64,000 nucleotides of DNA from Nitrososphaerota archaeon (GTDB lineage: Archaea; Thermoproteota; EX4484-205; JAAOZP01). The stretch is from positions 64,001-128,000 of the forward strand of contig JAAOZP010000012.1 in the NCBI GenBank assembly GCA_011605725.1. Direction: 5' to 3'. Below, piece by piece: positions 1-64,000 of the stretch; positions within the stretch are counted from its first letter, which is position 1; every line of letters begins with the position of its first letter. The translations under genes and the position numbers were made by a program. A model generated the notes under the pieces. That model had not been told where the DNA came from, did no database searches, and was given only the letters and a program-made list of their open reading frames with translations.

Positions 1-2
1 AT

Positions 3-581
3 CCGGATTATCTGGATGAAGAGAAGGTTATGGAGAAGTGGAGAGAAGCAGTCGAGTCAGCTTCTTCTTTAATCAGCTCAATATTTAAGGATGGGCTAGT
101 AAAGATGATGGCGTATAGAGAACTGTATGGTAAGCTAAAGGAGAAGGGCATAGACTACGATGATGCTGAAGACGTGGTCTCTGAAGCTGAAAGAAAGAAA
201 CTGATATATTATGATAGTAAGACACGGTCATATAACTGGATTCCCGAGGAGAGAAGGAATGAAGAGATGTGTAAGACAGAGCAATTAGAGAAGACGATTG
301 CAGACATATTCATAGAGAGAAATGCCAAATGGCTGCATAGAGATGAATTGGTAAGAGGTTTAGCTGGTAAGGGGTTTTCAAGAGAGGATATAGAAAGGGC
401 TGTTTATGAAGCTATAAGGGATTTTGTGGTCGACTTCCATGAATCCGAAGACATGTTTAGACTCGTTCCAAAAGATGAACGGGTTAGGATGGGGGAGCTT
501 AGGAGGCTAAGGAAGTTGAATTCAAAGAAATGGTTTTATGAGAAGATGGTGAGAGAGCATGCTTTGGGCTCTGAATCATAA
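3..581 (+). CDS. Hypothetical protein with two tandem winged-helix-like repeats (5' end possibly outside the window)
   Basis: The frame is open from position 3 (PDYLDEEKV-MEKW). Two internal repeats: IFKDG..ELYGKLKEKGIDYDDAEDVV..WIPEERR and IFIER..ELVRGLAGKGFSREDIERAV..LVPKDER. Confidence 0.55.
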   Translation, partial: PDYLDEEKVMEKWREAVESASSLISSIFKDGLVKMMAYRELYGKLKEKGIDYDDAEDVVSEAERKKLIYYDSKTRSYNWIPEERRNEEMCKTEQLEKTIADIFIERNAKWLHRDELVRGLAGKGFSREDIERAVYEAIRDFVVDFHESEDMFRLVPKDERVRMGELRRLRKLNSKKWFYEKMVREHALGSES

Positions 582-651
582 ACCTTGTTGAACCTCGCGT
601 TATAAAAATCACTTATTAGACTTTTAGCATGTTATCATTCATGCTTATATA

Positions 652-665
652 TAGCGCGCGCGCTA
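652..665. repeat. Perfect palindrome TAGCGCGCGCGCTA, a (GC)5 tract
   Basis: Read directly; intergenic. Confidence 0.9.
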
Positions 666-795
666 AGGGGGAATAGCTGTATTAGGTTCTTGGCAGACAG
701 TCACCCAAGGCGATAGGGAAAGCGGTTTTGTCCCCGACGTCATGAATATTCTGCTGATAAAGGAAGACGGGTCTTTGAGGCTGGAAAAAGCATAA

Positions 796-2001
796 TTGGG
801 CCAATTCAGTCACTTTAGAAACGTCGAGAGAAGGTATGAAAGGTTTTGTGCAGAAGCCAGTGAAGAAGTACCGGGAAAAGGAGTTGAGGGAGAAGGAGAA
901 TTTCACAAAGCTCATGTGGATTGGGATGATCTTGGGGAGCATGAGATTTTACACCTTAGACATGGAGTACTACAGGAACTTGTAGAGGGAGCAATAGAAA
1001 AGACTAATAGTATGCTGAGGATACAAGAAGAAGCAGGTGTATCGCGAAAAGCCCTGCATGCGATAGAAAAAGGGAGCGATATCATAAGTGTTAAGAACCT
1101 AAAAGGTCTGTGCGATTACTTAGAGATACCGCGTTGGGAAATGGATAAGCATATAATTGGGATCGGTAGTTCTCGAAACCCAGATGCATTAGAGAACCCA
1201 CACCTACCTTTTGACTTCAATACTCCTGAGGGAGCTACGATAATAGCGGCAGCCCTACATGACGGTTATCTTAGGAGTGATGGGACGACTTTCTCATATG
1301 CAAACAAAGATGAGAGGAACGTAGAAACTGTAAAGGAAGCCGTTAAGAAAGTTTTCGGGGATATAAAGCCACTCGAAGAGAAATACGAGTGTGGCGTGAA
1401 GAGAGTGGATTTCATGTCTTGTGCAATAGTGGACGCCTTGGAAAAAATAGGCTTACCGACAGGGAGTAAGACCAAACAGCGATTTCATGTGCCATTATTC
1501 GTCCGAGAAGGCGATGAAGAGTTGCAAAAGGCATACTTACGCCAGACCTTAATGGATGAGGGGAGCTGGAGAGAGTATAAGGGTAGAGTAGAGGAAATAG
1601 CTTATACTCAATCAACATATCTTGATGAGGATAAGCTCACTACTAAGGACATGGAATTTCTCAGGAACTTAGGATTTGAAGAATGTGAAATGCCAACAGG
1701 AGCCCCAGTATACCGTCTTCGTCTTACTAAAGAAGTAAGGGATGAAATAATGAGTGAGGACCCCAATTTATGGAAGGCAATAGAAGAATCTAAACCACCT
1801 AATTTTGAGGAGGAGAGGGAAATGTTCGAAAAATTGTTTGGCGCGCATCCAGATGTGCATCCCAGAGACGTATATTATACAGAAAAAGGAGGTTATAAAG
1901 TGTCATGGGAACTAGTAATTGACGAAGCAGAGGACGCCCGCAGAATTGCGGAAGAACTTAATCTCCCTATACCTAAGCATGGGGGAAAGGAAGGAGAATA
2001 G
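796..2001 (+). CDS. Free-standing LAGLIDADG (DOD) endonuclease-like protein with N-terminal XRE-type HTH
   Basis: HTH-like IQEEAGVSRKALHAIEKG..SVKNLKGLCDYLEI. Two LAGLIDADG-like motifs, ATIIAAALHDG and AYLRQTLMDEG. FSYANKD..VETVKEAVKKVFG follows motif 1. Confidence 0.65.
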   Translation: MGQFSHFRNVERRYERFCAEASEEVPGKGVEGEGEFHKAHVDWDDLGEHEILHLRHGVLQELVEGAIEKTNSMLRIQEEAGVSRKALHAIEKGSDIISVKNLKGLCDYLEIPRWEMDKHIIGIGSSRNPDALENPHLPFDFNTPEGATIIAAALHDGYLRSDGTTFSYANKDERNVETVKEAVKKVFGDIKPLEEKYECGVKRVDFMSCAIVDALEKIGLPTGSKTKQRFHVPLFVREGDEELQKAYLRQTLMDEGSWREYKGRVEEIAYTQSTYLDEDKLTTKDMEFLRNLGFEECEMPTGAPVYRLRLTKEVRDEIMSEDPNLWKAIEESKPPNFEEEREMFEKLFGAHPDVHPRDVYYTEKGGYKVSWELVIDEAEDARRIAEELNLPIPKHGGKEGE

Positions 2002-2028
2002 TGCAGAGTGTTGAGTTATCCTTCTCTT

Positions 2029-3420
2029 TTATCTCCTACCTCCAACAACTACGTCCTTAACTGCGAGATGCGGACCACCGCCGGAGACAGGGACCCACTG
2101 CCCATCCTTCCCACAGCTGCCAGGGAACGCGTGTTTCAAATCGTTTCCGACTCCAATCACGTTTTTCAATACCTCCAGAGTTAACCCTGACATTGAAACG
2201 TTTTGAACTTTCTCTCCTATTTTCCCGTTTTCGATCAAGTAGCCTTCCTGAGCAGTAAAGTAGAACTGCCCCCTCGCTGGGTCGACATATCCTCCGTATG
2301 ATTTCGCCAGGTATATACCATTCTTCACTAGTTCAGCAAGCTCGTCAAAGTTGTATTCACCGTTTTCAACAAAAGTGTTGCTCATCCTAACTATGGGTTT
2401 GCTTGAGAAATTCATTGCCCTAGCAGCCCCGTTTGGCTCAGCATTTAGATGGGCAGCGGTCTCCAGGGAGTGGAGATACCCGACAAGAATACCGTTTTTA
2501 ACTATTTCCCTTCTCACTGCCTTCGTTCCTTCTGAGTCGTAAGGATATGATCCTCTCATACCTGGGAGGGTCGGGTCGTCAACCACGTTTACAGTTTCTA
2601 CTCCAACCCTTTTACCGATTAGCCCTGAAAGAACCGACATGTTAGCCTTAACAGCGTCAGCCTCAGCCGCATGCCCGAATGCCTCGTGGATAAACACTCC
2701 CACGAGGCTCTGATCCATCAGGATGTTCATTCTCCCGCTTGGAGGAGGCAGGGCTTTCAGAAGCTCTACTCCTCTTCTGCCCAGCTCAGAGCCCTCCTTC
2801 ACATAGTCGAACTCCTCCACCAGTTCCCAACCCCTGCTCCCGCCTACGGCGGTGCTCACGTTTTGAACAAGATCACCCTCTTTGGCGACTGCTGAGCCGG
2901 AGAGCCTTATGCTGCAAACCTCGTACTGGACTTCTGAACCTTGACTGTTTACAATAAATTCCTTTTTTACACTGTCAGAGAGCCCGACGGTGGTTGTAAC
3001 TATTCCCTCATTATTCTTCCATATGCACTTGTCGAACTCCAGAGCAGTTTTCACTTTTTCCTCGAGAGAAACACTTCTAGGATCAATTTTCACGTTCAGG
3101 CGAACATCATCCTCATAAGTTTTCTCTATTCTAATCCTTGACTTTTCAGCAACTTTCCCCGAAACGGCTTTAGCCGCCTTATAGGCTTTCTCCAGAGCAG
3201 TATTCATCCCTTGAATAGAGAGATCAGTAGTGTAGTAGAACCCCCAGCCACCGTTGAACAGTACTCTAGCAGCACCGCCGATGCTCGTGTTATAAGATAC
3301 TTCTTCAACAACCCCTTTTCTAATTGAAATGGATGTTGACTCAACCTCTGTTATCCTGAGGTCCGCAAAATCTTCACTTCCCAGATGTAGTAATCCAAAT
3401 AGTTTTCTCATTCCATTCAA
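2029..3420 (-). CDS. tldD: TldD family metalloprotease
   Basis: HEAFGHAAEAD (HExxGH), DDPTL, YDSEG, RMSNTF, C-terminal GSCGKDGQ..V..GGP. Confidence 0.9.
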   Translation of the reverse strand: MNGMRKLFGLLHLGSEDFADLRITEVESTSISIRKGVVEEVSYNTSIGGAARVLFNGGWGFYYTTDLSIQGMNTALEKAYKAAKAVSGKVAEKSRIRIEKTYEDDVRLNVKIDPRSVSLEEKVKTALEFDKCIWKNNEGIVTTTVGLSDSVKKEFIVNSQGSEVQYEVCSIRLSGSAVAKEGDLVQNVSTAVGGSRGWELVEEFDYVKEGSELGRRGVELLKALPPPSGRMNILMDQSLVGVFIHEAFGHAAEADAVKANMSVLSGLIGKRVGVETVNVVDDPTLPGMRGSYPYDSEGTKAVRREIVKNGILVGYLHSLETAAHLNAEPNGAARAMNFSSKPIVRMSNTFVENGEYNFDELAELVKNGIYLAKSYGGYVDPARGQFYFTAQEGYLIENGKIGEKVQNVSMSGLTLEVLKNVIGVGNDLKHAFPGSCGKDGQWVPVSGGGPHLAVKDVVVGGRR

Positions 3421-3530
3421 TCTGGCGTACCAGTTGTTTAAACGCTTTTATAACCTTTACGCACACGTTTTTCCAACTGAAGGATCAATAGCAGTAAAGG
3501 CATTAATATTACTCTAGTGTTTCAACCATT

Positions 3531-4874
3531 ATGATTGAAGACAGGGCTGTTGAGCTCCACAGGAAGTATGGCGGCAAGATCCAAGTTATTCCAAAAGTAC
3601 CTATTAAAAGCTTTGAAGACTTCTCCATCTGGTATACGCCGGGAGTTGCTTCTCCATGCAGACTGATATCCTTAGATAAAGACCTTTCATTCGAATTAAC
3701 GTCTAGATGGAACATGGTTGCCGTGGTTAGCGACGGCAGCAGGGTTCTTGGCCTTGGGAATATTGGACCCTACGCCGGATATCCGGTTATCGAGGGAAAA
3801 TGCCTACTCTTCAAGTTTCTAGGGGGTGTTGACGCTGTTCCAATAGCCTTGGCGACGCAAGATGCAGATAAGATAATAGAGATGGTTAGGCTGATCTCAC
3901 CATCTTTCGGCGGAATAAACCTGGAGGACATTGAAAGCCCAAAATGCTTCCAGATACTTGAAACTCTTCAAAAATCTCTGGAGATACCTGTTTGGCACGA
4001 TGATCAGCAGGGCACTTCGCTCGTGGTTTTGGCAGCGTTAATTAACGCGCTTAAAATTGTTGGAAAAAAGCTGGAGGAGGCTAAGATAACGATAATAGGA
4101 TCCGGGGCCGCAGGAATGGCTACTGCGAGGCTGTTGATGGAGACGGGTGTCAGTGGGAGAAACATGCTTATCGTTGACAGCAAAGGGATTTTAAGCTCTT
4201 CAAGACACGATATGGAAAAACTATCAATATTAAACCCTTGGAAGGCAGAGTTAGCTAGAATGACGAACCCTGAGAATAAGGAGGGGAGTATTGAGGACGC
4301 TTTGAAGGGTTCAGATGTCTTAATCGCGCTGTCAGTGCCTAAGCCAGGTACAGTTAAGAAAGAATGGATAAGTAAGATGGCTGGAGACCCCATAGTCTTC
4401 GCCCTGGCAAACCCTCTTCCTGAAATATGGCCTGAGGATGCTAAGGCCGGAGGCGCTAGAATCGTTGCGACAGGCAGGAGTGATTTTCCAAACCAGGTTA
4501 ACAACAGTTTAGCCTTCCCCTCGATGTTCAGAGGAGTTTTAACGGTAAGGTCTAGAGCAATAACTAATGAGCTTTGCATAGAGGGCGCCAGGTCACTAGC
4601 CCGTTATGCTGAAAGCAAGAGGTTGAGCGAGAACAGTATACTGCCGACAATGGACGATTATATGGCTTATGTTGAAGTCGCACGAAACGTTGCGAGAAAA
4701 GCTATTGAACTAAACTTGGCAAGGAGGAAATATTCTGATAATGAGCTGTACGATGCGATACATTCTATAATAGCGTATCAAAGGGTTCTAATGAGGAACA
4801 TGATTAAAAGCGGGTTGACTGGCGAATATCAGCCTAACACTTCATGCATGGCTACAGATGAGCAGCCTGAGTGA
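3531..4874 (+). CDS. NAD(P)-dependent malic enzyme
   Basis: YTPGVA, SDGSRVLGLGNIG, INLEDI, HDDQQGT, GSGAAG, ATGRSDFPNQVNN. Confidence 0.92.
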   Translation: MIEDRAVELHRKYGGKIQVIPKVPIKSFEDFSIWYTPGVASPCRLISLDKDLSFELTSRWNMVAVVSDGSRVLGLGNIGPYAGYPVIEGKCLLFKFLGGVDAVPIALATQDADKIIEMVRLISPSFGGINLEDIESPKCFQILETLQKSLEIPVWHDDQQGTSLVVLAALINALKIVGKKLEEAKITIIGSGAAGMATARLLMETGVSGRNMLIVDSKGILSSSRHDMEKLSILNPWKAELARMTNPENKEGSIEDALKGSDVLIALSVPKPGTVKKEWISKMAGDPIVFALANPLPEIWPEDAKAGGARIVATGRSDFPNQVNNSLAFPSMFRGVLTVRSRAITNELCIEGARSLARYAESKRLSENSILPTMDDYMAYVEVARNVARKAIELNLARRKYSDNELYDAIHSIIAYQRVLMRNMIKSGLTGEYQPNTSCMATDEQPE

Positions 4875-5286
4875 GGACAAGCGCGGGTTATGCGTATGGA
4901 CAATAGGGTATGGAGGCCTTTCAAAAGACTCTTTCTTAAGCCTATTGAAGAAGCATCGGATCGATCTGCTGGTGGATGTCCGCAGGTTTCCGAATTCCAG
5001 GCTTGAATATTTCCGCCGAGAAAGCCTGGAGAAATGGCTTCCCAAAGAAGGTGTTGAATACTTGTGGCTTGGAGAGGAGCTTGGAGGCTACCGTCGAGGA
5101 GGCTATGAGAAACACATGGAGACTAAGGTTTTCAAAGAAGGAGTTAGGAGGCTTCTGGAACTGGCGAGGCATGGAAGGACATGCATAATGTGTCTGGAAA
5201 CGGATCCAAAATATTGTCATAGAAGGTTTATAGCATCATGTTTGAGAAAAAACGGAGTCAGAATACTCCATATAACAAGGGGTTAA
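4858..5286 (+). CDS. DUF488 family protein
   Basis: WTIGY, LVDVRRFP, LGG.R, MC.E..P..CHR. The true start may be slightly downstream. Confidence 0.8.
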   Translation: MSSLSEDKRGLCVWTIGYGGLSKDSFLSLLKKHRIDLLVDVRRFPNSRLEYFRRESLEKWLPKEGVEYLWLGEELGGYRRGGYEKHMETKVFKEGVRRLLELARHGRTCIMCLETDPKYCHRRFIASCLRKNGVRILHITRG

Positions 5287-5369
5287 TAAAGCAGCCGGAG
5301 ACTAACCCCTGAATTTAGGATTAAATATTTCGAATAAGTAGAAACAGGCTTGCCTCCAAATTCTCCTGA

Positions 5370-5600
5370 TCATAGCTCTATCGTTAGCCCGTCGTAAGCA
5401 ACTTCAACATTTTTGGGCTTTAACCTCTCGACCAGTTCTTCAGCGCGCGCGCTAATCTTTAAATCATTGTTTACCAGTGTTGAAGACTTTGTCCTCACGT
5501 TTCTACCGCCAGCATTTCTTGCCCTCCTGCAATTCGCGCACTGGCAAAACACCGCTGGCCACTCCTCGGCCGCGCCTGTCCCCAGAAACATGACCCTCAT
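5370..5600 (-). pseudogene. PhnP-like metallo-beta-lactamase with a large in-frame internal deletion
   Basis: The N-terminus FLGTGAAEEWPAVFCQCANC..RTKSS..DLKI is joined via AGCGCGCGCGCT (SARA) to the C-terminus EELVE..VAYDGLTIEL. The HxHxDH core is absent. Confidence 0.8.
5442..5453. repeat. Palindromic AGCGCGCGCGCT tract at a deletion junction
   Basis: Read directly; it separates the N- and C-terminal remnants of the PhnP-like gene. Confidence 0.9.
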
Positions 5601-5669
5601 ATTTTGACCCCGAAGCTTCAAGTAGGTTTATATAGGCTTACCGTTAACGAGCTCGGCCGTTAGCCAGCA

Positions 5670-7136
5670 TTAAGAATAGTTAGGCGCATGGTTTTGTAAA
5701 CGTATTTCACCACGAGGATTTAAATGAGGTTTTGCCTTCTCATGTGAGAGAACCCTTAACTCGTAAGTCCATGCATCATAGTAAAGGTTTCCTCCTTTCC
5801 ACTCAACCTCTCCACGCTGATTATCCACAGTATCCGACCTGAAGTGAGCCTTGGGAGGAATAAAGTTTGAAGAGATATCCATGTTAGCCACAAGCCTGTA
5901 GTGGTCGATATTTCCGAAGTAGAACCTGCGGTATTTCTCGATGTTTCTAAAATGGCCGCCAAAAGACGGGTCTGCGTAAAGCCACCCGTATGGTTCTACG
6001 TAGAACTGGGCCCAATCATGCGGACTCGGCTTAACCGGATTCAGATACCATCCTGATTGCCACCTTGCAGGAACCCCGCTTATCCTGCAGAGGGTTATGA
6101 ATAGCAGGGCTTGAACCCCGCAGTCTCCTCTAAGGTTTCTCGCAGCATAATCGCTGATGCATTCTATCGTCGAGTATTCCGGTACTAGGGCGTAACTAAC
6201 GTTTTCAGTTATCCACTCGTATATGTGCCAAGCCTTAAGATACGGGTTTGACTCTCCGGAGACAAGCTCGTCTGCAAGCCTTCTCAGATACGGGGTGAAA
6301 ACTATGTGGGGTAGAGTCTCAGAAGTGTATCTTCTGTAGGATTCGTCCTCAAAGTACGAACCTATCTTCTCGGGCTTTATCTCAACATAGGCTGCGTTAA
6401 CCGCATACTCGTATTCAACACGGAATTCAAGCTCCTCGCCCTTAATGGACTTTTTCTCGAAATATATTGTTCTTTGTGGAGTATCCTCTGGAGCTATAAA
6501 ATAATTCTCTGGAATTGTAGACACGAGTCTAACAACCGGTTGCAACAGGCTCCTTTGAGGAAAGGGCATCCAGACTCTCACAGTTTCACCATCCGGAACA
6601 ACGTCATGCTTAACTCTCAACACCGTCAACACCCTGTTCCATACCGGGTCAAAATATCTGGCTTCAGACCTTCTTCCTCTGAGAATCACGGCGTCTAAGT
6701 GTTTGAACAGCATGCTCCGAATCCCATTATTATCTTCCCTCGCTTTCAGCCTACTTTTAATCTCAACCCTTTCCCTAAGAAGATTAGGCAGGAAGTTTCT
6801 AAATATTCTTATCTCCCCCTCTATCCTAATACAGTCTATGATTCTCCTTCTAACCCATTCGTCAAACTCGTCCCTAGTCAAACCCTGAACCCTCTCCTTA
6901 AGTAAGGCGAAAGCCTCTTCTTCAGAAAGCGAATAATCCCACCTGATCCTCCGAATTCTTTCCAATTCCCACTCTAATCTGGATTTCAGGAAGCTTGGAA
7001 GCCGCCTCCCCTCACGCAGGATCTGGTTTATCGCGGTAACTGCTTCTTCGAAAAGCCCGTCCTCCTCAAGGCGTCGAATCCTGTCCGGCAGACCAGTCGT
7101 CAAGAATTCGCTTCCAAGAACGTCTGTTTTTCGCAA
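5670..7136 (-). CDS. Transglutaminase-like superfamily protein
   Basis: Triad motifs GDCGVQ (Cys), PHDW (His), YADPS (Asp); CRISGVPARWQSG. Confidence 0.82.
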   Translation of the reverse strand: MRKTDVLGSEFLTTGLPDRIRRLEEDGLFEEAVTAINQILREGRRLPSFLKSRLEWELERIRRIRWDYSLSEEEAFALLKERVQGLTRDEFDEWVRRRIIDCIRIEGEIRIFRNFLPNLLRERVEIKSRLKAREDNNGIRSMLFKHLDAVILRGRRSEARYFDPVWNRVLTVLRVKHDVVPDGETVRVWMPFPQRSLLQPVVRLVSTIPENYFIAPEDTPQRTIYFEKKSIKGEELEFRVEYEYAVNAAYVEIKPEKIGSYFEDESYRRYTSETLPHIVFTPYLRRLADELVSGESNPYLKAWHIYEWITENVSYALVPEYSTIECISDYAARNLRGDCGVQALLFITLCRISGVPARWQSGWYLNPVKPSPHDWAQFYVEPYGWLYADPSFGGHFRNIEKYRRFYFGNIDHYRLVANMDISSNFIPPKAHFRSDTVDNQRGEVEWKGGNLYYDAWTYELRVLSHEKAKPHLNPRGEIRLQNHAPNYS

Positions 7137-7236
7137 TACTGCTAATCTTAAAGCACAGAGGAATATTTAGGCATTAAGGCAGACACAGCTAAACCCTTAT
7201 GTATTGCTTGGGTTAACACAATAATGGTGAAGCCCA

Positions 7237-7921
7237 ATGTGTATGGAGAAGCCGTCGCCCTTCCCCTGCTCAGAGGAGAAGATACCCAGCTATATAGCCT
7301 ACCGCGTTAACGAGCGGATCCGGATTGACGGACTGTTAGACGAGGCTTGCTGGCGAATAGCACCCCGCTCCCCCCGCTTCGTAGATCTTGTTAGCGGCCG
7401 GCCGGCCCTCTACGACACGTATGCAGCAGTACTATGGGACGATGATAACCTGTATGTAGGCTTCTGGGTGGAGGAGCCTCTTGTAGTCGCCACCCTGACC
7501 GAGCGCGACTCTCCGATTTACGAGGATAATGACGTGGAGCTTTTCATCGCTGGCAGAGACGCCTACTACGAGTTTGAGATAAACGCGCTTGGAACCATCT
7601 ATGAGGTTCTCTTCATATGGGAAGATGCTTACGAGAAATCCGGCTACAGTAGTCTTCCAGAGCTTAGAAGAGACGTTCCCGGTGTAAGACTGTTTCCAGG
7701 AATAGGATTTAGAAACCATCCTCGTGGCCGGCGAATAGGATTCTGGAACTGGGATTTTCCTGGATTAAGAGCAGCGGTCCACGTCGACGGAACTCAATAA
7801 TAACCAGGATAGGGATAGGGGTTGGACGGTTGAGCTAGCCTTGCCCTGGAAGGGGATGAAGGTGCTCGCCATGTCTGACAACCGGCCGCTGCCTCCTAAG
7901 GATGGAGAAACCTGGCGTATG
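7237..7921 (+). pseudogene. Carbohydrate-binding family 9-like (CBM9/DOMON) protein, frameshifted and 3'-truncated
   Basis: IDGLLDEACW, LWDDDNLYV, DNDVELFI, YYEFEINALG. The frameshift is at about 7793-7797 (GGAACTCAAT where G-T-L-N is expected). The second frame continues NNNQDRDRGWTVELALPW..PPKDGETWRM and ends at a (GC)5 tract. Confidence 0.8.
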
Positions 7922-7932
7922 AGCGCGCGCGC
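7922..7932. repeat. AGCGCGCGCGC tract at the truncation point of the CBM9-like gene
   Basis: Read directly; follows ..TGG CGT ATG (WRM). Confidence 0.9.
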
Positions 7933-7958
7933 AGCATGGGGGGCTTCTGGGGAGAGTA

Positions 7959-8277
7959 ATGTTAATGAAAAACTTTGCTCTTAGTTTGAAAACAACCAAG
8001 TTAAGAAGAACAGTAAACCAGTTTAGAAAACGGGGACAAGACTATACATGCGCTAAGACGAGTGAAACAAATAAAGCCTCATCTTATTTCCTGTTGCTAA
8101 TACTTCTGGCCTCCTTAGCAACTGTTACCCCATGCGTCTCCAGTGAAACAGGCTTTTACGCTAACGAAGACTTCTCAGGATTCTACGACTACGATAAGTC
8201 CATTCCTCTAAATGCTACCGAGGAATTAATCAGGGACGAGGGTGTTTGCAAAATATACAGGGTCTACTTCAACTCTA
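7959..8277 (+). pseudogene. 5' remnant of a secreted protein (possibly an alpha/beta-hydrolase or esterase)
   Basis: Signal-like YFLLLILLASLATVTPCVSS, then FYDYDKSIPLNATEE..KIYRVYFNS, after which it runs into the antisense strand of a PhnP-like fragment. Start uncertain. Confidence 0.45.
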
Positions 8278-8462
8278 TGCTTAAGGACGTGGTGATACGT
8301 ATCTGGTGGAAAATCGATTTTTAAATCCGTGTTTATCAGGACAGAGGACCTGGTTCTAATGTTTTTGCCCCCCGCATTTTTCGCCCTCCTGCAATTTACG
8401 CATTGGCAGAATACTGCTGGCCATCCTTCGGTTGCACCTGTTCCTAGGAACACAACCTTCAT
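8275..8462 (-). pseudogene. Second PhnP-like MBL-fold 5' fragment
   Basis: MKVVFLGTGATEGWPAVFCQCVNC..RTRSS..DLKIDFPPD..HVLKH, then the family signal is lost. Paralogous to 5370-5600. Confidence 0.75.
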
Positions 8463-8870
8463 ATATTACTCAACGCAGAATTTAACAGGTGGCTTATATG
8501 TTTACTGTTAACAGGCTTAATCATCAACCCGCATCATGCCTTAAACCGTTTAGCATTCATGGAGAATTTACGATTGTGAGCAGTTCCATCTATAGATATC
8601 AACTGACGCTCGTTAAAGAATTCATAGAGCTAGCTATTAAGGTGGTTAAATATGGTATTGCCAAAAATCATGTTCCATGCATTTAATATGATGGTCGAAA
8701 AAGGGACTTATTATTGAAGAAGTCGAATTCTCGGATTTAACATATGAAAAAAGGGTTTAAAGGAAATGAGTTCGATTGGACATAGCTATCGCAGTAATTC
8801 ACTTGAAAGAAACGGATCCGAATTATTTAAGGATGTTTTGTTAGAGAATAGCCTTTATAATGACACCGAT

Positions 8871-10577
8871 TCATTCTGTTTGAGAAAGAGCAGTCATCAG
8901 CTGTTGCCTAATCTCGTTAAACTTCGAAACGTTTTTCTCGTAGTCGGTTATGGTTCTGACGAGCTGGTCTGCTAGCTCCCTGGCCTTAACGGGGTTTTGT
9001 TCCTCCAGCATCTTGAGCAGTTCGTAGTCCTGAACCCCTAGTCTTAAAACTTCAAGCCTTATGGAGCTCAATGGGCCTTCTCTTCCAGGGTATATTATGA
9101 AAGCGTCGCCAGGAGGCAGGTTGTTAGGCTCCACGTTTTTAAACGGGTTTTCAGACCAGTAGTTTAGTCCCCAGTGAAGATAGCCTGAAAGATTATACTT
9201 GAAGTTTATCCAGTGCAGGATCCTGACTTTTATTAACGGATAGTCGATGAACCTGTTCGGATACTTTCCAGTTGGAGCAAGACAGGTATAGAACCATACT
9301 TCTTCTCCAGCTGCTTTTCTCTGATTGTAAAAAGCTTGATTCTCATCAAACTGGTTTAACAATGGGACCCAGACGTCTAAGGCTCCGACAAGCTCTTCAG
9401 TAGCCTGGTTCGCTTCAATTATCCTTATTTTCGGCGCCAGCTTCCTAACGTAGCCGGCGAGTATTCTATAGCTTTCTGAACTTGCAGGAATCGGTTCGTC
9501 GGCTAAATGCTGCATGTAGATATTGATCCACCCTTTTTCCTCCAGATGCTTCTGTAATTGAGGAAGGAATTTGGAGAGGAAGCAGTAGTACTCTTTTGAA
9601 GTTATGTCCATGGAAGGCACCTTATAGGCTAGGGATCCATCCGCTCTGTAAACCATTGTTTCGTAAGAGTAGAACTCCTTTGCTTCCCATTCTTTCCTGT
9701 AGGCAAGATGCCCTCCTTCAATTCTTCCAACCACGCCTTCTTCGATGAAAAGCTCAACCCAGCGATCAAAGTTTGAAAAATCGCATTCAATAGTTCCGTT
9801 TGAGGCTTCTATGAATTTTATTAATTGGAGGATTGGAGTTATAATTATGTTTTGACGATACTTAGAAAGAAACTTAGCATAGTTTCTAATCAACTTCCAA
9901 TATTCCTCATCTCGTGACTTTATGTTATAATAATCAAAGAGCTTGTAATCTCCAAACCAATTTGTTATCCACAACGTTCTTCTTGAAGTGAGTATAACAG
10001 GATAAACCTTTAAAGTAATTTGAATCGAAGCATTTGACTTTTCTGAGATCACATAAATCTCTCCCGTGTAGTTTCCTGGGGGTGCTTCTGGTGGGACGAA
10101 AATAGTAACCCAAACTGGTTGAGTTTCTCCGGATTTCAGATCAATATACTCAACATTCAACAGTGGGTCCGGAAAATCCAATGGGGGTGAACGTACTACT
10201 CGCACCAATTCCTCAGGAGGAGTAGCTGGCGTATTCTTACTAACCGGAACGAATCCAACAAAGTTCGCAGAAAAATTCATCTTAAATCCATCCGGACCCT
10301 CAAGGAATCCAGTTTTAAGATGAACCTTTAGATCTTCTCTTCCTACGGTTATGGCGAATTGCGCTGCAGCATACTCATTTCTTACAGCCTCGACATACAA
10401 AGAAGTTTTTCCACTCGGCTTTGTATCTTTAAAGATCTTTTCAAGCGGATCTGCAGCCCAAACTAAGAATTCCCCCTCTATTTGATATTCCTCCTTCATT
10501 TGATTAATCGATAATAGTGAAACTAGACATAAAAATATTGCTGAAACTGTCAGTATAATAATCTTCAGTTTTCTCAT
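8871..10577 (-). CDS. Secreted or membrane-anchored DUF4091 (GH123-like) glycoside hydrolase
   Basis: N-terminal TM/signal, ADEP motif, WFYTC..P.G.YPNRFID, GYLHWG, PPGDAFIIYPG..SSIRLE.LR.G.QDYE. Confidence 0.75.
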   Translation of the reverse strand: MRKLKIIILTVSAIFLCLVSLLSINQMKEEYQIEGEFLVWAADPLEKIFKDTKPSGKTSLYVEAVRNEYAAAQFAITVGREDLKVHLKTGFLEGPDGFKMNFSANFVGFVPVSKNTPATPPEELVRVVRSPPLDFPDPLLNVEYIDLKSGETQPVWVTIFVPPEAPPGNYTGEIYVISEKSNASIQITLKVYPVILTSRRTLWITNWFGDYKLFDYYNIKSRDEEYWKLIRNYAKFLSKYRQNIIITPILQLIKFIEASNGTIECDFSNFDRWVELFIEEGVVGRIEGGHLAYRKEWEAKEFYSYETMVYRADGSLAYKVPSMDITSKEYYCFLSKFLPQLQKHLEEKGWINIYMQHLADEPIPASSESYRILAGYVRKLAPKIRIIEANQATEELVGALDVWVPLLNQFDENQAFYNQRKAAGEEVWFYTCLAPTGKYPNRFIDYPLIKVRILHWINFKYNLSGYLHWGLNYWSENPFKNVEPNNLPPGDAFIIYPGREGPLSSIRLEVLRLGVQDYELLKMLEEQNPVKARELADQLVRTITDYEKNVSKFNEIRQQLMTALSQTE

Positions 10578-10762
10578 TCTTCTATGTTTGTCAGCAGCCC
10601 ATTCTATTATTAAACTTTTTTACTAATACCCCTAACGCTAACCAGCACATACCGTTCGATTTCAGAACCAATTCTGGTGATTTACCCATAATCGCAATAG
10701 CGTTTAGCGAGCCCTGCGGGAAGACGATTATTCGTAAAGTGGAAGCCGCTGTTCCCGAGGGG

Positions 10763-11728
10763 TTAAACAACAAGCTCCCCCCTCTCCAAGAGGTGTTCTA
10801 TGCATTCCCGGTAAATATCTTCCGTAGTGTAGCGCGGCCGGTAGCCGAGCAGACGTTGGGCCTTCTCTATGCTGACGCAGGGAGAATGAATAACGTGATC
10901 CCTAGTAATGGCAAACGCCTCCTCACCAAGGACATCCGACATTTTCTGCAGCGGGATAAACCTGAGGTTCGGCTTCCTCCCGAAAAGAGACGCTACAAAC
11001 TCGCAGCAGTATGAGAGGGTTACAGCGTAAGGCGCTGCAACGCTGAACGATTCTCCCAAGGCTGCTTTACGGTTTAGGATCGCCAGTTCAAAAACCTGTG
11101 CCACATCATCAGCATGAACATGATGAAGAGTTGCCAGTCCATTATCAGGCAGGTATACAACGTCTCCGCGAGCCAGGCTTCTGTACACATTAACACCGTT
11201 TCTAGTCCCCTGAGGATCTATGGGAAGCCATTTCCTACCGCAAATGTGGCCCGGATGAATCACTGTTGCCGGAAAACCCTCCCTATCGTATTTCTTAAGG
11301 AGGTTGGCTTCAATCATTGCCTTGTTTATACCGTACTCTGTGATAGGCCTTCTGGGATAGTTCTCCCTGTAGGGTACTCGAGTGCTAGGCCCATATGCCC
11401 ATATGGTACCACAATGGATAAAATGGCTTACATGACCCTCAAGGTTCTCAACCATAATCCTGTTCTGCTCAGGAGTAAAACAAATAAGGTCTATCACGAC
11501 ATCAGCCTCAACCTCAGCCATACGCTTCCCCCAGGAGCCGTTCTCCTCCTCCCTAATCCTGTCAGCAAGGATCCATTCAACCTGACTCCACAAGGCTTCG
11601 GTGCCGGCAGAACCATAATATGGCTTAGGGTTTCGCGCCAGAACCTGCACCTCATATCCATGCAACACTAAGCGTGGCACAAGGTAGCTTCCGATATGCC
11701 CGGTTCCACCGATTATTAGGACCTTCAT
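10763..11728 (-). CDS. NAD-dependent epimerase/dehydratase (extended SDR)
   Basis: GGTGHIG, YGINK (YxxxK), HVHADDVA. Confidence 0.85.
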   Translation of the reverse strand: MKVLIIGGTGHIGSYLVPRLVLHGYEVQVLARNPKPYYGSAGTEALWSQVEWILADRIREEENGSWGKRMAEVEADVVIDLICFTPEQNRIMVENLEGHVSHFIHCGTIWAYGPSTRVPYRENYPRRPITEYGINKAMIEANLLKKYDREGFPATVIHPGHICGRKWLPIDPQGTRNGVNVYRSLARGDVVYLPDNGLATLHHVHADDVAQVFELAILNRKAALGESFSVAAPYAVTLSYCCEFVASLFGRKPNLRFIPLQKMSDVLGEEAFAITRDHVIHSPCVSIEKAQRLLGYRPRYTTEDIYRECIEHLLERGELVV

Positions 11729-11806
11729 CCCTAGACCAGCTGTTGATAAAGATCCCCTACATATAAAGATTTATATTTCCTTCCAAGAATTCGCAACAAG
11801 TGTTTA

Positions 11807-13384
11807 ATGAGCGAAAGAGTTGTGATGAGCATCGACCAGGGGACCACGGGCTCCCGAGTCTCACTGTATAAGCATGATGGAACACCTTATCCCAACGGCT
11901 GGTGTTACGTTGAGCATTCGCAATCCTACCCTAAACCCGGCTGGGTTGAACATGATCCTGTTAAAATATGGCTGAACGTTAAGCACTGCATCAGGAACGT
12001 TCTGGATAAGACTGGCGTTAAACCAGGAGAAATTGTTGCGATAGGCGTCACGAATCAGCGTGAAACAGTCGTGGCTTGGAACCCTAAGACAGGAAGGCCT
12101 GTTTCAAACGCCATCGTGTGGCAGGATCGCCGGACAGCTAAGCTGGTTGACTATCTCCGGGAGAACTTTTTAAAAGACATTGTCGAGAAAACCGGTTTGA
12201 TTCCAGATAGCTATTTCTCAAGCACAAAGATATGGTGGATGCTTGAAAACATCAAGGGTCTACGTGAAAAGGCTTTGAAAGGAGAAGTCGTTTTCGGAAC
12301 GGTAGACACATGGATCATATGGAACCTGACGAATGGTTCTCGAGATATTCAAACCCCGGAGTACAAGGGTGCATTCGTAACCGATTACAGCAACGCGTCT
12401 AGAACAATGCTCTTCAATATTCACGGGCTCATGTGGGATGAGGGCCTTGCTGAAATACAGGGTAAAATACCTGTCGAGGCGCTTGCAATACCAAGGCCTA
12501 GTAGTGATAAAGAGGTTTACGGATGGACTGGCCCAGAGGTTTCAAGCCTTTTTGAAGGCTTAAGCAAGCCGGTGACCGGCGACGCTGGAGACCAGCAGGC
12601 TGCTTTACTTGGCCAAGCAGGGTTTGAACCCTACGATGTGAAATGCACCTATGGCACAGGTAACTTCATACTGATGAATACCGCAGGGAACAAGGTGCAC
12701 TCCAAGTCCGGGCTGCTGACCACAATACTCTACAGTGTTGAACCGGGTAAAGCAGTCTATGCTCTCGAGGGAAGCGTTTTCATCACCGGTGCAGCAATCC
12801 AATGGCTTCGCGACGGTTTGAAGATAATCGAGGTCTCGGGGGAAGTGAATCCTCTCGCTGAAGCTGCTGAAGACACAGGCGGTACTTATTTCGTACCGGC
12901 CTTCACAGGGCTTGGAGCACCCTACTGGGATCCGTATGCGAGGGGCATGATTATAGGTTTAACTAGGGGGACAGGCAGGAGGCATATTGCTAGGGCGGTT
13001 TTAGAATCCATCGCATACTTGACTTGCGACGTGGTTGAAGCAATGAGCAACGATACTGGCAGAAGGGTGGAAAAACTTAAAGCAGACGGCGGCGCATCAC
13101 GGAGTGACTTCCTGCTTCAATTCCAGTCTGACATACTTAATGCAACTGTCGTCAGGCCTTTTGTGCAGGAGACAACCAGCCTGGGAGTAGCTTATCTTGC
13201 TGGCCTCGCCGTGGGTTTCTGGAGAAGCATAAGCGAAGCTAGGAAAAACTGGAGGATAGAGAAAGAGTTTTCCCCTAGGATGAGCCGGGAAGTTAGAGAG
13301 AGACTGTATGATGGTTGGAAGGCGGCTGTTAAAAGATCATTAGGATGGGCTATGGAAGTACCTTGGGCCTATGGCTACGAGTAG
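11807..13384 (+). CDS. glpK: Glycerol kinase
   Basis: SIDQGTTGSR, GWVEHDP, TNQRET, WQDRRT, GDQQAAL.GQ, KCTYGTG, FTGLGAPYW. Confidence 0.95.
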   Translation: MSERVVMSIDQGTTGSRVSLYKHDGTPYPNGWCYVEHSQSYPKPGWVEHDPVKIWLNVKHCIRNVLDKTGVKPGEIVAIGVTNQRETVVAWNPKTGRPVSNAIVWQDRRTAKLVDYLRENFLKDIVEKTGLIPDSYFSSTKIWWMLENIKGLREKALKGEVVFGTVDTWIIWNLTNGSRDIQTPEYKGAFVTDYSNASRTMLFNIHGLMWDEGLAEIQGKIPVEALAIPRPSSDKEVYGWTGPEVSSLFEGLSKPVTGDAGDQQAALLGQAGFEPYDVKCTYGTGNFILMNTAGNKVHSKSGLLTTILYSVEPGKAVYALEGSVFITGAAIQWLRDGLKIIEVSGEVNPLAEAAEDTGGTYFVPAFTGLGAPYWDPYARGMIIGLTRGTGRRHIARAVLESIAYLTCDVVEAMSNDTGRRVEKLKADGGASRSDFLLQFQSDILNATVVRPFVQETTSLGVAYLAGLAVGFWRSISEARKNWRIEKEFSPRMSREVRERLYDGWKAAVKRSLGWAMEVPWAYGYE

Positions 13385-13412
13385 ACAGGGATAGGTTAGC
13401 AGGTGGCTCACA

Positions 13413-14924
13413 ATGGTCGGCGAGACCCGTGTCGCGATAATAGGTGCCGGAGTCATAGGGGCCTCTATAGCAAGGGTTTTAAGCAGGTTTGAAAACCTGC
13501 AGGTCTACGTTTTAGACGAGAACTATGATGTCGGCGGGGAAGCGAGCAGGGCGAATTCTTCAGTAATACACCCAGGTCACGAAGAGGATCCTGACAACCA
13601 GCCTTTGCGCGCGAAGCTCTGCACCGAGGGTAATGCTCTCTGGAGAAGATGGTGCATGGAGCTTGAGATCCCTGTGAAATGGGTTGGAGAGCTCATGCTT
13701 TTCGAGAGAAACGAGGATGAGAAGGAGGCTGAAAAATATGTGGAATGGGCTCATAAAAACAACGTGGCAGGCGTAAGGATTCTGCGAGAGGAGGAACTGT
13801 TTGAAATGGACAGCTCCATAAACAGGAATGTTAAAGGAGGTGTTTATGCTCCCACGGCAGGCCTAATTTCTCCTTTTGAAGCCGTCGTGGCCCTAGTGGA
13901 GAACGCTGTGGATAATGGGGTTAGGCTTCTCACGGAGACGCGCGTCAAGAGAATCGTCGTCAGGAACAATGTTGTTGTAGGCGTTGAAACCAGTAAGGGG
14001 CTTATTGAAACAGATATTGTAATCAACGCGGCAGGATTGAATGCTGACGAGGTGTCTCGCTTAGCAGGAGTTGAACCCTGGTTCAGAATAAAGCCTAGGA
14101 AGGGGGAATACATTATTTTCGATAAAGAAGCCGAGCCTAAGCCAAGCCTTGTGCTACACACGATGCCCACACCCATCACTAAAGGAGTTTACGCATCGAC
14201 GACTGTACATGGTAACCTTATGATAGGGCCGACCGCCGAGGACCTTCCTTACGAGAAGAAGAAAGACACGTCTACAAGCCTGGAAGGCTTGGAACACTTG
14301 GTTAAGGAGGCTGGGAGAATACTTTGCAAAGTACCGCCGCGCTCGAGAATCATAAAGTTTTTCGCAGGGTTGAGACCTGAACCACCCGATGGGAAATGGT
14401 TGATAAAAGCCTATTCTCAACCATACGGGTTCATCAACGTCGCAGGCATAAGGTCTCCAGGCTTAACGGCTGCGCCTGCAATAGCAAACCATGTTTTAAG
14501 CCTTATTACGGAGACATATGGGCTTAGACTAGTTGAGAAAAAAGGATGGAGACCATTCAGAAGGCAAATAGCCTGTGTCAGCGAGATGGATTACGACATC
14601 CTTGAAAAGCATATCTCAGAGAATCCGGATTACGGTGAGATAATCTGCTTCTGCAACAATGTTTCTAGGGCAGAGGTTTCAGAAGCCATTGAAAGAATGC
14701 GGAGGATCGGTGTGAAGACCATTACTTTCGACGGAGTGAAGCTTAGGACTACCGCAGGATTCGGAAAATGCCAGGCTTCAAGATGCAAGATACGGATGGC
14801 CCTTTTAATATCTGAGGCAACAGGAACACCTCTCTGCAACATCATCATGAAGAAGTCGAGCATCGGGGTTGGAGGAGTCAAGACACTTTGGACCCAGAAC
14901 AAGGAGAGTATGAAGAATGATTGA
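13413..14924 (+). CDS. FAD-dependent glycerol-3-phosphate dehydrogenase subunit with C-terminal BFD-like Fe-S domain
   Basis: GAGVIG, SRANSSVIH, PRKGEY, AGLRP, GIRSPGLTAAPAIA, ICFC..GKCQASRC; adjacent to glpK. Confidence 0.85.
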   Translation: MVGETRVAIIGAGVIGASIARVLSRFENLQVYVLDENYDVGGEASRANSSVIHPGHEEDPDNQPLRAKLCTEGNALWRRWCMELEIPVKWVGELMLFERNEDEKEAEKYVEWAHKNNVAGVRILREEELFEMDSSINRNVKGGVYAPTAGLISPFEAVVALVENAVDNGVRLLTETRVKRIVVRNNVVVGVETSKGLIETDIVINAAGLNADEVSRLAGVEPWFRIKPRKGEYIIFDKEAEPKPSLVLHTMPTPITKGVYASTTVHGNLMIGPTAEDLPYEKKKDTSTSLEGLEHLVKEAGRILCKVPPRSRIIKFFAGLRPEPPDGKWLIKAYSQPYGFINVAGIRSPGLTAAPAIANHVLSLITETYGLRLVEKKGWRPFRRQIACVSEMDYDILEKHISENPDYGEIICFCNNVSRAEVSEAIERMRRIGVKTITFDGVKLRTTAGFGKCQASRCKIRMALLISEATGTPLCNIIMKKSSIGVGGVKTLWTQNKESMKND

Positions 14925-16167
14925 GCAGAAGTATGACGTTATCATCATAGGTGGAGGCCCAGCCGGATTATCAGCTGCAGCCAAGGCTGTTGAAAACGGC
15001 TTGAAAACCCTGCTGCTTGAAAACAGGGAAATGCTGGGCGGCATCCCGTTTCAATGCGTTCACACAGGCTTCGGAATTCATTGTTTTAAGGAAGACTTAA
15101 CCGGCGGCGAGTTTATTGCTAGACTCATAGATAGGGCGGTTGAAAAAGGCGTGGAAACCATGGTTAAAACACATGTTTTAAAGATTCAAGTCTACTCAGC
15201 GCTGGAGAAGACTGTTTACGCAGCCAGTCCAAAAGGCTTTTTAAAAATCCAGGCTAAAGCAATAATTTACGCTGCCGGTGCGCGTGAGAGACACCAGTAT
15301 GAGATTGGCCTAGCTGGGGATAGGCCTGACGGTGTTTACACGGCTGGCGAGGCCCAGGCCTTAATGGATGTTTACGGCGTCCTACCGGGTAAGAAGATAG
15401 TTATCATAGGCTCTGGAGACGTGGGACTCATAATGGCGAGAAGGCTTGCAATGGAGAGGGCTGAGGTTAAGGCTGTGATAGAAGTTTTACCATATCCAGG
15501 TGGCTTAACGCGAAACATCGTTCAGTGTTTAAACGATTTCAACATTCCGCTTTACCTGAGCCACATGGTTCGCGAGGTTAAGGGGAGTGAAAGGGTTGAA
15601 AAAGTAATTGTAACAAGGGTTGGTGAAGACATGAAGCCGGACGGTAGCTTTGAATTCGAGCTTGAATGCGACACAGTCATTGTTTCAGCCGGGTTAAAGC
15701 CAGATGTTGATATTCTCGAGAAGATTGGTGTTGAAACTGATCCTGCAACCGGGGGACCGGTTGTGAACGAGTTTTACGAAACCAGTGTGCCACTTGTCTT
15801 CACAGCGGGTAACGCGCTTGTCGTAAACGATCTTGTAGACTACGACGTGGAGCAGGGTGAGGCTGCAGCAACCCATGCTTTAAAACTCCTGGGAGACTAC
15901 CTATCTCCACGGTTAGAATGGAGGCGGGTCGAAAGGGGGAGGAACATAAGGCTCATAGTGCCTCAGCTAGTAAGCGGCTCTAAGGACGTCGTGTTTTACA
16001 GTAGGGTTCAGTATCCTGAAGACAATGTGCGGCTCACAATTCGGGAGACAGGGTTTGAAAAAAGGTTTTTCAAGGTTAAGCCAGCGGAGATGATTAGAAT
16101 CATGATTCCGGCTGAAGAGCTGGCTAAAGCTCGTAGGGGAAAGATCACTTTCGAGGTGGTTCGATGA
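14917..16167 (+). CDS. FAD/NAD(P)-dependent oxidoreductase (partner subunit of G3P dehydrogenase)
   Basis: GGGPAG, GGIPFQCVH.GFG, GSGDVGLIMARR, GGLTRNIVQCL. Confidence 0.82.
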   Translation: MIEQKYDVIIIGGGPAGLSAAAKAVENGLKTLLLENREMLGGIPFQCVHTGFGIHCFKEDLTGGEFIARLIDRAVEKGVETMVKTHVLKIQVYSALEKTVYAASPKGFLKIQAKAIIYAAGARERHQYEIGLAGDRPDGVYTAGEAQALMDVYGVLPGKKIVIIGSGDVGLIMARRLAMERAEVKAVIEVLPYPGGLTRNIVQCLNDFNIPLYLSHMVREVKGSERVEKVIVTRVGEDMKPDGSFEFELECDTVIVSAGLKPDVDILEKIGVETDPATGGPVVNEFYETSVPLVFTAGNALVVNDLVDYDVEQGEAAATHALKLLGDYLSPRLEWRRVERGRNIRLIVPQLVSGSKDVVFYSRVQYPEDNVRLTIRETGFEKRFFKVKPAEMIRIMIPAEELAKARRGKITFEVVR

Positions 16168-16541
16168 GTAGAATCGTAGAATATACTTGCATAATCTGCC
16201 CTTCCGGATGCTTGTTGAGAGTTGAAGCAGAAGAAAACCGTGTGGTGAAGGTAGAGGGCGCGGGTTGTCCAAGGGGCGTTGAATACGCTAAGCAGGAGTT
16301 TTCAGACCCAATGAGAATTGTTTTTACGGTGGTTAGAGTGAGAAACGGAGAGCTGCCTACAGTTTCCGTGAAGACAACTAGACCGATACCTAAGAATAAG
16401 GTTTTCAACCTTATGAAGATGCTCGCGTCAATAGAGCTTGAGGCCCCGGTTGAGATAGGGGAGATTATAGTTGGCGACGCGTATGGCGCCGAAGTGGTTG
16501 CTACTAGAAGAGTGGGAAGACGAGAACCTGTAGCCGGTTGA
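16164..16541 (+). CDS. DUF1667 family CxxCPxGC metal-binding protein
   Basis: TCIICPSGC, GAGCPRG..YA..E..DP.R, VSVKT..PIPK; typical last gene of this glycerol operon. Confidence 0.8.
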   Translation: MSRIVEYTCIICPSGCLLRVEAEENRVVKVEGAGCPRGVEYAKQEFSDPMRIVFTVVRVRNGELPTVSVKTTRPIPKNKVFNLMKMLASIELEAPVEIGEIIVGDAYGAEVVATRRVGRREPVAG

Positions 16542-16593
16542 CATACTAGGCTTAACAGTTTAAACAATAAGGCTTATTAGGAAAACGAACAGG

Positions 16594-17706
16594 TTGCCCC
16601 CTATGGATTTGGATGAAGCTTTAAAGAGGATTTTCGAAGAAGCTGGAAAGCTTATACGCAAATGCTTGTTGAAGGCTTCAGACGGGACAACTCTTTTCAG
16701 GCCAGACGGTGGAGGAAACTATAACGCGCTCTGGACAAGAGACTTCTGCTACATGCTTGAAGGTCTTCCAAACCTTATTCCGCACGACGATGCTGTCAAA
16801 GCCTATCTCTACATACTTAACCGTCAGAGGAGGGACGGGGCTATTCCAGATAGAGTTGACCCTGATGGGAAACCATATTACAATGTTTTAGGCTCAAGCC
16901 CTCCAACTGATAATCCCCAGTTCGCTGTCAAAATAGCGTGGAAAATATGGCGTGCTTATGGAGATGTCCACCCCTTCATCCTAACTGCCGACAGGCTTGA
17001 GAAAGCCTTAAGCTCACTTCCGTTGAGCAAGGAGGCTGATTTAATCTGGATCAGCCCCGGCAGCCCGCATTCATCCTACGGTTTTACAGACTGCGTTGCT
17101 AAAACCGGTGAAGAACTTTTTTCATCACTACTCCTTTACGAGGCGCATGTTAAAATGGCGGAGCTCTATGGTGCTGCGGGAAGAATAGAGGAGGCGAGGA
17201 TGCATGAGGCTAAAGCGGTAAGAGTAAAAAGCTCGCTGGGAAAACTGTGGTCTGGGGAAGGCTATTTCTTCGCAGCCTCCGTAGACTGTAGGCAACCTGA
17301 CGTATGGGGGTCAGCCTATTCCGTATGGGTAGAGGCGGTTGACAGCAGGAGAGCCCTGGAGATTTCAAAGTGGCTTTCAAACAGCTTCGAAAAGACAGTT
17401 AAATGGGGGCAGGTTAGGCATTTGCCTGAGCCCTTTGTCTGGGAGAAAACCCTCACGGAAATCAAGCCCGGCACCTATCAAAACGGGGCCTATTGGGGGA
17501 CGGCAGCAGGATGGGTTGCCCACGCTATATCGCTTACCAATCGTCAACTGGCTGAGCGAATGTTGATAGACCTGATTGAATTCTGCGAGGCAGAAGGGAA
17601 AGCGTGGGAATGTGTCAACCTGGATTACAGGAAGTGCCCGGACTACGTGGCTACTTTAGCCTGTCCCTCAGCAATAATTGAGAAGCTTAGGAATGACCGG
17701 ATGTAG
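16594..17706 (+). CDS. (alpha/alpha)6-barrel glycoside hydrolase-like protein
   Basis: YNALWTRDF, DGAIPD, YGFTD, YQNGAYW, WEC; six-hairpin glycosidase-type motifs. Confidence 0.65.
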   Translation: MPPMDLDEALKRIFEEAGKLIRKCLLKASDGTTLFRPDGGGNYNALWTRDFCYMLEGLPNLIPHDDAVKAYLYILNRQRRDGAIPDRVDPDGKPYYNVLGSSPPTDNPQFAVKIAWKIWRAYGDVHPFILTADRLEKALSSLPLSKEADLIWISPGSPHSSYGFTDCVAKTGEELFSSLLLYEAHVKMAELYGAAGRIEEARMHEAKAVRVKSSLGKLWSGEGYFFAASVDCRQPDVWGSAYSVWVEAVDSRRALEISKWLSNSFEKTVKWGQVRHLPEPFVWEKTLTEIKPGTYQNGAYWGTAAGWVAHAISLTNRQLAERMLIDLIEFCEAEGKAWECVNLDYRKCPDYVATLACPSAIIEKLRNDRM

Positions 17707-17724
17707 ACATGGGGGCGACTATTC

Positions 17725-18798
17725 ATGGAGCCGCGTGAAAGGGTTTACAGTGTTCTTAAAGGAAGAATGCCCGACAAGATCCCTTGGCTAATATATTCAA
17801 ACCATCTTCCGAGAGGAAGCTTTGAACGTAGGATGAGAGAAATGGGGCTTGGACTTGATGAAAGATGCAGCATATACAGAGTATCCATGCCGAACGTCAA
17901 GATAGAGAGCAGAACAGTGGGCGACTACGTTTACACTATTTACCGTACTCCGGTTGGTGAGCTGAAATCAACTACACGAATCGGAATGAGGTTTCAGTTT
18001 CCAGGCGGCTCGTGGACTGTTGAGCATCCTGTGAAAAACGCGAGCGACATCAATGCTTTAATGTTCATGATAGAGGACACGGTCTACGAGCCGGATTACG
18101 AGAACTATGTCAGGATCAGGGAAGAACTTGAGGGAGACGGGATTGTCACTGTTTGGGCTGACTACACGCCTCTTATGAAGATAATCATCAGATACATGGG
18201 TTTCAAAAACTTTTCAATCATGTATCGGAGAAACAGGGAGGTAATTGAGGAGCTGGTGGAAGCTCTGGATAAGAGTTTTCTAAAAATGTATAGGATAATA
18301 GCCGACTCGCCTGCTGAGATAGTTAGGATCGGTGATAACATTGACTCGATGCTCATATCTCCAAGCCTCTTCGAGAAATACTGTTTACCATACTACAATA
18401 AGTATGTTGACATTCTTCACGAGAAAGGCAAGATTGTTATTTCACATATGGACGGTAGGCTTAAAGCACTTAAAAACCTCATCGGAGAAACAAGGCTGGA
18501 CGCTATAGAGGCTTTCACACCCCCGCCTGGAGGAGACCTTTCCCCGAAGGAGGCTAGGGAAGCCTGGAGAAATAAAGTGGTTTGGATGAATTTTCCCGAG
18601 GAAGTGTTTCTGAGAACACCGGAAGAAATAAGGAGCTTCACATTAAGACTACTGGAGGAAATTGCTCCTGGAAAAGGCTTTGTAATAAGTGTTACTGAAG
18701 ATGCTCATCCAGACCACTATAGAAAAGGGATTGAAACAGTTACTGAAACACTTTACAAACACGGCGGCCTGCCGATAAAACCACCGCTAACCAGGTGA
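17725..18798 (+). CDS. Uroporphyrinogen decarboxylase / MtaA-like TIM-barrel family protein
   Basis: PRERV..VLKG..PDKIP, GDN....ISP.LFEKY..PYY, HMDG, AFTPPP.GD. Confidence 0.75.
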   Translation: MEPRERVYSVLKGRMPDKIPWLIYSNHLPRGSFERRMREMGLGLDERCSIYRVSMPNVKIESRTVGDYVYTIYRTPVGELKSTTRIGMRFQFPGGSWTVEHPVKNASDINALMFMIEDTVYEPDYENYVRIREELEGDGIVTVWADYTPLMKIIIRYMGFKNFSIMYRRNREVIEELVEALDKSFLKMYRIIADSPAEIVRIGDNIDSMLISPSLFEKYCLPYYNKYVDILHEKGKIVISHMDGRLKALKNLIGETRLDAIEAFTPPPGGDLSPKEAREAWRNKVVWMNFPEEVFLRTPEEIRSFTLRLLEEIAPGKGFVISVTEDAHPDHYRKGIETVTETLYKHGGLPIKPPLTR

Positions 18799-18973
18799 CT
18801 AGAAGCCTAAGACTTGAAAAACTTTTTGTCAAAGCCGTTTTTAAAGCGAAGTTTGCTTGAAAAATACACCCGACTCATACGTGTCTAGCCCGGCTTACCC
18901 CTATGGGCAGAAACAGGACTACGGTAACCAAAAAGTTAAAATATTTTCAGTATTCTCGTGTGGATGAGGAGAA

Positions 18974-19729
18974 ATGGGAATAGCGTTGCAGCTCTACTCA
19001 GTACGCGAAGACTGCGCTAAGGATTTTGAGGGAACTCTTAAGGCAGTTGCAGAAATGGGTTACGAGGGGGTTGAGTTCGCAGGATATTACGAGAGAAGCG
19101 CTGAAAGCCTTAGAGCAATCCTTGACGATCTTGGTTTAAAAGTTGCTGGAACACATATAAGTATAGATACTCTGCTCGGCGAAAAGCTTGGTAAGACTGT
19201 TGAGTTTAACCGTGTCTTGGAGAACAAGTTTCTAATAGTTCCAGGCCTGCCTGCTGAAATGCTGAGTTCGAAAAAAAGTTGTCTTGAGACAGCCAATCTT
19301 TTCAACGAAATCGCTAGAAAGCTCAGGAAGGAAGGGATGAGGGTCGGCTATCACAACCATATGATGGAGTTCAAAACTGTTAACGGTGAGAGAATATGGG
19401 ACTTGTTCTTCGGCTCCACCATCCCCGAGGTAGTGATGCAGCTCGACACGGGGAACGCGATGCATGGAGGAGTTGATGCAGAGGGCATTTTGGAGATAAT
19501 TCGGAAATACCCAGGCAGGGCATTAACCGTGCACGTTAAAGAGTATTCCTCTAAAAATCCAAAGGCAGTGGTTGGAGAAGGAGAAATGAAGTGGCGTGAA
19601 TTCTTCGAGCTGTGTAAAACAACGGGTGGAACCGAATGGTATATTGTTGAGCAGGAGAGCTACGCCTATCCGCCTCTAGAATGCGTGAAGCGCTGCCTGG
19701 AGAACCTTAGAAGAATGAGGCTCGTGTAA
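18974..19729 (+). CDS. Sugar phosphate isomerase/epimerase (AP endonuclease 2 TIM barrel)
   Basis: LQLYSVR, GVEFAG, YHNH..EF, QLDTG, HVKE, VEQE. Confidence 0.85.
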   Translation: MGIALQLYSVREDCAKDFEGTLKAVAEMGYEGVEFAGYYERSAESLRAILDDLGLKVAGTHISIDTLLGEKLGKTVEFNRVLENKFLIVPGLPAEMLSSKKSCLETANLFNEIARKLRKEGMRVGYHNHMMEFKTVNGERIWDLFFGSTIPEVVMQLDTGNAMHGGVDAEGILEIIRKYPGRALTVHVKEYSSKNPKAVVGEGEMKWREFFELCKTTGGTEWYIVEQESYAYPPLECVKRCLENLRRMRLV

Positions 19730-19874
19730 GACTGTCTTAGATACCAGTTTTCAAATCATTTTTAAAAGACTAAATCAACCGTCTTAGTATATTAAAAGAA
19801 ACAATTAAAATGCTAAAATTTAAAAAGACACGATTAACTTAAAACCTTAGAAAATTGGAAGGAGGAGTGAACAG

Positions 19875-20663
19875 ATGAAAATAATGTACGAATTTATTCC
19901 TAAAGCAAACTTTTTAGATTTAGCTGAAGAAATAAAGGATTTAGTAGATGGCTTTAACATCACGGATAGTGCAGGAGGAATACCTGCCCCCAGTGCTACT
20001 GCAGTAGCCTGTGCGATTAAGATAAAATATCCTCAAAAAATAATAATCCCCATGCTAATTACTAATTATAAGGGACCTGTTGAAATTGCCGCTGCAGCAA
20101 GTGCTTGTGAAGCCTTAGATATTTATGGAATGGTGCCTGATCCGGGAGATGCTCCTAAATACGGATATCCGATAAGGACAAGAAGAGACGGAACCTGTGA
20201 AATGCTTTCCGATAAAGAGGAGATTGAAAGATTTAGACGTGCAACTGGTCCTGCAGAGGAAGTTAGAGATTTCCTTCGTAATATCGTAAAGATAAAAAAG
20301 CTAAAATTAGGCTGTCTTTTAACTAGCCGTAGACCAACTGAAGAGGCGGTTGCACGCATAAGAGATGCTTGGGATTTCTGTCTCTTCTTACGCTTAGAAA
20401 AGGCTTCTCTACCAAAGTTAAAGGAATTGGCTTTGGAGTGTAGAAATCTAGGAAAACCCATATATCCCTATTTTGTGGTCGAGACACCTAGAAATAAAAA
20501 GATTCTGGAAAGAATCGGATGGCCTTCTACAACAACCCTGGAAAAAGCAGAAGAATTTTTAGCAGAGCTTCAAGGCGTTGTAGACGGTATAATTTCAACT
20601 TGCCTTGGAGACATCGAGGCGGATAAAAAGCTGCTTGATAAACTGCAGAAATTTAGGGAATAA
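19875..20663 (+). CDS. Divergent methylenetetrahydrofolate reductase-like (MetF) protein
   Basis: N-terminal YEFIP, VDGFNITDSAGG and IIPMLIT resemble MTHFR motifs; lies upstream of fhs. Confidence 0.55.
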   Translation: MKIMYEFIPKANFLDLAEEIKDLVDGFNITDSAGGIPAPSATAVACAIKIKYPQKIIIPMLITNYKGPVEIAAAASACEALDIYGMVPDPGDAPKYGYPIRTRRDGTCEMLSDKEEIERFRRATGPAEEVRDFLRNIVKIKKLKLGCLLTSRRPTEEAVARIRDAWDFCLFLRLEKASLPKLKELALECRNLGKPIYPYFVVETPRNKKILERIGWPSTTTLEKAEEFLAELQGVVDGIISTCLGDIEADKKLLDKLQKFRE

Positions 20664-20957
20664 AAGGAGAACTTATTTCGTTTACAAGGCGCTTTGAAAG
20701 ATGAAGCCATACTATTACAATCGAGCGAATAAAAAATGCTATAATATTTAATGATTTGATATAGTATGGATACGTGAAAACAATGGTCGATAAGGCTGTT
20801 AAAACGCTTAATGCCGGATTTCCATACGTGTGGATGGAAAGGAACTTGAAGAAGACATATAGAAGTCATTAAAAGACTGATGGCGTAGGGCGTTAATAGC
20901 CTCAGAAAGCCTTAAATGTCGGCTATTTGTCATGCATGAGAAAGGAGGCGTTGAACA

Positions 20958-22694
20958 ATGCCTGTGAAAAAAAGCTGGCCTGTGCCGAGCGACATTGAAA
21001 TAGCTTATAAAGCCGAGCTTCATCCAATTAATAAGGTTGCGGAGGACATTGGGATTCTGGATGAAGAACTTGAGAATTATGGCAAGTATATAGCTAAGGT
21101 AGACTATAGGAGCATTCTAAATAGGCTGAAGAATAGGCCTCGCGGCAAATTGATCATAGTAACTGCAATCACACCTACACCCCTAGGCGAGGGGAAAACA
21201 ACTGTTTCAATAGGTTTAGGTCAAGCATTCTACGAAAGGGGTTTTAAAGTTATTAACACTCTGCGCGAACCATCGAAAGGCGTCACCTTCGGAATAAAAG
21301 GAGGTGCAACCGGCGGCGGCTACTCTCAAGCCTTACCTATGGACAGGATTAATCTTAATTTCACTGGAGACATACCAGCAGTAGAAATTGCCCATAACCT
21401 TTGTGCAGCAGCTGTAGACGCCAGCATACTTCACGGAAATCCTTTAAGCATCGACCCCTTATCAATCGAATGGCCCTATTGCATGGATGTTGAAGCTAGG
21501 GCTTTAAGACGAGCCGTCATAGGATTGGGGGGAAGGTCAAACGGCTATCCTAGAGAAGCGCGCTGGAGCATAACTGTAGCGACGGAAACAGCGGCCATTC
21601 ACGCATTGGCAACTGGGTTGGAAGACTTGAGGAAGAGGCTGGGAAGAGCCGTCGTCGCCTACACCTATGATAGGAAACCGGTAACGTGTGAAGAGCTTGG
21701 AGTAGCAGGAGCAATGGCCGCCCTGCTCGTGGAAGCCATTAAACCTAATCTAGTTCAATCTACAGAGGGTCACCCGGTTTTAATCCACGGATTCCCGTTT
21801 GCCAACATAGCACACGGAACCAACTCGATCATAGCCGATCTAGTAGCTTTGAAGCTTGCGGATTACGTTATCTGCGAAACCGGGTTTGGCTCTGAATGCG
21901 GCTTTTCAAAGTTCTGCGACATTGTATGCCGCCAGTCCCCAGAGATAAGGCCTGACTGCGCCGTCATCGTCTGCACTGTTAGAGCCCTTAAAGAACACGG
22001 TGGCGCCTTCATGCTTCGTCCAGGAATGCCCTATAAGAAAGTTAAGAGGGCTGCGGAAACAGAAAACCTCCAGGCGGTTGAAAAAGGTTGTGAGAATTTA
22101 GCTAAACACATAGAAATAGTCCATAAATACGGTATTCCAGCCGTAGTAGCCATTAACAGGTTTATCACAGACAGCGAGAGGGAGATAAGGCTTGTGTGCG
22201 AAAAAGCCGTCGAGGCTGGTGCTGATGAGGTTGCAGTTGTAGACCCCTGGTCTAAAGGAGGAGAGGGCTGCCAAGAACTTGTTGACAAGGTTCTCGAAGT
22301 AATGAAGAAGCCTCGTGAACTGAAGTTTCTTTACCCCGATAAAGCCACCATCAAGGAGAAGATAGAGAAAATAGCTACTGAGCTCTATGGAGCCGGCGAC
22401 GTGAAATATTCTCCTGAAGCAGAGGAAAAGATAGAGTTTTACACCAGCCTAGGGTACGATGGGCTTCCGGTAAACATGGCTAAAACACCCCTCTCCCTTT
22501 CGCACGACCCTCTCTTGAAAAACGTGCCTAAGAACTATACGTTTCCAGTCAACGATATTTTCGTCTTCGTTGGAGCCGGCTTCCTCATACCGATATGCGG
22601 CGAAATACAGCTTATGCCCGGCCTCCCGAGAAAACCGGCTTTCCTAGGAATTGACGTGGACACGGAAACTGGAAGGATAAGAGGCCTCTTCTAA
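20958..22694 (+). CDS. fhs: Formate--tetrahydrofolate ligase
   Basis: TAITPTPLGEGKTT, LREPS.G..FGIKGGATGGGYSQ, PFANIAHG, MAKTPLSLS, MPGLP, GLF C-terminus. Confidence 0.96.
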   Translation: MPVKKSWPVPSDIEIAYKAELHPINKVAEDIGILDEELENYGKYIAKVDYRSILNRLKNRPRGKLIIVTAITPTPLGEGKTTVSIGLGQAFYERGFKVINTLREPSKGVTFGIKGGATGGGYSQALPMDRINLNFTGDIPAVEIAHNLCAAAVDASILHGNPLSIDPLSIEWPYCMDVEARALRRAVIGLGGRSNGYPREARWSITVATETAAIHALATGLEDLRKRLGRAVVAYTYDRKPVTCEELGVAGAMAALLVEAIKPNLVQSTEGHPVLIHGFPFANIAHGTNSIIADLVALKLADYVICETGFGSECGFSKFCDIVCRQSPEIRPDCAVIVCTVRALKEHGGAFMLRPGMPYKKVKRAAETENLQAVEKGCENLAKHIEIVHKYGIPAVVAINRFITDSEREIRLVCEKAVEAGADEVAVVDPWSKGGEGCQELVDKVLEVMKKPRELKFLYPDKATIKEKIEKIATELYGAGDVKYSPEAEEKIEFYTSLGYDGLPVNMAKTPLSLSHDPLLKNVPKNYTFPVNDIFVFVGAGFLIPICGEIQLMPGLPRKPAFLGIDVDTETGRIRGLF

Positions 22695-22884
22695 GCGCAC
22701 CGGTATCTGCTCACTGTTCTTCAAAATATTCTGAGCTGCTATGGTGAAGCGTCTGGAGAGAACTGTGTAGAAAGTAACACTCTTAGACAGGGAGACTGCT
22801 TAAACAACTGCTGCGAGAACAGTCTCCCCTAACCATTATAGGGTGAAGCTTTACGAACCTTCTAAAAGTATAAAAAGGGGATAG

Positions 22885-23808
22885 GTGAAATGGATGAGGA
22901 TGTTCAGGTTTAAGCAGGAACAGAAAATTTTTGATATTGCCGGCGTGAAGATTGGCGGCCAGCCTGGTCAACTACCTACTGTCATGATGGGAAGCATATT
23001 CTACAGTAAACAGAAAATATTTGAGGATGAGAAGGCGGGAGTATTCTCTAAAGAGAAGGCTGAAGACTTACTGAATAAGGAGAGGGAGATATCGGACAAA
23101 ACCGGTAATCCGAGGATTGTAGACGTATGCTGCACATGGCCCCAGGCTTTTGGAAAACTCATCGAGTTCGTGGCTGACAAGATCGATGGGCCCCTAGCTA
23201 TAGATGGAACCACTGAGGAGGCGAGGATTGCTGGAGCCAAGTATGTCGGCGAAGTCGGGTTGTCTGAACGCGTCGTATACAACTCGATAATGCCGCATAT
23301 TAAAGAGGTGGAGATAAACGCGATTAGGGAGGCGAGGATCAAATCCGCCGTCTTACTTACATATAACGCTAAAAACCCTACGATAACAGGAAGGATGCAG
23401 GTGCTTGACGAGCTTTTAGCATTAGCCTCGAAAGCGGGAGTTGAGAAAACACTGGTGGATACGACTGTCCTCGACATCCCTGATCCAGGACCAGTCAGCA
23501 AAGCCGTATACTTGGTGAAGGAGAAATACGGGTTGCCAGCTGGAGCGGGAACGCATAACGCAGTCCAGAGGTGGAACAAGATGCGTAGAATGGATAAAAC
23601 ACTTTTCTCAATCGCAAGCAGCGTAGCCGACGTGCTTCCAATATTCATGGGGGCGAACTTTGTAATATACGGGCCGATAGATAATGCCTCAAACGCGTAT
23701 TTCCACTGTGCACTGGCTGACGCTTACGTAGCCTATAGCGTGCGGCAGGAGTTTGGAACAAGACCGTTAACCAGTAACCATCCATTGTTCAAAATATTCA
23801 AAACATAG
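22885..23808 (+). CDS. MtrH/MtgA-family methyltransferase (probably methylcobamide:THF)
   Basis: MFRFKQEQKIFDIAGVKIGGQPG.LPTV..GSIFY, YNSI, G.G.HNA, GANF..YGPI.NA. No mtrA-G in the window. The start may be the ATG at 22900. Confidence 0.85.
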   Translation: MKWMRMFRFKQEQKIFDIAGVKIGGQPGQLPTVMMGSIFYSKQKIFEDEKAGVFSKEKAEDLLNKEREISDKTGNPRIVDVCCTWPQAFGKLIEFVADKIDGPLAIDGTTEEARIAGAKYVGEVGLSERVVYNSIMPHIKEVEINAIREARIKSAVLLTYNAKNPTITGRMQVLDELLALASKAGVEKTLVDTTVLDIPDPGPVSKAVYLVKEKYGLPAGAGTHNAVQRWNKMRRMDKTLFSIASSVADVLPIFMGANFVIYGPIDNASNAYFHCALADAYVAYSVRQEFGTRPLTSNHPLFKIFKT

Positions 23809-23852
23809 AGGTACGAGCAGTATAGACTCTTTAATTTGATTTTCATCCCCGT

Positions 23853-24461
23853 TTAACGAAGTATCCTAACCTTCCCATGCTCGACTACGATTCTTCCTTC
23901 CTCGAAGAGACGGATACCCTCAACTAAGGCTTCACCCTCAGCCTCTTGAACCCTCTTCTTCAAAGTCTCCTCATCATCATCCTCCCTGACTTCAACAGCC
24001 TTCTGTATTATTATTGGCCCAGCATCCATCTTCTCGTCAACAAAGTGGAGAGTACAACCTGTAATCTTCACACCGGATTTAAGCACCGCACGGTGTACGT
24101 TCAGGTCCCATCCTGGAAAGGCTGGGAGAAGCGAGGGATGAATGTTCATAATCCTATTCCTAAACTTTTCCACAAACTTGGAGCTCAGGATCCTGTTGTA
24201 ACCTATGAGCAGAACTAGGTCAACCCTCCTACGCTCAAGCTCTGAAGCGACCTGCATATCGTAATCCACGGGATCCTTACCCTTAGGGTCTATGAATATT
24301 GCTTCTATACCGTTCCGTCTCGCCCTCTCCAGTGCATACGCGTCCTTCCTATTGCTTATGAGGCAGACTATTTCAGCATTCAACTTCTTGTTTCTAATCG
24401 CCTCTAGAATGGGTTCCATGACGGTGGCACGGGTTGATGCAAGCACCCCTATTCTCAGCAT
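23853..24461 (-). CDS. purN: Phosphoribosylglycinamide formyltransferase
   Basis: MNIHPSLLPAFPG, GVKITGCTLHFVDE..DAGPII.Q. Confidence 0.92.
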   Translation of the reverse strand: MLRIGVLASTRATVMEPILEAIRNKKLNAEIVCLISNRKDAYALERARRNGIEAIFIDPKGKDPVDYDMQVASELERRRVDLVLLIGYNRILSSKFVEKFRNRIMNIHPSLLPAFPGWDLNVHRAVLKSGVKITGCTLHFVDEKMDAGPIIIQKAVEVREDDDEETLKKRVQEAEGEALVEGIRLFEEGRIVVEHGKVRILR

Positions 24462-24467
24462 TTCAGA

Positions 24468-25301
24468 CTACGAGACCTCTGAGGCACATTCCACCAGATT
24501 GCGTATTATGGTTGCAACCGTCACCGGACCCACTCCACCTGGAACCGGGGTTATCGCAGACGCTTTTTGAGAGACGCTTTGAAAATCAACATCCCCAACG
24601 AGAGTGCCTTCAACGAAGCTGGTTCCAGCATCGATTACTACAGCGCCTTCAGCAACCATCTCGTCTGTTATGAGCCTTGGGACACCGGTTGCGGAGATTA
24701 AAACATCTGCCTTCAAAGTCTTCTCGCTCAAGTTTTTAGTCTTGACATGGCAAACAGTGACTGTTGCCATTCGCGAAGTTAGCATTGCGAACAATGGTCT
24801 TCCGACGAGAATACTGTTGTTCACAATAACAACGTCAGCACCCTCTACGTTAATTCCATACCACTCCAAAATCCTGATCACAGCGTTCGCCGTCGCCGTG
24901 GGCCTGGCCTCCCGACCAGATAACAATCTTCCCAGATTTATCGGATGCAGACCGTCAACATCCTTCTTAACGTCTAAGGCTTCTAATACGTTTAGGGTTG
25001 ACACGTTTTTCGGAAGCGGTAGTTGGACCACTATTCCATGAACACCCGTATCCTCGTTCAACTTCTTTATGAGTGAAATGAGCTCGGCCTCGGAAGGATT
25101 GTTAAGCTCATGCACCACTGCTTTCCCCCCTACAGAGTTGCAGGCTTTAGCCTTCATCTTAACGAAAGAATCTTGGGCCTTTGAGTCCGAGGCCTTTATA
25201 ATGTGTAGTGACGGCGTGAAACCCAGTTTCTCAATCCTTGTCTTAGCCTCAGCCAGCATCGCTTCAGCCACTGGCTTGCCGCTCAATATCTTACCCGCCA
25301 T
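24468..25301 (-). CDS. folD: Methylene-THF dehydrogenase / methenyl-THF cyclohydrolase
   Basis: HGIVVQLPLP, KDVDG.HP.N.G, GDVDF, TPVPGGVGPVT. Confidence 0.95.
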   Translation of the reverse strand: MAGKILSGKPVAEAMLAEAKTRIEKLGFTPSLHIIKASDSKAQDSFVKMKAKACNSVGGKAVVHELNNPSEAELISLIKKLNEDTGVHGIVVQLPLPKNVSTLNVLEALDVKKDVDGLHPINLGRLLSGREARPTATANAVIRILEWYGINVEGADVVIVNNSILVGRPLFAMLTSRMATVTVCHVKTKNLSEKTLKADVLISATGVPRLITDEMVAEGAVVIDAGTSFVEGTLVGDVDFQSVSQKASAITPVPGGVGPVTVATIIRNLVECASEVS

Positions 25302-25487
25302 TGGGAATCACCTTGGCTCATTGTAAACCGTAAATCCCGGCACAAGACCTCTTAAAACAGCGCGCACTCCACGTGCTCTGCTGAGTCTTGCTCTCCAACC
25401 CTGGGGGTTACGCCCAACCCTAGTTTCAGCCTCATCAACCTTAACCAGTTCCCCGATCAAACGAAGCATCGTGTCCTTCTTCAGACA

Positions 25488-25509
25488 GAAGCATCCTTAT
25501 AAATGCTTC
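25488..25509 (-). promoter_or_regulatory. TATA box (TTTATAAG, minus strand) flanked by the inverted repeat GAAGCAT-N8-ATGCTTC; candidate operator for folD-purN
   Basis: Read directly; a third GAAGCAT copy lies at 25463-25469. Confidence 0.5.
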
Positions 25510-25646
25510 GATCCCGTTGCCCTCATCATCCGAAATTTTAATGAACCGTTTTTCAAGTTCAAATCCAGAATGAGCATGCGCCTTTAAAGCATAGATTCCT
25601 ATTATTCATGAAATGTTTTTATAGGGAACTTCTTTTGCAGTTGAGA

Positions 25647-26996
25647 ATGAATAAAGGATCCGGCAACGCTAAGAATGAATTCAGGAAACTAGCAAGGGAA
25701 AGGATCTTAGCAATGCCTGATCAGCAGAGGAGGGAGAAGAGCTCAAGGGTGGTCTCGAATCTTAAAAGTCTAGAGGAGTTTTCGAGAGCGAAGTGCGTCA
25801 TGGTTTACGTTTCTAAAGAGGATGAAGTTGACACGATCAGGCTCATTACTGATATGTTGAAATCAGGTAAAAGAGTTGTGGTGCCCCTTGTTGATGAAGG
25901 AAGCGGGGAGCTGGTTCCATGCGAGATATCAGCTCTCGAAGAGCTGGTTGCCGGAACATTCGGCGTGATGGAGCCGGATCAGAAGAACATGAGAATCGTT
26001 AGCATGGATGAAATAGACCTTGTGGTGGTTCCTGGAAGAGCTTTCGACAGAAATTGCAACAGGCTTGGCAGAGGAAAGGGTTATTTCGACAGGTTTTTAA
26101 AGAGGTTTGGTAAAGGGAAGAAGGTAATTGGTTTAGCCTTTTCTGAACAGGTTTTCGAAAAAATACCGGTTGACGAGAACGATGTGAAGGTTGACATCGT
26201 GGTTACTGAATCCAGCATTATACGGCGCGACTCAGGAGAAACGAGAACAAGCATAAATAGAAAAAAGTTCGACGTACATAAGCTTGCTACCACCTCCCTG
26301 TTCACAGCGCTCTTCATCGTGCTAAGGGCAATCCCAGCATTCCCTATCATAGGTGTACCTGGAGGAAGCTTCCCGGTTTCAGATGCCATTCAGCCGCTTT
26401 ACGGCGTCTTGCTAGACCCAGTTCACGGTGCAACCGTAATCCTCCTTGGGACAATTCTCGGTTTCTCAATAAAGCCTCCTAGGTTCCTCTATCTAGACTT
26501 CCTACCACCGCTCGTCAACACTTTGACTGTGAGTTTACTCTGGAGGGGGAAAACATGGTTAGCACTCCTTATTTATTTTTCCGTATTAACCGCTTTCATG
26601 ACAAGCCCGTTTAGCCTACTCCTTCTACGCCTCAACCTTTTTGGCTTAGAGGTGGAACTGCCGTTTCACTGGCTGCACCTAACCGCAATACCCCTATCTC
26701 TGATTCTCATCAGACTTAGCAGTTTTAAGCTTAAGGTTGATCGAATTGTATTGAAGTTTTCAGGATGCGCCCTACTCGGAACCATGGCGCAACACTCTAT
26801 GGGTAGTTCTCTTTTCGAATACGTGTACGGCTTAACCGGAATGATAAACAGAGAAGGGTTTGAAAAAATCTGGTATATGGTCTTCTGGATATATCCCATA
26901 GAGAGGATGCTTCTAGTCCTAGCCAGCACGCTGGTTGGAGTACCTGCTACACGAGTATTGACCAAGATAATATGGAGGTCTCAGAATCCATCGTAA
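25647..26996 (+). CDS. 5-formyl-THF cyclo-ligase fused to an ECF S-component-like membrane domain
   Basis: N-terminal KNEFRK..R, EVDT, FGVMEP, VVVPG.AFD....RLGRGKGYFDRFL, DVKVD.VVTE. The C-terminal ~230 aa has about 6 TM helices starting KLATTSLFTALFIVL. Start taken at MNKGS. Confidence 0.8.
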   Translation: MNKGSGNAKNEFRKLARERILAMPDQQRREKSSRVVSNLKSLEEFSRAKCVMVYVSKEDEVDTIRLITDMLKSGKRVVVPLVDEGSGELVPCEISALEELVAGTFGVMEPDQKNMRIVSMDEIDLVVVPGRAFDRNCNRLGRGKGYFDRFLKRFGKGKKVIGLAFSEQVFEKIPVDENDVKVDIVVTESSIIRRDSGETRTSINRKKFDVHKLATTSLFTALFIVLRAIPAFPIIGVPGGSFPVSDAIQPLYGVLLDPVHGATVILLGTILGFSIKPPRFLYLDFLPPLVNTLTVSLLWRGKTWLALLIYFSVLTAFMTSPFSLLLLRLNLFGLEVELPFHWLHLTAIPLSLILIRLSSFKLKVDRIVLKFSGCALLGTMAQHSMGSSLFEYVYGLTGMINREGFEKIWYMVFWIYPIERMLLVLASTLVGVPATRVLTKIIWRSQNPS

Positions 26997-28309
26997 GGCT
27001 CACCTGACCATATTGGTCTTGCTTCCCCAACGGTGAAAACCGAGCCCGTAACCAGTATTCTACCTTCTTCCCCAGCACGCGATAATGCTAGAGCCACTGC
27101 CTCTCTAACAGTCGGCTCAGAACAGTATTTAGCATTCATACTCTTCAAAACATCTGCCATGCTCTCAATCGGAAGAGCTCTTCCCATGACGCCATGCTGA
27201 GTCAGGATGAACTCGTCCGTGATCCTTGCGACAGACCTGAGAATCTTATCATACTCTTTATCTGAAGAAATACTAACAACTGTTTTAAACCTGGCTCCCG
27301 GCAACATCTCCTCTATGCTCGAAGCTAATGCTTCAGCAGCCGCCGGATCCTTTGCACAATCCAATATGACTAAAGGGTGTTTGCTAATGGGCTCCAGCCT
27401 CCCTGGCCAAACAACGTTAGCAAGACCCCTTCTCACGGCTTCCTCATTGAAGTTTGATTCACCCCTTAGCTCTGAGAACTTCAGATAGCTAGCTATGGCC
27501 GTCGACACGTTTACTGCCTGAAAACTCCCCCTGAGCGAAACCTTAAGGTTCTCTAACAGTGTTCCCGCAAGTTCAACATTCAAAGTTATCCCGGTCAAGT
27601 CAGACTTTAAAACCCTGTGCTTAACATCCCTAGGTACTAAGGTGAGCTCTGAGCCCAATTCCCTGCAGCGTTCCTCCACGACCTTAAGCGCTGGGCCTGA
27701 ACAAGCCGATACAGTTGGGCGTCCACGCCTTATTATGCCTGCTTTCTCAAAAGCTATTTTCTCAACAGTATCACCCAGGTGCTTCATATGCTCTAAAGAA
27801 ACATTGGTTATGACTGAGAGCACTGGGTCACACGCGTTTGTCGCATCAAGCCTGCCTCCCATACCAACCTCGACGACAGCTACATCAACATGCTTCATCG
27901 AGAAATATTTATACGCCATGGAGACGTTGCACTCGAAAAAAGTTGGGAAACGTCCTAACCTTTGCGAAACTTTTTCACCAGCCTTTTTAACCTCCTCATA
28001 GGTCTCCACGACTTCTCTCCTAGTTATTTCCCGGCCATCTACAACTATTCTCTCTGTGAACCGGCAGAGGTGCGGCTTCGTGAACGTTCCAACCTTAAGA
28101 CCTTCCTCGCGTAGGATTGAGCTGATCATGCTGACGGTAGAGCCCTTCCCATTAGTACCTCCTACTAGGATTACAGGATAATCCTGCTCCGGGTTTCCAA
28201 GCTCGTTTAAAAGCCCCTTAACGACGTCCAAGCCTAGTTTTATCCCCCTCAGCTCATAGAGCTCCTTTAGAACCCGCAGGTACTCAAGGTCATCGGTCCA
28301 AGCGCTCAA
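26981..28309 (-). CDS. folC: Folylpolyglutamate synthase / dihydrofolate synthase
   Basis: GTNGKGST, FTKPHL..FTERI, EVGMGGRLDATN, EKAGII, WPGRLE, TGS.F.VGE. Confidence 0.93.
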   Translation of the reverse strand: MSAWTDDLEYLRVLKELYELRGIKLGLDVVKGLLNELGNPEQDYPVILVGGTNGKGSTVSMISSILREEGLKVGTFTKPHLCRFTERIVVDGREITRREVVETYEEVKKAGEKVSQRLGRFPTFFECNVSMAYKYFSMKHVDVAVVEVGMGGRLDATNACDPVLSVITNVSLEHMKHLGDTVEKIAFEKAGIIRRGRPTVSACSGPALKVVEERCRELGSELTLVPRDVKHRVLKSDLTGITLNVELAGTLLENLKVSLRGSFQAVNVSTAIASYLKFSELRGESNFNEEAVRRGLANVVWPGRLEPISKHPLVILDCAKDPAAAEALASSIEEMLPGARFKTVVSISSDKEYDKILRSVARITDEFILTQHGVMGRALPIESMADVLKSMNAKYCSEPTVREAVALALSRAGEEGRILVTGSVFTVGEARPIWSGEPYDGF

Positions 28310-28595
28310 TTATTGGAACACCCCCTTCAGCGCACCGAGGGAAACGCATCCTCACCATCATTTCGTATCGTTGGAAATCGCCTTGTTTAAATGTCTTACT
28401 GAGATGTGTTGAACATTGAAAATATGCTGGTTTCATCATTCCCCGCTGGATGGAAGCACGGCTTAAGCCAGGATGAGCTTTGAACAATTCTAAAAGAGTA
28501 AACCGTTCACTATTTCGCGGTGAGCAACCGGCATGTGCCGGTGAAGAAGCATCTGATGAAAATCTTTAAAAAAGCAGGATGAGGAAGGGTTCATC

Positions 28596-29453
28596 ATGGA
28601 GTATAGAGTTCTAGGCAGAACAGGCTTCAAGGTAAGCATTCTCGCAATAGGGGGCTGCGGCCCTGGGATGGCTCCGAACACGGAGGAGGGTGTTAAGGCG
28701 TTTGAAAACGCTGTTGAGAACGGTCTTAACATGGTTGACGTAGCACCAAGCTACGGAGACGCGGAGACCAGGCTTGGGCAAGTAATAAGGAGGAACCGTA
28801 GCAGGCTGGTCATAACAGAGAAAACGCTTGAGAGAACCAGGGAGGGTGCATGGAGGGAACTGCGGCAAACCCTGTCTCGTTTCAACGTTGAAAACCTAGA
28901 TGTATACCAGTTTCACGCAGTCAGCACGCTGGAGGAGCTTGAAAAGATTTTCAGCGAAGACGGTGCTATGAAAGCTTTCCTAGAGGCCCGTGAACAGGGA
29001 TTAATAAGGTACATAGGGATAACAGCCCATTCCGACATGAGGATTGTCGTTAAAGCCCTTGAAAAATTCGACTTCGACACCGTGCTGATACCCGTAAACG
29101 TTGGAAGCATGATTGCCCCTGCTCCGGAGAACGGTTTCAACCCGGTTTTAAAAATCGCGAGGGATAGGGATATAGGGGTTATCGCTATAAAGGCGGTTTC
29201 AAAAGGAAGGTGGACCGGCGAGAGGAAATACCAGACATGGTACGAACCCATGGATGAGCAGGAGGATATTGACAAGGCTGTTTGGTTCACGCTTTCCCAA
29301 GAGCCGGTTTCAACCTACTCCATGGCATGCGACGTAAGGCTTTGGCCGAAGATAATAAGCGCGGGCAAAAGGTTTAGAAGACTCTCTGGAGAAGAGCAGG
29401 AAGCAGTTGTAAACTATTTCAAGGCTAAGGGAGTGAAGCCTCTTTTCCCATAG
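28596..29453 (+). CDS. Aldo/keto reductase
   Basis: YRVLGRTG.KVS, DVAPSYGDAE, TEKT, DVYQFH, IRYIGIT.H. Confidence 0.9.
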   Translation: MEYRVLGRTGFKVSILAIGGCGPGMAPNTEEGVKAFENAVENGLNMVDVAPSYGDAETRLGQVIRRNRSRLVITEKTLERTREGAWRELRQTLSRFNVENLDVYQFHAVSTLEELEKIFSEDGAMKAFLEAREQGLIRYIGITAHSDMRIVVKALEKFDFDTVLIPVNVGSMIAPAPENGFNPVLKIARDRDIGVIAIKAVSKGRWTGERKYQTWYEPMDEQEDIDKAVWFTLSQEPVSTYSMACDVRLWPKIISAGKRFRRLSGEEQEAVVNYFKAKGVKPLFP

Positions 29454-29507
29454 GGTTTAGCAAGCCAGCACCGCGAACAGCCTTAACCTATCTGCCTTAT
29501 TTTCAAG

Positions 29508-30185
29508 CTATTTTAAAACCATTTTAGCATCTACAACAGTCGCGCTAGTCTGATTCAAAACAACCGGGTTTGCATCTAAGCCAAGAATATGCTTCCCATA
29601 TTCCTCCCCTATTGCTGAAAACCTTAAAACCAGATTCACGAATGCGGCCTTGTTAACCCGTATATTCCTGAAGCCCTCCAGCAGTCCCCTGCCTTTCAAC
29701 TCGCTTATCATTTCAAGCACGTCCACCCTTGAAACGGGAACCACTCTGGTCGAAATATCCTTATAGATTTCAGTATATATTCCTCCGATTCCAATCATTA
29801 TACACATTCCGAAGTAATCGTCGTGAATCAGGCCGCAGATCATATCTACGTTTCCACTCACCATCTCCTCAACCAGCAGAGTTTCCCCTCCAAACTTCTC
29901 TCTGAAAACCTTGACGGAACGCTTGAGCTCAGACATACTCCTTATGTTCAGTAAAACTCCACCCACATCCGTCTTATGGATAAACCTGTTGGAAGAAACC
30001 TTAAGGACAACGGGGAATCGTAAAACTCCTGCTTTACTTAAATCCGAAATTTTCTCGACCACCACAAAACGGGGAACAGTTATTCCTTGGCTTTTCAGAA
30101 ACGGCTTAACCAGATGCTCCGGTATATTCTTGCTTCCGGTCTCGGAAGCATAGTTCAAAATCCTTTTAAAAAATTTCTCGCTCAT
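29508..30185 (-). CDS. acdB: ADP-forming acyl-CoA synthetase beta subunit (ATP-grasp)
   Basis: FPVVLKV.S....HKTDVGGV, LVEEM, GIGGIYTEIYKD, LDANPV...VVDA. Confidence 0.88.
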   Translation of the reverse strand: MSEKFFKRILNYASETGSKNIPEHLVKPFLKSQGITVPRFVVVEKISDLSKAGVLRFPVVLKVSSNRFIHKTDVGGVLLNIRSMSELKRSVKVFREKFGGETLLVEEMVSGNVDMICGLIHDDYFGMCIMIGIGGIYTEIYKDISTRVVPVSRVDVLEMISELKGRGLLEGFRNIRVNKAAFVNLVLRFSAIGEEYGKHILGLDANPVVLNQTSATVVDAKMVLK

Positions 30186-31681
30186 CCTGCTCCACTTCTG
30201 TTCTTCCCTATTTTTAATAAATACTTTCCCCTCTCGTAAAGAACACGGAGAGAGAGAACTGCACGCCTTATGTCTGGGAAAACAGGCATGCCTCTGGACT
30301 CAAGCATCCTTATCACCTCCTCTGAATGCAGCCCTCCGATGATGCATGGAACCATCGGTTTCTTACCGTTTTTAAACCACCACCATGCAATCTCAACCAG
30401 CCTGTCCGTAGTGTAAGGAGTTTGAAGCAGTAGAAAAGCAAGTATGCCGTCAGTATTCTCATCCTCGTTCACAATCCTGAAAACATGGTCAAACATCTCG
30501 TCAGTAACGTTCCCAGTAAGGTCGACGGGATTATTCACTGAAGCGAAGCTCGGCAGTTTTTCCCTAAGCCTCTTCTTCGAGTCATGAGAGAGTTCAGCCA
30601 TTCTCAACTCTCCCCCGACGTTTCTATCCTCAATGTAATCAGCCGCGATTACCCCATAGCCTCCACCTGACGTCACCACGACGATGTTTGGACCAAAAAT
30701 CGGCTTCTGGTAGGCAAGAATACGTGAATAGTCGAAGAGTTCCAGAAGATCATTCGCCCTGATCACCCCGACTTGCTTTAAGGCTCCATCCATAGCTTGA
30801 CTCGGCTTAGCCATAGAGCCGGTGTGCAACATAGCTGCCCTCGCACCCGTCTCGGTTCTTCCGGCTTTAAGTATCACTACAGGTTTGTAGGGAGTAATTT
30901 TCCTGCAAAGCTCGAGTAAGCGTCTCCCGTCTGCGAAGCTTTCAATATGCATGCATAACACCTTAGTTTTATCATCCTTGGAAAAGAATTCGAGCATATC
31001 GTTCTCGTTAACGTCCAGCTTGTTGCCCAGGCCGACGAAGGCGGAAATACCATATTGATGGTACTCAGCCATATCCATGAAGCCACTTGCAGAAGCCCCG
31101 CTTTGAGAGATGTAGGCTATTGGACCGTCAGGCGGCCTCCTAGACTTCTCCCTTAGTACAAACATCGTGTCCAGGCTTTCGCTAGGAACATAAACACCCA
31201 GCGTGTTTGGCCCAAGCAACACCATGTTTGTATTAGCGATCCTATTTTTAATCTCTTCCTCCAGTTTACGCCCCTCCTCCCCCGTTTCGCCGAAGCCTGC
31301 GGAGATAACTATAACCGCCTTAACGCTCTTTCTAATGCAATCATCAATCACGCTTGGAACACTTCTAGCAGGCACAGCAATGACCGCGAGATCAACATCC
31401 TCAGGAATATCGCTAACTCTCCCATATGCTTTCACACCGTCAATAGTCTCCTGCTTAATGTTGACAGGATATTTCCTACCGGGAAAACTCTGCAGGTAGC
31501 TCCACATTATCCCGCCTATTTTAAGCCTGTTTGAAGAAGCCCCGATTAAAGCAACGCTTCTAGGATGAATTAAATAGTTTAAGTTAGAATACCTCTCTTT
31601 TACACGCCTACGAGAGGACATTTCTAATCCGTAAGCCGGTTGAACCTGGCTTCGCCGACGCTTGCTGTAGCTCACACTCAA
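30182..31681 (-). CDS. acdA: ADP-forming acyl-CoA synthetase alpha subunit
   Basis: P.SVALIGAS, ISAGFGE, LGPNTLG, SQSGA, KAGRT..GARAA..HTGS (phospho-His), NPVDLTG. The start may be near 31621. Confidence 0.9.
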   Translation of the reverse strand: MSVSYSKRRRSQVQPAYGLEMSSRRRVKERYSNLNYLIHPRSVALIGASSNRLKIGGIMWSYLQSFPGRKYPVNIKQETIDGVKAYGRVSDIPEDVDLAVIAVPARSVPSVIDDCIRKSVKAVIVISAGFGETGEEGRKLEEEIKNRIANTNMVLLGPNTLGVYVPSESLDTMFVLREKSRRPPDGPIAYISQSGASASGFMDMAEYHQYGISAFVGLGNKLDVNENDMLEFFSKDDKTKVLCMHIESFADGRRLLELCRKITPYKPVVILKAGRTETGARAAMLHTGSMAKPSQAMDGALKQVGVIRANDLLELFDYSRILAYQKPIFGPNIVVVTSGGGYGVIAADYIEDRNVGGELRMAELSHDSKKRLREKLPSFASVNNPVDLTGNVTDEMFDHVFRIVNEDENTDGILAFLLLQTPYTTDRLVEIAWWWFKNGKKPMVPCIIGGLHSEEVIRMLESRGMPVFPDIRRAVLSLRVLYERGKYLLKIGKNRSGAG

Positions 31682-31804
31682 ACCTGTCCCACAGCATTCC
31701 TGAATCAGACTGTTGACCGGACATTGCTATACTGCTCCTCCGAGCGAGCTAGGGTTTTAACTTTTATAACTTTTACTTAGGACCGGAAGGAAGCATGTTC
31801 CATG

Positions 31805-32692
31805 CTATAGGTGTGACGCTATCTTGCTTAAAGAGGCTCTAGCATCCCTCAAGCCTAGTTCAAAAACTATTGGCCCGGTGAACCCAGTCTCCCTTAAGGC
31901 TTTGAAAAAGCCTTCAACATTAAGGTCTCCAGCCCCCAAGGGTAAATGATCCCTGACAACCAGCCTACCATTCTCGACCCGCCTGTAAGCATCGTGCAGA
32001 TGTATTTCTCCAAGCCTGCTTGAGCATTTTCTGAGAGCGTTTTCGACGCTTATCTCTCCAGAGTATCCGGCGAGAATATGGCCAGTATCTATGCAGATTG
32101 ACGTGTCAAATCTTTCAGCGATTTCAAGCGTTTTTGAAAACGGGAACTCTATCGACTCTAATGCTATTCTACGCGGCTTCACGCCAGCATCAGCCAAGTA
32201 TGAAACTATCTGCCCAATGCTTTTAGAAGCATTTAGAGCAAGCGTCTCGAAAAAGAGCTGCTTATAACCTGGGTTAATCCTCATCCTGTTAACCTCCGCA
32301 GCCAAAGGACCTGCTACGTGAAGAACATAAGCGAGCGGTTTAAGATCCTCCAGCACTGTAACGGGCTTAATGACCGCGCTGACCGAGGCTGCCCGAATAT
32401 CCTCAACCGGGGAGTCAAGCTCGATAGACCAGATGGGCAGGTGTGCGGAGAAAGTAATACCCTCCTCTCTCATGGAAACCCATTCATCCAGGTTCTTACT
32501 CGAGAATGAAGCTGGAAGAACATAGTAAAGATCGGCGCTGAGCTCAACATGCTTAAAACCGTTTTCAACAGTCTTCCTAACCAGCTTTGAATAGTCAAGG
32601 AACACTGAGCCATCTTCAAGCTCTAAACCTTCTAATACTCCCTCCAGCGAGAGAGCTGTAGCCCCAAGCCTTAAGCCAGCCTGGTTACCCAT
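31805..32692 (-). CDS. AP endonuclease 2-type TIM-barrel metalloenzyme (CbiR-like)
   Basis: SAHLP, YVLH, ALES, CIDTGH, EIHLHD, DHLPLG.G, VFE. The CbiR assignment is tentative. Confidence 0.6.
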   Translation of the reverse strand: MGNQAGLRLGATALSLEGVLEGLELEDGSVFLDYSKLVRKTVENGFKHVELSADLYYVLPASFSSKNLDEWVSMREEGITFSAHLPIWSIELDSPVEDIRAASVSAVIKPVTVLEDLKPLAYVLHVAGPLAAEVNRMRINPGYKQLFFETLALNASKSIGQIVSYLADAGVKPRRIALESIEFPFSKTLEIAERFDTSICIDTGHILAGYSGEISVENALRKCSSRLGEIHLHDAYRRVENGRLVVRDHLPLGAGDLNVEGFFKALRETGFTGPIVFELGLRDARASLSKIASHL

Positions 32693-32727
32693 GCTACCTC
32701 AACCAACTATATATGACGGTTATAAGA

Positions 32728-33033
32728 TTATATTATGGCCTCAGGCATCAAAACCACTCTACTAGTCTCGTTTAAAACGGTTGACTGAGCCTCATCCACC
32801 GGGACCACCCTTCCGTCCAACACTATCGTAAAGTCCTCTGAGAGTCTTTCTGTTTCCCCGGAGAAAACCCTTTCCTTAAACCTCTTCCCATATTTATCCG
32901 CCATTTTCTTAACCAGATCGTAAACAGTACTTCCTTCTTTCATATCGATAAGCGTCTCAGTAGACCCAACGATATCCCTAAACTGGCCTACGAGCTCCAC
33001 GCGAATCTTCATCACTCCGTTAACCTTAGGCAC
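32728..33033 (-). CDS. MoaD/ThiS/SAMP-like beta-grasp protein lacking the C-terminal GG
   Basis: KIRVEL.GQFRDIVG, TV.DLVK...KYG, IVLDGR, L.E...V.LMP; ends PEAII-stop. Confidence 0.7.
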   Translation of the reverse strand: MPKVNGVMKIRVELVGQFRDIVGSTETLIDMKEGSTVYDLVKKMADKYGKRFKERVFSGETERLSEDFTIVLDGRVVPVDEAQSTVLNETSRVVLMPEAII

Positions 33034-33463
33034 ACTGCTTTAAAATAAATGTTTTCATTTAAAGCTAGTTAGGCGCAATATTTCCGGCACATGGCTTGTC
33101 ACGCATACGTCTTTCCTGCGGGTTAAAATAGCGTTCATACCTATTAATGACATGGGGCCTGATCAACATTTTGGAGCCCACGCCAAGGAGGCTTGAACGA
33201 TAAATTTCCAGGAGGAGGTTGAACGCTACATTATGGCACTGCTTGAGGAAACCTCTCCGGAGAAGGCTTCATCACGCGAGAGAGTGGTGGACTGCCTGTA
33301 ACGCCGCCTTTAGCGGCTGCCGAAGCCTCGCTAACCAAGGAGTGAAATATGGAAAAAGTAGCAATGCTAAGGGTTTGAAGACATCCGTGGAACAATGAAG
33401 CACACCGGCGCGCGGGTTTTCATGAACTATACGCATAAAAACTTTGCTGAGAGCTTGAAATCC

Positions 33464-34162
33464 CTACAATAAGTCAACTAGCTCCTTTAGGCTAGATATT
33501 TTAAGGCACTGCTCGTCCCCATACCTTCCCGTCCTGTCAATAAGAATGGCGTTCATACCGGCTGAACGCGGACCCAGATAATCCTCCTCATACTTGTCTC
33601 CAACGTGTAGAATTTTTTCCAGCGGAGTCTTGGAAAGCCTGGATGCGACGCGAAATATTTCAGGACTAGGTTTCTCAAACCCGATGTCGCCTGAAGCAAT
33701 GAGCATGTCGAAATACTCTAAGAGACCTGCTTTTCTCAAGTATGTTGCTAGGTTCCTGCTGGAAGAAACGTTTGAAATAGTTATCAGCTGGAAACCACTG
33801 TTTTTAAGCTCCTTCAAAGTGTGTTCAGCATCTTCATAGGCCCGAAAGACTGCTTCAGTCAACCAGTAGTCGCGCAAATGCTCAGCAAGACCCTGGTTAG
33901 GGATGGAAAGGTTTGAAACCATTTTTCGAAGCAGCCTAATCCAAGCATTTTCATTCCAGACTTCTCTAGTCATTGCTTTCTCCTGGCTCCACCATAAGCG
34001 AGCATCCTTCAAAGCCTCCTCAACCTCAACCGGTTTAAACTGATACCCTAGCTTGAGCAGAATCCTGTGGAAAACCATGTGGTCCTCTTCAGCCTCATAA
34101 TAGAGGGTTCCACCGCAGTCGAAAGAAACCGTTCTAACTATATTTTTAAACAATAACCGCAT
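33464..34162 (-). CDS. HAD-superfamily hydrolase
   Basis: FDCGGTL, ISN, EKPSPEIF, HVGD...D. Confidence 0.88.
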   Translation of the reverse strand: MRLLFKNIVRTVSFDCGGTLYYEAEEDHMVFHRILLKLGYQFKPVEVEEALKDARLWWSQEKAMTREVWNENAWIRLLRKMVSNLSIPNQGLAEHLRDYWLTEAVFRAYEDAEHTLKELKNSGFQLITISNVSSSRNLATYLRKAGLLEYFDMLIASGDIGFEKPSPEIFRVASRLSKTPLEKILHVGDKYEEDYLGPRSAGMNAILIDRTGRYGDEQCLKISSLKELVDLL

Positions 34163-34180
34163 CTCACGATGCTTGACGAC

Positions 34181-34618
34181 TCAACTTTTCCCCTTCCACC
34201 ACTGGAACAGCTTTTTACTAAGCTCATGTATCTTCCTAGCGCTATCTATTGCTTTCTCAGCATCCTCCCTGGAATATAGCTCCCTAGGCGGGATGAAGGC
34301 ATTCTCATCCCCGTAGAAAGCCGGACCCCTTTCTCCGGCAAGCCTTTTACTCGCAATACTGATTGTTTCCAGTTCAAATCTAAACCAGTCTGGAAGAACT
34401 CTTATGCGAGCGATTTCAGCCAATGCATCGCTGACATCGTGCTCGCGTGGATACTCTACGCCAAGTAGTCTGAGAACAGCCTTCAGGCTTAGTTCAACGC
34501 TTTCCTGCGCCCTCCTAACAGTTCTGTGATACATCTTTTTGGCTAAGGCTTCTTCAGCCTCGTAGAGGGAATACTCAGCATCGTCAAGATAGCCTCTAGC
34601 CATAGCCTCGGTGTTCAA
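34181..34618 (-). CDS. HEPN domain protein (MNT-HEPN toxin)
   Basis: AQESVELSLKA.L...G.EYPREHDV, FYGDE, EDAEKA. Confidence 0.85.
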   Translation of the reverse strand: MNTEAMARGYLDDAEYSLYEAEEALAKKMYHRTVRRAQESVELSLKAVLRLLGVEYPREHDVSDALAEIARIRVLPDWFRFELETISIASKRLAGERGPAFYGDENAFIPPRELYSREDAEKAIDSARKIHELSKKLFQWWKGKS

Positions 34619-35154
34619 ATCTCAACGACCTCGCCAGGTTTTATATCGGGTTTCAGATCCCAGAGCCACGTTCCATTCTTAAGGTAAATGCGTCTAGCTT
34701 TGAGTTCATCCAGCCTTTTCCTAAGGTTGGTGAAAATCGATTCCATAAAGCCATCTTTGTCAACCAAGATAACGGCATCCTCAACCATATCCAAGTATAT
34801 TGGCCTATGGAACTTTGCCTCCTCCGGAGTAAGAGGGTAAAATTGCACCCATGTGTTAACACCCTTCTTTCCAAGCTCTTTATACACCGGGGTTTCTCTA
34901 AGCTTAATCAGGATCCTAGCCATAATCTCCATTTTTTCACTAATCCTTTTAGGAAGATTCTCTGCCACAAGGAGGATATCTGTGTCGCTAGTCGGCTTAG
35001 CGTCTCCCCTGGCTACGGAACCAAAGACAACTAGGCTCACCAGTTTTTCTTTAAAAAAATCATTAAGAAGATTAATAATTTCTTTAATGAATTCTCTTCT
35101 ATCCGGATCTATTATACTGGTTAATCCATATCTTGGCTTCATCGATCCTTGCAT
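34615..35154 (-). CDS. Minimal nucleotidyltransferase (MNT antitoxin)
   Basis: VFGSVARGD....SDTDILLV; overlaps the HEPN start. Confidence 0.87.
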   Translation of the reverse strand: MQGSMKPRYGLTSIIDPDRREFIKEIINLLNDFFKEKLVSLVVFGSVARGDAKPTSDTDILLVAENLPKRISEKMEIMARILIKLRETPVYKELGKKGVNTWVQFYPLTPEEAKFHRPIYLDMVEDAVILVDKDGFMESIFTNLRKRLDELKARRIYLKNGTWLWDLKPDIKPGEVVEI

Positions 35155-35315
35155 TTTGAAATATCTTGACTCATTACACTTTATATACTTTTAGCATCTG
35201 AGTAGAAAAACGTAAGCATTAATACGAGATGGTCAGGTCAACATTAGCGTACTAAACAGATGGTAACCATAGTAAAGTTAATATCGCCAGAAAAAATCCT
35301 TCGGCAATATGAACT

Positions 35316-35324
35316 AGCGCGCGC
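35316..35324. repeat. AGCGCGCGC tract at the 3' truncation of a membrane-protein remnant
   Basis: Read directly. Confidence 0.8.
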
Positions 35325-35760
35325 CCATAATCATGAAGGAGAACACCATCACCGTCAGAGAGCCGTTATAAGCAACAGGGAGACTTTCCCGCCGAAACCC
35401 TTCCGGAGCAGGAAAACCCAGAAAACAACGTAAAGTGCTGAACCTGCAGCAGACTGTATGGGGAACAGGCCTAGAAGATTCAGATACAGCCATGCGAGGA
35501 GAAACAGTAAGCATAAGGCGTCTGCCTGAAGCTTCCCACGGTTTTTAAAAATCTGAACAATAATGGTTGTCCTGCTGCAGAATGTTGAGCCGATAAGGTA
35601 GGAAACCATGCTGAAGAAGAGGAGGCCCCAAAGCCATATATCAGGGTAAGTGAACTTCGAATAAGGGATGTGGAGGATAAGCACCACATAGGGTGCGGCG
35701 TAGAATGATACTAGCGTCAGCGAAAAAATCGCCTTATGGTTTACGAATATTCAGACGCTT
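35325..35760 (-). pseudogene. Frameshifted, truncated polytopic membrane protein remnant
   Basis: Successive hydrophobic segments in one frame (AIFSLTLVSFYAAPYVVLIL..LLITAL) continue after a shift (TVMVFSFMIMG) and end at the (GC)4 tract. Boundaries are approximate. Confidence 0.45.
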
Positions 35761-35902
35761 TCAAGCCGTGATGCATCCTTAGGCTGGCCTTATTAACTTA
35801 GCCTGGTTATTATTGATCCATGGGAAACTAGGCCTTAACCAGTTATTTGAAGCGCGTCTTTGAAAGGAAGTCGATAATTTCATTAAGAATGAGCAAATGC
35901 GC

Positions 35903-36433
35903 TTAACTAATGCTGGCAACCTCTGGTGGGTGAGCTAAGCTGGAAGTCGAATACTTTTGCTTTCTCCACGGGTTCTTATAAATCTCTATGACCTCCGATA
36001 TTACGTTTGGCAACTCCTCTGGCCTACCGACGCCGACCCCGGGGCATATGAAAGCATATTGATTAAAGTAAACATAGTATGTCTCACCCTTATAGTAAAA
36101 CTCAGCCTCACCGCAGCTTACGGATTTTGGCTTCCTGTAAACCAGGAAGGGCCATACCTTACAAGAAAACGGTTTTAGGCCCAGCTCATGCAGACTGCAC
36201 AACCCGTATTCGTCCAGAAAGACACATCTCCCACCAATTTTTCTCAAGTATGGCTTCACATCAACAACCACGGCCTCCGGCATTAGCTCAAAAATTTTCG
36301 CATACTCGTAGGGGCTGAGGGTCACTTTAAACTTCGTGCAACACTCTCCACACCTGAGACAGGCCCAGGACCCCACTCTTCTCCAAGGTATTTCCCCAAC
36401 CATTTTTTTCCCTACCAGGTGGCAGTAATGCAT
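35903..36433 (-). CDS. YkgJ family Cys-cluster (CxxCxxCC) protein
   Basis: CLRCGECC, RCVFL..GLCSLH..KPFSCKVWPF, CPGVG. Confidence 0.82.
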   Translation of the reverse strand: MHYCHLVGKKMVGEIPWRRVGSWACLRCGECCTKFKVTLSPYEYAKIFELMPEAVVVDVKPYLRKIGGRCVFLDEYGLCSLHELGLKPFSCKVWPFLVYRKPKSVSCGEAEFYYKGETYYVYFNQYAFICPGVGVGRPEELPNVISEVIEIYKNPWRKQKYSTSSLAHPPEVASIS

Positions 36434-36591
36434 TTAAATTTGGAACAGAGATATAAAATTTTAAAGTGTGCGCAGCGAATTCTTAGACGTAAATTATTAA
36501 TTAACTTTAGAATGTGGCGACTCTGCCGATAACAACCCAGTTAGAAGAGCACGTGCACGGTGTTTAGAGCAACCCACAGCTCTGAGCCTCC

Positions 36592-37599
36592 TCAGAGATC
36601 CGTGTAATCAAGCACTACTGGGAGCCCGGGTAGGACCGGTATTCTAGTTAGGCTGCTCGCCATCCTCCAGGCTTCTATGCTCCACTTACGATGCGCAGGG
36701 GTTTCCGAACCCTTATCTTTTATTGAGAAGGCTTTCGCGAGCATTGGTGATGATGCTATGATTGATGAGACTATTCCGCCTAAGAGGCCCAGCGGATTAT
36801 TCAGAAAGAATGTTGCTAAAAGCCCAGTTAGCAAGCCTACTGCGGCGAGGGCTGCTGAGGCGGTTAGCATTGTTGCCCGTGACCTAGTGCTTAACGGGTA
36901 CTCGACAAAGAGGACCCTGCCCCCGGCCGCGTCCAGGAGAATCCTGTACGGCTTACCCTTGTAAGCGTACTCCATTAGCCAGAACGGGTAGTGGACTAGC
37001 CCAAGATAGTTAACTTCAACCCTCTCAAGCCTCTTTGAGCCTCCGCAGCTCCTGCTAGCTTCATCCATAGCCTGCCCAGATATTAACCGGTACGCGATAT
37101 TATAGGCTTCCTCGTAGCTCAAGGTAGGCATGTAGAACCTGCTTCTCTGGGCTTGACTCGGGTTGAAGAAGCTTCTCCCCCTCACCGAGAACGAGAGTTC
37201 CTTGGCATGGTTGTCGAGCCAGGTGCCTGTGTACGCTGCCAGAATAGGCGTGTTCCGCGTCTCAAGGTAGCTGGCCTGCCTGTCGCCGTAGGAGCAGGAG
37301 GAGTATGCCTTGCAGCTGAAAACATGATAGGGAACGTTGTAGAGCTCAGCTTTGCGAAGATTAGCCTCAGCGTTGAAATCGTCAGGTACGCCGTACCTCC
37401 TGGTTATGAACTGCATTGCTTTACGCCAGGCTGACGGGCTCTCCACGTAGGCTGGAAACATGTAGTATGTCCAGGTCTTCCCGGTTGAAAGCTCGAAGGT
37501 GTGGCCGCAGTAGGGGCAGACGATTATTGAGGCTGATTGCGGCGCGTTTATAGAAGCGTTGCAGTTTAGGCACGTGACTGTCTTCATGCTCACTTCCAC
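36592..37599 (-). CDS. Zinc-ribbon membrane protein (YdjG-like)
   Basis: CLNCNA..CPYCG, LYNVPY, LVHYPFW..EY.YKGK.Y, two C-terminal TM helices. The start may be 37587. Confidence 0.65.
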   Translation of the reverse strand: MEVSMKTVTCLNCNASINAPQSASIIVCPYCGHTFELSTGKTWTYYMFPAYVESPSAWRKAMQFITRRYGVPDDFNAEANLRKAELYNVPYHVFSCKAYSSCSYGDRQASYLETRNTPILAAYTGTWLDNHAKELSFSVRGRSFFNPSQAQRSRFYMPTLSYEEAYNIAYRLISGQAMDEASRSCGGSKRLERVEVNYLGLVHYPFWLMEYAYKGKPYRILLDAAGGRVLFVEYPLSTRSRATMLTASAALAAVGLLTGLLATFFLNNPLGLLGGIVSSIIASSPMLAKAFSIKDKGSETPAHRKWSIEAWRMASSLTRIPVLPGLPVVLDYTDL

Positions 37600-38552
37600 T
37601 TCTCCTCCCTAACGTCGCTAACAGCCTTACTCGCCAGGAGGGCTCCGGCTGCTGAAACAAGTATGAAGCCGAGTACTGGAAACCATTCTCTGAAAGACGG
37701 CAGGAGGGCCAGTATGAAGGCGCCTGCCGCAACTGACAGGATGCTTCCGAGTATGTACAGTATTCTCTGGCCTAGGAAGACTGGTTCCGAAACCCTTAGG
37801 AATTGAAGGTTGTAGCCTGAGACGCTTGCCCTATACATTCCACCCTTATACTTGTATACGAGGCTCCACATCGGAGCCAGCAGTATCCAGAGCGAGTTCA
37901 CCCTGGCCTCGCAGGAATAATAGTAGAAGCCGTCTAAGCCGTTGGATGAGCGTGTGCTTTCCCTCAGCTCGTCCTCAACCATGTCCTTAAGCTCGTCCTC
38001 AGCCTCCTCAGGGAGAAGCTCAGCGTTTAAAACCTGTAGCCCAACGTTCCTCCAGTCTACCGCAGCTAGGGGTTGAGGGTCTTTAGCGGACTTCGCCTGG
38101 CTCACAAGCTCCTCCAAGCCGTACTCAGCAGCCTCCCTCCTAGCCGTGAAGGCGAGCCTCATCGAAGTGTTGAAAGACCCTTTCTTCGTCACGGTCCTGG
38201 TGACGAACGATTTACCCCTTTTCTCAGTAACCCTCCGGAAACCGGACCACTCGACGAAAGCGGAAACATCCCCCATGAGAATCGGCACGTAGAAGCCCTG
38301 AGCCTCGACAAGCTCAATGTCGCCGTAGACCCTGCTCATATCCGGGTCGCTCCTCATCCTGCTCCAGAAGGCGTTCACCACCTCATCCCTTGTCCGAGTC
38401 GGCAGTATGAATATTTCAAACCTCCCTGTTGAGAACCAGTTAACCGTCCCACAGTATTCGCACACGCATGCTATTGTCTCAGGAGTGTAATTCAAGGGAG
38501 CACCGCAGTTTGAGCATTTGAAGACCTTTTCAGATATGGTTGACTCTGTCAA
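37590..38552 (-). CDS. Zinc-ribbon membrane protein (YdjG-like), paralog of 36592-37599
   Basis: CSNCGA..CEYCG, FYVP, LAPMW..YKYKG..Y, two C-terminal TM helices. Confidence 0.65.
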   Translation of the reverse strand: MTESTISEKVFKCSNCGAPLNYTPETIACVCEYCGTVNWFSTGRFEIFILPTRTRDEVVNAFWSRMRSDPDMSRVYGDIELVEAQGFYVPILMGDVSAFVEWSGFRRVTEKRGKSFVTRTVTKKGSFNTSMRLAFTARREAAEYGLEELVSQAKSAKDPQPLAAVDWRNVGLQVLNAELLPEEAEDELKDMVEDELRESTRSSNGLDGFYYYSCEARVNSLWILLAPMWSLVYKYKGGMYRASVSGYNLQFLRVSEPVFLGQRILYILGSILSVAAGAFILALLPSFREWFPVLGFILVSAAGALLASKAVSDVREEKWK

Positions 38553-38875
38553 CGCCTACCAATCCTTGAAACCATTACCCCGACCACGACGATTATTATG
38601 AGGGATATGCTCAGGTTCAGCGGCAGGTTTCCGGTGAGAAGTGTTAGTAAGAGTGAGAAACCGAGGCAGCACATCACTAGTCCCCAAATAAGGTAATACT
38701 TAAAGTCGGCAGCGTAAATCGAGAAGAAAATAGTGTAGAACCCAAGCATGATGAGCGGCAGTGAAACTAGAGTAAGCGGTTCACCGTAGCCTGTTGAAAA
38801 CAGTATGCCGTCTACGCCTATTGAGACTAGCAGGACAGCCAGCGCGTAGCTCCCATACCCGGCTTTTCTACTCAT
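38549..38875 (-). CDS. Small four-TM membrane protein
   Basis: Four hydrophobic segments. Start taken at MSRKAG, downstream of a TATA-like sequence. Overlaps the next gene. Confidence 0.6.
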   Translation of the reverse strand: MSRKAGYGSYALAVLLVSIGVDGILFSTGYGEPLTLVSLPLIMLGFYTIFFSIYAADFKYYLIWGLVMCCLGFSLLLTLLTGNLPLNLSISLIIIVVVGVMVSRIGRR

Positions 38876-38952
38876 CTCATTAGCCTCACAACCACAAGGC
38901 GAGCTTTGAATATATAACTTTTCCCTCATCTTCGTCAAGGATTGAAGGGACA

Positions 38953-40233
38953 TTACGCACCTCGCCTCAATTTCCTCGTTATGCTTGCCAATTCTTCTGG
39001 GCCAAGCTCCTCGTGAGAACCCGACACTCTGGGAGGCTTCTCGCTGAGACTTATGAGCCCTGCCCTCGGTATTCCTTGGGAATGAATTAGTTCTATAGAT
39101 CTCCTAGCTTCACTCTCGCTGATCTCCCCTATCTTAACTTCATACCCTATCATCGGGGCCCTGCCCTTCGAATCCAAGATGACTATATCCACATCCCCCT
39201 TCCCCCCAGGCAGAATCATGTAGCTCCTCACCCCTCCTAGATACTCGGCAAGCATCTCCCCCAGGCTAAACTGTAGCTCCCTACCCAACACGCTTAGAAT
39301 AATGCCTTCATCTATTTTTACGCGCGGCGATTCGCTGATGTTCAGCTTCTGGTCAAGATAATAGACTAGCGAGAGCAGGGGAGACCTGTGCTTGAAATAG
39401 TTCCTCGAACCCCTGGTTTTCCATAGCGGGATTTTCTCTAGAATCCCCATGCAGGTAAGCCTTTCAAGCAAACCGGTTACTGTTGGAAGGCCGCCAGATA
39501 TCAGGTTGTTCGCGGTTAAAACCCCTGAGATCTCCGCTGGCATCCATATGCCTCCTCCCACTATCCTGATGACCGCGTCGTAAACCCTTGTTAACATCCT
39601 CTCCTCCTCCTCAAAAACCTCTCCGACAAGCCCAGGTGCTGACGCAACGAAGTATTGAATCTTATTGCGGATTTCTGAAAAAACATCCTTTTCGAATGAG
39701 ACCATAGGGATCACCCATGGGTCTCGGACAATCAGCCCCCATAGTAAGGCGTTCCTGAGGGAAGAACATATCTTACTGAGAGAGAGAACAGCGTCAGAGT
39801 AGCTTATCAAGTCCACCTTGAATGGCGAGAACAAGCCTAGGAGAGGACTCTTTCTCTCGAAAACCCTTCTCACGATGCTGAGGCTCGAACCGCTTGCAAC
39901 CAGCCTTCCGTTCGGATGGTTCGCGGCAATCGAGTCCCAATACTTATCTGGCAACCTTTGAAACTCATCCAATAGGACAACCCTTCCATCCCTCAAGAGG
40001 TTTCCGATACGTCTAACCGCCTCCTCAGGATTAACATGTGAAAAACCGTTTTCATCCCAAGCGGCAACGCTGCCAGACCTGGTCACCATAAAGTAGTTAG
40101 ACTGGGTGAAAACCCTTTTTAGCAGGAAGGTCTTCCCGGTTTTCCGCCTCCCGTAAACCAGTATCCATCCTCTTAGACCTCTTAATTCGTCTTCCTCTCT
40201 CCTGCTTACTACGATATGAGGAATATTCTCCAT
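38953..40233 (-). CDS. Archaeal P-loop ATPase with wHTH and C-terminal PD-(D/E)XK (DUF234-like) domain
   Basis: VYGRRKTGKT, LLDEFQ, SGS, DVDIV..GYEVK. Confidence 0.85.
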   Translation of the reverse strand: MENIPHIVVSRREEDELRGLRGWILVYGRRKTGKTFLLKRVFTQSNYFMVTRSGSVAAWDENGFSHVNPEEAVRRIGNLLRDGRVVLLDEFQRLPDKYWDSIAANHPNGRLVASGSSLSIVRRVFERKSPLLGLFSPFKVDLISYSDAVLSLSKICSSLRNALLWGLIVRDPWVIPMVSFEKDVFSEIRNKIQYFVASAPGLVGEVFEEEERMLTRVYDAVIRIVGGGIWMPAEISGVLTANNLISGGLPTVTGLLERLTCMGILEKIPLWKTRGSRNYFKHRSPLLSLVYYLDQKLNISESPRVKIDEGIILSVLGRELQFSLGEMLAEYLGGVRSYMILPGGKGDVDIVILDSKGRAPMIGYEVKIGEISESEARRSIELIHSQGIPRAGLISLSEKPPRVSGSHEELGPEELASITRKLRRGA

Positions 40234-40256
40234 AGAATATTCCCATTAGAATATTC
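40221..40256. promoter_or_regulatory. Three palindromic GAATATTC boxes at 14-bp period spanning the ATPase start codon and abutting its TATA box
   Basis: Copies at 40221, 40235 and 40249; TTTATAAG on the minus strand at about 40256-40263. Confidence 0.65.
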
Positions 40257-40331
40257 TTATAAACTTTTAGCTTATCCTACACACCAGTTCAGATTTGCTT
40301 CTTAACTATCGAGTCTACTTGTTTATTCAAA

Positions 40332-41486
40332 CTATTGGAGCTTTGCACCACAATTGAGGCAGAACTTTGAACCCTCAGGCACCGTGGACCCGCATTTCGG
40401 ACAGTTAACACTCTGAGGCTGCAACTGAGCCCCACAGTTCATGCAGAACTTTGCGCCAGCAGGGTTCTGCGTTCCGCATTTCGGACAATTCACCGTGGCC
40501 TGCATGGGTGCACCGCAGCTCATACAGAATTTAGCTGTGCTCGGGTTCTGCGCCCCGCATTTAGGGCACGCTACTGTTCCTGCTGGAGGCGCGGCAGGTG
40601 GCTGCGCCGGCGGCGGAGGTGCTTGGATGGCTGCGCCGCAGGACGGGCAGAACTTGCTTGTAGAGGGTACTTGAGCTTTGCAGCTTGGACATATGACCAT
40701 TGGTGCTGCGGCAGCCTGCTGCATTAGCTGGGGCACCAGAACTATTCCTGTTCCAGCCGCCGCCCCGGGCGACTTGCTTAGGGACTCGGCGACGCTCTTA
40801 GTCGTGTCCATCGCCATGACTTGTGTCGCAGCGCCGCCGGTCTGCTTTATCCAGAACAGCCTATCCCTGTACTCCGGCGTGGTGTCGACGCCCTCAAACT
40901 TTAGGTCTATGACGTCTACGCCGACGCGCTTAAACTCCTCGTCTATCGTTGCCTTAACCTTGAACGAAACCTCCTCAAGCTTTGTGAAGACCGTCACAAG
41001 GTCGTATTTCGAGAGCTGCGTTATCAGCCTCTCGTTCATGAAGCCCCGTAGAAAGCTGTTTACGGATTCGGTGGTGTAGGCGCTCTGCCCTCCCACGACC
41101 TCCATTACGAACGTCTTTGGGTCTCCAACTTTAAACCAGAATGCCCCGTAGAACTTCAGGGGTGCGAGCTCAACCGTCTGCCCGCTGGCTCCGAACAATC
41201 CTTTAAACTGCTTCGTGGAGACGAATATGACTGTGGCTTTGAAAGGCGTGGTTTCGAAGCCAGCCACCCTTGTTAAGACGCCTGTGAGCAGCGGAAGGTT
41301 CATCGTTGTTAAAGTATGTCTGCCAGGCCCGAAGACATCGTAGGCTTTGCCGTCCCTGAAGAATATTGCAGCCTCATACTCGTGGACGATCAGCTGAGCA
41401 CCCCAGGTTATCTCCTCCTTAGGGTATCTCCAGACGATGTCTTCAGCCGAGGCCCCTACCCACTCTATTATCTGAGGCATCTTCAA
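40332..41486 (-). CDS. SPFH (band 7, YdjI-like) protein with four C-terminal zinc-ribbon units
   Basis: IVWRYP...I..GAQLIV.E...AIFFRDGK..DVFGPGRHTL.T.NLP; Pro/Ala linker; four C-P-x-C-x10-C-x-x-C units. Confidence 0.85.
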   Translation of the reverse strand: MKMPQIIEWVGASAEDIVWRYPKEEITWGAQLIVHEYEAAIFFRDGKAYDVFGPGRHTLTTMNLPLLTGVLTRVAGFETTPFKATVIFVSTKQFKGLFGASGQTVELAPLKFYGAFWFKVGDPKTFVMEVVGGQSAYTTESVNSFLRGFMNERLITQLSKYDLVTVFTKLEEVSFKVKATIDEEFKRVGVDVIDLKFEGVDTTPEYRDRLFWIKQTGGAATQVMAMDTTKSVAESLSKSPGAAAGTGIVLVPQLMQQAAAAPMVICPSCKAQVPSTSKFCPSCGAAIQAPPPPAQPPAAPPAGTVACPKCGAQNPSTAKFCMSCGAPMQATVNCPKCGTQNPAGAKFCMNCGAQLQPQSVNCPKCGSTVPEGSKFCLNCGAKLQ

Positions 41487-42019
41487 ACACCTCCCTTAAT
41501 GGAGACTATCTCCTCCTCCCTGGAGGCTAAGGCTGATTCAAGCTCTCTAGCCTTGGCTTCAAGCTGCTTCAAGAGACCGGGGAGAACATCCAGGCTTCCG
41601 GCGCTTGCAGCATTTTCAGCCTCCTCAGCTGTTCTAGAGACCTCTTCACAAGCTCCTAGAAGCCTATAGTCGTGCTCCATCAGCCTGTCGAGCTCAGCCT
41701 CACGAACTTTAACAAGGTCGAAGAAGCCCGCGTAACCGTAGTCAGCATGCTCAATCTTGTTTATAACCCTGTCTAGGACCGCGGAAACCCTGTTCAGATT
41801 CTTAAACAATTCGACCGCGTTTGAGTCGGCAGCCTCTCTTGAAACTGTTTTCAAACGGAACCTGGCTGCCTCAAGCTTTTTAACCATGAAATCTCTTAGA
41901 AGCTTATCTGCTTCCCTCCTAACCTCCTTCTGCTTGTATCCCCTGTAGCCCGGGATGTAGGAAGCTATCTTCTCAGCCAGCCCTCTTTTCTCCTCATACT
42001 CCTTTATGAATTCGCTCAT
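41483..42019 (-). CDS. Conserved hypothetical helical/coiled-coil protein, first gene of the SPFH operon
   Basis: EKIASYIPGYRGY..KE.RREADKLLR, HADYGYAGFFD; 4-nt overlap with the SPFH gene. Confidence 0.65.
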   Translation of the reverse strand: MSEFIKEYEEKRGLAEKIASYIPGYRGYKQKEVRREADKLLRDFMVKKLEAARFRLKTVSREAADSNAVELFKNLNRVSAVLDRVINKIEHADYGYAGFFDLVKVREAELDRLMEHDYRLLGACEEVSRTAEEAENAASAGSLDVLPGLLKQLEAKARELESALASREEEIVSIKGGV

Positions 42020-42084
42020 GAAAAGACATGATTCATAACTAGCTTAAAAACATTACTTATAGAAGAATTTAAAAACACGTTTTC

Positions 42085-43092
42085 TTAAAGGGGGAGTGTA
42101 ACAGGCCTCCCCTGTCTGATTGACCTGTGTATCGCCAGCGCAACCTCTACAGCAGCCCTCGCATCCTCAGCTGAAACCAGTGGCTTCTCCACCCCCTTCA
42201 CGCAGTTTATGAAATGGCTAATCTCGTCCCTGAGATACCCTTTGACCTGCCCTTGAACAACTGGATTATAGTAGGACAGGGTTTCCTGCCCCTTCTCCCC
42301 CCAGAACAGGAAGCTGTCACTAGGCTGGCTTATCCAGATGCTGCCCCTTGTCCCAACGAGTTCAAGCTTGAAGTCGAAAGACATTGTGGAAGGCAGTATC
42401 CAAATGTTTTCAAGAGCCCCTATCGTGCCGCCTTTAAATCTGAAGACGGACCAGACTGCATCCTTCACACCATATGGCTTGAGAACCCTGCTTCCAGCCT
42501 CAGCGTAAACCCGGGTGATATTTCTCCCGATAATCCACCTCATCACATCAATATCGTGTACTCCGAGGAATAAGAGCAGAGAGGTTTCCTTAAGCCAGGC
42601 TTTCAACCGCATGGGGGAGTTTATCGAGTTGTTTCTCCTAGCCCATATTGAGACAGGTTCGCCTAGCAGCCCCCTATCCATGTATTCCTTAGCCTTCGCA
42701 TAATTGTAGTCGAACCTCACTATGTGGCCGACGAGGAAAGTTATCCCTGCTTTTTTAACAGCCTTCACAATAGCGTCCGCATCTCTCAGAGTTGTCGCGA
42801 TGGGCTTCTCCAGAAGCACTGCTTTCCCAGCCTCCGCCGCAGCAATCGTAGGCTCCCGGTGGAGATGATCCGGGACAACGATGCTAACAGCATCAATATC
42901 CGGCCTCGCTAAAAGATCGTTGTAATCCGTATACCATTTCTCCGCCCCATATTCTCTCGCAGCCTCCCTAGCTTTTTCCTCAAGAACGTCCGCGGTTGCA
43001 ACAAGCTTAACCCCCGGGAGCTCCGAGTAGACGCGAGCATGGCACTTCCCCATAACGCCGCAGCCTATTACTCCCACCCTAATCAGACTCAT
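42085..43092 (-). CDS. Gfo/Idh/MocA oxidoreductase
   Basis: GVIGCG.MG..H, LLEKPIA, GH..RF, GVHDID. Confidence 0.9.
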   Translation of the reverse strand: MSLIRVGVIGCGVMGKCHARVYSELPGVKLVATADVLEEKAREAAREYGAEKWYTDYNDLLARPDIDAVSIVVPDHLHREPTIAAAEAGKAVLLEKPIATTLRDADAIVKAVKKAGITFLVGHIVRFDYNYAKAKEYMDRGLLGEPVSIWARRNNSINSPMRLKAWLKETSLLLFLGVHDIDVMRWIIGRNITRVYAEAGSRVLKPYGVKDAVWSVFRFKGGTIGALENIWILPSTMSFDFKLELVGTRGSIWISQPSDSFLFWGEKGQETLSYYNPVVQGQVKGYLRDEISHFINCVKGVEKPLVSAEDARAAVEVALAIHRSIRQGRPVTLPL

Positions 43093-43103
43093 CTCTCTTC
43101 AAT

Positions 43104-44114
43104 TTAAAGCATCTTAACCGTCTCTAAAGGCTTTACTCTCAAAACCTCAGGATTGAGAAGGCTTGGAGGAGCCTCCCCGCGGAGAATGCTTATAATGTTT
43201 TCAGCAGCTTTCTCAGCAAGCCGTCTCCTGGCTTCGAAAGTTGCGCTCGCTATGTGCGGGGTGAGGACAACGTTATCCATGTTTATCAAAGGATTATCAG
43301 GGTCAATAGGCTCCTTCTCGAAAACGTCGAGCGCTGCTCCAGCTATCCATCCTTCTTTTAAAGCCCTCACCAGAGCCTTCTCATCTATCACAGCCCCTCT
43401 GGAGACGTTTATCAAGTAGGAGGTGGGCTTCATGCTTCTAAGCTCCTGCTCACCAATCATCTTAACGGTTTCAGGAGTTAAAGATGTTGAGAGTACGATG
43501 AAGTCAGACTCTCTGAGAAGATCTTTAAGGGGCCTGTAGGATACGTCTAGCTTAGCTTCAACATCCGGCTTCCTTGTCCTGCTGAAGTATATAACCCTCA
43601 TGCCTAGACACCTGGCTCTGCTCGCCACAGCTTTCCCAATGGCTCCAAGCCCAACAATGCCGAGCGTCCTACCGTTAATATCGGGGCCAAGCATGAACAT
43701 TGGGGACCAGGCTATCCTCCAAGAGCCCTTCCTGAGAAACCTGTCCGCCTCCACAATCCTCCTGGCGACTGAGAAGAGGAGTGCTAGTGCAAACTCTGCA
43801 ACAGCATCCGTTAAAACACTCGGCACATTAGTAACGTAGACTCCTCGCACAGTAGCCTCTTTCAAATCTATATGGTCGTAGCCGGCGCTCATTGTGCTTA
43901 TAACCCTGAGTTTCTCAGCCTTCTCAAGAACCTCCCTATCTATCGTGTCGCTTAGAAGTATGAGCGCAGCATCCTTGTCCTCGAGGCTCTTAACCAGAAC
44001 GCTTTTAGGAGGCGGGTAGTCGGAATCGTGAAGCTCGACGTCGCAGTGTCTCCTGAGAAGCCTTAGAGCAGACTCCTGTATCCTTCTCGAAACATAGACT
44101 CTAGGCCTAACCAT
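43104..44114 (-). CDS. gyaR: Glyoxylate reductase-like D-2-hydroxyacid dehydrogenase
   Basis: AGYDHID, GIVGLGAIG, INVSRG, LDVFEKEP, LTPHIAS. Start taken at MVRPRV. Confidence 0.82.
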   Translation of the reverse strand: MVRPRVYVSRRIQESALRLLRRHCDVELHDSDYPPPKSVLVKSLEDKDAALILLSDTIDREVLEKAEKLRVISTMSAGYDHIDLKEATVRGVYVTNVPSVLTDAVAEFALALLFSVARRIVEADRFLRKGSWRIAWSPMFMLGPDINGRTLGIVGLGAIGKAVASRARCLGMRVIYFSRTRKPDVEAKLDVSYRPLKDLLRESDFIVLSTSLTPETVKMIGEQELRSMKPTSYLINVSRGAVIDEKALVRALKEGWIAGAALDVFEKEPIDPDNPLINMDNVVLTPHIASATFEARRRLAEKAAENIISILRGEAPPSLLNPEVLRVKPLETVKML

Positions 44115-44164
44115 GCCACGGATTAACCTCGGGGTTTTATAAGTATTGGTGTACAAGCCTGAGC

Positions 44165-45193
44165 TTATGAATGTTTTAAAACCATTATGCTAGGACTAGC
44201 ATCGCCATGTTGAACAGTTCTCTCGTGCTCAAGGCTCAACCCTATTTTTGAAGAGATTTCCCTCACGTAGCTTGGCTTAATGGTTATGAGCACGATCCGG
44301 CCGTTCTCGTTTAGAACCTTCCTCATCTCAGGCAGGCACCTGCTGTAGAAAACATACGGATTGATTCTTGCTATCGGCTTAGTGCCATATGGAGGATCCG
44401 TAACTATCCTATCTACTTTAAACCTTAAAGCTTTAGAAAGCCTTCTGCAATCAACCCTCTGAAACACTATTTTTTCTGAAGCACCCATGGCTTCAGCGTT
44501 AATAGCAGCACCCTCCAGAAAGTATTCTGAAACGTCGAACCCGTAGATCTTAACACCATCCGTCGAGAGGGCAGCCTCAATAGGTATGATTCCGCCCCCG
44601 CACATCGGGTCGAGAAGAGTCATCCCAGGCTTAAGGTTGGCGATCCTAATCATTCCATAAGCAATTGAAGGCCTGAGGGCAGCCGGATGAGTGAAAACCA
44701 AGTATCTGCCAGAAGCATACTCTCTTCTAGAAAGCCCGACGAAACACGTGTCTCCAACAATATCGAGGAAAACGTTAGCCTGAAAATTCTCCAAGTCCAC
44801 TTTTAAACCATACTTGTCCACCAGTGCTTGACCCGCCTTCCTTTGAACATCCATGCTTGTAAACTCGTGTTCCCCACGTCTCTTGCAGGTCACCCTGAAG
44901 GAGGAGGCTTCACGAAACCAGTTGTTGAACTCCATCCCTATGATCCCGCTGTAAACATCATCTAAGCCCCTTAAACCAGTATCCAAGTTGAAAGCCCCAA
45001 CATATTCTATGAACCAGTCTACGCTTCTGAGCGACAACAGCCTCGGAGAATCGGATTCAGGAATATCTATGACGATCCTTCCCGGAACACCCTGAGGATT
45101 CTCTTCGATGATGCTTTTAACACTGATTTTCTCCTCCAGCTCAGCCTCTACAATATCCTCGAGACCGCATGGGAAGACTAGTAGAAATCTCAC
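44165..45193 (-). CDS. THUMP-domain tRNA guanine-N2 methyltransferase (Trm14-like)
   Basis: SFRVTC.R.G.H.FTS.D, HPAALRP, DPMCGGG, TDPPYG. Confidence 0.82.
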   Translation of the reverse strand: MRFLLVFPCGLEDIVEAELEEKISVKSIIEENPQGVPGRIVIDIPESDSPRLLSLRSVDWFIEYVGAFNLDTGLRGLDDVYSGIIGMEFNNWFREASSFRVTCKRRGEHEFTSMDVQRKAGQALVDKYGLKVDLENFQANVFLDIVGDTCFVGLSRREYASGRYLVFTHPAALRPSIAYGMIRIANLKPGMTLLDPMCGGGIIPIEAALSTDGVKIYGFDVSEYFLEGAAINAEAMGASEKIVFQRVDCRRLSKALRFKVDRIVTDPPYGTKPIARINPYVFYSRCLPEMRKVLNENGRIVLITIKPSYVREISSKIGLSLEHERTVQHGDASPSIMVLKHS

Positions 45194-45211
45194 GGCAAAG
45201 CTGTAAGCATG

Positions 45212-47050
45212 CTAGCCTATAAGATTTATCTTCTTCAGAAGCTCCAGGGAGACTTCTCGCGTTAGGCTTTCCGGCCTGGAGAGGCTTCTGAAGGCTTGTG
45301 AAACATAGAGTAGCGTTGAAACGTCTTCATCGTTTAAAACACGTATCTTAACGTTTCCAAGTGACTCCAGGGCTTTCTGGAGCTCCGGGCTGACTGGGCT
45401 TGTAGTCAGCATCACAATCCTGTCGAGCTTCCTGCTTCTCGCGAAATCTATAAGCGGCTCAATACTGCTTCTTTTAAGCCCTTCAGAAGGCTTTGGCGCT
45501 TTAATCATCACTCCAACCTGGACACCTCCGCTTGACGTATCTGTGAAAAGAAGGTCTATCTCCCTCTTCCTGGTTAAGGATACGCTTATCCTCTTCCTGC
45601 CTATGAGGCTCTGTTTACCGAGAGCTGTTTCAATAAGGCTTGAAACAGCTTTTTCCAGCAGGATCGCCCTCTCAGAGGATTTTTCAATATTGTAGAACCT
45701 TGTGATTATCTGACTTTTAACATCGCTGTCAGGTGTAACTGGAGTCACGGCCCTGGCGGCGGGCAGACCCATTTTCATAACGGCCTCCATAGCTATCACG
45801 GTGTCAACGTAGTCTGGCTGAGTAATGCCCCTTTCAAGTCTTTCAGCAAGTATCTCGATGCATGCGAAACACTCCGACAGCAGCCTCCTGATCTCCCCAC
45901 CCGAGTTCGCCCAGAGGAGTTTAACACTATTCATTGGAAACAGGTTTGAATATGCTCCCTCATCCTTACCAAGGTAGAGGGCCTTCACATACCTGTCGAT
46001 TATATCCTTGGCTTCTTCCACACTTATCTTCTCAAGGCTTATCGGGGTTGAGGAGACCCTGCTTACAATGGCCGGAGCCACTCTGAACCTCTGTCCCTTC
46101 AGCTCTTCAAACATAACTGGCGTTAGAAGCAGGAGTATGAATAATCCACCAGGACCATTATCCACAATCCTCTTCAAAGTATGGAAGAAAACGTCAATAT
46201 TATCATGCACAAGCGTCTCAACCTCGTCCACAACGATTACGAAAGGAGCGTTGCTGACAAGCTTCGACAGATTCACCAGCGTCGTCAAGAATTTTAAAGC
46301 ATTCTCGTCTGACTCCTTCAAGTAATCGCTCGAATGCTTAGCACCCCAGCTCCCATAGTATGGACTCGGAAGCCACAGTATCCATTTCGCAAGGTTAGGA
46401 TCGATGAACCTCCTTGTTTTCGAAGGCTCAAATCTCGTTTCAAAAATTTTCCCAAGTTCTTCAAGCTCAAGCCTTACGAGCCCAGTTATTTCAAGCATTC
46501 CTTCCTCGACAAGTTTCCTTACAGCCCTGAAATCGTTTGAAACCATGTTGAAAGCCTCCCTAGCCTTCTCAGCCTTTTTACCCAGCACCGTTGGAATCAG
46601 ACCGACGCTAACAGTTCTCTGAAAAAGCTCGTAACCCATTCTGGAAATCAACACTTGATGGAGCCTCAGGGAAAGCTCCATTAGAAATTCTTCGCTGCCG
46701 AGTGTCTCCACGACTTTTGATGCGAAGAAGATTAAGGACGGTTTGTAAACAGAGTCTTGAATAGTCGGCATGTAGGAGAAAGGCTGACCCGGTTTCTCCT
46801 GGCTCAGAAGATATTGCAGGTGGAGGGCGAGGTGCGTCTTCCCGCTTCCAGCATCCCCTATAAGCATATCGATCTTTGGCTCTTCAAGCTTGAAAGAATA
46901 GTCGATCTCCTCCCTGATTCTTTTCAACGCCCTTATCCTGGACTCGCCGCCAAGTATCCAGATTCTACTTGGAACAGGAGTCAGTGGAAAAGGGTTGGCT
47001 TCAAGCATAAGACGGGAATACTTATTTGACGATTGCATAATGGTAGACAC
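45212..47050 (-). CDS. AAA+ ATPase with C-terminal restriction-endonuclease-like domain
   Basis: NPF N-terminus, Walker A GDAGSGKTH, Walker B IVVDEVE, AIVSRV (Arg finger-like), SGGEIRRLL (sensor 2-like), C-terminal REIDLL..GVMIK. Confidence 0.7.
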   Translation of the reverse strand: MSTIMQSSNKYSRLMLEANPFPLTPVPSRIWILGGESRIRALKRIREEIDYSFKLEEPKIDMLIGDAGSGKTHLALHLQYLLSQEKPGQPFSYMPTIQDSVYKPSLIFFASKVVETLGSEEFLMELSLRLHQVLISRMGYELFQRTVSVGLIPTVLGKKAEKAREAFNMVSNDFRAVRKLVEEGMLEITGLVRLELEELGKIFETRFEPSKTRRFIDPNLAKWILWLPSPYYGSWGAKHSSDYLKESDENALKFLTTLVNLSKLVSNAPFVIVVDEVETLVHDNIDVFFHTLKRIVDNGPGGLFILLLLTPVMFEELKGQRFRVAPAIVSRVSSTPISLEKISVEEAKDIIDRYVKALYLGKDEGAYSNLFPMNSVKLLWANSGGEIRRLLSECFACIEILAERLERGITQPDYVDTVIAMEAVMKMGLPAARAVTPVTPDSDVKSQIITRFYNIEKSSERAILLEKAVSSLIETALGKQSLIGRKRISVSLTRKREIDLLFTDTSSGGVQVGVMIKAPKPSEGLKRSSIEPLIDFARSRKLDRIVMLTTSPVSPELQKALESLGNVKIRVLNDEDVSTLLYVSQAFRSLSRPESLTREVSLELLKKINLIG

Positions 47051-47546
47051 CTCTAGCCGTCTTCAAACCACTATTCGATTCGCCACTACCTGCATGAAGT
47101 TGAACGACATACGGATCACTACTGTTCAACTCTATTATCCTCCTGTCGAATTCATCACCACTTATATTTAATTCTTCAGATACTTTAAGCCGGAGATCAG
47201 TTATTCTCACATAAGGTGCTATTGGACTAGACCTTACCAAGTCGTTATACTTCAGCCTTAAGGTTTCGAGGAAACTTTGAGGCGACAGTTGCTCAGCCTC
47301 TTTAAGCCTAGCGTATTTTAAGAAAGGAAGGTTCCAAATGCTCTTCATGCAATAGGCCCTGCCAGCCTCAGAAGTCCTATACTTTTTAACGGTCCTAGTC
47401 CTCCCCTCAACCGGTTCAAGATACCCTTTTTTAACTAGTTCTTTAAACTCTTTTTCAGTAAGCCTGCCAGCCTTCTTAACCATTTTCTCCGTGACCCCTT
47501 TAGGAGTGTCGGCGAATACAAGTGCAAGCAATTGAAACTCGTTCAG
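47022..47546 (-). CDS. Small double winged-helix-like protein, partner of the downstream ATPase
   Basis: ELVKKGYLE..YRTSEAG and VRITDLR..S.DEFD..I.EL..QLH. Overlaps the ATPase start. A CTG start at 47546 is inferred from the RBS; the ORF track gives TTG at 47531. Confidence 0.6.
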   Translation of the reverse strand: MNEFQLLALVFADTPKGVTEKMVKKAGRLTEKEFKELVKKGYLEPVEGRTRTVKKYRTSEAGRAYCMKSIWNLPFLKYARLKEAEQLSPQSFLETLRLKYNDLVRSSPIAPYVRITDLRLKVSEELNISGDEFDRRIIELNSSDPYVVQLHAGSGESNSGLKTARGVYHYAIVK

Positions 47547-47696
47547 CCGGTATCACCTTATTAAAATGGGCTAAAGTAGTTTTTAAAGCTTGCCTGTCGG
47601 CCACAGTAAGCCCCATCTCCAGGGTGTTCAGAGGTTTAGATAAAGTTAAATCCTAATAGGCGAGACGTTTCTACACAGGAAGGCAAACGGTTAGAG

Positions 47697-48161
47697 ATGA
47701 GGGTGAAAAGGAAGCGTAAAATGGTTTTTCCCAGAACCATGTTTGAATGCAAAGTGTGCGGGAAATGCTGCGTTGAGGATGTTAAGCGTGGTAGACGGAT
47801 AGTTCTAACCGAGATTGACGCCTTAGAAATATCTAGCGCTACCGGAATAGGTTTGAACGAGTTCGCGGAGAAAAACAGTAGTGAAGCCTATCCGTACGCT
47901 ATTAGGCTTGTCAACGGAAGATGCTTCTTCCTTAATCAGGACAACAAGTGCAGTATTTACCCGGTTAGACCTCTGGTGTGCAGGTTCTACCCTTTCGTAA
48001 TGCATAAGATTGGAGAGACATACGTGTTTCACGCTGACCCTTTCTGTCCAGGACTTGGGGAAGGCACTTATCTTGACGAAGAATATTTCGAAAGGCTTGT
48101 CGAGCTGGCTGAGAAGCGTTTAAAAAAGCCTACTGGGCTGTTCGAGGCGCGCCGCAGTTAG
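47697..48161 (+). CDS. YkgJ family Cys-cluster protein
   Basis: FECKVCGKCC, CFFL...CSIY..RP.VCR.YPF, CPGLG. Confidence 0.85.
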   Translation: MRVKRKRKMVFPRTMFECKVCGKCCVEDVKRGRRIVLTEIDALEISSATGIGLNEFAEKNSSEAYPYAIRLVNGRCFFLNQDNKCSIYPVRPLVCRFYPFVMHKIGETYVFHADPFCPGLGEGTYLDEEYFERLVELAEKRLKKPTGLFEARRS

Positions 48162-48705
48162 GGCACCTGGTCTCACTCTGCGGGAAAACAGTTCCACAAT
48201 ACTTGCATGAAACAGTGGATAGCACGTGCTGAATCTGGAGAGGCGGGGAAACATGTATTTCGATTGTTTTACTTGTCGCATCAGGCCGCCCTTCTACAGC
48301 AGCAACCCCCTTCAGACTCCAGGCTACGACCCTATCTAGGCTCTTGAAAGAAGGCTGGGCTCCTGGAGGTATTAGGATTTTAAACTGGTAGCTTTGGACA
48401 AAACCCTCGGGAACGTGAAGAGGCCCAGCCAACTGTGGTCTAGCTGAAAATATGACTGCAGAATCCCAGACCTGTTGCTCAACCTCCCTTTTAAGAGAAG
48501 CATTGTAAACCCTCCTGGTTCTACGTACCCGCTCAATACATTCAAGCTCGCACCTTATCTCCGTGCAGTCGAACTCTTCCTGAGACTCAACCTGTACTGC
48601 GCCCTCCACAGTGTCGCCAAGATAGAAGACCTGTTTACTCAGAAACAGAGAGATGTTTACCCTGGGCGGTGTAACCTTATCCCTGAGTTTCTTAAACAGG
48701 CTCAC
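48130..48705 (-). CDS. Arrestin-N/Spo0M-like Ig-fold protein with C-terminal zinc ribbon
   Basis: FYLGDTVEG.V.V, Y.F.I.IP..A.PSF...V.W.LK; CKYCG..CPNCG. Confidence 0.6.
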   Translation of the reverse strand: MSLFKKLRDKVTPPRVNISLFLSKQVFYLGDTVEGAVQVESQEEFDCTEIRCELECIERVRRTRRVYNASLKREVEQQVWDSAVIFSARPQLAGPLHVPEGFVQSYQFKILIPPGAQPSFKSLDRVVAWSLKGVAAVEGRPDATSKTIEIHVSPPLQIQHVLSTVSCKYCGTVFPQSETRCPNCGAPRTAQ

Positions 48706-48765
48706 AGCAGGATTTTTTCAACGGGGGGATTTAAGTTTTAAACGGCGCTGAATTAAAACGCGTGC

Positions 48766-49923
48766 TTACAATGGTATTAGCAGAAGGCTTGACAAGATTA
48801 TAACCAGCCCGCCGATTAAAAAAGGCAGATTTATACTAATGGAGCCGGAGTATCCAGCTAAGAGGGGTCCGATAATGTTCCCCAAGGAGCCTACAAAGTT
48901 GACTACATTGAAGTCCCTCGCCCTGGCTTCATCACTACAATGTTTTTGAATCAAGTAGCTTCTAAGCGGGAGCCATACTGAAGCCCCGAGAGGATCATGC
49001 ATAAGCCATAGTGCTGCAGACGTTGTGAAATCACTCGGCGCAGTGGCTAATGCTGTGAAAACCCCCTGTACGCATGTGAAAAGGATCAGGGATGATTTGT
49101 AAGAAAACTTTTTCAAGCCTGTGACAATCCTGCTGCTGAACAACATGGGTATTCCCAGACTAAGCCTGTGAACAGTCATCAGGATTGAAAGCGTCTCTGG
49201 AGATAGTGAGAATTTCTTTGAAAAGAACATTGGTGTGATGAAGCAGTGCGTAGCTGAGCCTCCAATCGTTACAACAAGCCCTGAGGCAGCCAGAATAATA
49301 AGCCCCCTGTTTAAACCCTTGCCTCCAGCCTTTTCCACAAGGGGCTTCTCAACATGCCGTACTCCTGCAGAATCCTGTTCGCTGAAGAATAAAGCGATCA
49401 CTAGGAAGCCTATTACTTGAAGAAGCCCAGAAAAAACGAAGGGAAGCCAGTAACCATAGATGCTTATTAATAGCCCGGAGGATGCGAGGCCCAATGCTTG
49501 AGAGATGAACTCGAGCCCCGATACTTTAGAGTAGGAGGCAATGAATCCCCGACGATCCTGCTCGTAGACCATGGTTGTGAAAACAGCGTTCCTGATCGCA
49601 ACCGCGGAGTCGAAGAGAATCTTGACAACACCCATTATAATCACCGATTTAAAGTAGGGTGTTAGAAGGTGGGAGAGCCCTCCGAGCAGTAGAGCTAACG
49701 CAATGAAAATTTTCCTACCGTACTTATCTGACGCAGCCCCTAGAAGGATGCTGAGGAAGGCGATGAATATTGCTGAGGCTGTGAAAACATACCCGATTTC
49801 CATAAGCGGAATGGAAACATAGTCCATGTAAAGGGGAAACAGGATTTCGTAAAGCCCGAAGGAGAAGCCGAAGAGCCATGTGGATGCGGTCAGCGCAGTC
49901 AGTCCTTTTTTTCTGCCTGACAT
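48766..49923 (-). CDS. MFS transporter
   Basis: About 12 TM helices; GAASDKYGRK motif A. Confidence 0.85.
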   Translation of the reverse strand: MSGRKKGLTALTASTWLFGFSFGLYEILFPLYMDYVSIPLMEIGYVFTASAIFIAFLSILLGAASDKYGRKIFIALALLLGGLSHLLTPYFKSVIIMGVVKILFDSAVAIRNAVFTTMVYEQDRRGFIASYSKVSGLEFISQALGLASSGLLISIYGYWLPFVFSGLLQVIGFLVIALFFSEQDSAGVRHVEKPLVEKAGGKGLNRGLIILAASGLVVTIGGSATHCFITPMFFSKKFSLSPETLSILMTVHRLSLGIPMLFSSRIVTGLKKFSYKSSLILFTCVQGVFTALATAPSDFTTSAALWLMHDPLGASVWLPLRSYLIQKHCSDEARARDFNVVNFVGSLGNIIGPLLAGYSGSISINLPFLIGGLVIILSSLLLIPL

Positions 49924-49999
49924 GTGCTACGGGCCGTTCAGCAAGAGGCTTATAAGCATTGACAACAAAGTTTTTAAAAGGCTTTTAAGCAATAATAAC

Positions 50000-50548
50000 A
50001 TGGCCAAGTACAGTACGGGTGCGAAATATTTTGCTCAACCAGGCCCAGGAAATACTGGTAAAGTGATTAAGGCGGTTGCGGAAAGAATAGAGAAAGGCGG
50101 TGTTACGCAGGTTGTTGTCGCAAGCACTTCCGGAAGGACGGGAGTCAGGTTTGCCAAGGCTTTAAAGGGTAGAGCACAGGTTGTAGCCGTATCCCATGAG
50201 AAGATGGAGCCTAAGCTGAAGGAGAAGATAATTAGCCTGGGCGGAATAGCTGAGGACGGTACGCACCTGCCGCTCCACGGAAGGGGCATGGATAAGGTTA
50301 GGGATGCCTTCTACACGCTGGGACAAGGATTCAAAGTAGCTTTAGAAGTCGTTCTGATAGCTGCAGATAGGGGGCTTGTTAAACCCTATAGGGACGTCGT
50401 AGGCGTCGGTGGAAGTGGAGAGGGTGCTGACACAGCAGTAGTGGCGAGAGCAACCCCGACGAAGGAGGTTTTCAGCAGCGATAAGTCGAAGAGGCTTGAA
50501 GTAAGGGAAGTAATCTGCATGCCGCTGAAGAAGAAGTGGTGGGACTGA
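50000..50548 (+). CDS. Pyruvate kinase C-terminal-like domain protein (archaeal DUF1867 type)
   Basis: YF..PG..NT, VVVASTSG.T, GQG.KV..E....AAD.G, GG...GADTA, VRE.IC.P. Start moved to the ATG at 50000. Confidence 0.75.
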   Translation: MAKYSTGAKYFAQPGPGNTGKVIKAVAERIEKGGVTQVVVASTSGRTGVRFAKALKGRAQVVAVSHEKMEPKLKEKIISLGGIAEDGTHLPLHGRGMDKVRDAFYTLGQGFKVALEVVLIAADRGLVKPYRDVVGVGGSGEGADTAVVARATPTKEVFSSDKSKRLEVREVICMPLKKKWWD

Positions 50549-50684
50549 TCATCCTAGGAGCAGTTTAAACCGAACAGTTAAGCCGGCGTAGACCATTAGA
50601 AAGCTTCTAACAGCGTAAACTTTTAGAAATAATATTCTTGACTAAATCCATATATCCTGTTCATTAGCAGGTTTTTGTTTAGAA

Positions 50685-51359
50685 ATGGTCAGGAGGCTGC
50701 CGGACAGGTTTCTTAAATGGGCTTACTTCGACAGAGTCCGCTTCATCAAATCCATTCTGGACACCGGTAATCCGGATAAAGCGATGCTTCTCATAGAGTC
50801 GACAAGACACAACCCAGCGCTCTGCACAGCCCGGATTAAGAGCTCTGGGATAGAGTTGAACGCTAAGATAGTTGGCGCCGGCTTCGTGCCTAAGCAAAGC
50901 TTTCTTGAAGACGCAGTTAGAGAACTGAGGTCACATGTGGAGGCAGGCAGCTCAATGACGAGGGAGGACTATGCTGAAAAAGGACTGCAAATTCTGCTTA
51001 GACACGTGTACTTCGAAAGCGAGGATGAGGCGAATCGTAGAGTCGACTTTACGAAAATAGCAACCCTAGAAATAGGTGCAGGAATAGCGGGATCCTCCAG
51101 ACACACATGGGAGAACGTTCAGAGTTACAGGCGAGCAGTCATGCTTTACTACATGCCTCCCAACACCAGCTTCGAGGTCAGGGGCATGCTCGACGTATTG
51201 ACCGAGGGAAACTATTTTGAATTCGTCAATTTAGCCCATGATGCATTCCATTACACACCCGTTGAGAAGAGGGTCTTCAAACCATGCTATATTTTGAATG
51301 TTGAAGAGGTTTATGATAACAGTGCTACGCAGGAGGGTTTTGGCCGTCTGCTTGAATAA
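50685..51359 (+). CDS. Pyridoxamine 5'-phosphate oxidase-like split-barrel protein
   Basis: HNPALCT, NAKIVG.GF.PK, HTWEN, PP..SFEVRG, VEEVYDNS. Confidence 0.55.
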   Translation: MVRRLPDRFLKWAYFDRVRFIKSILDTGNPDKAMLLIESTRHNPALCTARIKSSGIELNAKIVGAGFVPKQSFLEDAVRELRSHVEAGSSMTREDYAEKGLQILLRHVYFESEDEANRRVDFTKIATLEIGAGIAGSSRHTWENVQSYRRAVMLYYMPPNTSFEVRGMLDVLTEGNYFEFVNLAHDAFHYTPVEKRVFKPCYILNVEEVYDNSATQEGFGRLLE

Positions 51360-51474
51360 TTGTGAGCACGATGAAAGACTCCTGACGTTCTCATAATGGT
51401 TCATTAAGCCTATTCCCAATACCCTTTCTCCGCCAGCGCGCGATACATGTAAGCCGATTAAACGCATTAAGAGT

Positions 51475-52794
51475 CTATAGAAACATCTTGGCTTCAGAGT
51501 TCACTTTCCGCCAATAGAGTTCAAACAATAAGCCTGAAGGCTTAGGCTTCACTTCATTGATGAAGCCTTTTTCAAGCTCTAATGATTTTGCAAAGGCTTC
51601 CTCAGTAAGTCTCTTCAATTCCTCGACGGATGCTTCCCCTTCTAGAAATCTAGACCTTAATTCCTCGGCCTTCGAATGGAGATAAGCCTCTAAAGACTCT
51701 ACTTGGCTACGTATCTTTAAGAAGTATTCTTTAAAGGAGCCCAGCATCCTCCTGCTCAACCTTTCATGAATCCACCAGACCGAGTCGGAATCGTAAAGCC
51801 TGTCTGGGACAAGTTTTAAATCCGGTAGACCAGCCTCCATGAAAACCGGCTTGTAGACGCTTATACACGGCGTCGAGGTAGCTGTAAACCAGTGTATCTG
51901 CACCTTTTCAAAAAGCTGCCCCACGTAGGAGGCTGCAGTCTGGGAAGGTCTTGTAAGCACTCCGGCATGCATACAGACATCTCTCATAGATCCTTTAGCT
52001 GGGGTAAAGTTCTCTCCTAGCCTGTGGCTTCTCATAATGTTCTTGACGATATGCACATCGATCTCACCTGTTTTCTGCTCCAGAAGGCCCTGGGTATAGG
52101 CTTGTCTCTCCCTACCTCTTGCAAAATGCGTGTAAAACTTGTCTGAATAGCAGTTCGAAAAGTCGAAGTCCCTATCATCCTTACACCACCCTTTTTCAAC
52201 AGCATGTTCAACAACGTTTTTCGAGGCTAAGTCCCATTTGTTTTTAATAGTTAAAGCGTTGGAAATACTTCTCACATTCTTCACTTTCTCAGCAACCCAG
52301 TATTTCCCAGCGGTCTCTAAAACCCACGCCTCGTTAGGGTCGGAGATTATGAACGAATTATGGTAATACGTCTTGCTTTTAAACCCGCAGTTACCACCCT
52401 GCCCAAATTCCTCCAAATATCTAACTATGAAAAGCAGGGCCTCATAGGAGTCCCTACATCTCTCCAAGGCTAGCCTCAGCAAATCCATTCCAGTGAGACC
52501 CTTCTCCAGCTTCTTTTCCCTTGTGAATACAGCTTCGTTTCCTATAGCCAAGCCGAATTCGTTAACACCCATTTCAGCACCCCACATCCAAACCGGCCTT
52601 GAAACAATTATGGCATTCGTCCTCTTTACTTGCGGAACCTTTACATACGTGCAGTTTACAAATTCTTCGTCGTGCTCCATCCTAGGATAAAACTCTAAAG
52701 CCTGAGGCTCGTTAGGCTCCCTGTCACTATTCTTAGCGAAAATCGTAACCCTCTCTTTAGTTGAATTCTTAAGCGCTACTAGAGTGTCGCACAT
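51475..52794 (-). CDS. Peptidase C69 (secernin/dipeptidase) Ntn hydrolase
   Basis: N-terminal MCDT, AKNSDR.PNE, WMWGAEMG.NE, GMDLLRLALER. Confidence 0.9.
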   Translation of the reverse strand: MCDTLVALKNSTKERVTIFAKNSDREPNEPQALEFYPRMEHDEEFVNCTYVKVPQVKRTNAIIVSRPVWMWGAEMGVNEFGLAIGNEAVFTREKKLEKGLTGMDLLRLALERCRDSYEALLFIVRYLEEFGQGGNCGFKSKTYYHNSFIISDPNEAWVLETAGKYWVAEKVKNVRSISNALTIKNKWDLASKNVVEHAVEKGWCKDDRDFDFSNCYSDKFYTHFARGRERQAYTQGLLEQKTGEIDVHIVKNIMRSHRLGENFTPAKGSMRDVCMHAGVLTRPSQTAASYVGQLFEKVQIHWFTATSTPCISVYKPVFMEAGLPDLKLVPDRLYDSDSVWWIHERLSRRMLGSFKEYFLKIRSQVESLEAYLHSKAEELRSRFLEGEASVEELKRLTEEAFAKSLELEKGFINEVKPKPSGLLFELYWRKVNSEAKMFL

Positions 52795-52883
52795 GCCTTA
52801 GTAGAGTCATTTAAAGAAAATAAACCTTTATGCTGGTTCAAGTGGAAACGTTTTAAAAATTTTAAAGAGAGTTATTAACACTA

Positions 52884-53882
52884 TCAGCGAGTTATTGAAG
52901 CCCCTAGAATTTTCGGGCATAACGGATCCGGATTGCTGAATGTTCCGTAAAGCCTGTATGATCTAGCGTAACATCCCCCTCTACAAGTCTCTCTCAGAGA
53001 ACAATCTGGGCAAGGGTTATTCTCGACGATTTTCCTAAGGATTCTGCTTGAACGCAGCTCCCGCCATGCTTCTGAAAGACTCTTACTCCTAACGCTTGAG
53101 ACAACAATGTCAAGAGTATCGCAGAGAAGAACCTCCCCTCCTGGACCTATATCCATGTTTTTCTCAATCCTGCACGAGTCCCATGAAACATAGTGGGATC
53201 TCACTATGAGGCTGGCGAACGGCATACACCACAGTATGATGTTGAAACCAAGCCTATCCGCAGCCTCATCAGCCAAGCGTAGAGCTTTAACGCAAGAGTA
53301 GGCGTCAGCATTCCAATCCTTGTCCGCCGCCCTTCCGAAAGGCATTACGGGAAGCAGTACTGCAGAGGAGGCTCCAAGTTTCTCCGCCAGTTGCACAAAC
53401 CCTCCGGCTTCACTGGCATTCAGGCGGGAAATCGAAAAGATAGGTGTGAAACTAACCCCCTCCTCCTTGAGAACCCTTATGTTCCGCATCAAAACATCCC
53501 ACGTTCCTGGGCCGCGCACAGCCTCATGCGTATTCTTAACTGCGCCGTCAATGCTTGTGAAAACGCGGATACCCTGCGAACCTAGCCTCCTTGCCTTCTC
53601 CCGGCTTATTGCGGAAAGATTTGTGAAAAGAGAAACGTTTACACCTTCTTCCGCGGCCGCAAGTATTTCGAAAATACCCTCCCTTAAAAGAGGCTCGCCA
53701 CCCGTTAAATGAAGGTTTTTAACACCCATTTCACAAGCCTCCTCAACCAGTTTTAAAACCCGGTTCTTGCTTAGTTCACCACTCCAAGAGCGGGAGGAAA
53801 CATAGCAATGTTCGCATCTAAAGTTGCACCTTGCCGTAAGCAGCCATGTCACGTAATCTGGGGGGCTTGGAATCGGACTCAT
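52884..53882 (-). CDS. Radical SAM/SPASM protein
   Basis: CNFRCEHC, TGGEPL, SIDG; SPASM Cys motif CPDC....CRGGC.A..DPLC. Confidence 0.9.
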   Translation of the reverse strand: MSPIPSPPDYVTWLLTARCNFRCEHCYVSSRSWSGELSKNRVLKLVEEACEMGVKNLHLTGGEPLLREGIFEILAAAEEGVNVSLFTNLSAISREKARRLGSQGIRVFTSIDGAVKNTHEAVRGPGTWDVLMRNIRVLKEEGVSFTPIFSISRLNASEAGGFVQLAEKLGASSAVLLPVMPFGRAADKDWNADAYSCVKALRLADEAADRLGFNIILWCMPFASLIVRSHYVSWDSCRIEKNMDIGPGGEVLLCDTLDIVVSSVRSKSLSEAWRELRSSRILRKIVENNPCPDCSLRETCRGGCYARSYRLYGTFSNPDPLCPKILGASITR

Positions 53883-54224
53883 GATCCCACCTGAGAATTA
53901 TTGAAAGATTACTCGGATTGTTTGGAAACGGGTTATTAATACGTTTTTGTGAAAAGAATCCCACTTAATTCATATGGGAAGACTATGGGAATAACCTTAT
54001 TAAGACACCCGTAGATCATCTAAGTTTAATAAGCTTAACGTCGAAAAAGCAGCGCTGTAAAATCCCAGCCTCCAGCCCATAGCAGATGCGTACGCTCCTC
54101 TTCCGCAATGATCCATGCTCAAGTTTAATACATTTCTTGACGTGATGAAGCCTCAGGTTAATGAACCGGGTTGTGGCTTACGCGGAGTTTAAAACTTATA
54201 TTGCTACAGAGTCTTCCGCCTTCC

Positions 54225-55049
54225 ATGAACCTGGCTGAAGCCATAAGCCTCATCCTTGTCGCATTCGCATCTACAACGCTGCTTTCAGCCGTCGGGTTGG
54301 CGGGTGGCGTGGTAATAGTTCCAACATTGGTTCTGCTTTTCGGTCTGGAATCAAGGTATGCTTCAGGCACAGGTATTTTCGCAATAATCTTCGGAATATT
54401 TTCAGCAGCATTCACGTATTTCAGGCAGAGAAGAGTCGATGTTAAGCTGGCTCTGCTCTTCGACACGCTGGATGTGGTTGGGGTTGTGGCCGGAGCATAC
54501 TTAGTCGTTGTTCTACCATCCCTGGTCACAGCCCTACTCATGGGGTTTTTCCTACTGACTTCAGCATGGAGGCTCTGGGCGGGCAGTGTTAATCAACCTA
54601 GAAAAGTCGAGAAGAAAAGCCGGAGACCATGCATTAAGCGGCGTCTCACAGATAGGGATGGAAACATTTATGAGTATGAGCTTGGCGTACCTGAGCTCGT
54701 CCTATCCCAGCTTGCAAGCGTTTTAAGCGGCATTGCAACAGGTCTGTTTGGAATAGGAGGGGGAGCAGTAGATACTACCGTGATGATGCTGATCGGAGTA
54801 CCGCCTCACATCGCCGTTGCCACAGCAGTCTTCGGAATGACAGTAACTAAGATTGCTGGAGTAATCTCGCATCTTGCATTAGGAAACGTTTTAATAGAAT
54901 ACGGTGTCCCCCTAGCAATTGGGACAACGGTAGGAGGATTACTCGGCCCAAGGATTTCCAAGAGGCTGAGGCCCTTAGCGTTGAGAAGGGTTCTAAGCAT
55001 ACTTATTCTGATCATTGGTCTCAGGATGGTCGCGTTATGGTTTGAATGA
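54225..55049 (+). CDS. TauE/SafE (TSUP) family membrane transporter
   Basis: GLAGGV..VP and GLFGIGGG repeats, AVAT; about 8 TM helices. Confidence 0.85.
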   Translation: MNLAEAISLILVAFASTTLLSAVGLAGGVVIVPTLVLLFGLESRYASGTGIFAIIFGIFSAAFTYFRQRRVDVKLALLFDTLDVVGVVAGAYLVVVLPSLVTALLMGFFLLTSAWRLWAGSVNQPRKVEKKSRRPCIKRRLTDRDGNIYEYELGVPELVLSQLASVLSGIATGLFGIGGGAVDTTVMMLIGVPPHIAVATAVFGMTVTKIAGVISHLALGNVLIEYGVPLAIGTTVGGLLGPRISKRLRPLALRRVLSILILIIGLRMVALWFE

Positions 55050-55075
55050 GTCGAAAACTAGCGCTAACAATTGTT

Positions 55076-56140
55076 TTAAGCATCGCATTCACCATAATAA
55101 TTCATGAGGCTTTCGAAAGCCGTGCAAACCGCGTCTATGTTTTCAAGCGGAACATCTGCATGAATCTCTGAATACATCATTAATCCTCCTTTCTCAGAAC
55201 CGAGCTTGACAACAGCCTCATGAATGTGGCTCCTGATTTCCTCAGGATTGCCGAAGGGGACAAGGAGTTGACGGTCTATATCCAGGTCGATGCAAACCCT
55301 CCCCTTGATCTCCTCTCTAATATTGTCTAGCCCGTTAACCCGGTCCTGAATATTTAAGACTGAAACACCCGCTTCCATAAGGGCATCAGCCACCTCCATT
55401 ATGTGGCCGTCAGTATGCAGGTAAACCCTTATCCCTGAATCCCTGACTCTCCCGAATATTTTCCTGTATGAAGGATAGATAAACCTTCTGAACGTCTTAG
55501 GGCTTATTGGCATCCTGTCTTGAAGACCAAGATCGTCCCCGAAGGAAACCATGTCAACCCTGAGCCTGATGAATCTTTCAACAAGAGCAAGATTATACTC
55601 GGTCAACATCTCTATTAGTTTTTCAAGCTGACTAGTGTTTCTCACGAAGTCCATCATCAGGTTTTCAAATCCTCTCAGATAATAGAGCCTTTGGAAGAAG
55701 AAGCCGTGAGGCATACTTCCGACAATAACATCATCCATTTTCCTAGCATTTTCTATTCTCTCCTCAATCGCATCCCACGGGTCTAACCCACCACCCTCCT
55801 GAACAATGCCTTTCTCCGGATCGGGTAGACTATAGTGCGCAAAGTCAGACCAATCCTTCAAAGGGTGCTTCACAACCTGACCCTGCAACCCGCTTATGTT
55901 AAACCTCCATAAGCATCCGAAGTCATCCAAAACCTCTCTACCCTTCAACCTGCTTCCGAAGTTGTTAAAGTCGACACTTCCCTTCTTGAACGTTGGGAAA
56001 AGCCTAGGATGCCTAGCGAGCAGGTCCTCAAGCTTATCCCTATACTTGCTCCAAGTCGTTGGGAAAATTCCCACTCTACAAGGGATCCACCCGCAACCAT
56101 TCATGTCTATGACTCTAAGCTTTTTCACTCTGATGCTCAA
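55076..56140 (-). CDS. URO-D/MtaA-like family protein
   Basis: D.FGC.W, LRGFEN...D, GDDLG.Q....ISP..FR..I.P, HTDG, IDRQ..PFG.PEE. Confidence 0.8.
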   Translation of the reverse strand: MSIRVKKLRVIDMNGCGWIPCRVGIFPTTWSKYRDKLEDLLARHPRLFPTFKKGSVDFNNFGSRLKGREVLDDFGCLWRFNISGLQGQVVKHPLKDWSDFAHYSLPDPEKGIVQEGGGLDPWDAIEERIENARKMDDVIVGSMPHGFFFQRLYYLRGFENLMMDFVRNTSQLEKLIEMLTEYNLALVERFIRLRVDMVSFGDDLGLQDRMPISPKTFRRFIYPSYRKIFGRVRDSGIRVYLHTDGHIMEVADALMEAGVSVLNIQDRVNGLDNIREEIKGRVCIDLDIDRQLLVPFGNPEEIRSHIHEAVVKLGSEKGGLMMYSEIHADVPLENIDAVCTAFESLMNYYGECDA

Positions 56141-56249
56141 ATCGAAGGGTATGCTTCCCCCGCTAAGCTTTAAACATTTCTCGTTTAAAGCTGGAGCCTA
56201 AATCATAAGATTTAAAAGATTTAAGTATTATTGAGGAAAGCGAGGGAAA

Positions 56250-57359
56250 GTGTCAAGGAACCCGAATATAGGTAGACTGCTTAAAGTCCTTCTGAGAGAG
56301 GGAGAGCCGGATAGAGTACCTTTCTACGAGCATTTCGTCGATAACGAGGTTATTGAAGCCTTGACAGGTAAGCCTGTATCTAAGGCTTTAGCTGAAGAAG
56401 GCTTGAGCTCAGAGAAATACCTTAACACCTTGATTGAGTTCTATTCTAGGCTCGGGTACGACTATGTTCCGATGGAGGTTTCTCCTAAACTCCCCAGGAC
56501 TAATGTTCTTCAGACGAACGATGTCGCTTATCTTTCCCGTGGGAAAAGAACCTGGCAGGATGAGAACAAGGGGACGATTGAAACAATTGAGGATTTTGAA
56601 AAATACCCCTGGCCCAGTCCAGATGAAGCACTGGATTTTTCAGTGTTTGAAAGACTGAGGAGAAAACTGCCTGAAGGCATGGGGGTTGTTGGGGGAGTCG
56701 CCGGAGGATTCTTCGAGCATGTGAGCTGGCTGATGGGCATTGGAAAACTCTGCAGGGCCGTGTACTTGGACAAGAGGCTTGTTGAAAAAATGTTCAGCAA
56801 AATCGCCATGCTAATAATTTCCCTAGACGAGAGGATAGTTAAGGAAGGGTATGTTGATGCCTTGAGGATGGGTGACGACTTAGGGTATAAGACGGGCACG
56901 TTTCTGCCGCCCAGAATCCTACGGGAATACGTTTTCCCAAACTACAGGAGGCTCGCCGACTTGGCGCATTCGAAAGGACTTCCATTTATAATTCATTCCT
57001 GCGGAAACCTGTATACTCCTGACGAAACAGGGAGAACAGTGATGGATGATCTTGTGAACAGTGTTAGGATAGATGCTAAACATTCTTTTGAAGACAATAT
57101 AATGCCAGTATACGAGGTTAAGGAGAAGTATGGGAATAAGGTAGCGGTGCTGGGCGGTGTAGACATGAATAAGCTTGTTCAACTTCCTGAGAAAAGCCTG
57201 AGGGAGTACGTCAGGCTAATAATTAAGAAGTGCGCACCAGGAGGCGCATATGCTTTAGGCTCTGGAAACACGATAGCCAACTATGTGCCCTTAGAAAACT
57301 ATCTCGCGATGCTCGACGAAGGTTTTAGAAGCGGAGTATATCCGATAAGGATTAGTTGA
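56250..57359 (+). CDS. URO-D/MtaA-like family protein
   Basis: EPDRVP..E, GDDLG.K, HSCGNL, DAKHSFED, GGVD, GSGN. Confidence 0.8.
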   Translation: MSRNPNIGRLLKVLLREGEPDRVPFYEHFVDNEVIEALTGKPVSKALAEEGLSSEKYLNTLIEFYSRLGYDYVPMEVSPKLPRTNVLQTNDVAYLSRGKRTWQDENKGTIETIEDFEKYPWPSPDEALDFSVFERLRRKLPEGMGVVGGVAGGFFEHVSWLMGIGKLCRAVYLDKRLVEKMFSKIAMLIISLDERIVKEGYVDALRMGDDLGYKTGTFLPPRILREYVFPNYRRLADLAHSKGLPFIIHSCGNLYTPDETGRTVMDDLVNSVRIDAKHSFEDNIMPVYEVKEKYGNKVAVLGGVDMNKLVQLPEKSLREYVRLIIKKCAPGGAYALGSGNTIANYVPLENYLAMLDEGFRSGVYPIRIS

Positions 57360-57370
57360 GAAACAGGTTT

Positions 57371-58537
57371 TCAACACGCGTCAGGCTTAATCCTGTCTAA
57401 ATGTTTGAAGCGCTCTCTCCTTATCGGATACCTTCCAACCTTTTTAGCGTATTCAACCTCATACTTCAAGCGTTCAGGAGGCACTTTGGCATATGTCTCA
57501 CCGCCATTGTCGAAAACATAGCCGCCGCCGGGTGCAGCATGAAAAATGCATTTCTCAACCTCAAGCTCAATGCTTTCAAAAGATCCGTCTACTAGAACCC
57601 TCCAGTCAGCGTTGCCGTTGAAGAACACTTTCCCCTTAAACGCTTCACTAATTGTTTTAATATTGTTCTCAACACCTACATCAGCCTCCTTTATCCTGTA
57701 AACGTTTACAAGTATGTCTGTTATGTGATCCATGTGTGAATCCATGTGTAAATACCGGTGGTTGGCGCCGTGCCGCTCGTAAAGCCGAAGGTTATAAGGC
57801 ATCGCGAACTCCTCGTACATCCTCCTATTCAAGTAGCCTGAATGATCGTCAGCCAAGCCTAGGCTTCCTGGCCCCGACCCGGAAAGCTCATAATAGTATT
57901 CTTGGAGAACGTTGAAAGCCTCCTCCAGTTTTCGGAAAAGCCTATGCATTTCACTAGGATTCTCATAGAGCCACCGATATAGTTTTCCCGGGCCCAGTAG
58001 AGAGCCGGCTGCTGAAACCGGCGGATGTATCTGGAGCCGGCCTTCGACAGGAAGACCATCATAGTTTTTACGAACAAGCTCCCTGAACTTTTCAAGCTTC
58101 TCATAGTAGGCTTGAACCCCTTTGTGGCGATGCGGGTCCGGAACCTCCAGCTTATCAATATCCTCAAGAGTCTTAATGCGGGGAATTATCCATGGGCTGA
58201 GCCAAGGGTTTCTCTCATCAGGCATTTCAATCTTGCAGTCGAAAACAATGCCTTCAGATACGGCTCCAAGGTCTAGATGCACCCCTATACTTGTTAAATC
58301 ATCTTCAAGCCATTTCAGCCTCCATTTCAATCCTTTCACTTGAGCATCCAGCATTATACTCGTATCGTTATAGTATTCGGCGAAAGTATAGCCAAAAAGC
58401 ATCGCGTAATATGGTCCTCCCAGCCCTATGATAACCGGAACCCTATCAGGCTCCTTAAACTGAGCAGCTTTCTCAACGCGCTTCCTATTCTCCTCCAGGA
58501 GACTCGAATACTTGGCTTTGTTGAAAGGCTCCATCAA
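57371..58537 (-). CDS. URO-D/MtaA-like family protein
   Basis: EPDRVPV, LADD....L...Y.EF..PY, HMDS, GN, PGGG..F. Confidence 0.72.
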   Translation of the reverse strand: MMEPFNKAKYSSLLEENRKRVEKAAQFKEPDRVPVIIGLGGPYYAMLFGYTFAEYYNDTSIMLDAQVKGLKWRLKWLEDDLTSIGVHLDLGAVSEGIVFDCKIEMPDERNPWLSPWIIPRIKTLEDIDKLEVPDPHRHKGVQAYYEKLEKFRELVRKNYDGLPVEGRLQIHPPVSAAGSLLGPGKLYRWLYENPSEMHRLFRKLEEAFNVLQEYYYELSGSGPGSLGLADDHSGYLNRRMYEEFAMPYNLRLYERHGANHRYLHMDSHMDHITDILVNVYRIKEADVGVENNIKTISEAFKGKVFFNGNADWRVLVDGSFESIELEVEKCIFHAAPGGGYVFDNGGETYAKVPPERLKYEVEYAKKVGRYPIRRERFKHLDRIKPDAC

Positions 58538-58670
58538 TGATGTTGAATAAAGCGTCTTTTTAAAATTTAGCTGTTGAAGGAAAACATACTGGGAATGCGG
58601 TAGGCTTGTTTCTCAGTCGCGGCGATGCTCTTAAATACGTCTGGAGGCGAGTGGGAACCGTGACAGGCTG

Positions 58671-60629
58671 ATGAAGGATAGGGTCTTCCCAGTTTTCAAG
58701 AAACCCGGGAAGCTCAGGGTACTTGACGTCCGGCCGTATTCTTGGCATGAACAGATGACAATAACCTGCGCGCAAGGATTGATAAACCGTGTGAAGCCAA
58801 GGGTTTACCTAGTGTTCGACGATTATGTTGACAGACTATGGCTGTCAATCTACGGGAAAAGATACGGAGTGAAGCATGAGGAGGTTAACAATATTTACGA
58901 GCTACTGTCATCCTTTAGAAGGGAAATAGCAGGGTTCGTGGTTTACGATGAGAACATGCTGCATTCTGCAAACGTAGCAATGACGTATGGAAGCATCCAT
59001 AATGCGGTTCCAGCGTCCCCAGGGGTTGCGGAAAAGCTTTCGGAAGCAGGCTTCAGGAAGATAGCTGATTTCAGAGGCAAATGGGGAAATAGGATTGAAG
59101 CCTACGAATGGGCTTTTCAAAACCTGATGCAGCAGTGCAATAAAAGGATTGTTGGAAGCATGTGTGTAGACCCTCCTTTAACATCATTCACGAATAAGCA
59201 TCATGTTAGAGACTATCTCGTTGCAGTGAAAGCATTCTCCTTCGACCTCTCCACTAAGATTAGGGACCGCCGTGAAGTAGAATTGTTCGACAGGATACTT
59301 AGCTCTTTCGACTCGCTAGGAGTGGTTTTAGGATGGCACTGCATCAGGGACCTTGAGTCGGAGGCTGTTGCAAGAGCATCTGCAAACGGCTTCTTCGTGC
59401 TTTGCAACCTGCATTCTCCAAACCTGACTGTCCACTCAGGCGTGAAGACCAGTTTCAAGTTTAAACAGAGGCATGTTAAGAAAGTAATGCTGGAGGAAAA
59501 GGTTTACGTGGCCTTCATACAGTCTGATGGAGACGCTGTTTGGGCAATGAACAATTTTCAAAACCTTAACTGGCTTGACAGCCAGAGGGGAAGATTCCCC
59601 TACACATGGGAGATTCAACCCTTGCTGCTGGACCTAGCACCCGGGATTCTGGAACACTATTACAGGACTGCGACTTTAAACGATTATTTTATAGCTGGAC
59701 CTTCGGGAGCAGGCTATACTGCACCCAGTGTTAACAAGCGTCTTGACGAGTTCCTTGAGCACACTAAGAGGTATATGGAGGCATGTGATTTAAGGTCAAT
59801 ATTAATCATGAACCGTAACCCCCGGGTGGCCTACCAGGAGCTTGAAGACCCTAAGGTTTCTGAGGCTTTTGCTAAAAAGCTTGAAAACTGTTACGGGTTT
59901 CTGCATGGCTACTCAGGATCGGCTTTCGAGCCAGCGTTCTTCTTTAACAGTAAGCCGTATTTTCACACAACGCTCTACGCCTCCGCTTCAACAGATATTT
60001 TGAAAGAGCTGAAGCGGCTTGTGGAAGACTGCGAAACACGACCATTATTCGTCTCAATCCACGTTAGAGAAGAGGTTAAAATGCCAGTCTTACGCAGCGT
60101 GATAGAGAAGCTTGACAGTGAAACATATAGGGTTGTGAAAATGGATGAGTTCATGCTTACCTTGAAAAAGGCTTATGAAAAAGGCCTGTTTAAACAGGGC
60201 TTTTCAGAATCAGCCAGGGAATCTCTTAGGGAAAACGGTAAAACAATTTGGGAAACATACCACCGAAGAGTTGAACGCTTGGAGAGGCTTGTCGAAATGG
60301 ATGAGCAAAGAATGCTGGCGGAGTACAACTCGGACGGATACGGTTTCACCGTAGAGGAGTTGCCGGATCTTCTGGCTTACGATGCGGTTGAGATAGCACT
60401 ACGGCTTGTTCAGGCAGCGTTAAACATGAAGGGTGTTTACGTGAATAATGTTGAGAAGAGCGTTAAGGACTTTCTGAAGGAGTATAGCGAGCTTCCAGGC
60501 GCCCAGATTGTTGAAACAGTTTTCGAAACCTGGAGGAACTGGGAGAGAACCAGGAGTAGCATGGAGGAAGCAAGGACACTGGCGAGAAGAGTAGTTGGGT
60601 TTGCGAAGGCTCTTGAGGAGAAAATTTAG
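58671..60629 (+). CDS. GxGYxYP family putative glycoside hydrolase
   Basis: QGLINR..P..YL, NLTVHSG, SDGD, W.D..RG, GPSGAGYTAP. Confidence 0.8.
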   Translation: MKDRVFPVFKKPGKLRVLDVRPYSWHEQMTITCAQGLINRVKPRVYLVFDDYVDRLWLSIYGKRYGVKHEEVNNIYELLSSFRREIAGFVVYDENMLHSANVAMTYGSIHNAVPASPGVAEKLSEAGFRKIADFRGKWGNRIEAYEWAFQNLMQQCNKRIVGSMCVDPPLTSFTNKHHVRDYLVAVKAFSFDLSTKIRDRREVELFDRILSSFDSLGVVLGWHCIRDLESEAVARASANGFFVLCNLHSPNLTVHSGVKTSFKFKQRHVKKVMLEEKVYVAFIQSDGDAVWAMNNFQNLNWLDSQRGRFPYTWEIQPLLLDLAPGILEHYYRTATLNDYFIAGPSGAGYTAPSVNKRLDEFLEHTKRYMEACDLRSILIMNRNPRVAYQELEDPKVSEAFAKKLENCYGFLHGYSGSAFEPAFFFNSKPYFHTTLYASASTDILKELKRLVEDCETRPLFVSIHVREEVKMPVLRSVIEKLDSETYRVVKMDEFMLTLKKAYEKGLFKQGFSESARESLRENGKTIWETYHRRVERLERLVEMDEQRMLAEYNSDGYGFTVEELPDLLAYDAVEIALRLVQAALNMKGVYVNNVEKSVKDFLKEYSELPGAQIVETVFETWRNWERTRSSMEEARTLARRVVGFAKALEEKI

Positions 60630-60634
60630 AAGCT

Positions 60635-61018
60635 TCAGCATGCTAGAAGCAAAGCGATAGCTATCGCAACGTCACTCGTCCTATCATGGCTTAAGCTGAT
60701 TAAAACTCTTCTAGCACCCTTCTCGCGGAGAAGATTGAGAAGCGGTTCACTCATAACTATTCTGACCTCCGAGTTGACCGTTTCAGTCTCAACACCCCTC
60801 CACCCTAGCCGGCTTCTGCTAGCATGACCTATGGCTTTGAAAACCGCCTCTTTGGCTGCAAACCTTGCGGCTAGCTTCTCGTAGGGACAGCCCGATTGAA
60901 AACAGTATTCAATCTCCCTATCTGTGAAAACCCTTTTTAGAAAACGTTCACCGCCCTTCTCTATAGCCTTCTTAACCCTGTTTATCGAAACAGCATCAAC
61001 GCCAACCCCGGTTATCAA
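60635..61018 (-). CDS. acpS: Holo-ACP synthase (AcpS-type 4'-phosphopantetheinyl transferase)
   Basis: GVGVD.V...R, RF..RVFT..E..YC, LAARFAAKEA..KA.G, ISLSH. Confidence 0.92.
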   Translation of the reverse strand: MITGVGVDAVSINRVKKAIEKGGERFLKRVFTDREIEYCFQSGCPYEKLAARFAAKEAVFKAIGHASRSRLGWRGVETETVNSEVRIVMSEPLLNLLREKGARRVLISLSHDRTSDVAIAIALLLAC

Positions 61019-61032
61019 GCCTATCTGAAAGT

Positions 61033-61278
61033 TCAGCAGCCTGCTTGAGCCAGCTTCCTCTTTATGTATTCAACAACCTGACCCACTGTCTGGTTTTTCT
61101 CAGCCTCCTCCTCAGGAATCTCCAGGTTGAAAGCCTCTTCGAAGGCTGCGATCAGCTCAACAGTATCTATTGACTCAGCCATAAGGTCGTCCACGAGAGA
61201 AGTGTCGTCCTTCAAGCTTTCAACACTAACACGGAAGTGTTCAGCTATAATCTTCTTAACCTTCTCCTCAACCGACAT
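61033..61278 (-). CDS. acpP: Acyl carrier protein
   Basis: EEKVKKIIAEH..DDLMAESIDTVEL..AFEE.F..EIP.EEAEK..TV..VEYI aligns by eye with bacterial AcpP; Ser36 attachment site. Confidence 0.9.
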   Translation of the reverse strand: MSVEEKVKKIIAEHFRVSVESLKDDTSLVDDLMAESIDTVELIAAFEEAFNLEIPEEEAEKNQTVGQVVEYIKRKLAQAGC

Positions 61279-61279
61279 T

Positions 61280-62560
61280 CTACATACCTCCTCGCTCCAT
61301 TCTCATCTCCGCCTTCCTTATTAAAGTTTCCCTCTCCTCTCTAGTGTCCTGATATATTTTCTCAAGCATCCTGACGTAGCTCTCCGACATTACGACAGAC
61401 CTTCTCGACATGACTCTCTTCTCCGCTTCAACAGTCCTTCTGAAGCCAGCACCCCTTCTCAACCTTCCTTCAGCATACCAAGAGAAGCTTGGAATATACT
61501 TGGGAAGAACCTCCCCGCCTAGGAGGACGCATGCTACTCCGACAACGGTTCCAGTGTTCAGCAGGCAACCTATGCCGAACTTCGTATGGTCTCCTATGAA
61601 GCTGCCAACCTTCAGGTCACCAGTATCCATTAACCTACCTTTCACGTAGACGTCGACATTACTGTAATCATTCTTAAGATCACTATTAGTAGTCAGGGCG
61701 CCGATGTTAACCCATTCACCAACGTAAGCATGGCCCAGGAAACCAGTGTGATACTTGTTAGAATAACCGTGGATGATGCTTGCCTCAACCTCTCCCCCAA
61801 CCCTGCAGACAGGCCCTATCGTTGTCTCCTCCCTTATGTTTCCACGGACAATCCAAGTATTCCTCCCAATGTAGCAGGGTCCTTCGACACGGCTGAACGG
61901 ATATATGCGTGCATCCTCGTCAACTATTATTGGGCCGGAGCTAGTGTCTAGAACAACGAAAGGATGTATAACTGCATTTTTACTAACGTGAAGCATACTC
62001 TTTTCTCCGACGACAGCAACCTTCTCGTCTAAGGATCCAGCCCCCTCCTGCTTAGACCAGTATGCTTCAAAATCCTCCTTCAGCATTTCGTGATTATACT
62101 GGATAAGGTGCCACGGGTATTCTACCATCCGGGCGTCAACCTGCTTAACGCTCAGCTCAGACCTAAGATTCTCAACAGTCTTCTGAAAAGTATCTGAAAG
62201 TTTTCTTCTAACTGTTTCCCTCTTGACGTGAATATATACTATATCATCCTTGCACATCGCGATGACCTCGTCTTTCTCAAACGGGAGATGGCCGTGCTCA
62301 GGAAGCCACCTACCGTTAACCAGAATAGCATCATCCCTACTCAGATCCTGAAGGCTGTTCACAACAACGTCTCCAAGCCTTTCTCTCAGAACAGGAGCCA
62401 AATAGTCCCTTAGGAAGAAAGAGGTCTCGACACCGGGATGAGTCCTCCTGATTCTTTCAACAAGCGTCATCGACCCGCATCTCAGCTCGAAAGTAGCTCT
62501 TGTAAGCGTCAACGGGTAGAGAAGGTCATACTTCTCATCCTCGAACACGCAGACCTTCAA
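61280..62560 (-). CDS. GlmU-related protein: degenerate nucleotidyltransferase N-domain plus left-handed beta-helix acyltransferase
   Basis: LYPLTLTR..FELRCG without the GxGxR motif; hexapeptide repeats; SNKYH.GFLGH.Y.GEWVN.GA.T.NSDLKN. Confidence 0.8.
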   Translation of the reverse strand: MKVCVFEDEKYDLLYPLTLTRATFELRCGSMTLVERIRRTHPGVETSFFLRDYLAPVLRERLGDVVVNSLQDLSRDDAILVNGRWLPEHGHLPFEKDEVIAMCKDDIVYIHVKRETVRRKLSDTFQKTVENLRSELSVKQVDARMVEYPWHLIQYNHEMLKEDFEAYWSKQEGAGSLDEKVAVVGEKSMLHVSKNAVIHPFVVLDTSSGPIIVDEDARIYPFSRVEGPCYIGRNTWIVRGNIREETTIGPVCRVGGEVEASIIHGYSNKYHTGFLGHAYVGEWVNIGALTTNSDLKNDYSNVDVYVKGRLMDTGDLKVGSFIGDHTKFGIGCLLNTGTVVGVACVLLGGEVLPKYIPSFSWYAEGRLRRGAGFRRTVEAEKRVMSRRSVVMSESYVRMLEKIYQDTREERETLIRKAEMRMERGGM

Positions 62561-62595
62561 TTCGCCTCACCACTGCCACAACATGGGATTCTTTT

Positions 62596-63998
<1,403 letters not shown>

Positions 63999-64000
63999 GT

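Follow-up and report, generated by a model that had tools for sequence, protein, structure and literature searches.

Comparison with orthologous loci in relatives indicates that the A(GC)nT tract of this hot-spring archaeon is non-native, new sequence inserted exactly where DNA has been rejoined. Our preferred reading, which we think somewhat more probable than its negation, is that the tracts derive from RNA-templated self-complementary tails written on both ends, which then anneal.

The window, i.e. the whole 64,000-nt stretch analysed, belongs to the genome referred to below as G000 and contains four GCGCGCGC sites with seven overlapping matches (654-663, 5443-5452, 7923-7932 and 35317-35324); in dinucleotide-preserving shuffles of the window, the mean number of matches was 0.43 and none reached the observed seven. 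The earlier note had placed (GC)4-5 tracts exactly at gene-deletion breakpoints, outside intact genes and between flanks unlike each other. Re-reading of the window confirmed the tract sequences as described, and all four tracts with at least four GC units (653, 5442, 7922 and 35316) lie exactly at breaks of homology with sister genomes, none of them in an intact gene: that at 653 is intergenic and the other three are in or at the edge of gene remnants. The flanks have in common only A at −1/T at +1 (76%) and T at −2/A at +2 (47%). The features at these joints are the following:

652..665, TA(GC)5TA seam joining the upstream gene (3-581), at its 3' region, to the module 666-2028
666..2028, plus strand, HTH-protein gene module after the 653 seam, of which relatives retain only 3' pieces
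5370..5621, minus strand, MBL-fold gene remnant, 83 aa, in frame, including four filler codons that read SARA (NCBIfam matches: PhnP and MBL N-terminal)
5443..5454, GCGCGCGCGCTA filler inside the MBL-fold (PhnP-like) gene, standing for 606 bp
7237..7922, plus strand, CBM9-like gene remnant (from its translation), with a frameshift near 7800 and cut at 7922
7923..7932, (GC)5 filler standing for ~480 bp, the CBM9 gene end and the esterase gene start
33407..33414, GGCGCGCG, a doubtful and partly native member where a 398-bp insert (33013-33410) has its right edge
35315..35324, TA(GC)4 seam cutting a membrane-protein gene short, with G009:C66 homology from 35322, right after the tract
35325..35750, minus strand, membrane-protein gene remnant
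39022..39970, minus strand, AAA_14 gene intact here, a reciprocal case in which 950 bp are replaced by TAGCGCGCGCTA in G002, the closest relative
51426..51444, 19-nt filler TTCTCCGCCAGCGCGCGAT, a weak case where G002 has 1460 bp

At the first seam, homology with G002:C54 and G006 reaches ...CTTATAT and then ends. At the same locus, G002 carries a decayed, separate scar 4 bp away and G010 has its own joint with GCGTGCTA; the scars of the three genomes are independent events at one locus. Within the MBL-fold gene, the 606-bp loss is delimited by the alignment of window positions 3276-5442 with L011 1393-3558 and of positions 5455-7922 with L011 4165-6629, and the same alignment reveals no microhomology at the 5442 break. 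The gene is intact in G002 (274 aa, Lactamase_B_2), and the remnant, with a net loss of 594 bp or 198 codons, reads DLKI-SARA-EEL compared to DLKIDFPPD in the G002 ortholog, in line with the suggestion that this tract is not native coding sequence. At 7922, the alignments of eight relatives all stop while G002 goes on in native sequence, and homology restarts directly after the tract; the CBM9-like gene, whose G002 ortholog has 291 aa and CBM9 domains, is indeed cut after WRM, and is frameshifted as well. The tract at 35316 does end a membrane-protein remnant, of ~130 codons here, whereas the frame in G009 stays open for at least 580 aa. Overall, native gene sequence of 606 bp, ~480 bp and >1 kb in the relatives faces 8-12 letters of GC filler in the window genome. 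The two further copies proposed to abut remnants, at 33407 and 51435, are both weak: at the former, 13 nt of the gene start are duplicated at the flank of the 398-bp insert and CGCGG is native, and the 1.46 kb at the latter are missing from G016 and G007 too, leaving the direction of change ambiguous. In the reciprocal case, the G016 alignment is unbroken through the AAA_14 region.

Along a 200-kb stretch collinear with G002:C16, five of the six evaluable G000 tracts lie at most 2 nt from an alignment end (null 1.2% per site), and the sixth is an exact joint when compared to G009. All five evaluable G002 tracts are missing from G000, including the TAGCGCGCGCTA that stands for 950 bp and two that simply insert 8-10 nt, and at orthologous sites none of the 11 evaluable tracts is common to both genomes. 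Ancestral or unbroken alleles display no tract at either end point and no TA at the breakpoints, which bears out the proposal that the tract is added during rejoining and excludes recombination between pre-existing sites. The constant palindrome, the TA flanks and the position at module borders would suit site-specific recombination at palindromes already in place (cassette or att sites), or a TA-targeting transposon that left a footprint on excision; besides the tract-free alleles, however, five clean joints contradict this explanation, nothing is conserved beyond 2 nt on either side, hence no element ends are visible, and hundreds of bases of flanking gene are gone. We consider it very improbable, and the excision footprint or recombinase core site put forward in the earlier note is not supported either. 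The Z-DNA breakage hotspot also put forward there does not account for the tracts, as the unbroken allele has none.

Across the G000 genome, there are 189 tracts of at least four GC units, tract length ranges from n = 3 to n = 8 with a peak at n = 4, and AGCGCGCGCT is the commonest 10-mer, with 88 sites. Most A(GC)4-6T (85%) lie outside ORFs of at least 100 aa, though such ORFs make up 86% of the genome. The rank of AGCGCGCGCT recalls cyanobacterial HIP1, likewise a short palindrome that is the most over-represented word of its genome, and might point to a highly iterated palindrome of the HIP1 kind, its enrichment being due to methylation-linked mismatch repair or selection. HIP1 is largely found within genes, at conserved positions. 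The tracts, in contrast, are insertions that mark rearrangement joints, for the most part outside genes, and sister genomes do not have them in common; the joint alignments contradict a HIP1-like origin, with tracts that are insertions rather than products of point substitution, and make it barely conceivable.

Single-base variants of the tracts are mostly transitions, and this decay is visible at orthologous places; as judged from the alignments, the tracts are lineage-specific, young and decaying by transitions. An assembly or scaffolding artefact could be suspected, given that all genomes are metagenome-assembled, but the orthologous decay, the genome-specific palindrome variants and the recurrence of the phenomenon in the assemblies of different studies (over 15, with megabase contigs and one complete chromosome among them) render it exceedingly improbable. 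The proposal that the tracts are a signature of genome reduction is not supported: with the exception of one 70%-complete 0.6-Mb assembly, the tract-rich genomes of the genus are larger (2.0-2.3 Mb) than the tract-free ones (1.2-1.8 Mb), tracts are also found sealing insertions and rearrangements, as well as pure insertions of 8-10 nt in which nothing was lost, and they are absent from about half of the large indel joints.

A repair polymerase or primase was among the tract sources that had been envisaged, and a PriS-like primase is, from its sequence, the best candidate writer:

G000:C7:378918-379793, PriS-like gene, extra paralog (basis: DNA_primase_S match, motifs and predicted fold)

It is designated an extra paralog because the canonical PriS of G000 sits at C11:22886-23338 (65 bits). 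The PriS-like gene matches Pfam DNA_primase_S with 31.5 bits, compared to a curated cut-off of 26.8 (29.1 bits in the genome search), and its motifs VDVD (I, DxD), SGVRGFHIHV (II, SGxGxH) and SVDP (III, hD) align to P. horikoshii PriS; DxD, SGxxGFHxHVxDF and SxDP are invariant across 16 family members of 39-80% identity. An AlphaFold model (pLDDT 72, pTM 0.75) predicts an AEP catalytic fold, for which Foldseek returned Pri1/PriS primases as top hits (E 5e-7, probability 1.0), followed by NHEJ PolDom and Prim-PolC. Within the genus, the gene was found only in genomes with tracts, a co-occurrence confounded by common ancestry. G010, which has lost the gene, harbors 3 intact versus 78 one-mismatch tracts, compared to 18/76 and 32/80 in its kin. 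The tracts appear to be limited to genomes that carry, or recently carried, the PriS-like gene and its 3' RNA, with G008 having 33 intact tracts yet only a fragment of the gene, and no PriS-like gene found in G009.

The RNA at the 3' end of the PriS-like gene is structured, with 94% of cells paired compared to 34-47% in slid controls, and six pairs display compensatory changes. It is present in seven of 61 genomes, six tract-rich ones and G010, and is recognisable at the 3' end of homologs with identities as low as 40-47%, with different P2 stems. In G000, the full-length gene is devoid of the 5' half of the P2 hairpin, and the sole intact RNA is found next to a disrupted copy of the gene on C12. 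Among the sequences compared, the motif at one aligned position of this RNA co-varies with the palindrome of each genome. GCGCUA (G000, G063-G065) occurs with A(GC)nT (45-88 A(GC)4T), GCGCGUA (G061) with A(CG)nT (30 A(CG)4T, versus 1 in the reversed-pattern control and 2-7 in other genomes), and GCGAUC (G062) with (GATC)n (151 ATCGATCGAT, versus 7 in the control and 0-4 in other genomes). This co-variation speaks against the non-templated filler that the earlier note had envisaged. The adjoining RNA leaves some tracts unexplained, with more A(GC)4T (106) than A(CG)4T (30) in G061 and 40 A(GC)4T in G062 also; these extra palindrome types require one to assume further copies of the RNA or an effect of past history. 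In G066, a fourth variant of the RNA (ACGCAUA) comes with 0 copies of the predicted ATGCGCGCAT, and no read-through into the AAAAAC linker is evident in the tract flanks (10.9% vs 8.1%).

The last two results are points for untemplated or self-templated synthesis, by a polymerase or primase with an intrinsic alternating-GC preference (hairpin or slippage elongation, or terminal transfer) and with the RNA as a mere cofactor or regulatory 3' element, as are the variation in tract length and the terminal transferase and microhomology end-joining activities of archaeal PriSL (PMC12019639, PMC3333859). We nevertheless find it unlikely: the TA flanks are constant, tract length has its maximum at n = 4, and the genome-specific switches to A(CG)nT and (GATC)n fit changes of 2-3 letters at one RNA position. 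The same co-variation would also be expected from an RNA acting as a guide, whose motif would direct a nuclease or integrase by pairing with the palindrome, or from a palindrome that is itself a tiny mobile unit inserted by an RNP, guide and target co-evolving, and the two G002 tracts that are small insertions without loss would agree with this. A guide is nonetheless decidedly improbable, for unbroken alleles contain no target, the origin of the letters is left unexplained, and no nuclease or transposase gene is conserved beside the RNA outside the genus.

According to the preferred reading, RNA-templated tailing, the tracts would be seams, short DNA that is newly made on broken ends and stays behind once two of them have been joined. 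The 5-7-nt motif 5'-GCGCUA-3' would be copied onto each 3' end, with slippage on the GC repeat, to yield 5'-TAGCGC-3' tails. Because such tails are self-complementary, any two tailed ends could anneal, be filled in and be ligated, and the resulting joint would be (T)A(GC)nT(A) regardless of any loss or capture in between. The RNA as template, the PriS-like protein as polymerase and the symmetric addition on both ends are roles that we infer. In its full form, to which we give even chances, the proposal is that a polymerase of primase fold, together with an RNA that stems from the 3' end of the polymerase gene, constitutes an RNP that writes short self-complementary tails on any broken ends; this telomerase-like, RNA-templated end-joining would have originated independently of reverse transcriptases, would leave programmable genome-specific seams, and would drive deletion, gene-fragment capture and mosaic formation in Bathyarchaeia.

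The systems to compare are telomerase (TERT and telomerase RNA), also where it adds repeats de novo to breaks inside chromosomes, and bacterial DRT10 (bioRxiv 10.1101/2025.10.16.682844). As in both, a short motif of a dedicated structured RNA appears to dictate repeats on DNA 3' ends, on correlative grounds here, and natural motif changes (GCGCUA, GCGCGUA, GCGAUC) accompany changed repeats. In contrast to these systems, the candidate polymerase has an AEP primase fold instead of a reverse-transcriptase fold, and G000 has no match to the reverse transcriptase family PF00078 (RVT_1). Unlike both, the product would be a self-complementary seam at internal joints and would neither form a chromosome end nor serve in defence; the tracts studied all lie internally, between unrelated flanks, and none is at a chromosome end. 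Archaeal PriSL(X) is an AEP with terminal-transfer, annealing and extension activities in double-strand-break repair and microhomology-mediated end joining (PMC12019639; PMC3333859), and resembles our candidate, an archaeal AEP with a putative part in break rejoining; the candidate, however, is an extra PriS paralog with its own RNA, and the joints carry a constant added palindrome, not microhomology already present in the flanks. The PolDom of Ku/LigD NHEJ is also an AEP-fold polymerase that adds nucleotides before ligation, and such structures (Methanocella PolDom 5dmu, M. tuberculosis LigD PolDom) are among the Foldseek hits. In contrast to that system, G000 (93% complete) has no match to Ku (PF02735), a search suggested earlier, and the tracts are a defined genome-specific palindrome with a length peak at n = 4 rather than short variable filler.

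We found no published description of a telomerase-like gluing of DNA ends as proposed here. Double-strand-break repair in archaea that lack Ku is not yet settled. If true, a dedicated enzyme-RNA pair that furnishes ends with a defined "sticky" sequence would amount to a new principle of repair, and to the first case of a primase-fold enzyme synthesising DNA on an RNA template. With its natural template variants (GC, CG and GATC), the idea is directly testable in vitro, and these variants suggest a programmable end-joining sequence. The seams would be readable marks by which every rejoining event of a genome may be dated and mapped, and therefore a direct record of deletion, insertion and gene-fragment capture.

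The window contains four (GC)4-5 tracts, whose sequences are those written in the earlier note on this DNA:

654-663: (GC)4-5 tract, joint at 653
5443-5452: (GC)4-5 tract, joint at 5442
7923-7932: (GC)4-5 tract, joint at 7922
35317-35324: (GC)4-5 tract, joint at 35316

GCGCGCGC has seven overlapping matches in the window; shuffling that preserves dinucleotides gives 0.43 on average and never as many as seven. The whole archaeal assembly (G000; 2.23 Mb, 46% GC, 20 contigs) holds 189 tracts of (GC)≥4, and its most frequent 10-mer is AGCGCGCGCT, with 88 sites. The counts of A(GC)nT (398, 59, 88 and 20 for n = 2, 3, 4 and 5) show no steady fall with n. Only two flanking positions per side are conserved (A/T 76%, T/A 47%), indicating (T)A(GC)4-5T(A) as the palindromic unit; a larger enclosing repeat or element was rejected since conservation stops 2 nt from the tract on either side. 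Of the A(GC)4-6T tracts, 85% fall outside ORFs of at least 100 aa, which make up 86% of G000; the corresponding figures for AGCGCT and GGCGCC, used as controls, are 13% and 10%. Single-base variants of the tracts are mostly transitions, which indicates that the tracts decay. Genomes of the genus have exact AGCGCGCGCT counts of 118, 88, 70, 33, 32, 18, 16, 6, 3 and 3, with 0 in seven further genomes, and none of 44 genomes of other genera has comparable tract numbers.

Alignments of 30 relatives obtained by DNA search end exactly at tracts. For the base-level comparison of joints, we used the closest relative, G002 (88-90% identity). Joint 5442 reads ...GTTCTTCA / GCGCGCGCGCTA / ATCTTTAAATC, and the same flanks in G002 enclose 606 bp of a native MBL-fold gene, which is intact there (274 aa, Lactamase_B_2) and contains DLKIDFPPD at the point named in the earlier note. 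No microhomology was found at this break in the base-level alignment with G002, and the MBL-fold remnant keeps its reading frame across the filler, translated as SARA. Joint 7922 reads ...GGCGTATGA / (GC)5 / AGCATGG, where G002 instead has ~480 bp more, in which the CBM9 gene ends and an esterase gene begins; the alignments of eight relatives all extend to this point. At 35316, homology with the comparison genome G009, in which the membrane-protein frame is open over at least 580 aa, begins directly after (GC)4, and no paralog of the 35355-35750 remnant was found elsewhere in G000. At 653, the tract connects the upstream gene, in its 3' region, with a module of 1.36 kb; G002 shows a decayed scar of its own, offset by 4 bp and fused to the tldD end, and a third genome of the genus, G010, carries GCGTGCTA at a further, different joint, so that these distinct joints represent three independent events at a single locus. 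Reciprocally, where G000 and G016 have an intact AAA_14 gene, G002 lacks 950 bp of it (window 39022-39970) and carries TAGCGCGCGCTA in their place, and a second G002 tract joins the equivalent of G000:C1:59062 to window 3276. Among the six copies that the earlier note had placed at gene-deletion breakpoints, those at 653, 5442, 7922 and 35316 do lie at joints, while the cases for 51435 and 33407 are weak.

Several further regions of contig C1 of G000, whose positions 64001-128000 are the window, were recorded in the comparison with G002, the term seam denoting a tract at rejoined DNA:

Window 53369-54223: ~770 bp missing in G002, with only TCGCGCGG at the joint, possibly a minimal seam of the form (CG)3
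Window 2030-2070: final 41 nt of the tldD region, repeated exactly at G000:C1:63832-63872, 169 nt before the window start; the arrangement also occurs in G002:C54
Window 8871-10577, minus strand: GH123 glycoside hydrolase gene, with G002 counterparts at the very ends of contigs C21 and C27; probably multi-copy or variable, breaking assemblies
Window 8279-10722: not collinear with G002
G000:C1:20751-37823, upstream of the window: 17 kb missing from the collinear G002 contig, with 10 (GC)4 tracts; looks like a seam-rich mosaic island

The collinear comparison of the whole G002:C16 (181 kb) with G000:C1:6869-216191 places five of the six evaluable G000 tracts no more than 2 nt from where an alignment ends (null, 1.2% per site), the sixth being the 35316 case. 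All five evaluable G002 tracts are missing from G000, two of them being pure insertions of 8-10 nt without loss. Tracts or decayed tracts are found at ~12 of the 24 large indel joints and at none of the remainder, and unbroken alleles never carry a tract at the end points. These alignments exclude recombination at pre-existing sites, footprints of TA-targeting elements and a HIP1-like origin, including our initial guess of a HIP1-like palindrome arising via methylation repair. The excision footprint or recombinase core site put forward in the earlier note is likewise not supported, the unbroken alleles having no tract at the end points. Its proposal that the tract is added when DNA is rejoined is borne out by the non-native filler at exact joints relative to relatives, and from these comparisons of sequence the tract is almost certainly filler. 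Its reading as a genome-reduction signature is not supported.

Besides the canonical PriS gene on C11, G000 carries an extra PriS-like gene at C7:378918-379793, with intact DxD, SGxxGFHxHV and SxDP motifs. These motifs are invariant in its family (at least 82 proteins of Bathyarchaeia MAGs, with no annotation beyond hypothetical protein or primase subunit), and the extra PriS-like protein is predicted to adopt an AEP fold. Neither a reverse transcriptase nor Ku was found in G000. Previous work covers microhomology-mediated end joining by archaeal PriSL (PMC12019639, PMC3333859), AEP families (surveyed in PMC5862659) and DRT10/telomerase (10.1101/2025.10.16.682844); our search for literature on GC palindromes in archaea or RNA-templated primase found nothing relevant. 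Within the genus, the gene was found only in tract-bearing genomes (G000, G002, G006, G007, G012 and G016, with a fragment in G008), and tracts are also present in G008 and G009, in which no full gene was found. Of the gene, G010 keeps just the final ~50 nt, and its ratio of intact to one-mismatch (decayed) tracts is 3/78, with 18/76 in G006, 32/80 in G007 and 0/9 in the tract-free G003; this natural knock-out supports a link between the gene and the tracts. A more distant homolog in G023 (31% identity) was rejected as a member of the system, having neither a recognisable RNA nor a tract excess.

G000 has two full-length RadA genes, 50% identical (C7:377873-379018 and C11:75612-76538), one of which overlaps the start of the PriS-like gene. 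This pairing is kept in six genomes of the genus and not in distant genomes, and the radA paralog was therefore rejected as a conserved partner. A HEPN/nucleotidyltransferase pair follows the PriS-like gene in G000. Outside the window, G000:C12:18265-18936 is a mosaic: beside a (GC)4 tract it includes a piece of radA (aa 171-218), part of a PriS-like gene with a frameshift (aa 134-290) and one intact RNA. It is a decayed duplicate of the radA/PriS-like/RNA unit, sealed by its own seam. Truncated PriS-like copies, lacking the 5' part and sharing a common 3' end followed by the RNA, occur in G016 (C64, C69 and C85), G002 (C5) and G000 (C12) (loci L043, L049, L052, L046 and L044); they recall 5'-truncated retrocopies, and by this analogy the RNA or the mRNA itself may sometimes be copied into DNA. 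In the distant locus L100 (DATEYW010000095.1, 8400-8470), the PriS-like gene stops after ...HVHVMDFNYYD at TTAGCGCGCACG, and the system's own gene appears truncated at a (decayed) seam. L096 (CAYHAB010000107.1) is a contig of 3 kb with a PriS-like gene fragment; its MAG bears the label Thermodesulfobacteriota, probably a binning error.

The RNA, a conserved element, lies after the PriS-like stop codon; its parts are P1, the AAAAAC linker, a P2 of 9 bp around GGAGG...GGGUAACCCUGUGAG and a small P3. In 12 copies, 94% of cells are paired, against 34-47% in slid controls, with compensatory changes at six pairs. A covariance model finds it in just 7 of 61 genomes, namely six tract-rich ones and G010. 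Its copies lie beside 5'-truncated gene fragments or belong to a stand-alone type with a TATA-like box, not found in G000:

G002:C43:57133-57228: stand-alone RNA
G016:C58:2221-2316: stand-alone RNA
G009:C56:7170-7266: stand-alone RNA
G007:C10:4742-4838: stand-alone RNA

In this type, a TTTAAAAA box lies ~35 nt upstream and P1 has 8 bp (AGCGUGCA/UGCACGCU); in G002 and G016, UAGCGCGCU occurs 15-20 nt past P2. The only intact RNA of G000 (C12:18839-18936) adjoins a broken gene copy; at the full-length gene on C7, half of P2 has been lost. In G006, the tract found downstream of the RNA was rejected as a template, as comparison with G010 identifies it as a scar replacing 32 nt.

We also considered distant loci from other Bathyarchaeia, on megabase contigs and one complete chromosome, chosen solely for encoding distant members of the PriS-like family (40-47% identity). 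They are also rich in alternating tracts, and carry the RNA at the equivalent place with different P2 stems. The aligned RNA position between GAUGAAA and A(A/G)AAC reads GCGCUA in most, GCGCGUA in G061 and GCGAUC in G062.

Exact genome-wide palindrome counts by RNA motif; the control for G061 is a reversed-pattern count.
G000: GCGCUA; A(GC)4T 88; A(CG)4T 2; ATCGATCGAT 0
G063, G064, G065: GCGCUA; A(GC)4T 45, 74, 53; A(CG)4T 2, 7, 5; ATCGATCGAT 4, 4, 3
G061: GCGCGUA; A(GC)4T 106; A(CG)4T 30 (control 1); ATCGATCGAT 2
G062: GCGAUC; A(GC)4T 40; A(CG)4T 5; ATCGATCGAT 151 (control 7)

Canonical tracts are also abundant in G061 and G062. A fourth variant, ACGCAUA in G066, goes with 0 copies of the expected AT(GC)3AT in a genome with few tracts, and read-through of the RNA linker into tract flanks (TAAAAAC) shows no enrichment (10.9% versus 8.1%). 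Overall, the palindrome co-varies with the RNA motif across genomes, and the non-templated filler among the options of the earlier note is not supported.

Copying of GCGCUA would add its complement, TAGCGC, as a tail on each end, and two ends so tailed would give TA(GC)nTA, with n = 4 if the two hexamers are joined blunt and other values of n through overlap or slippage. At joints 5442 and 7922, one of the two sides supplies its own native terminal A, and both TA pairs are new in the 950-bp case of G002; this pattern at the clean joints fits an alignment of the end on a template. On this correlative evidence from sequence, we lean towards the full mechanism, in which a primase-fold polymerase would be the basis of an RNA-templated end-writing and end-joining system.
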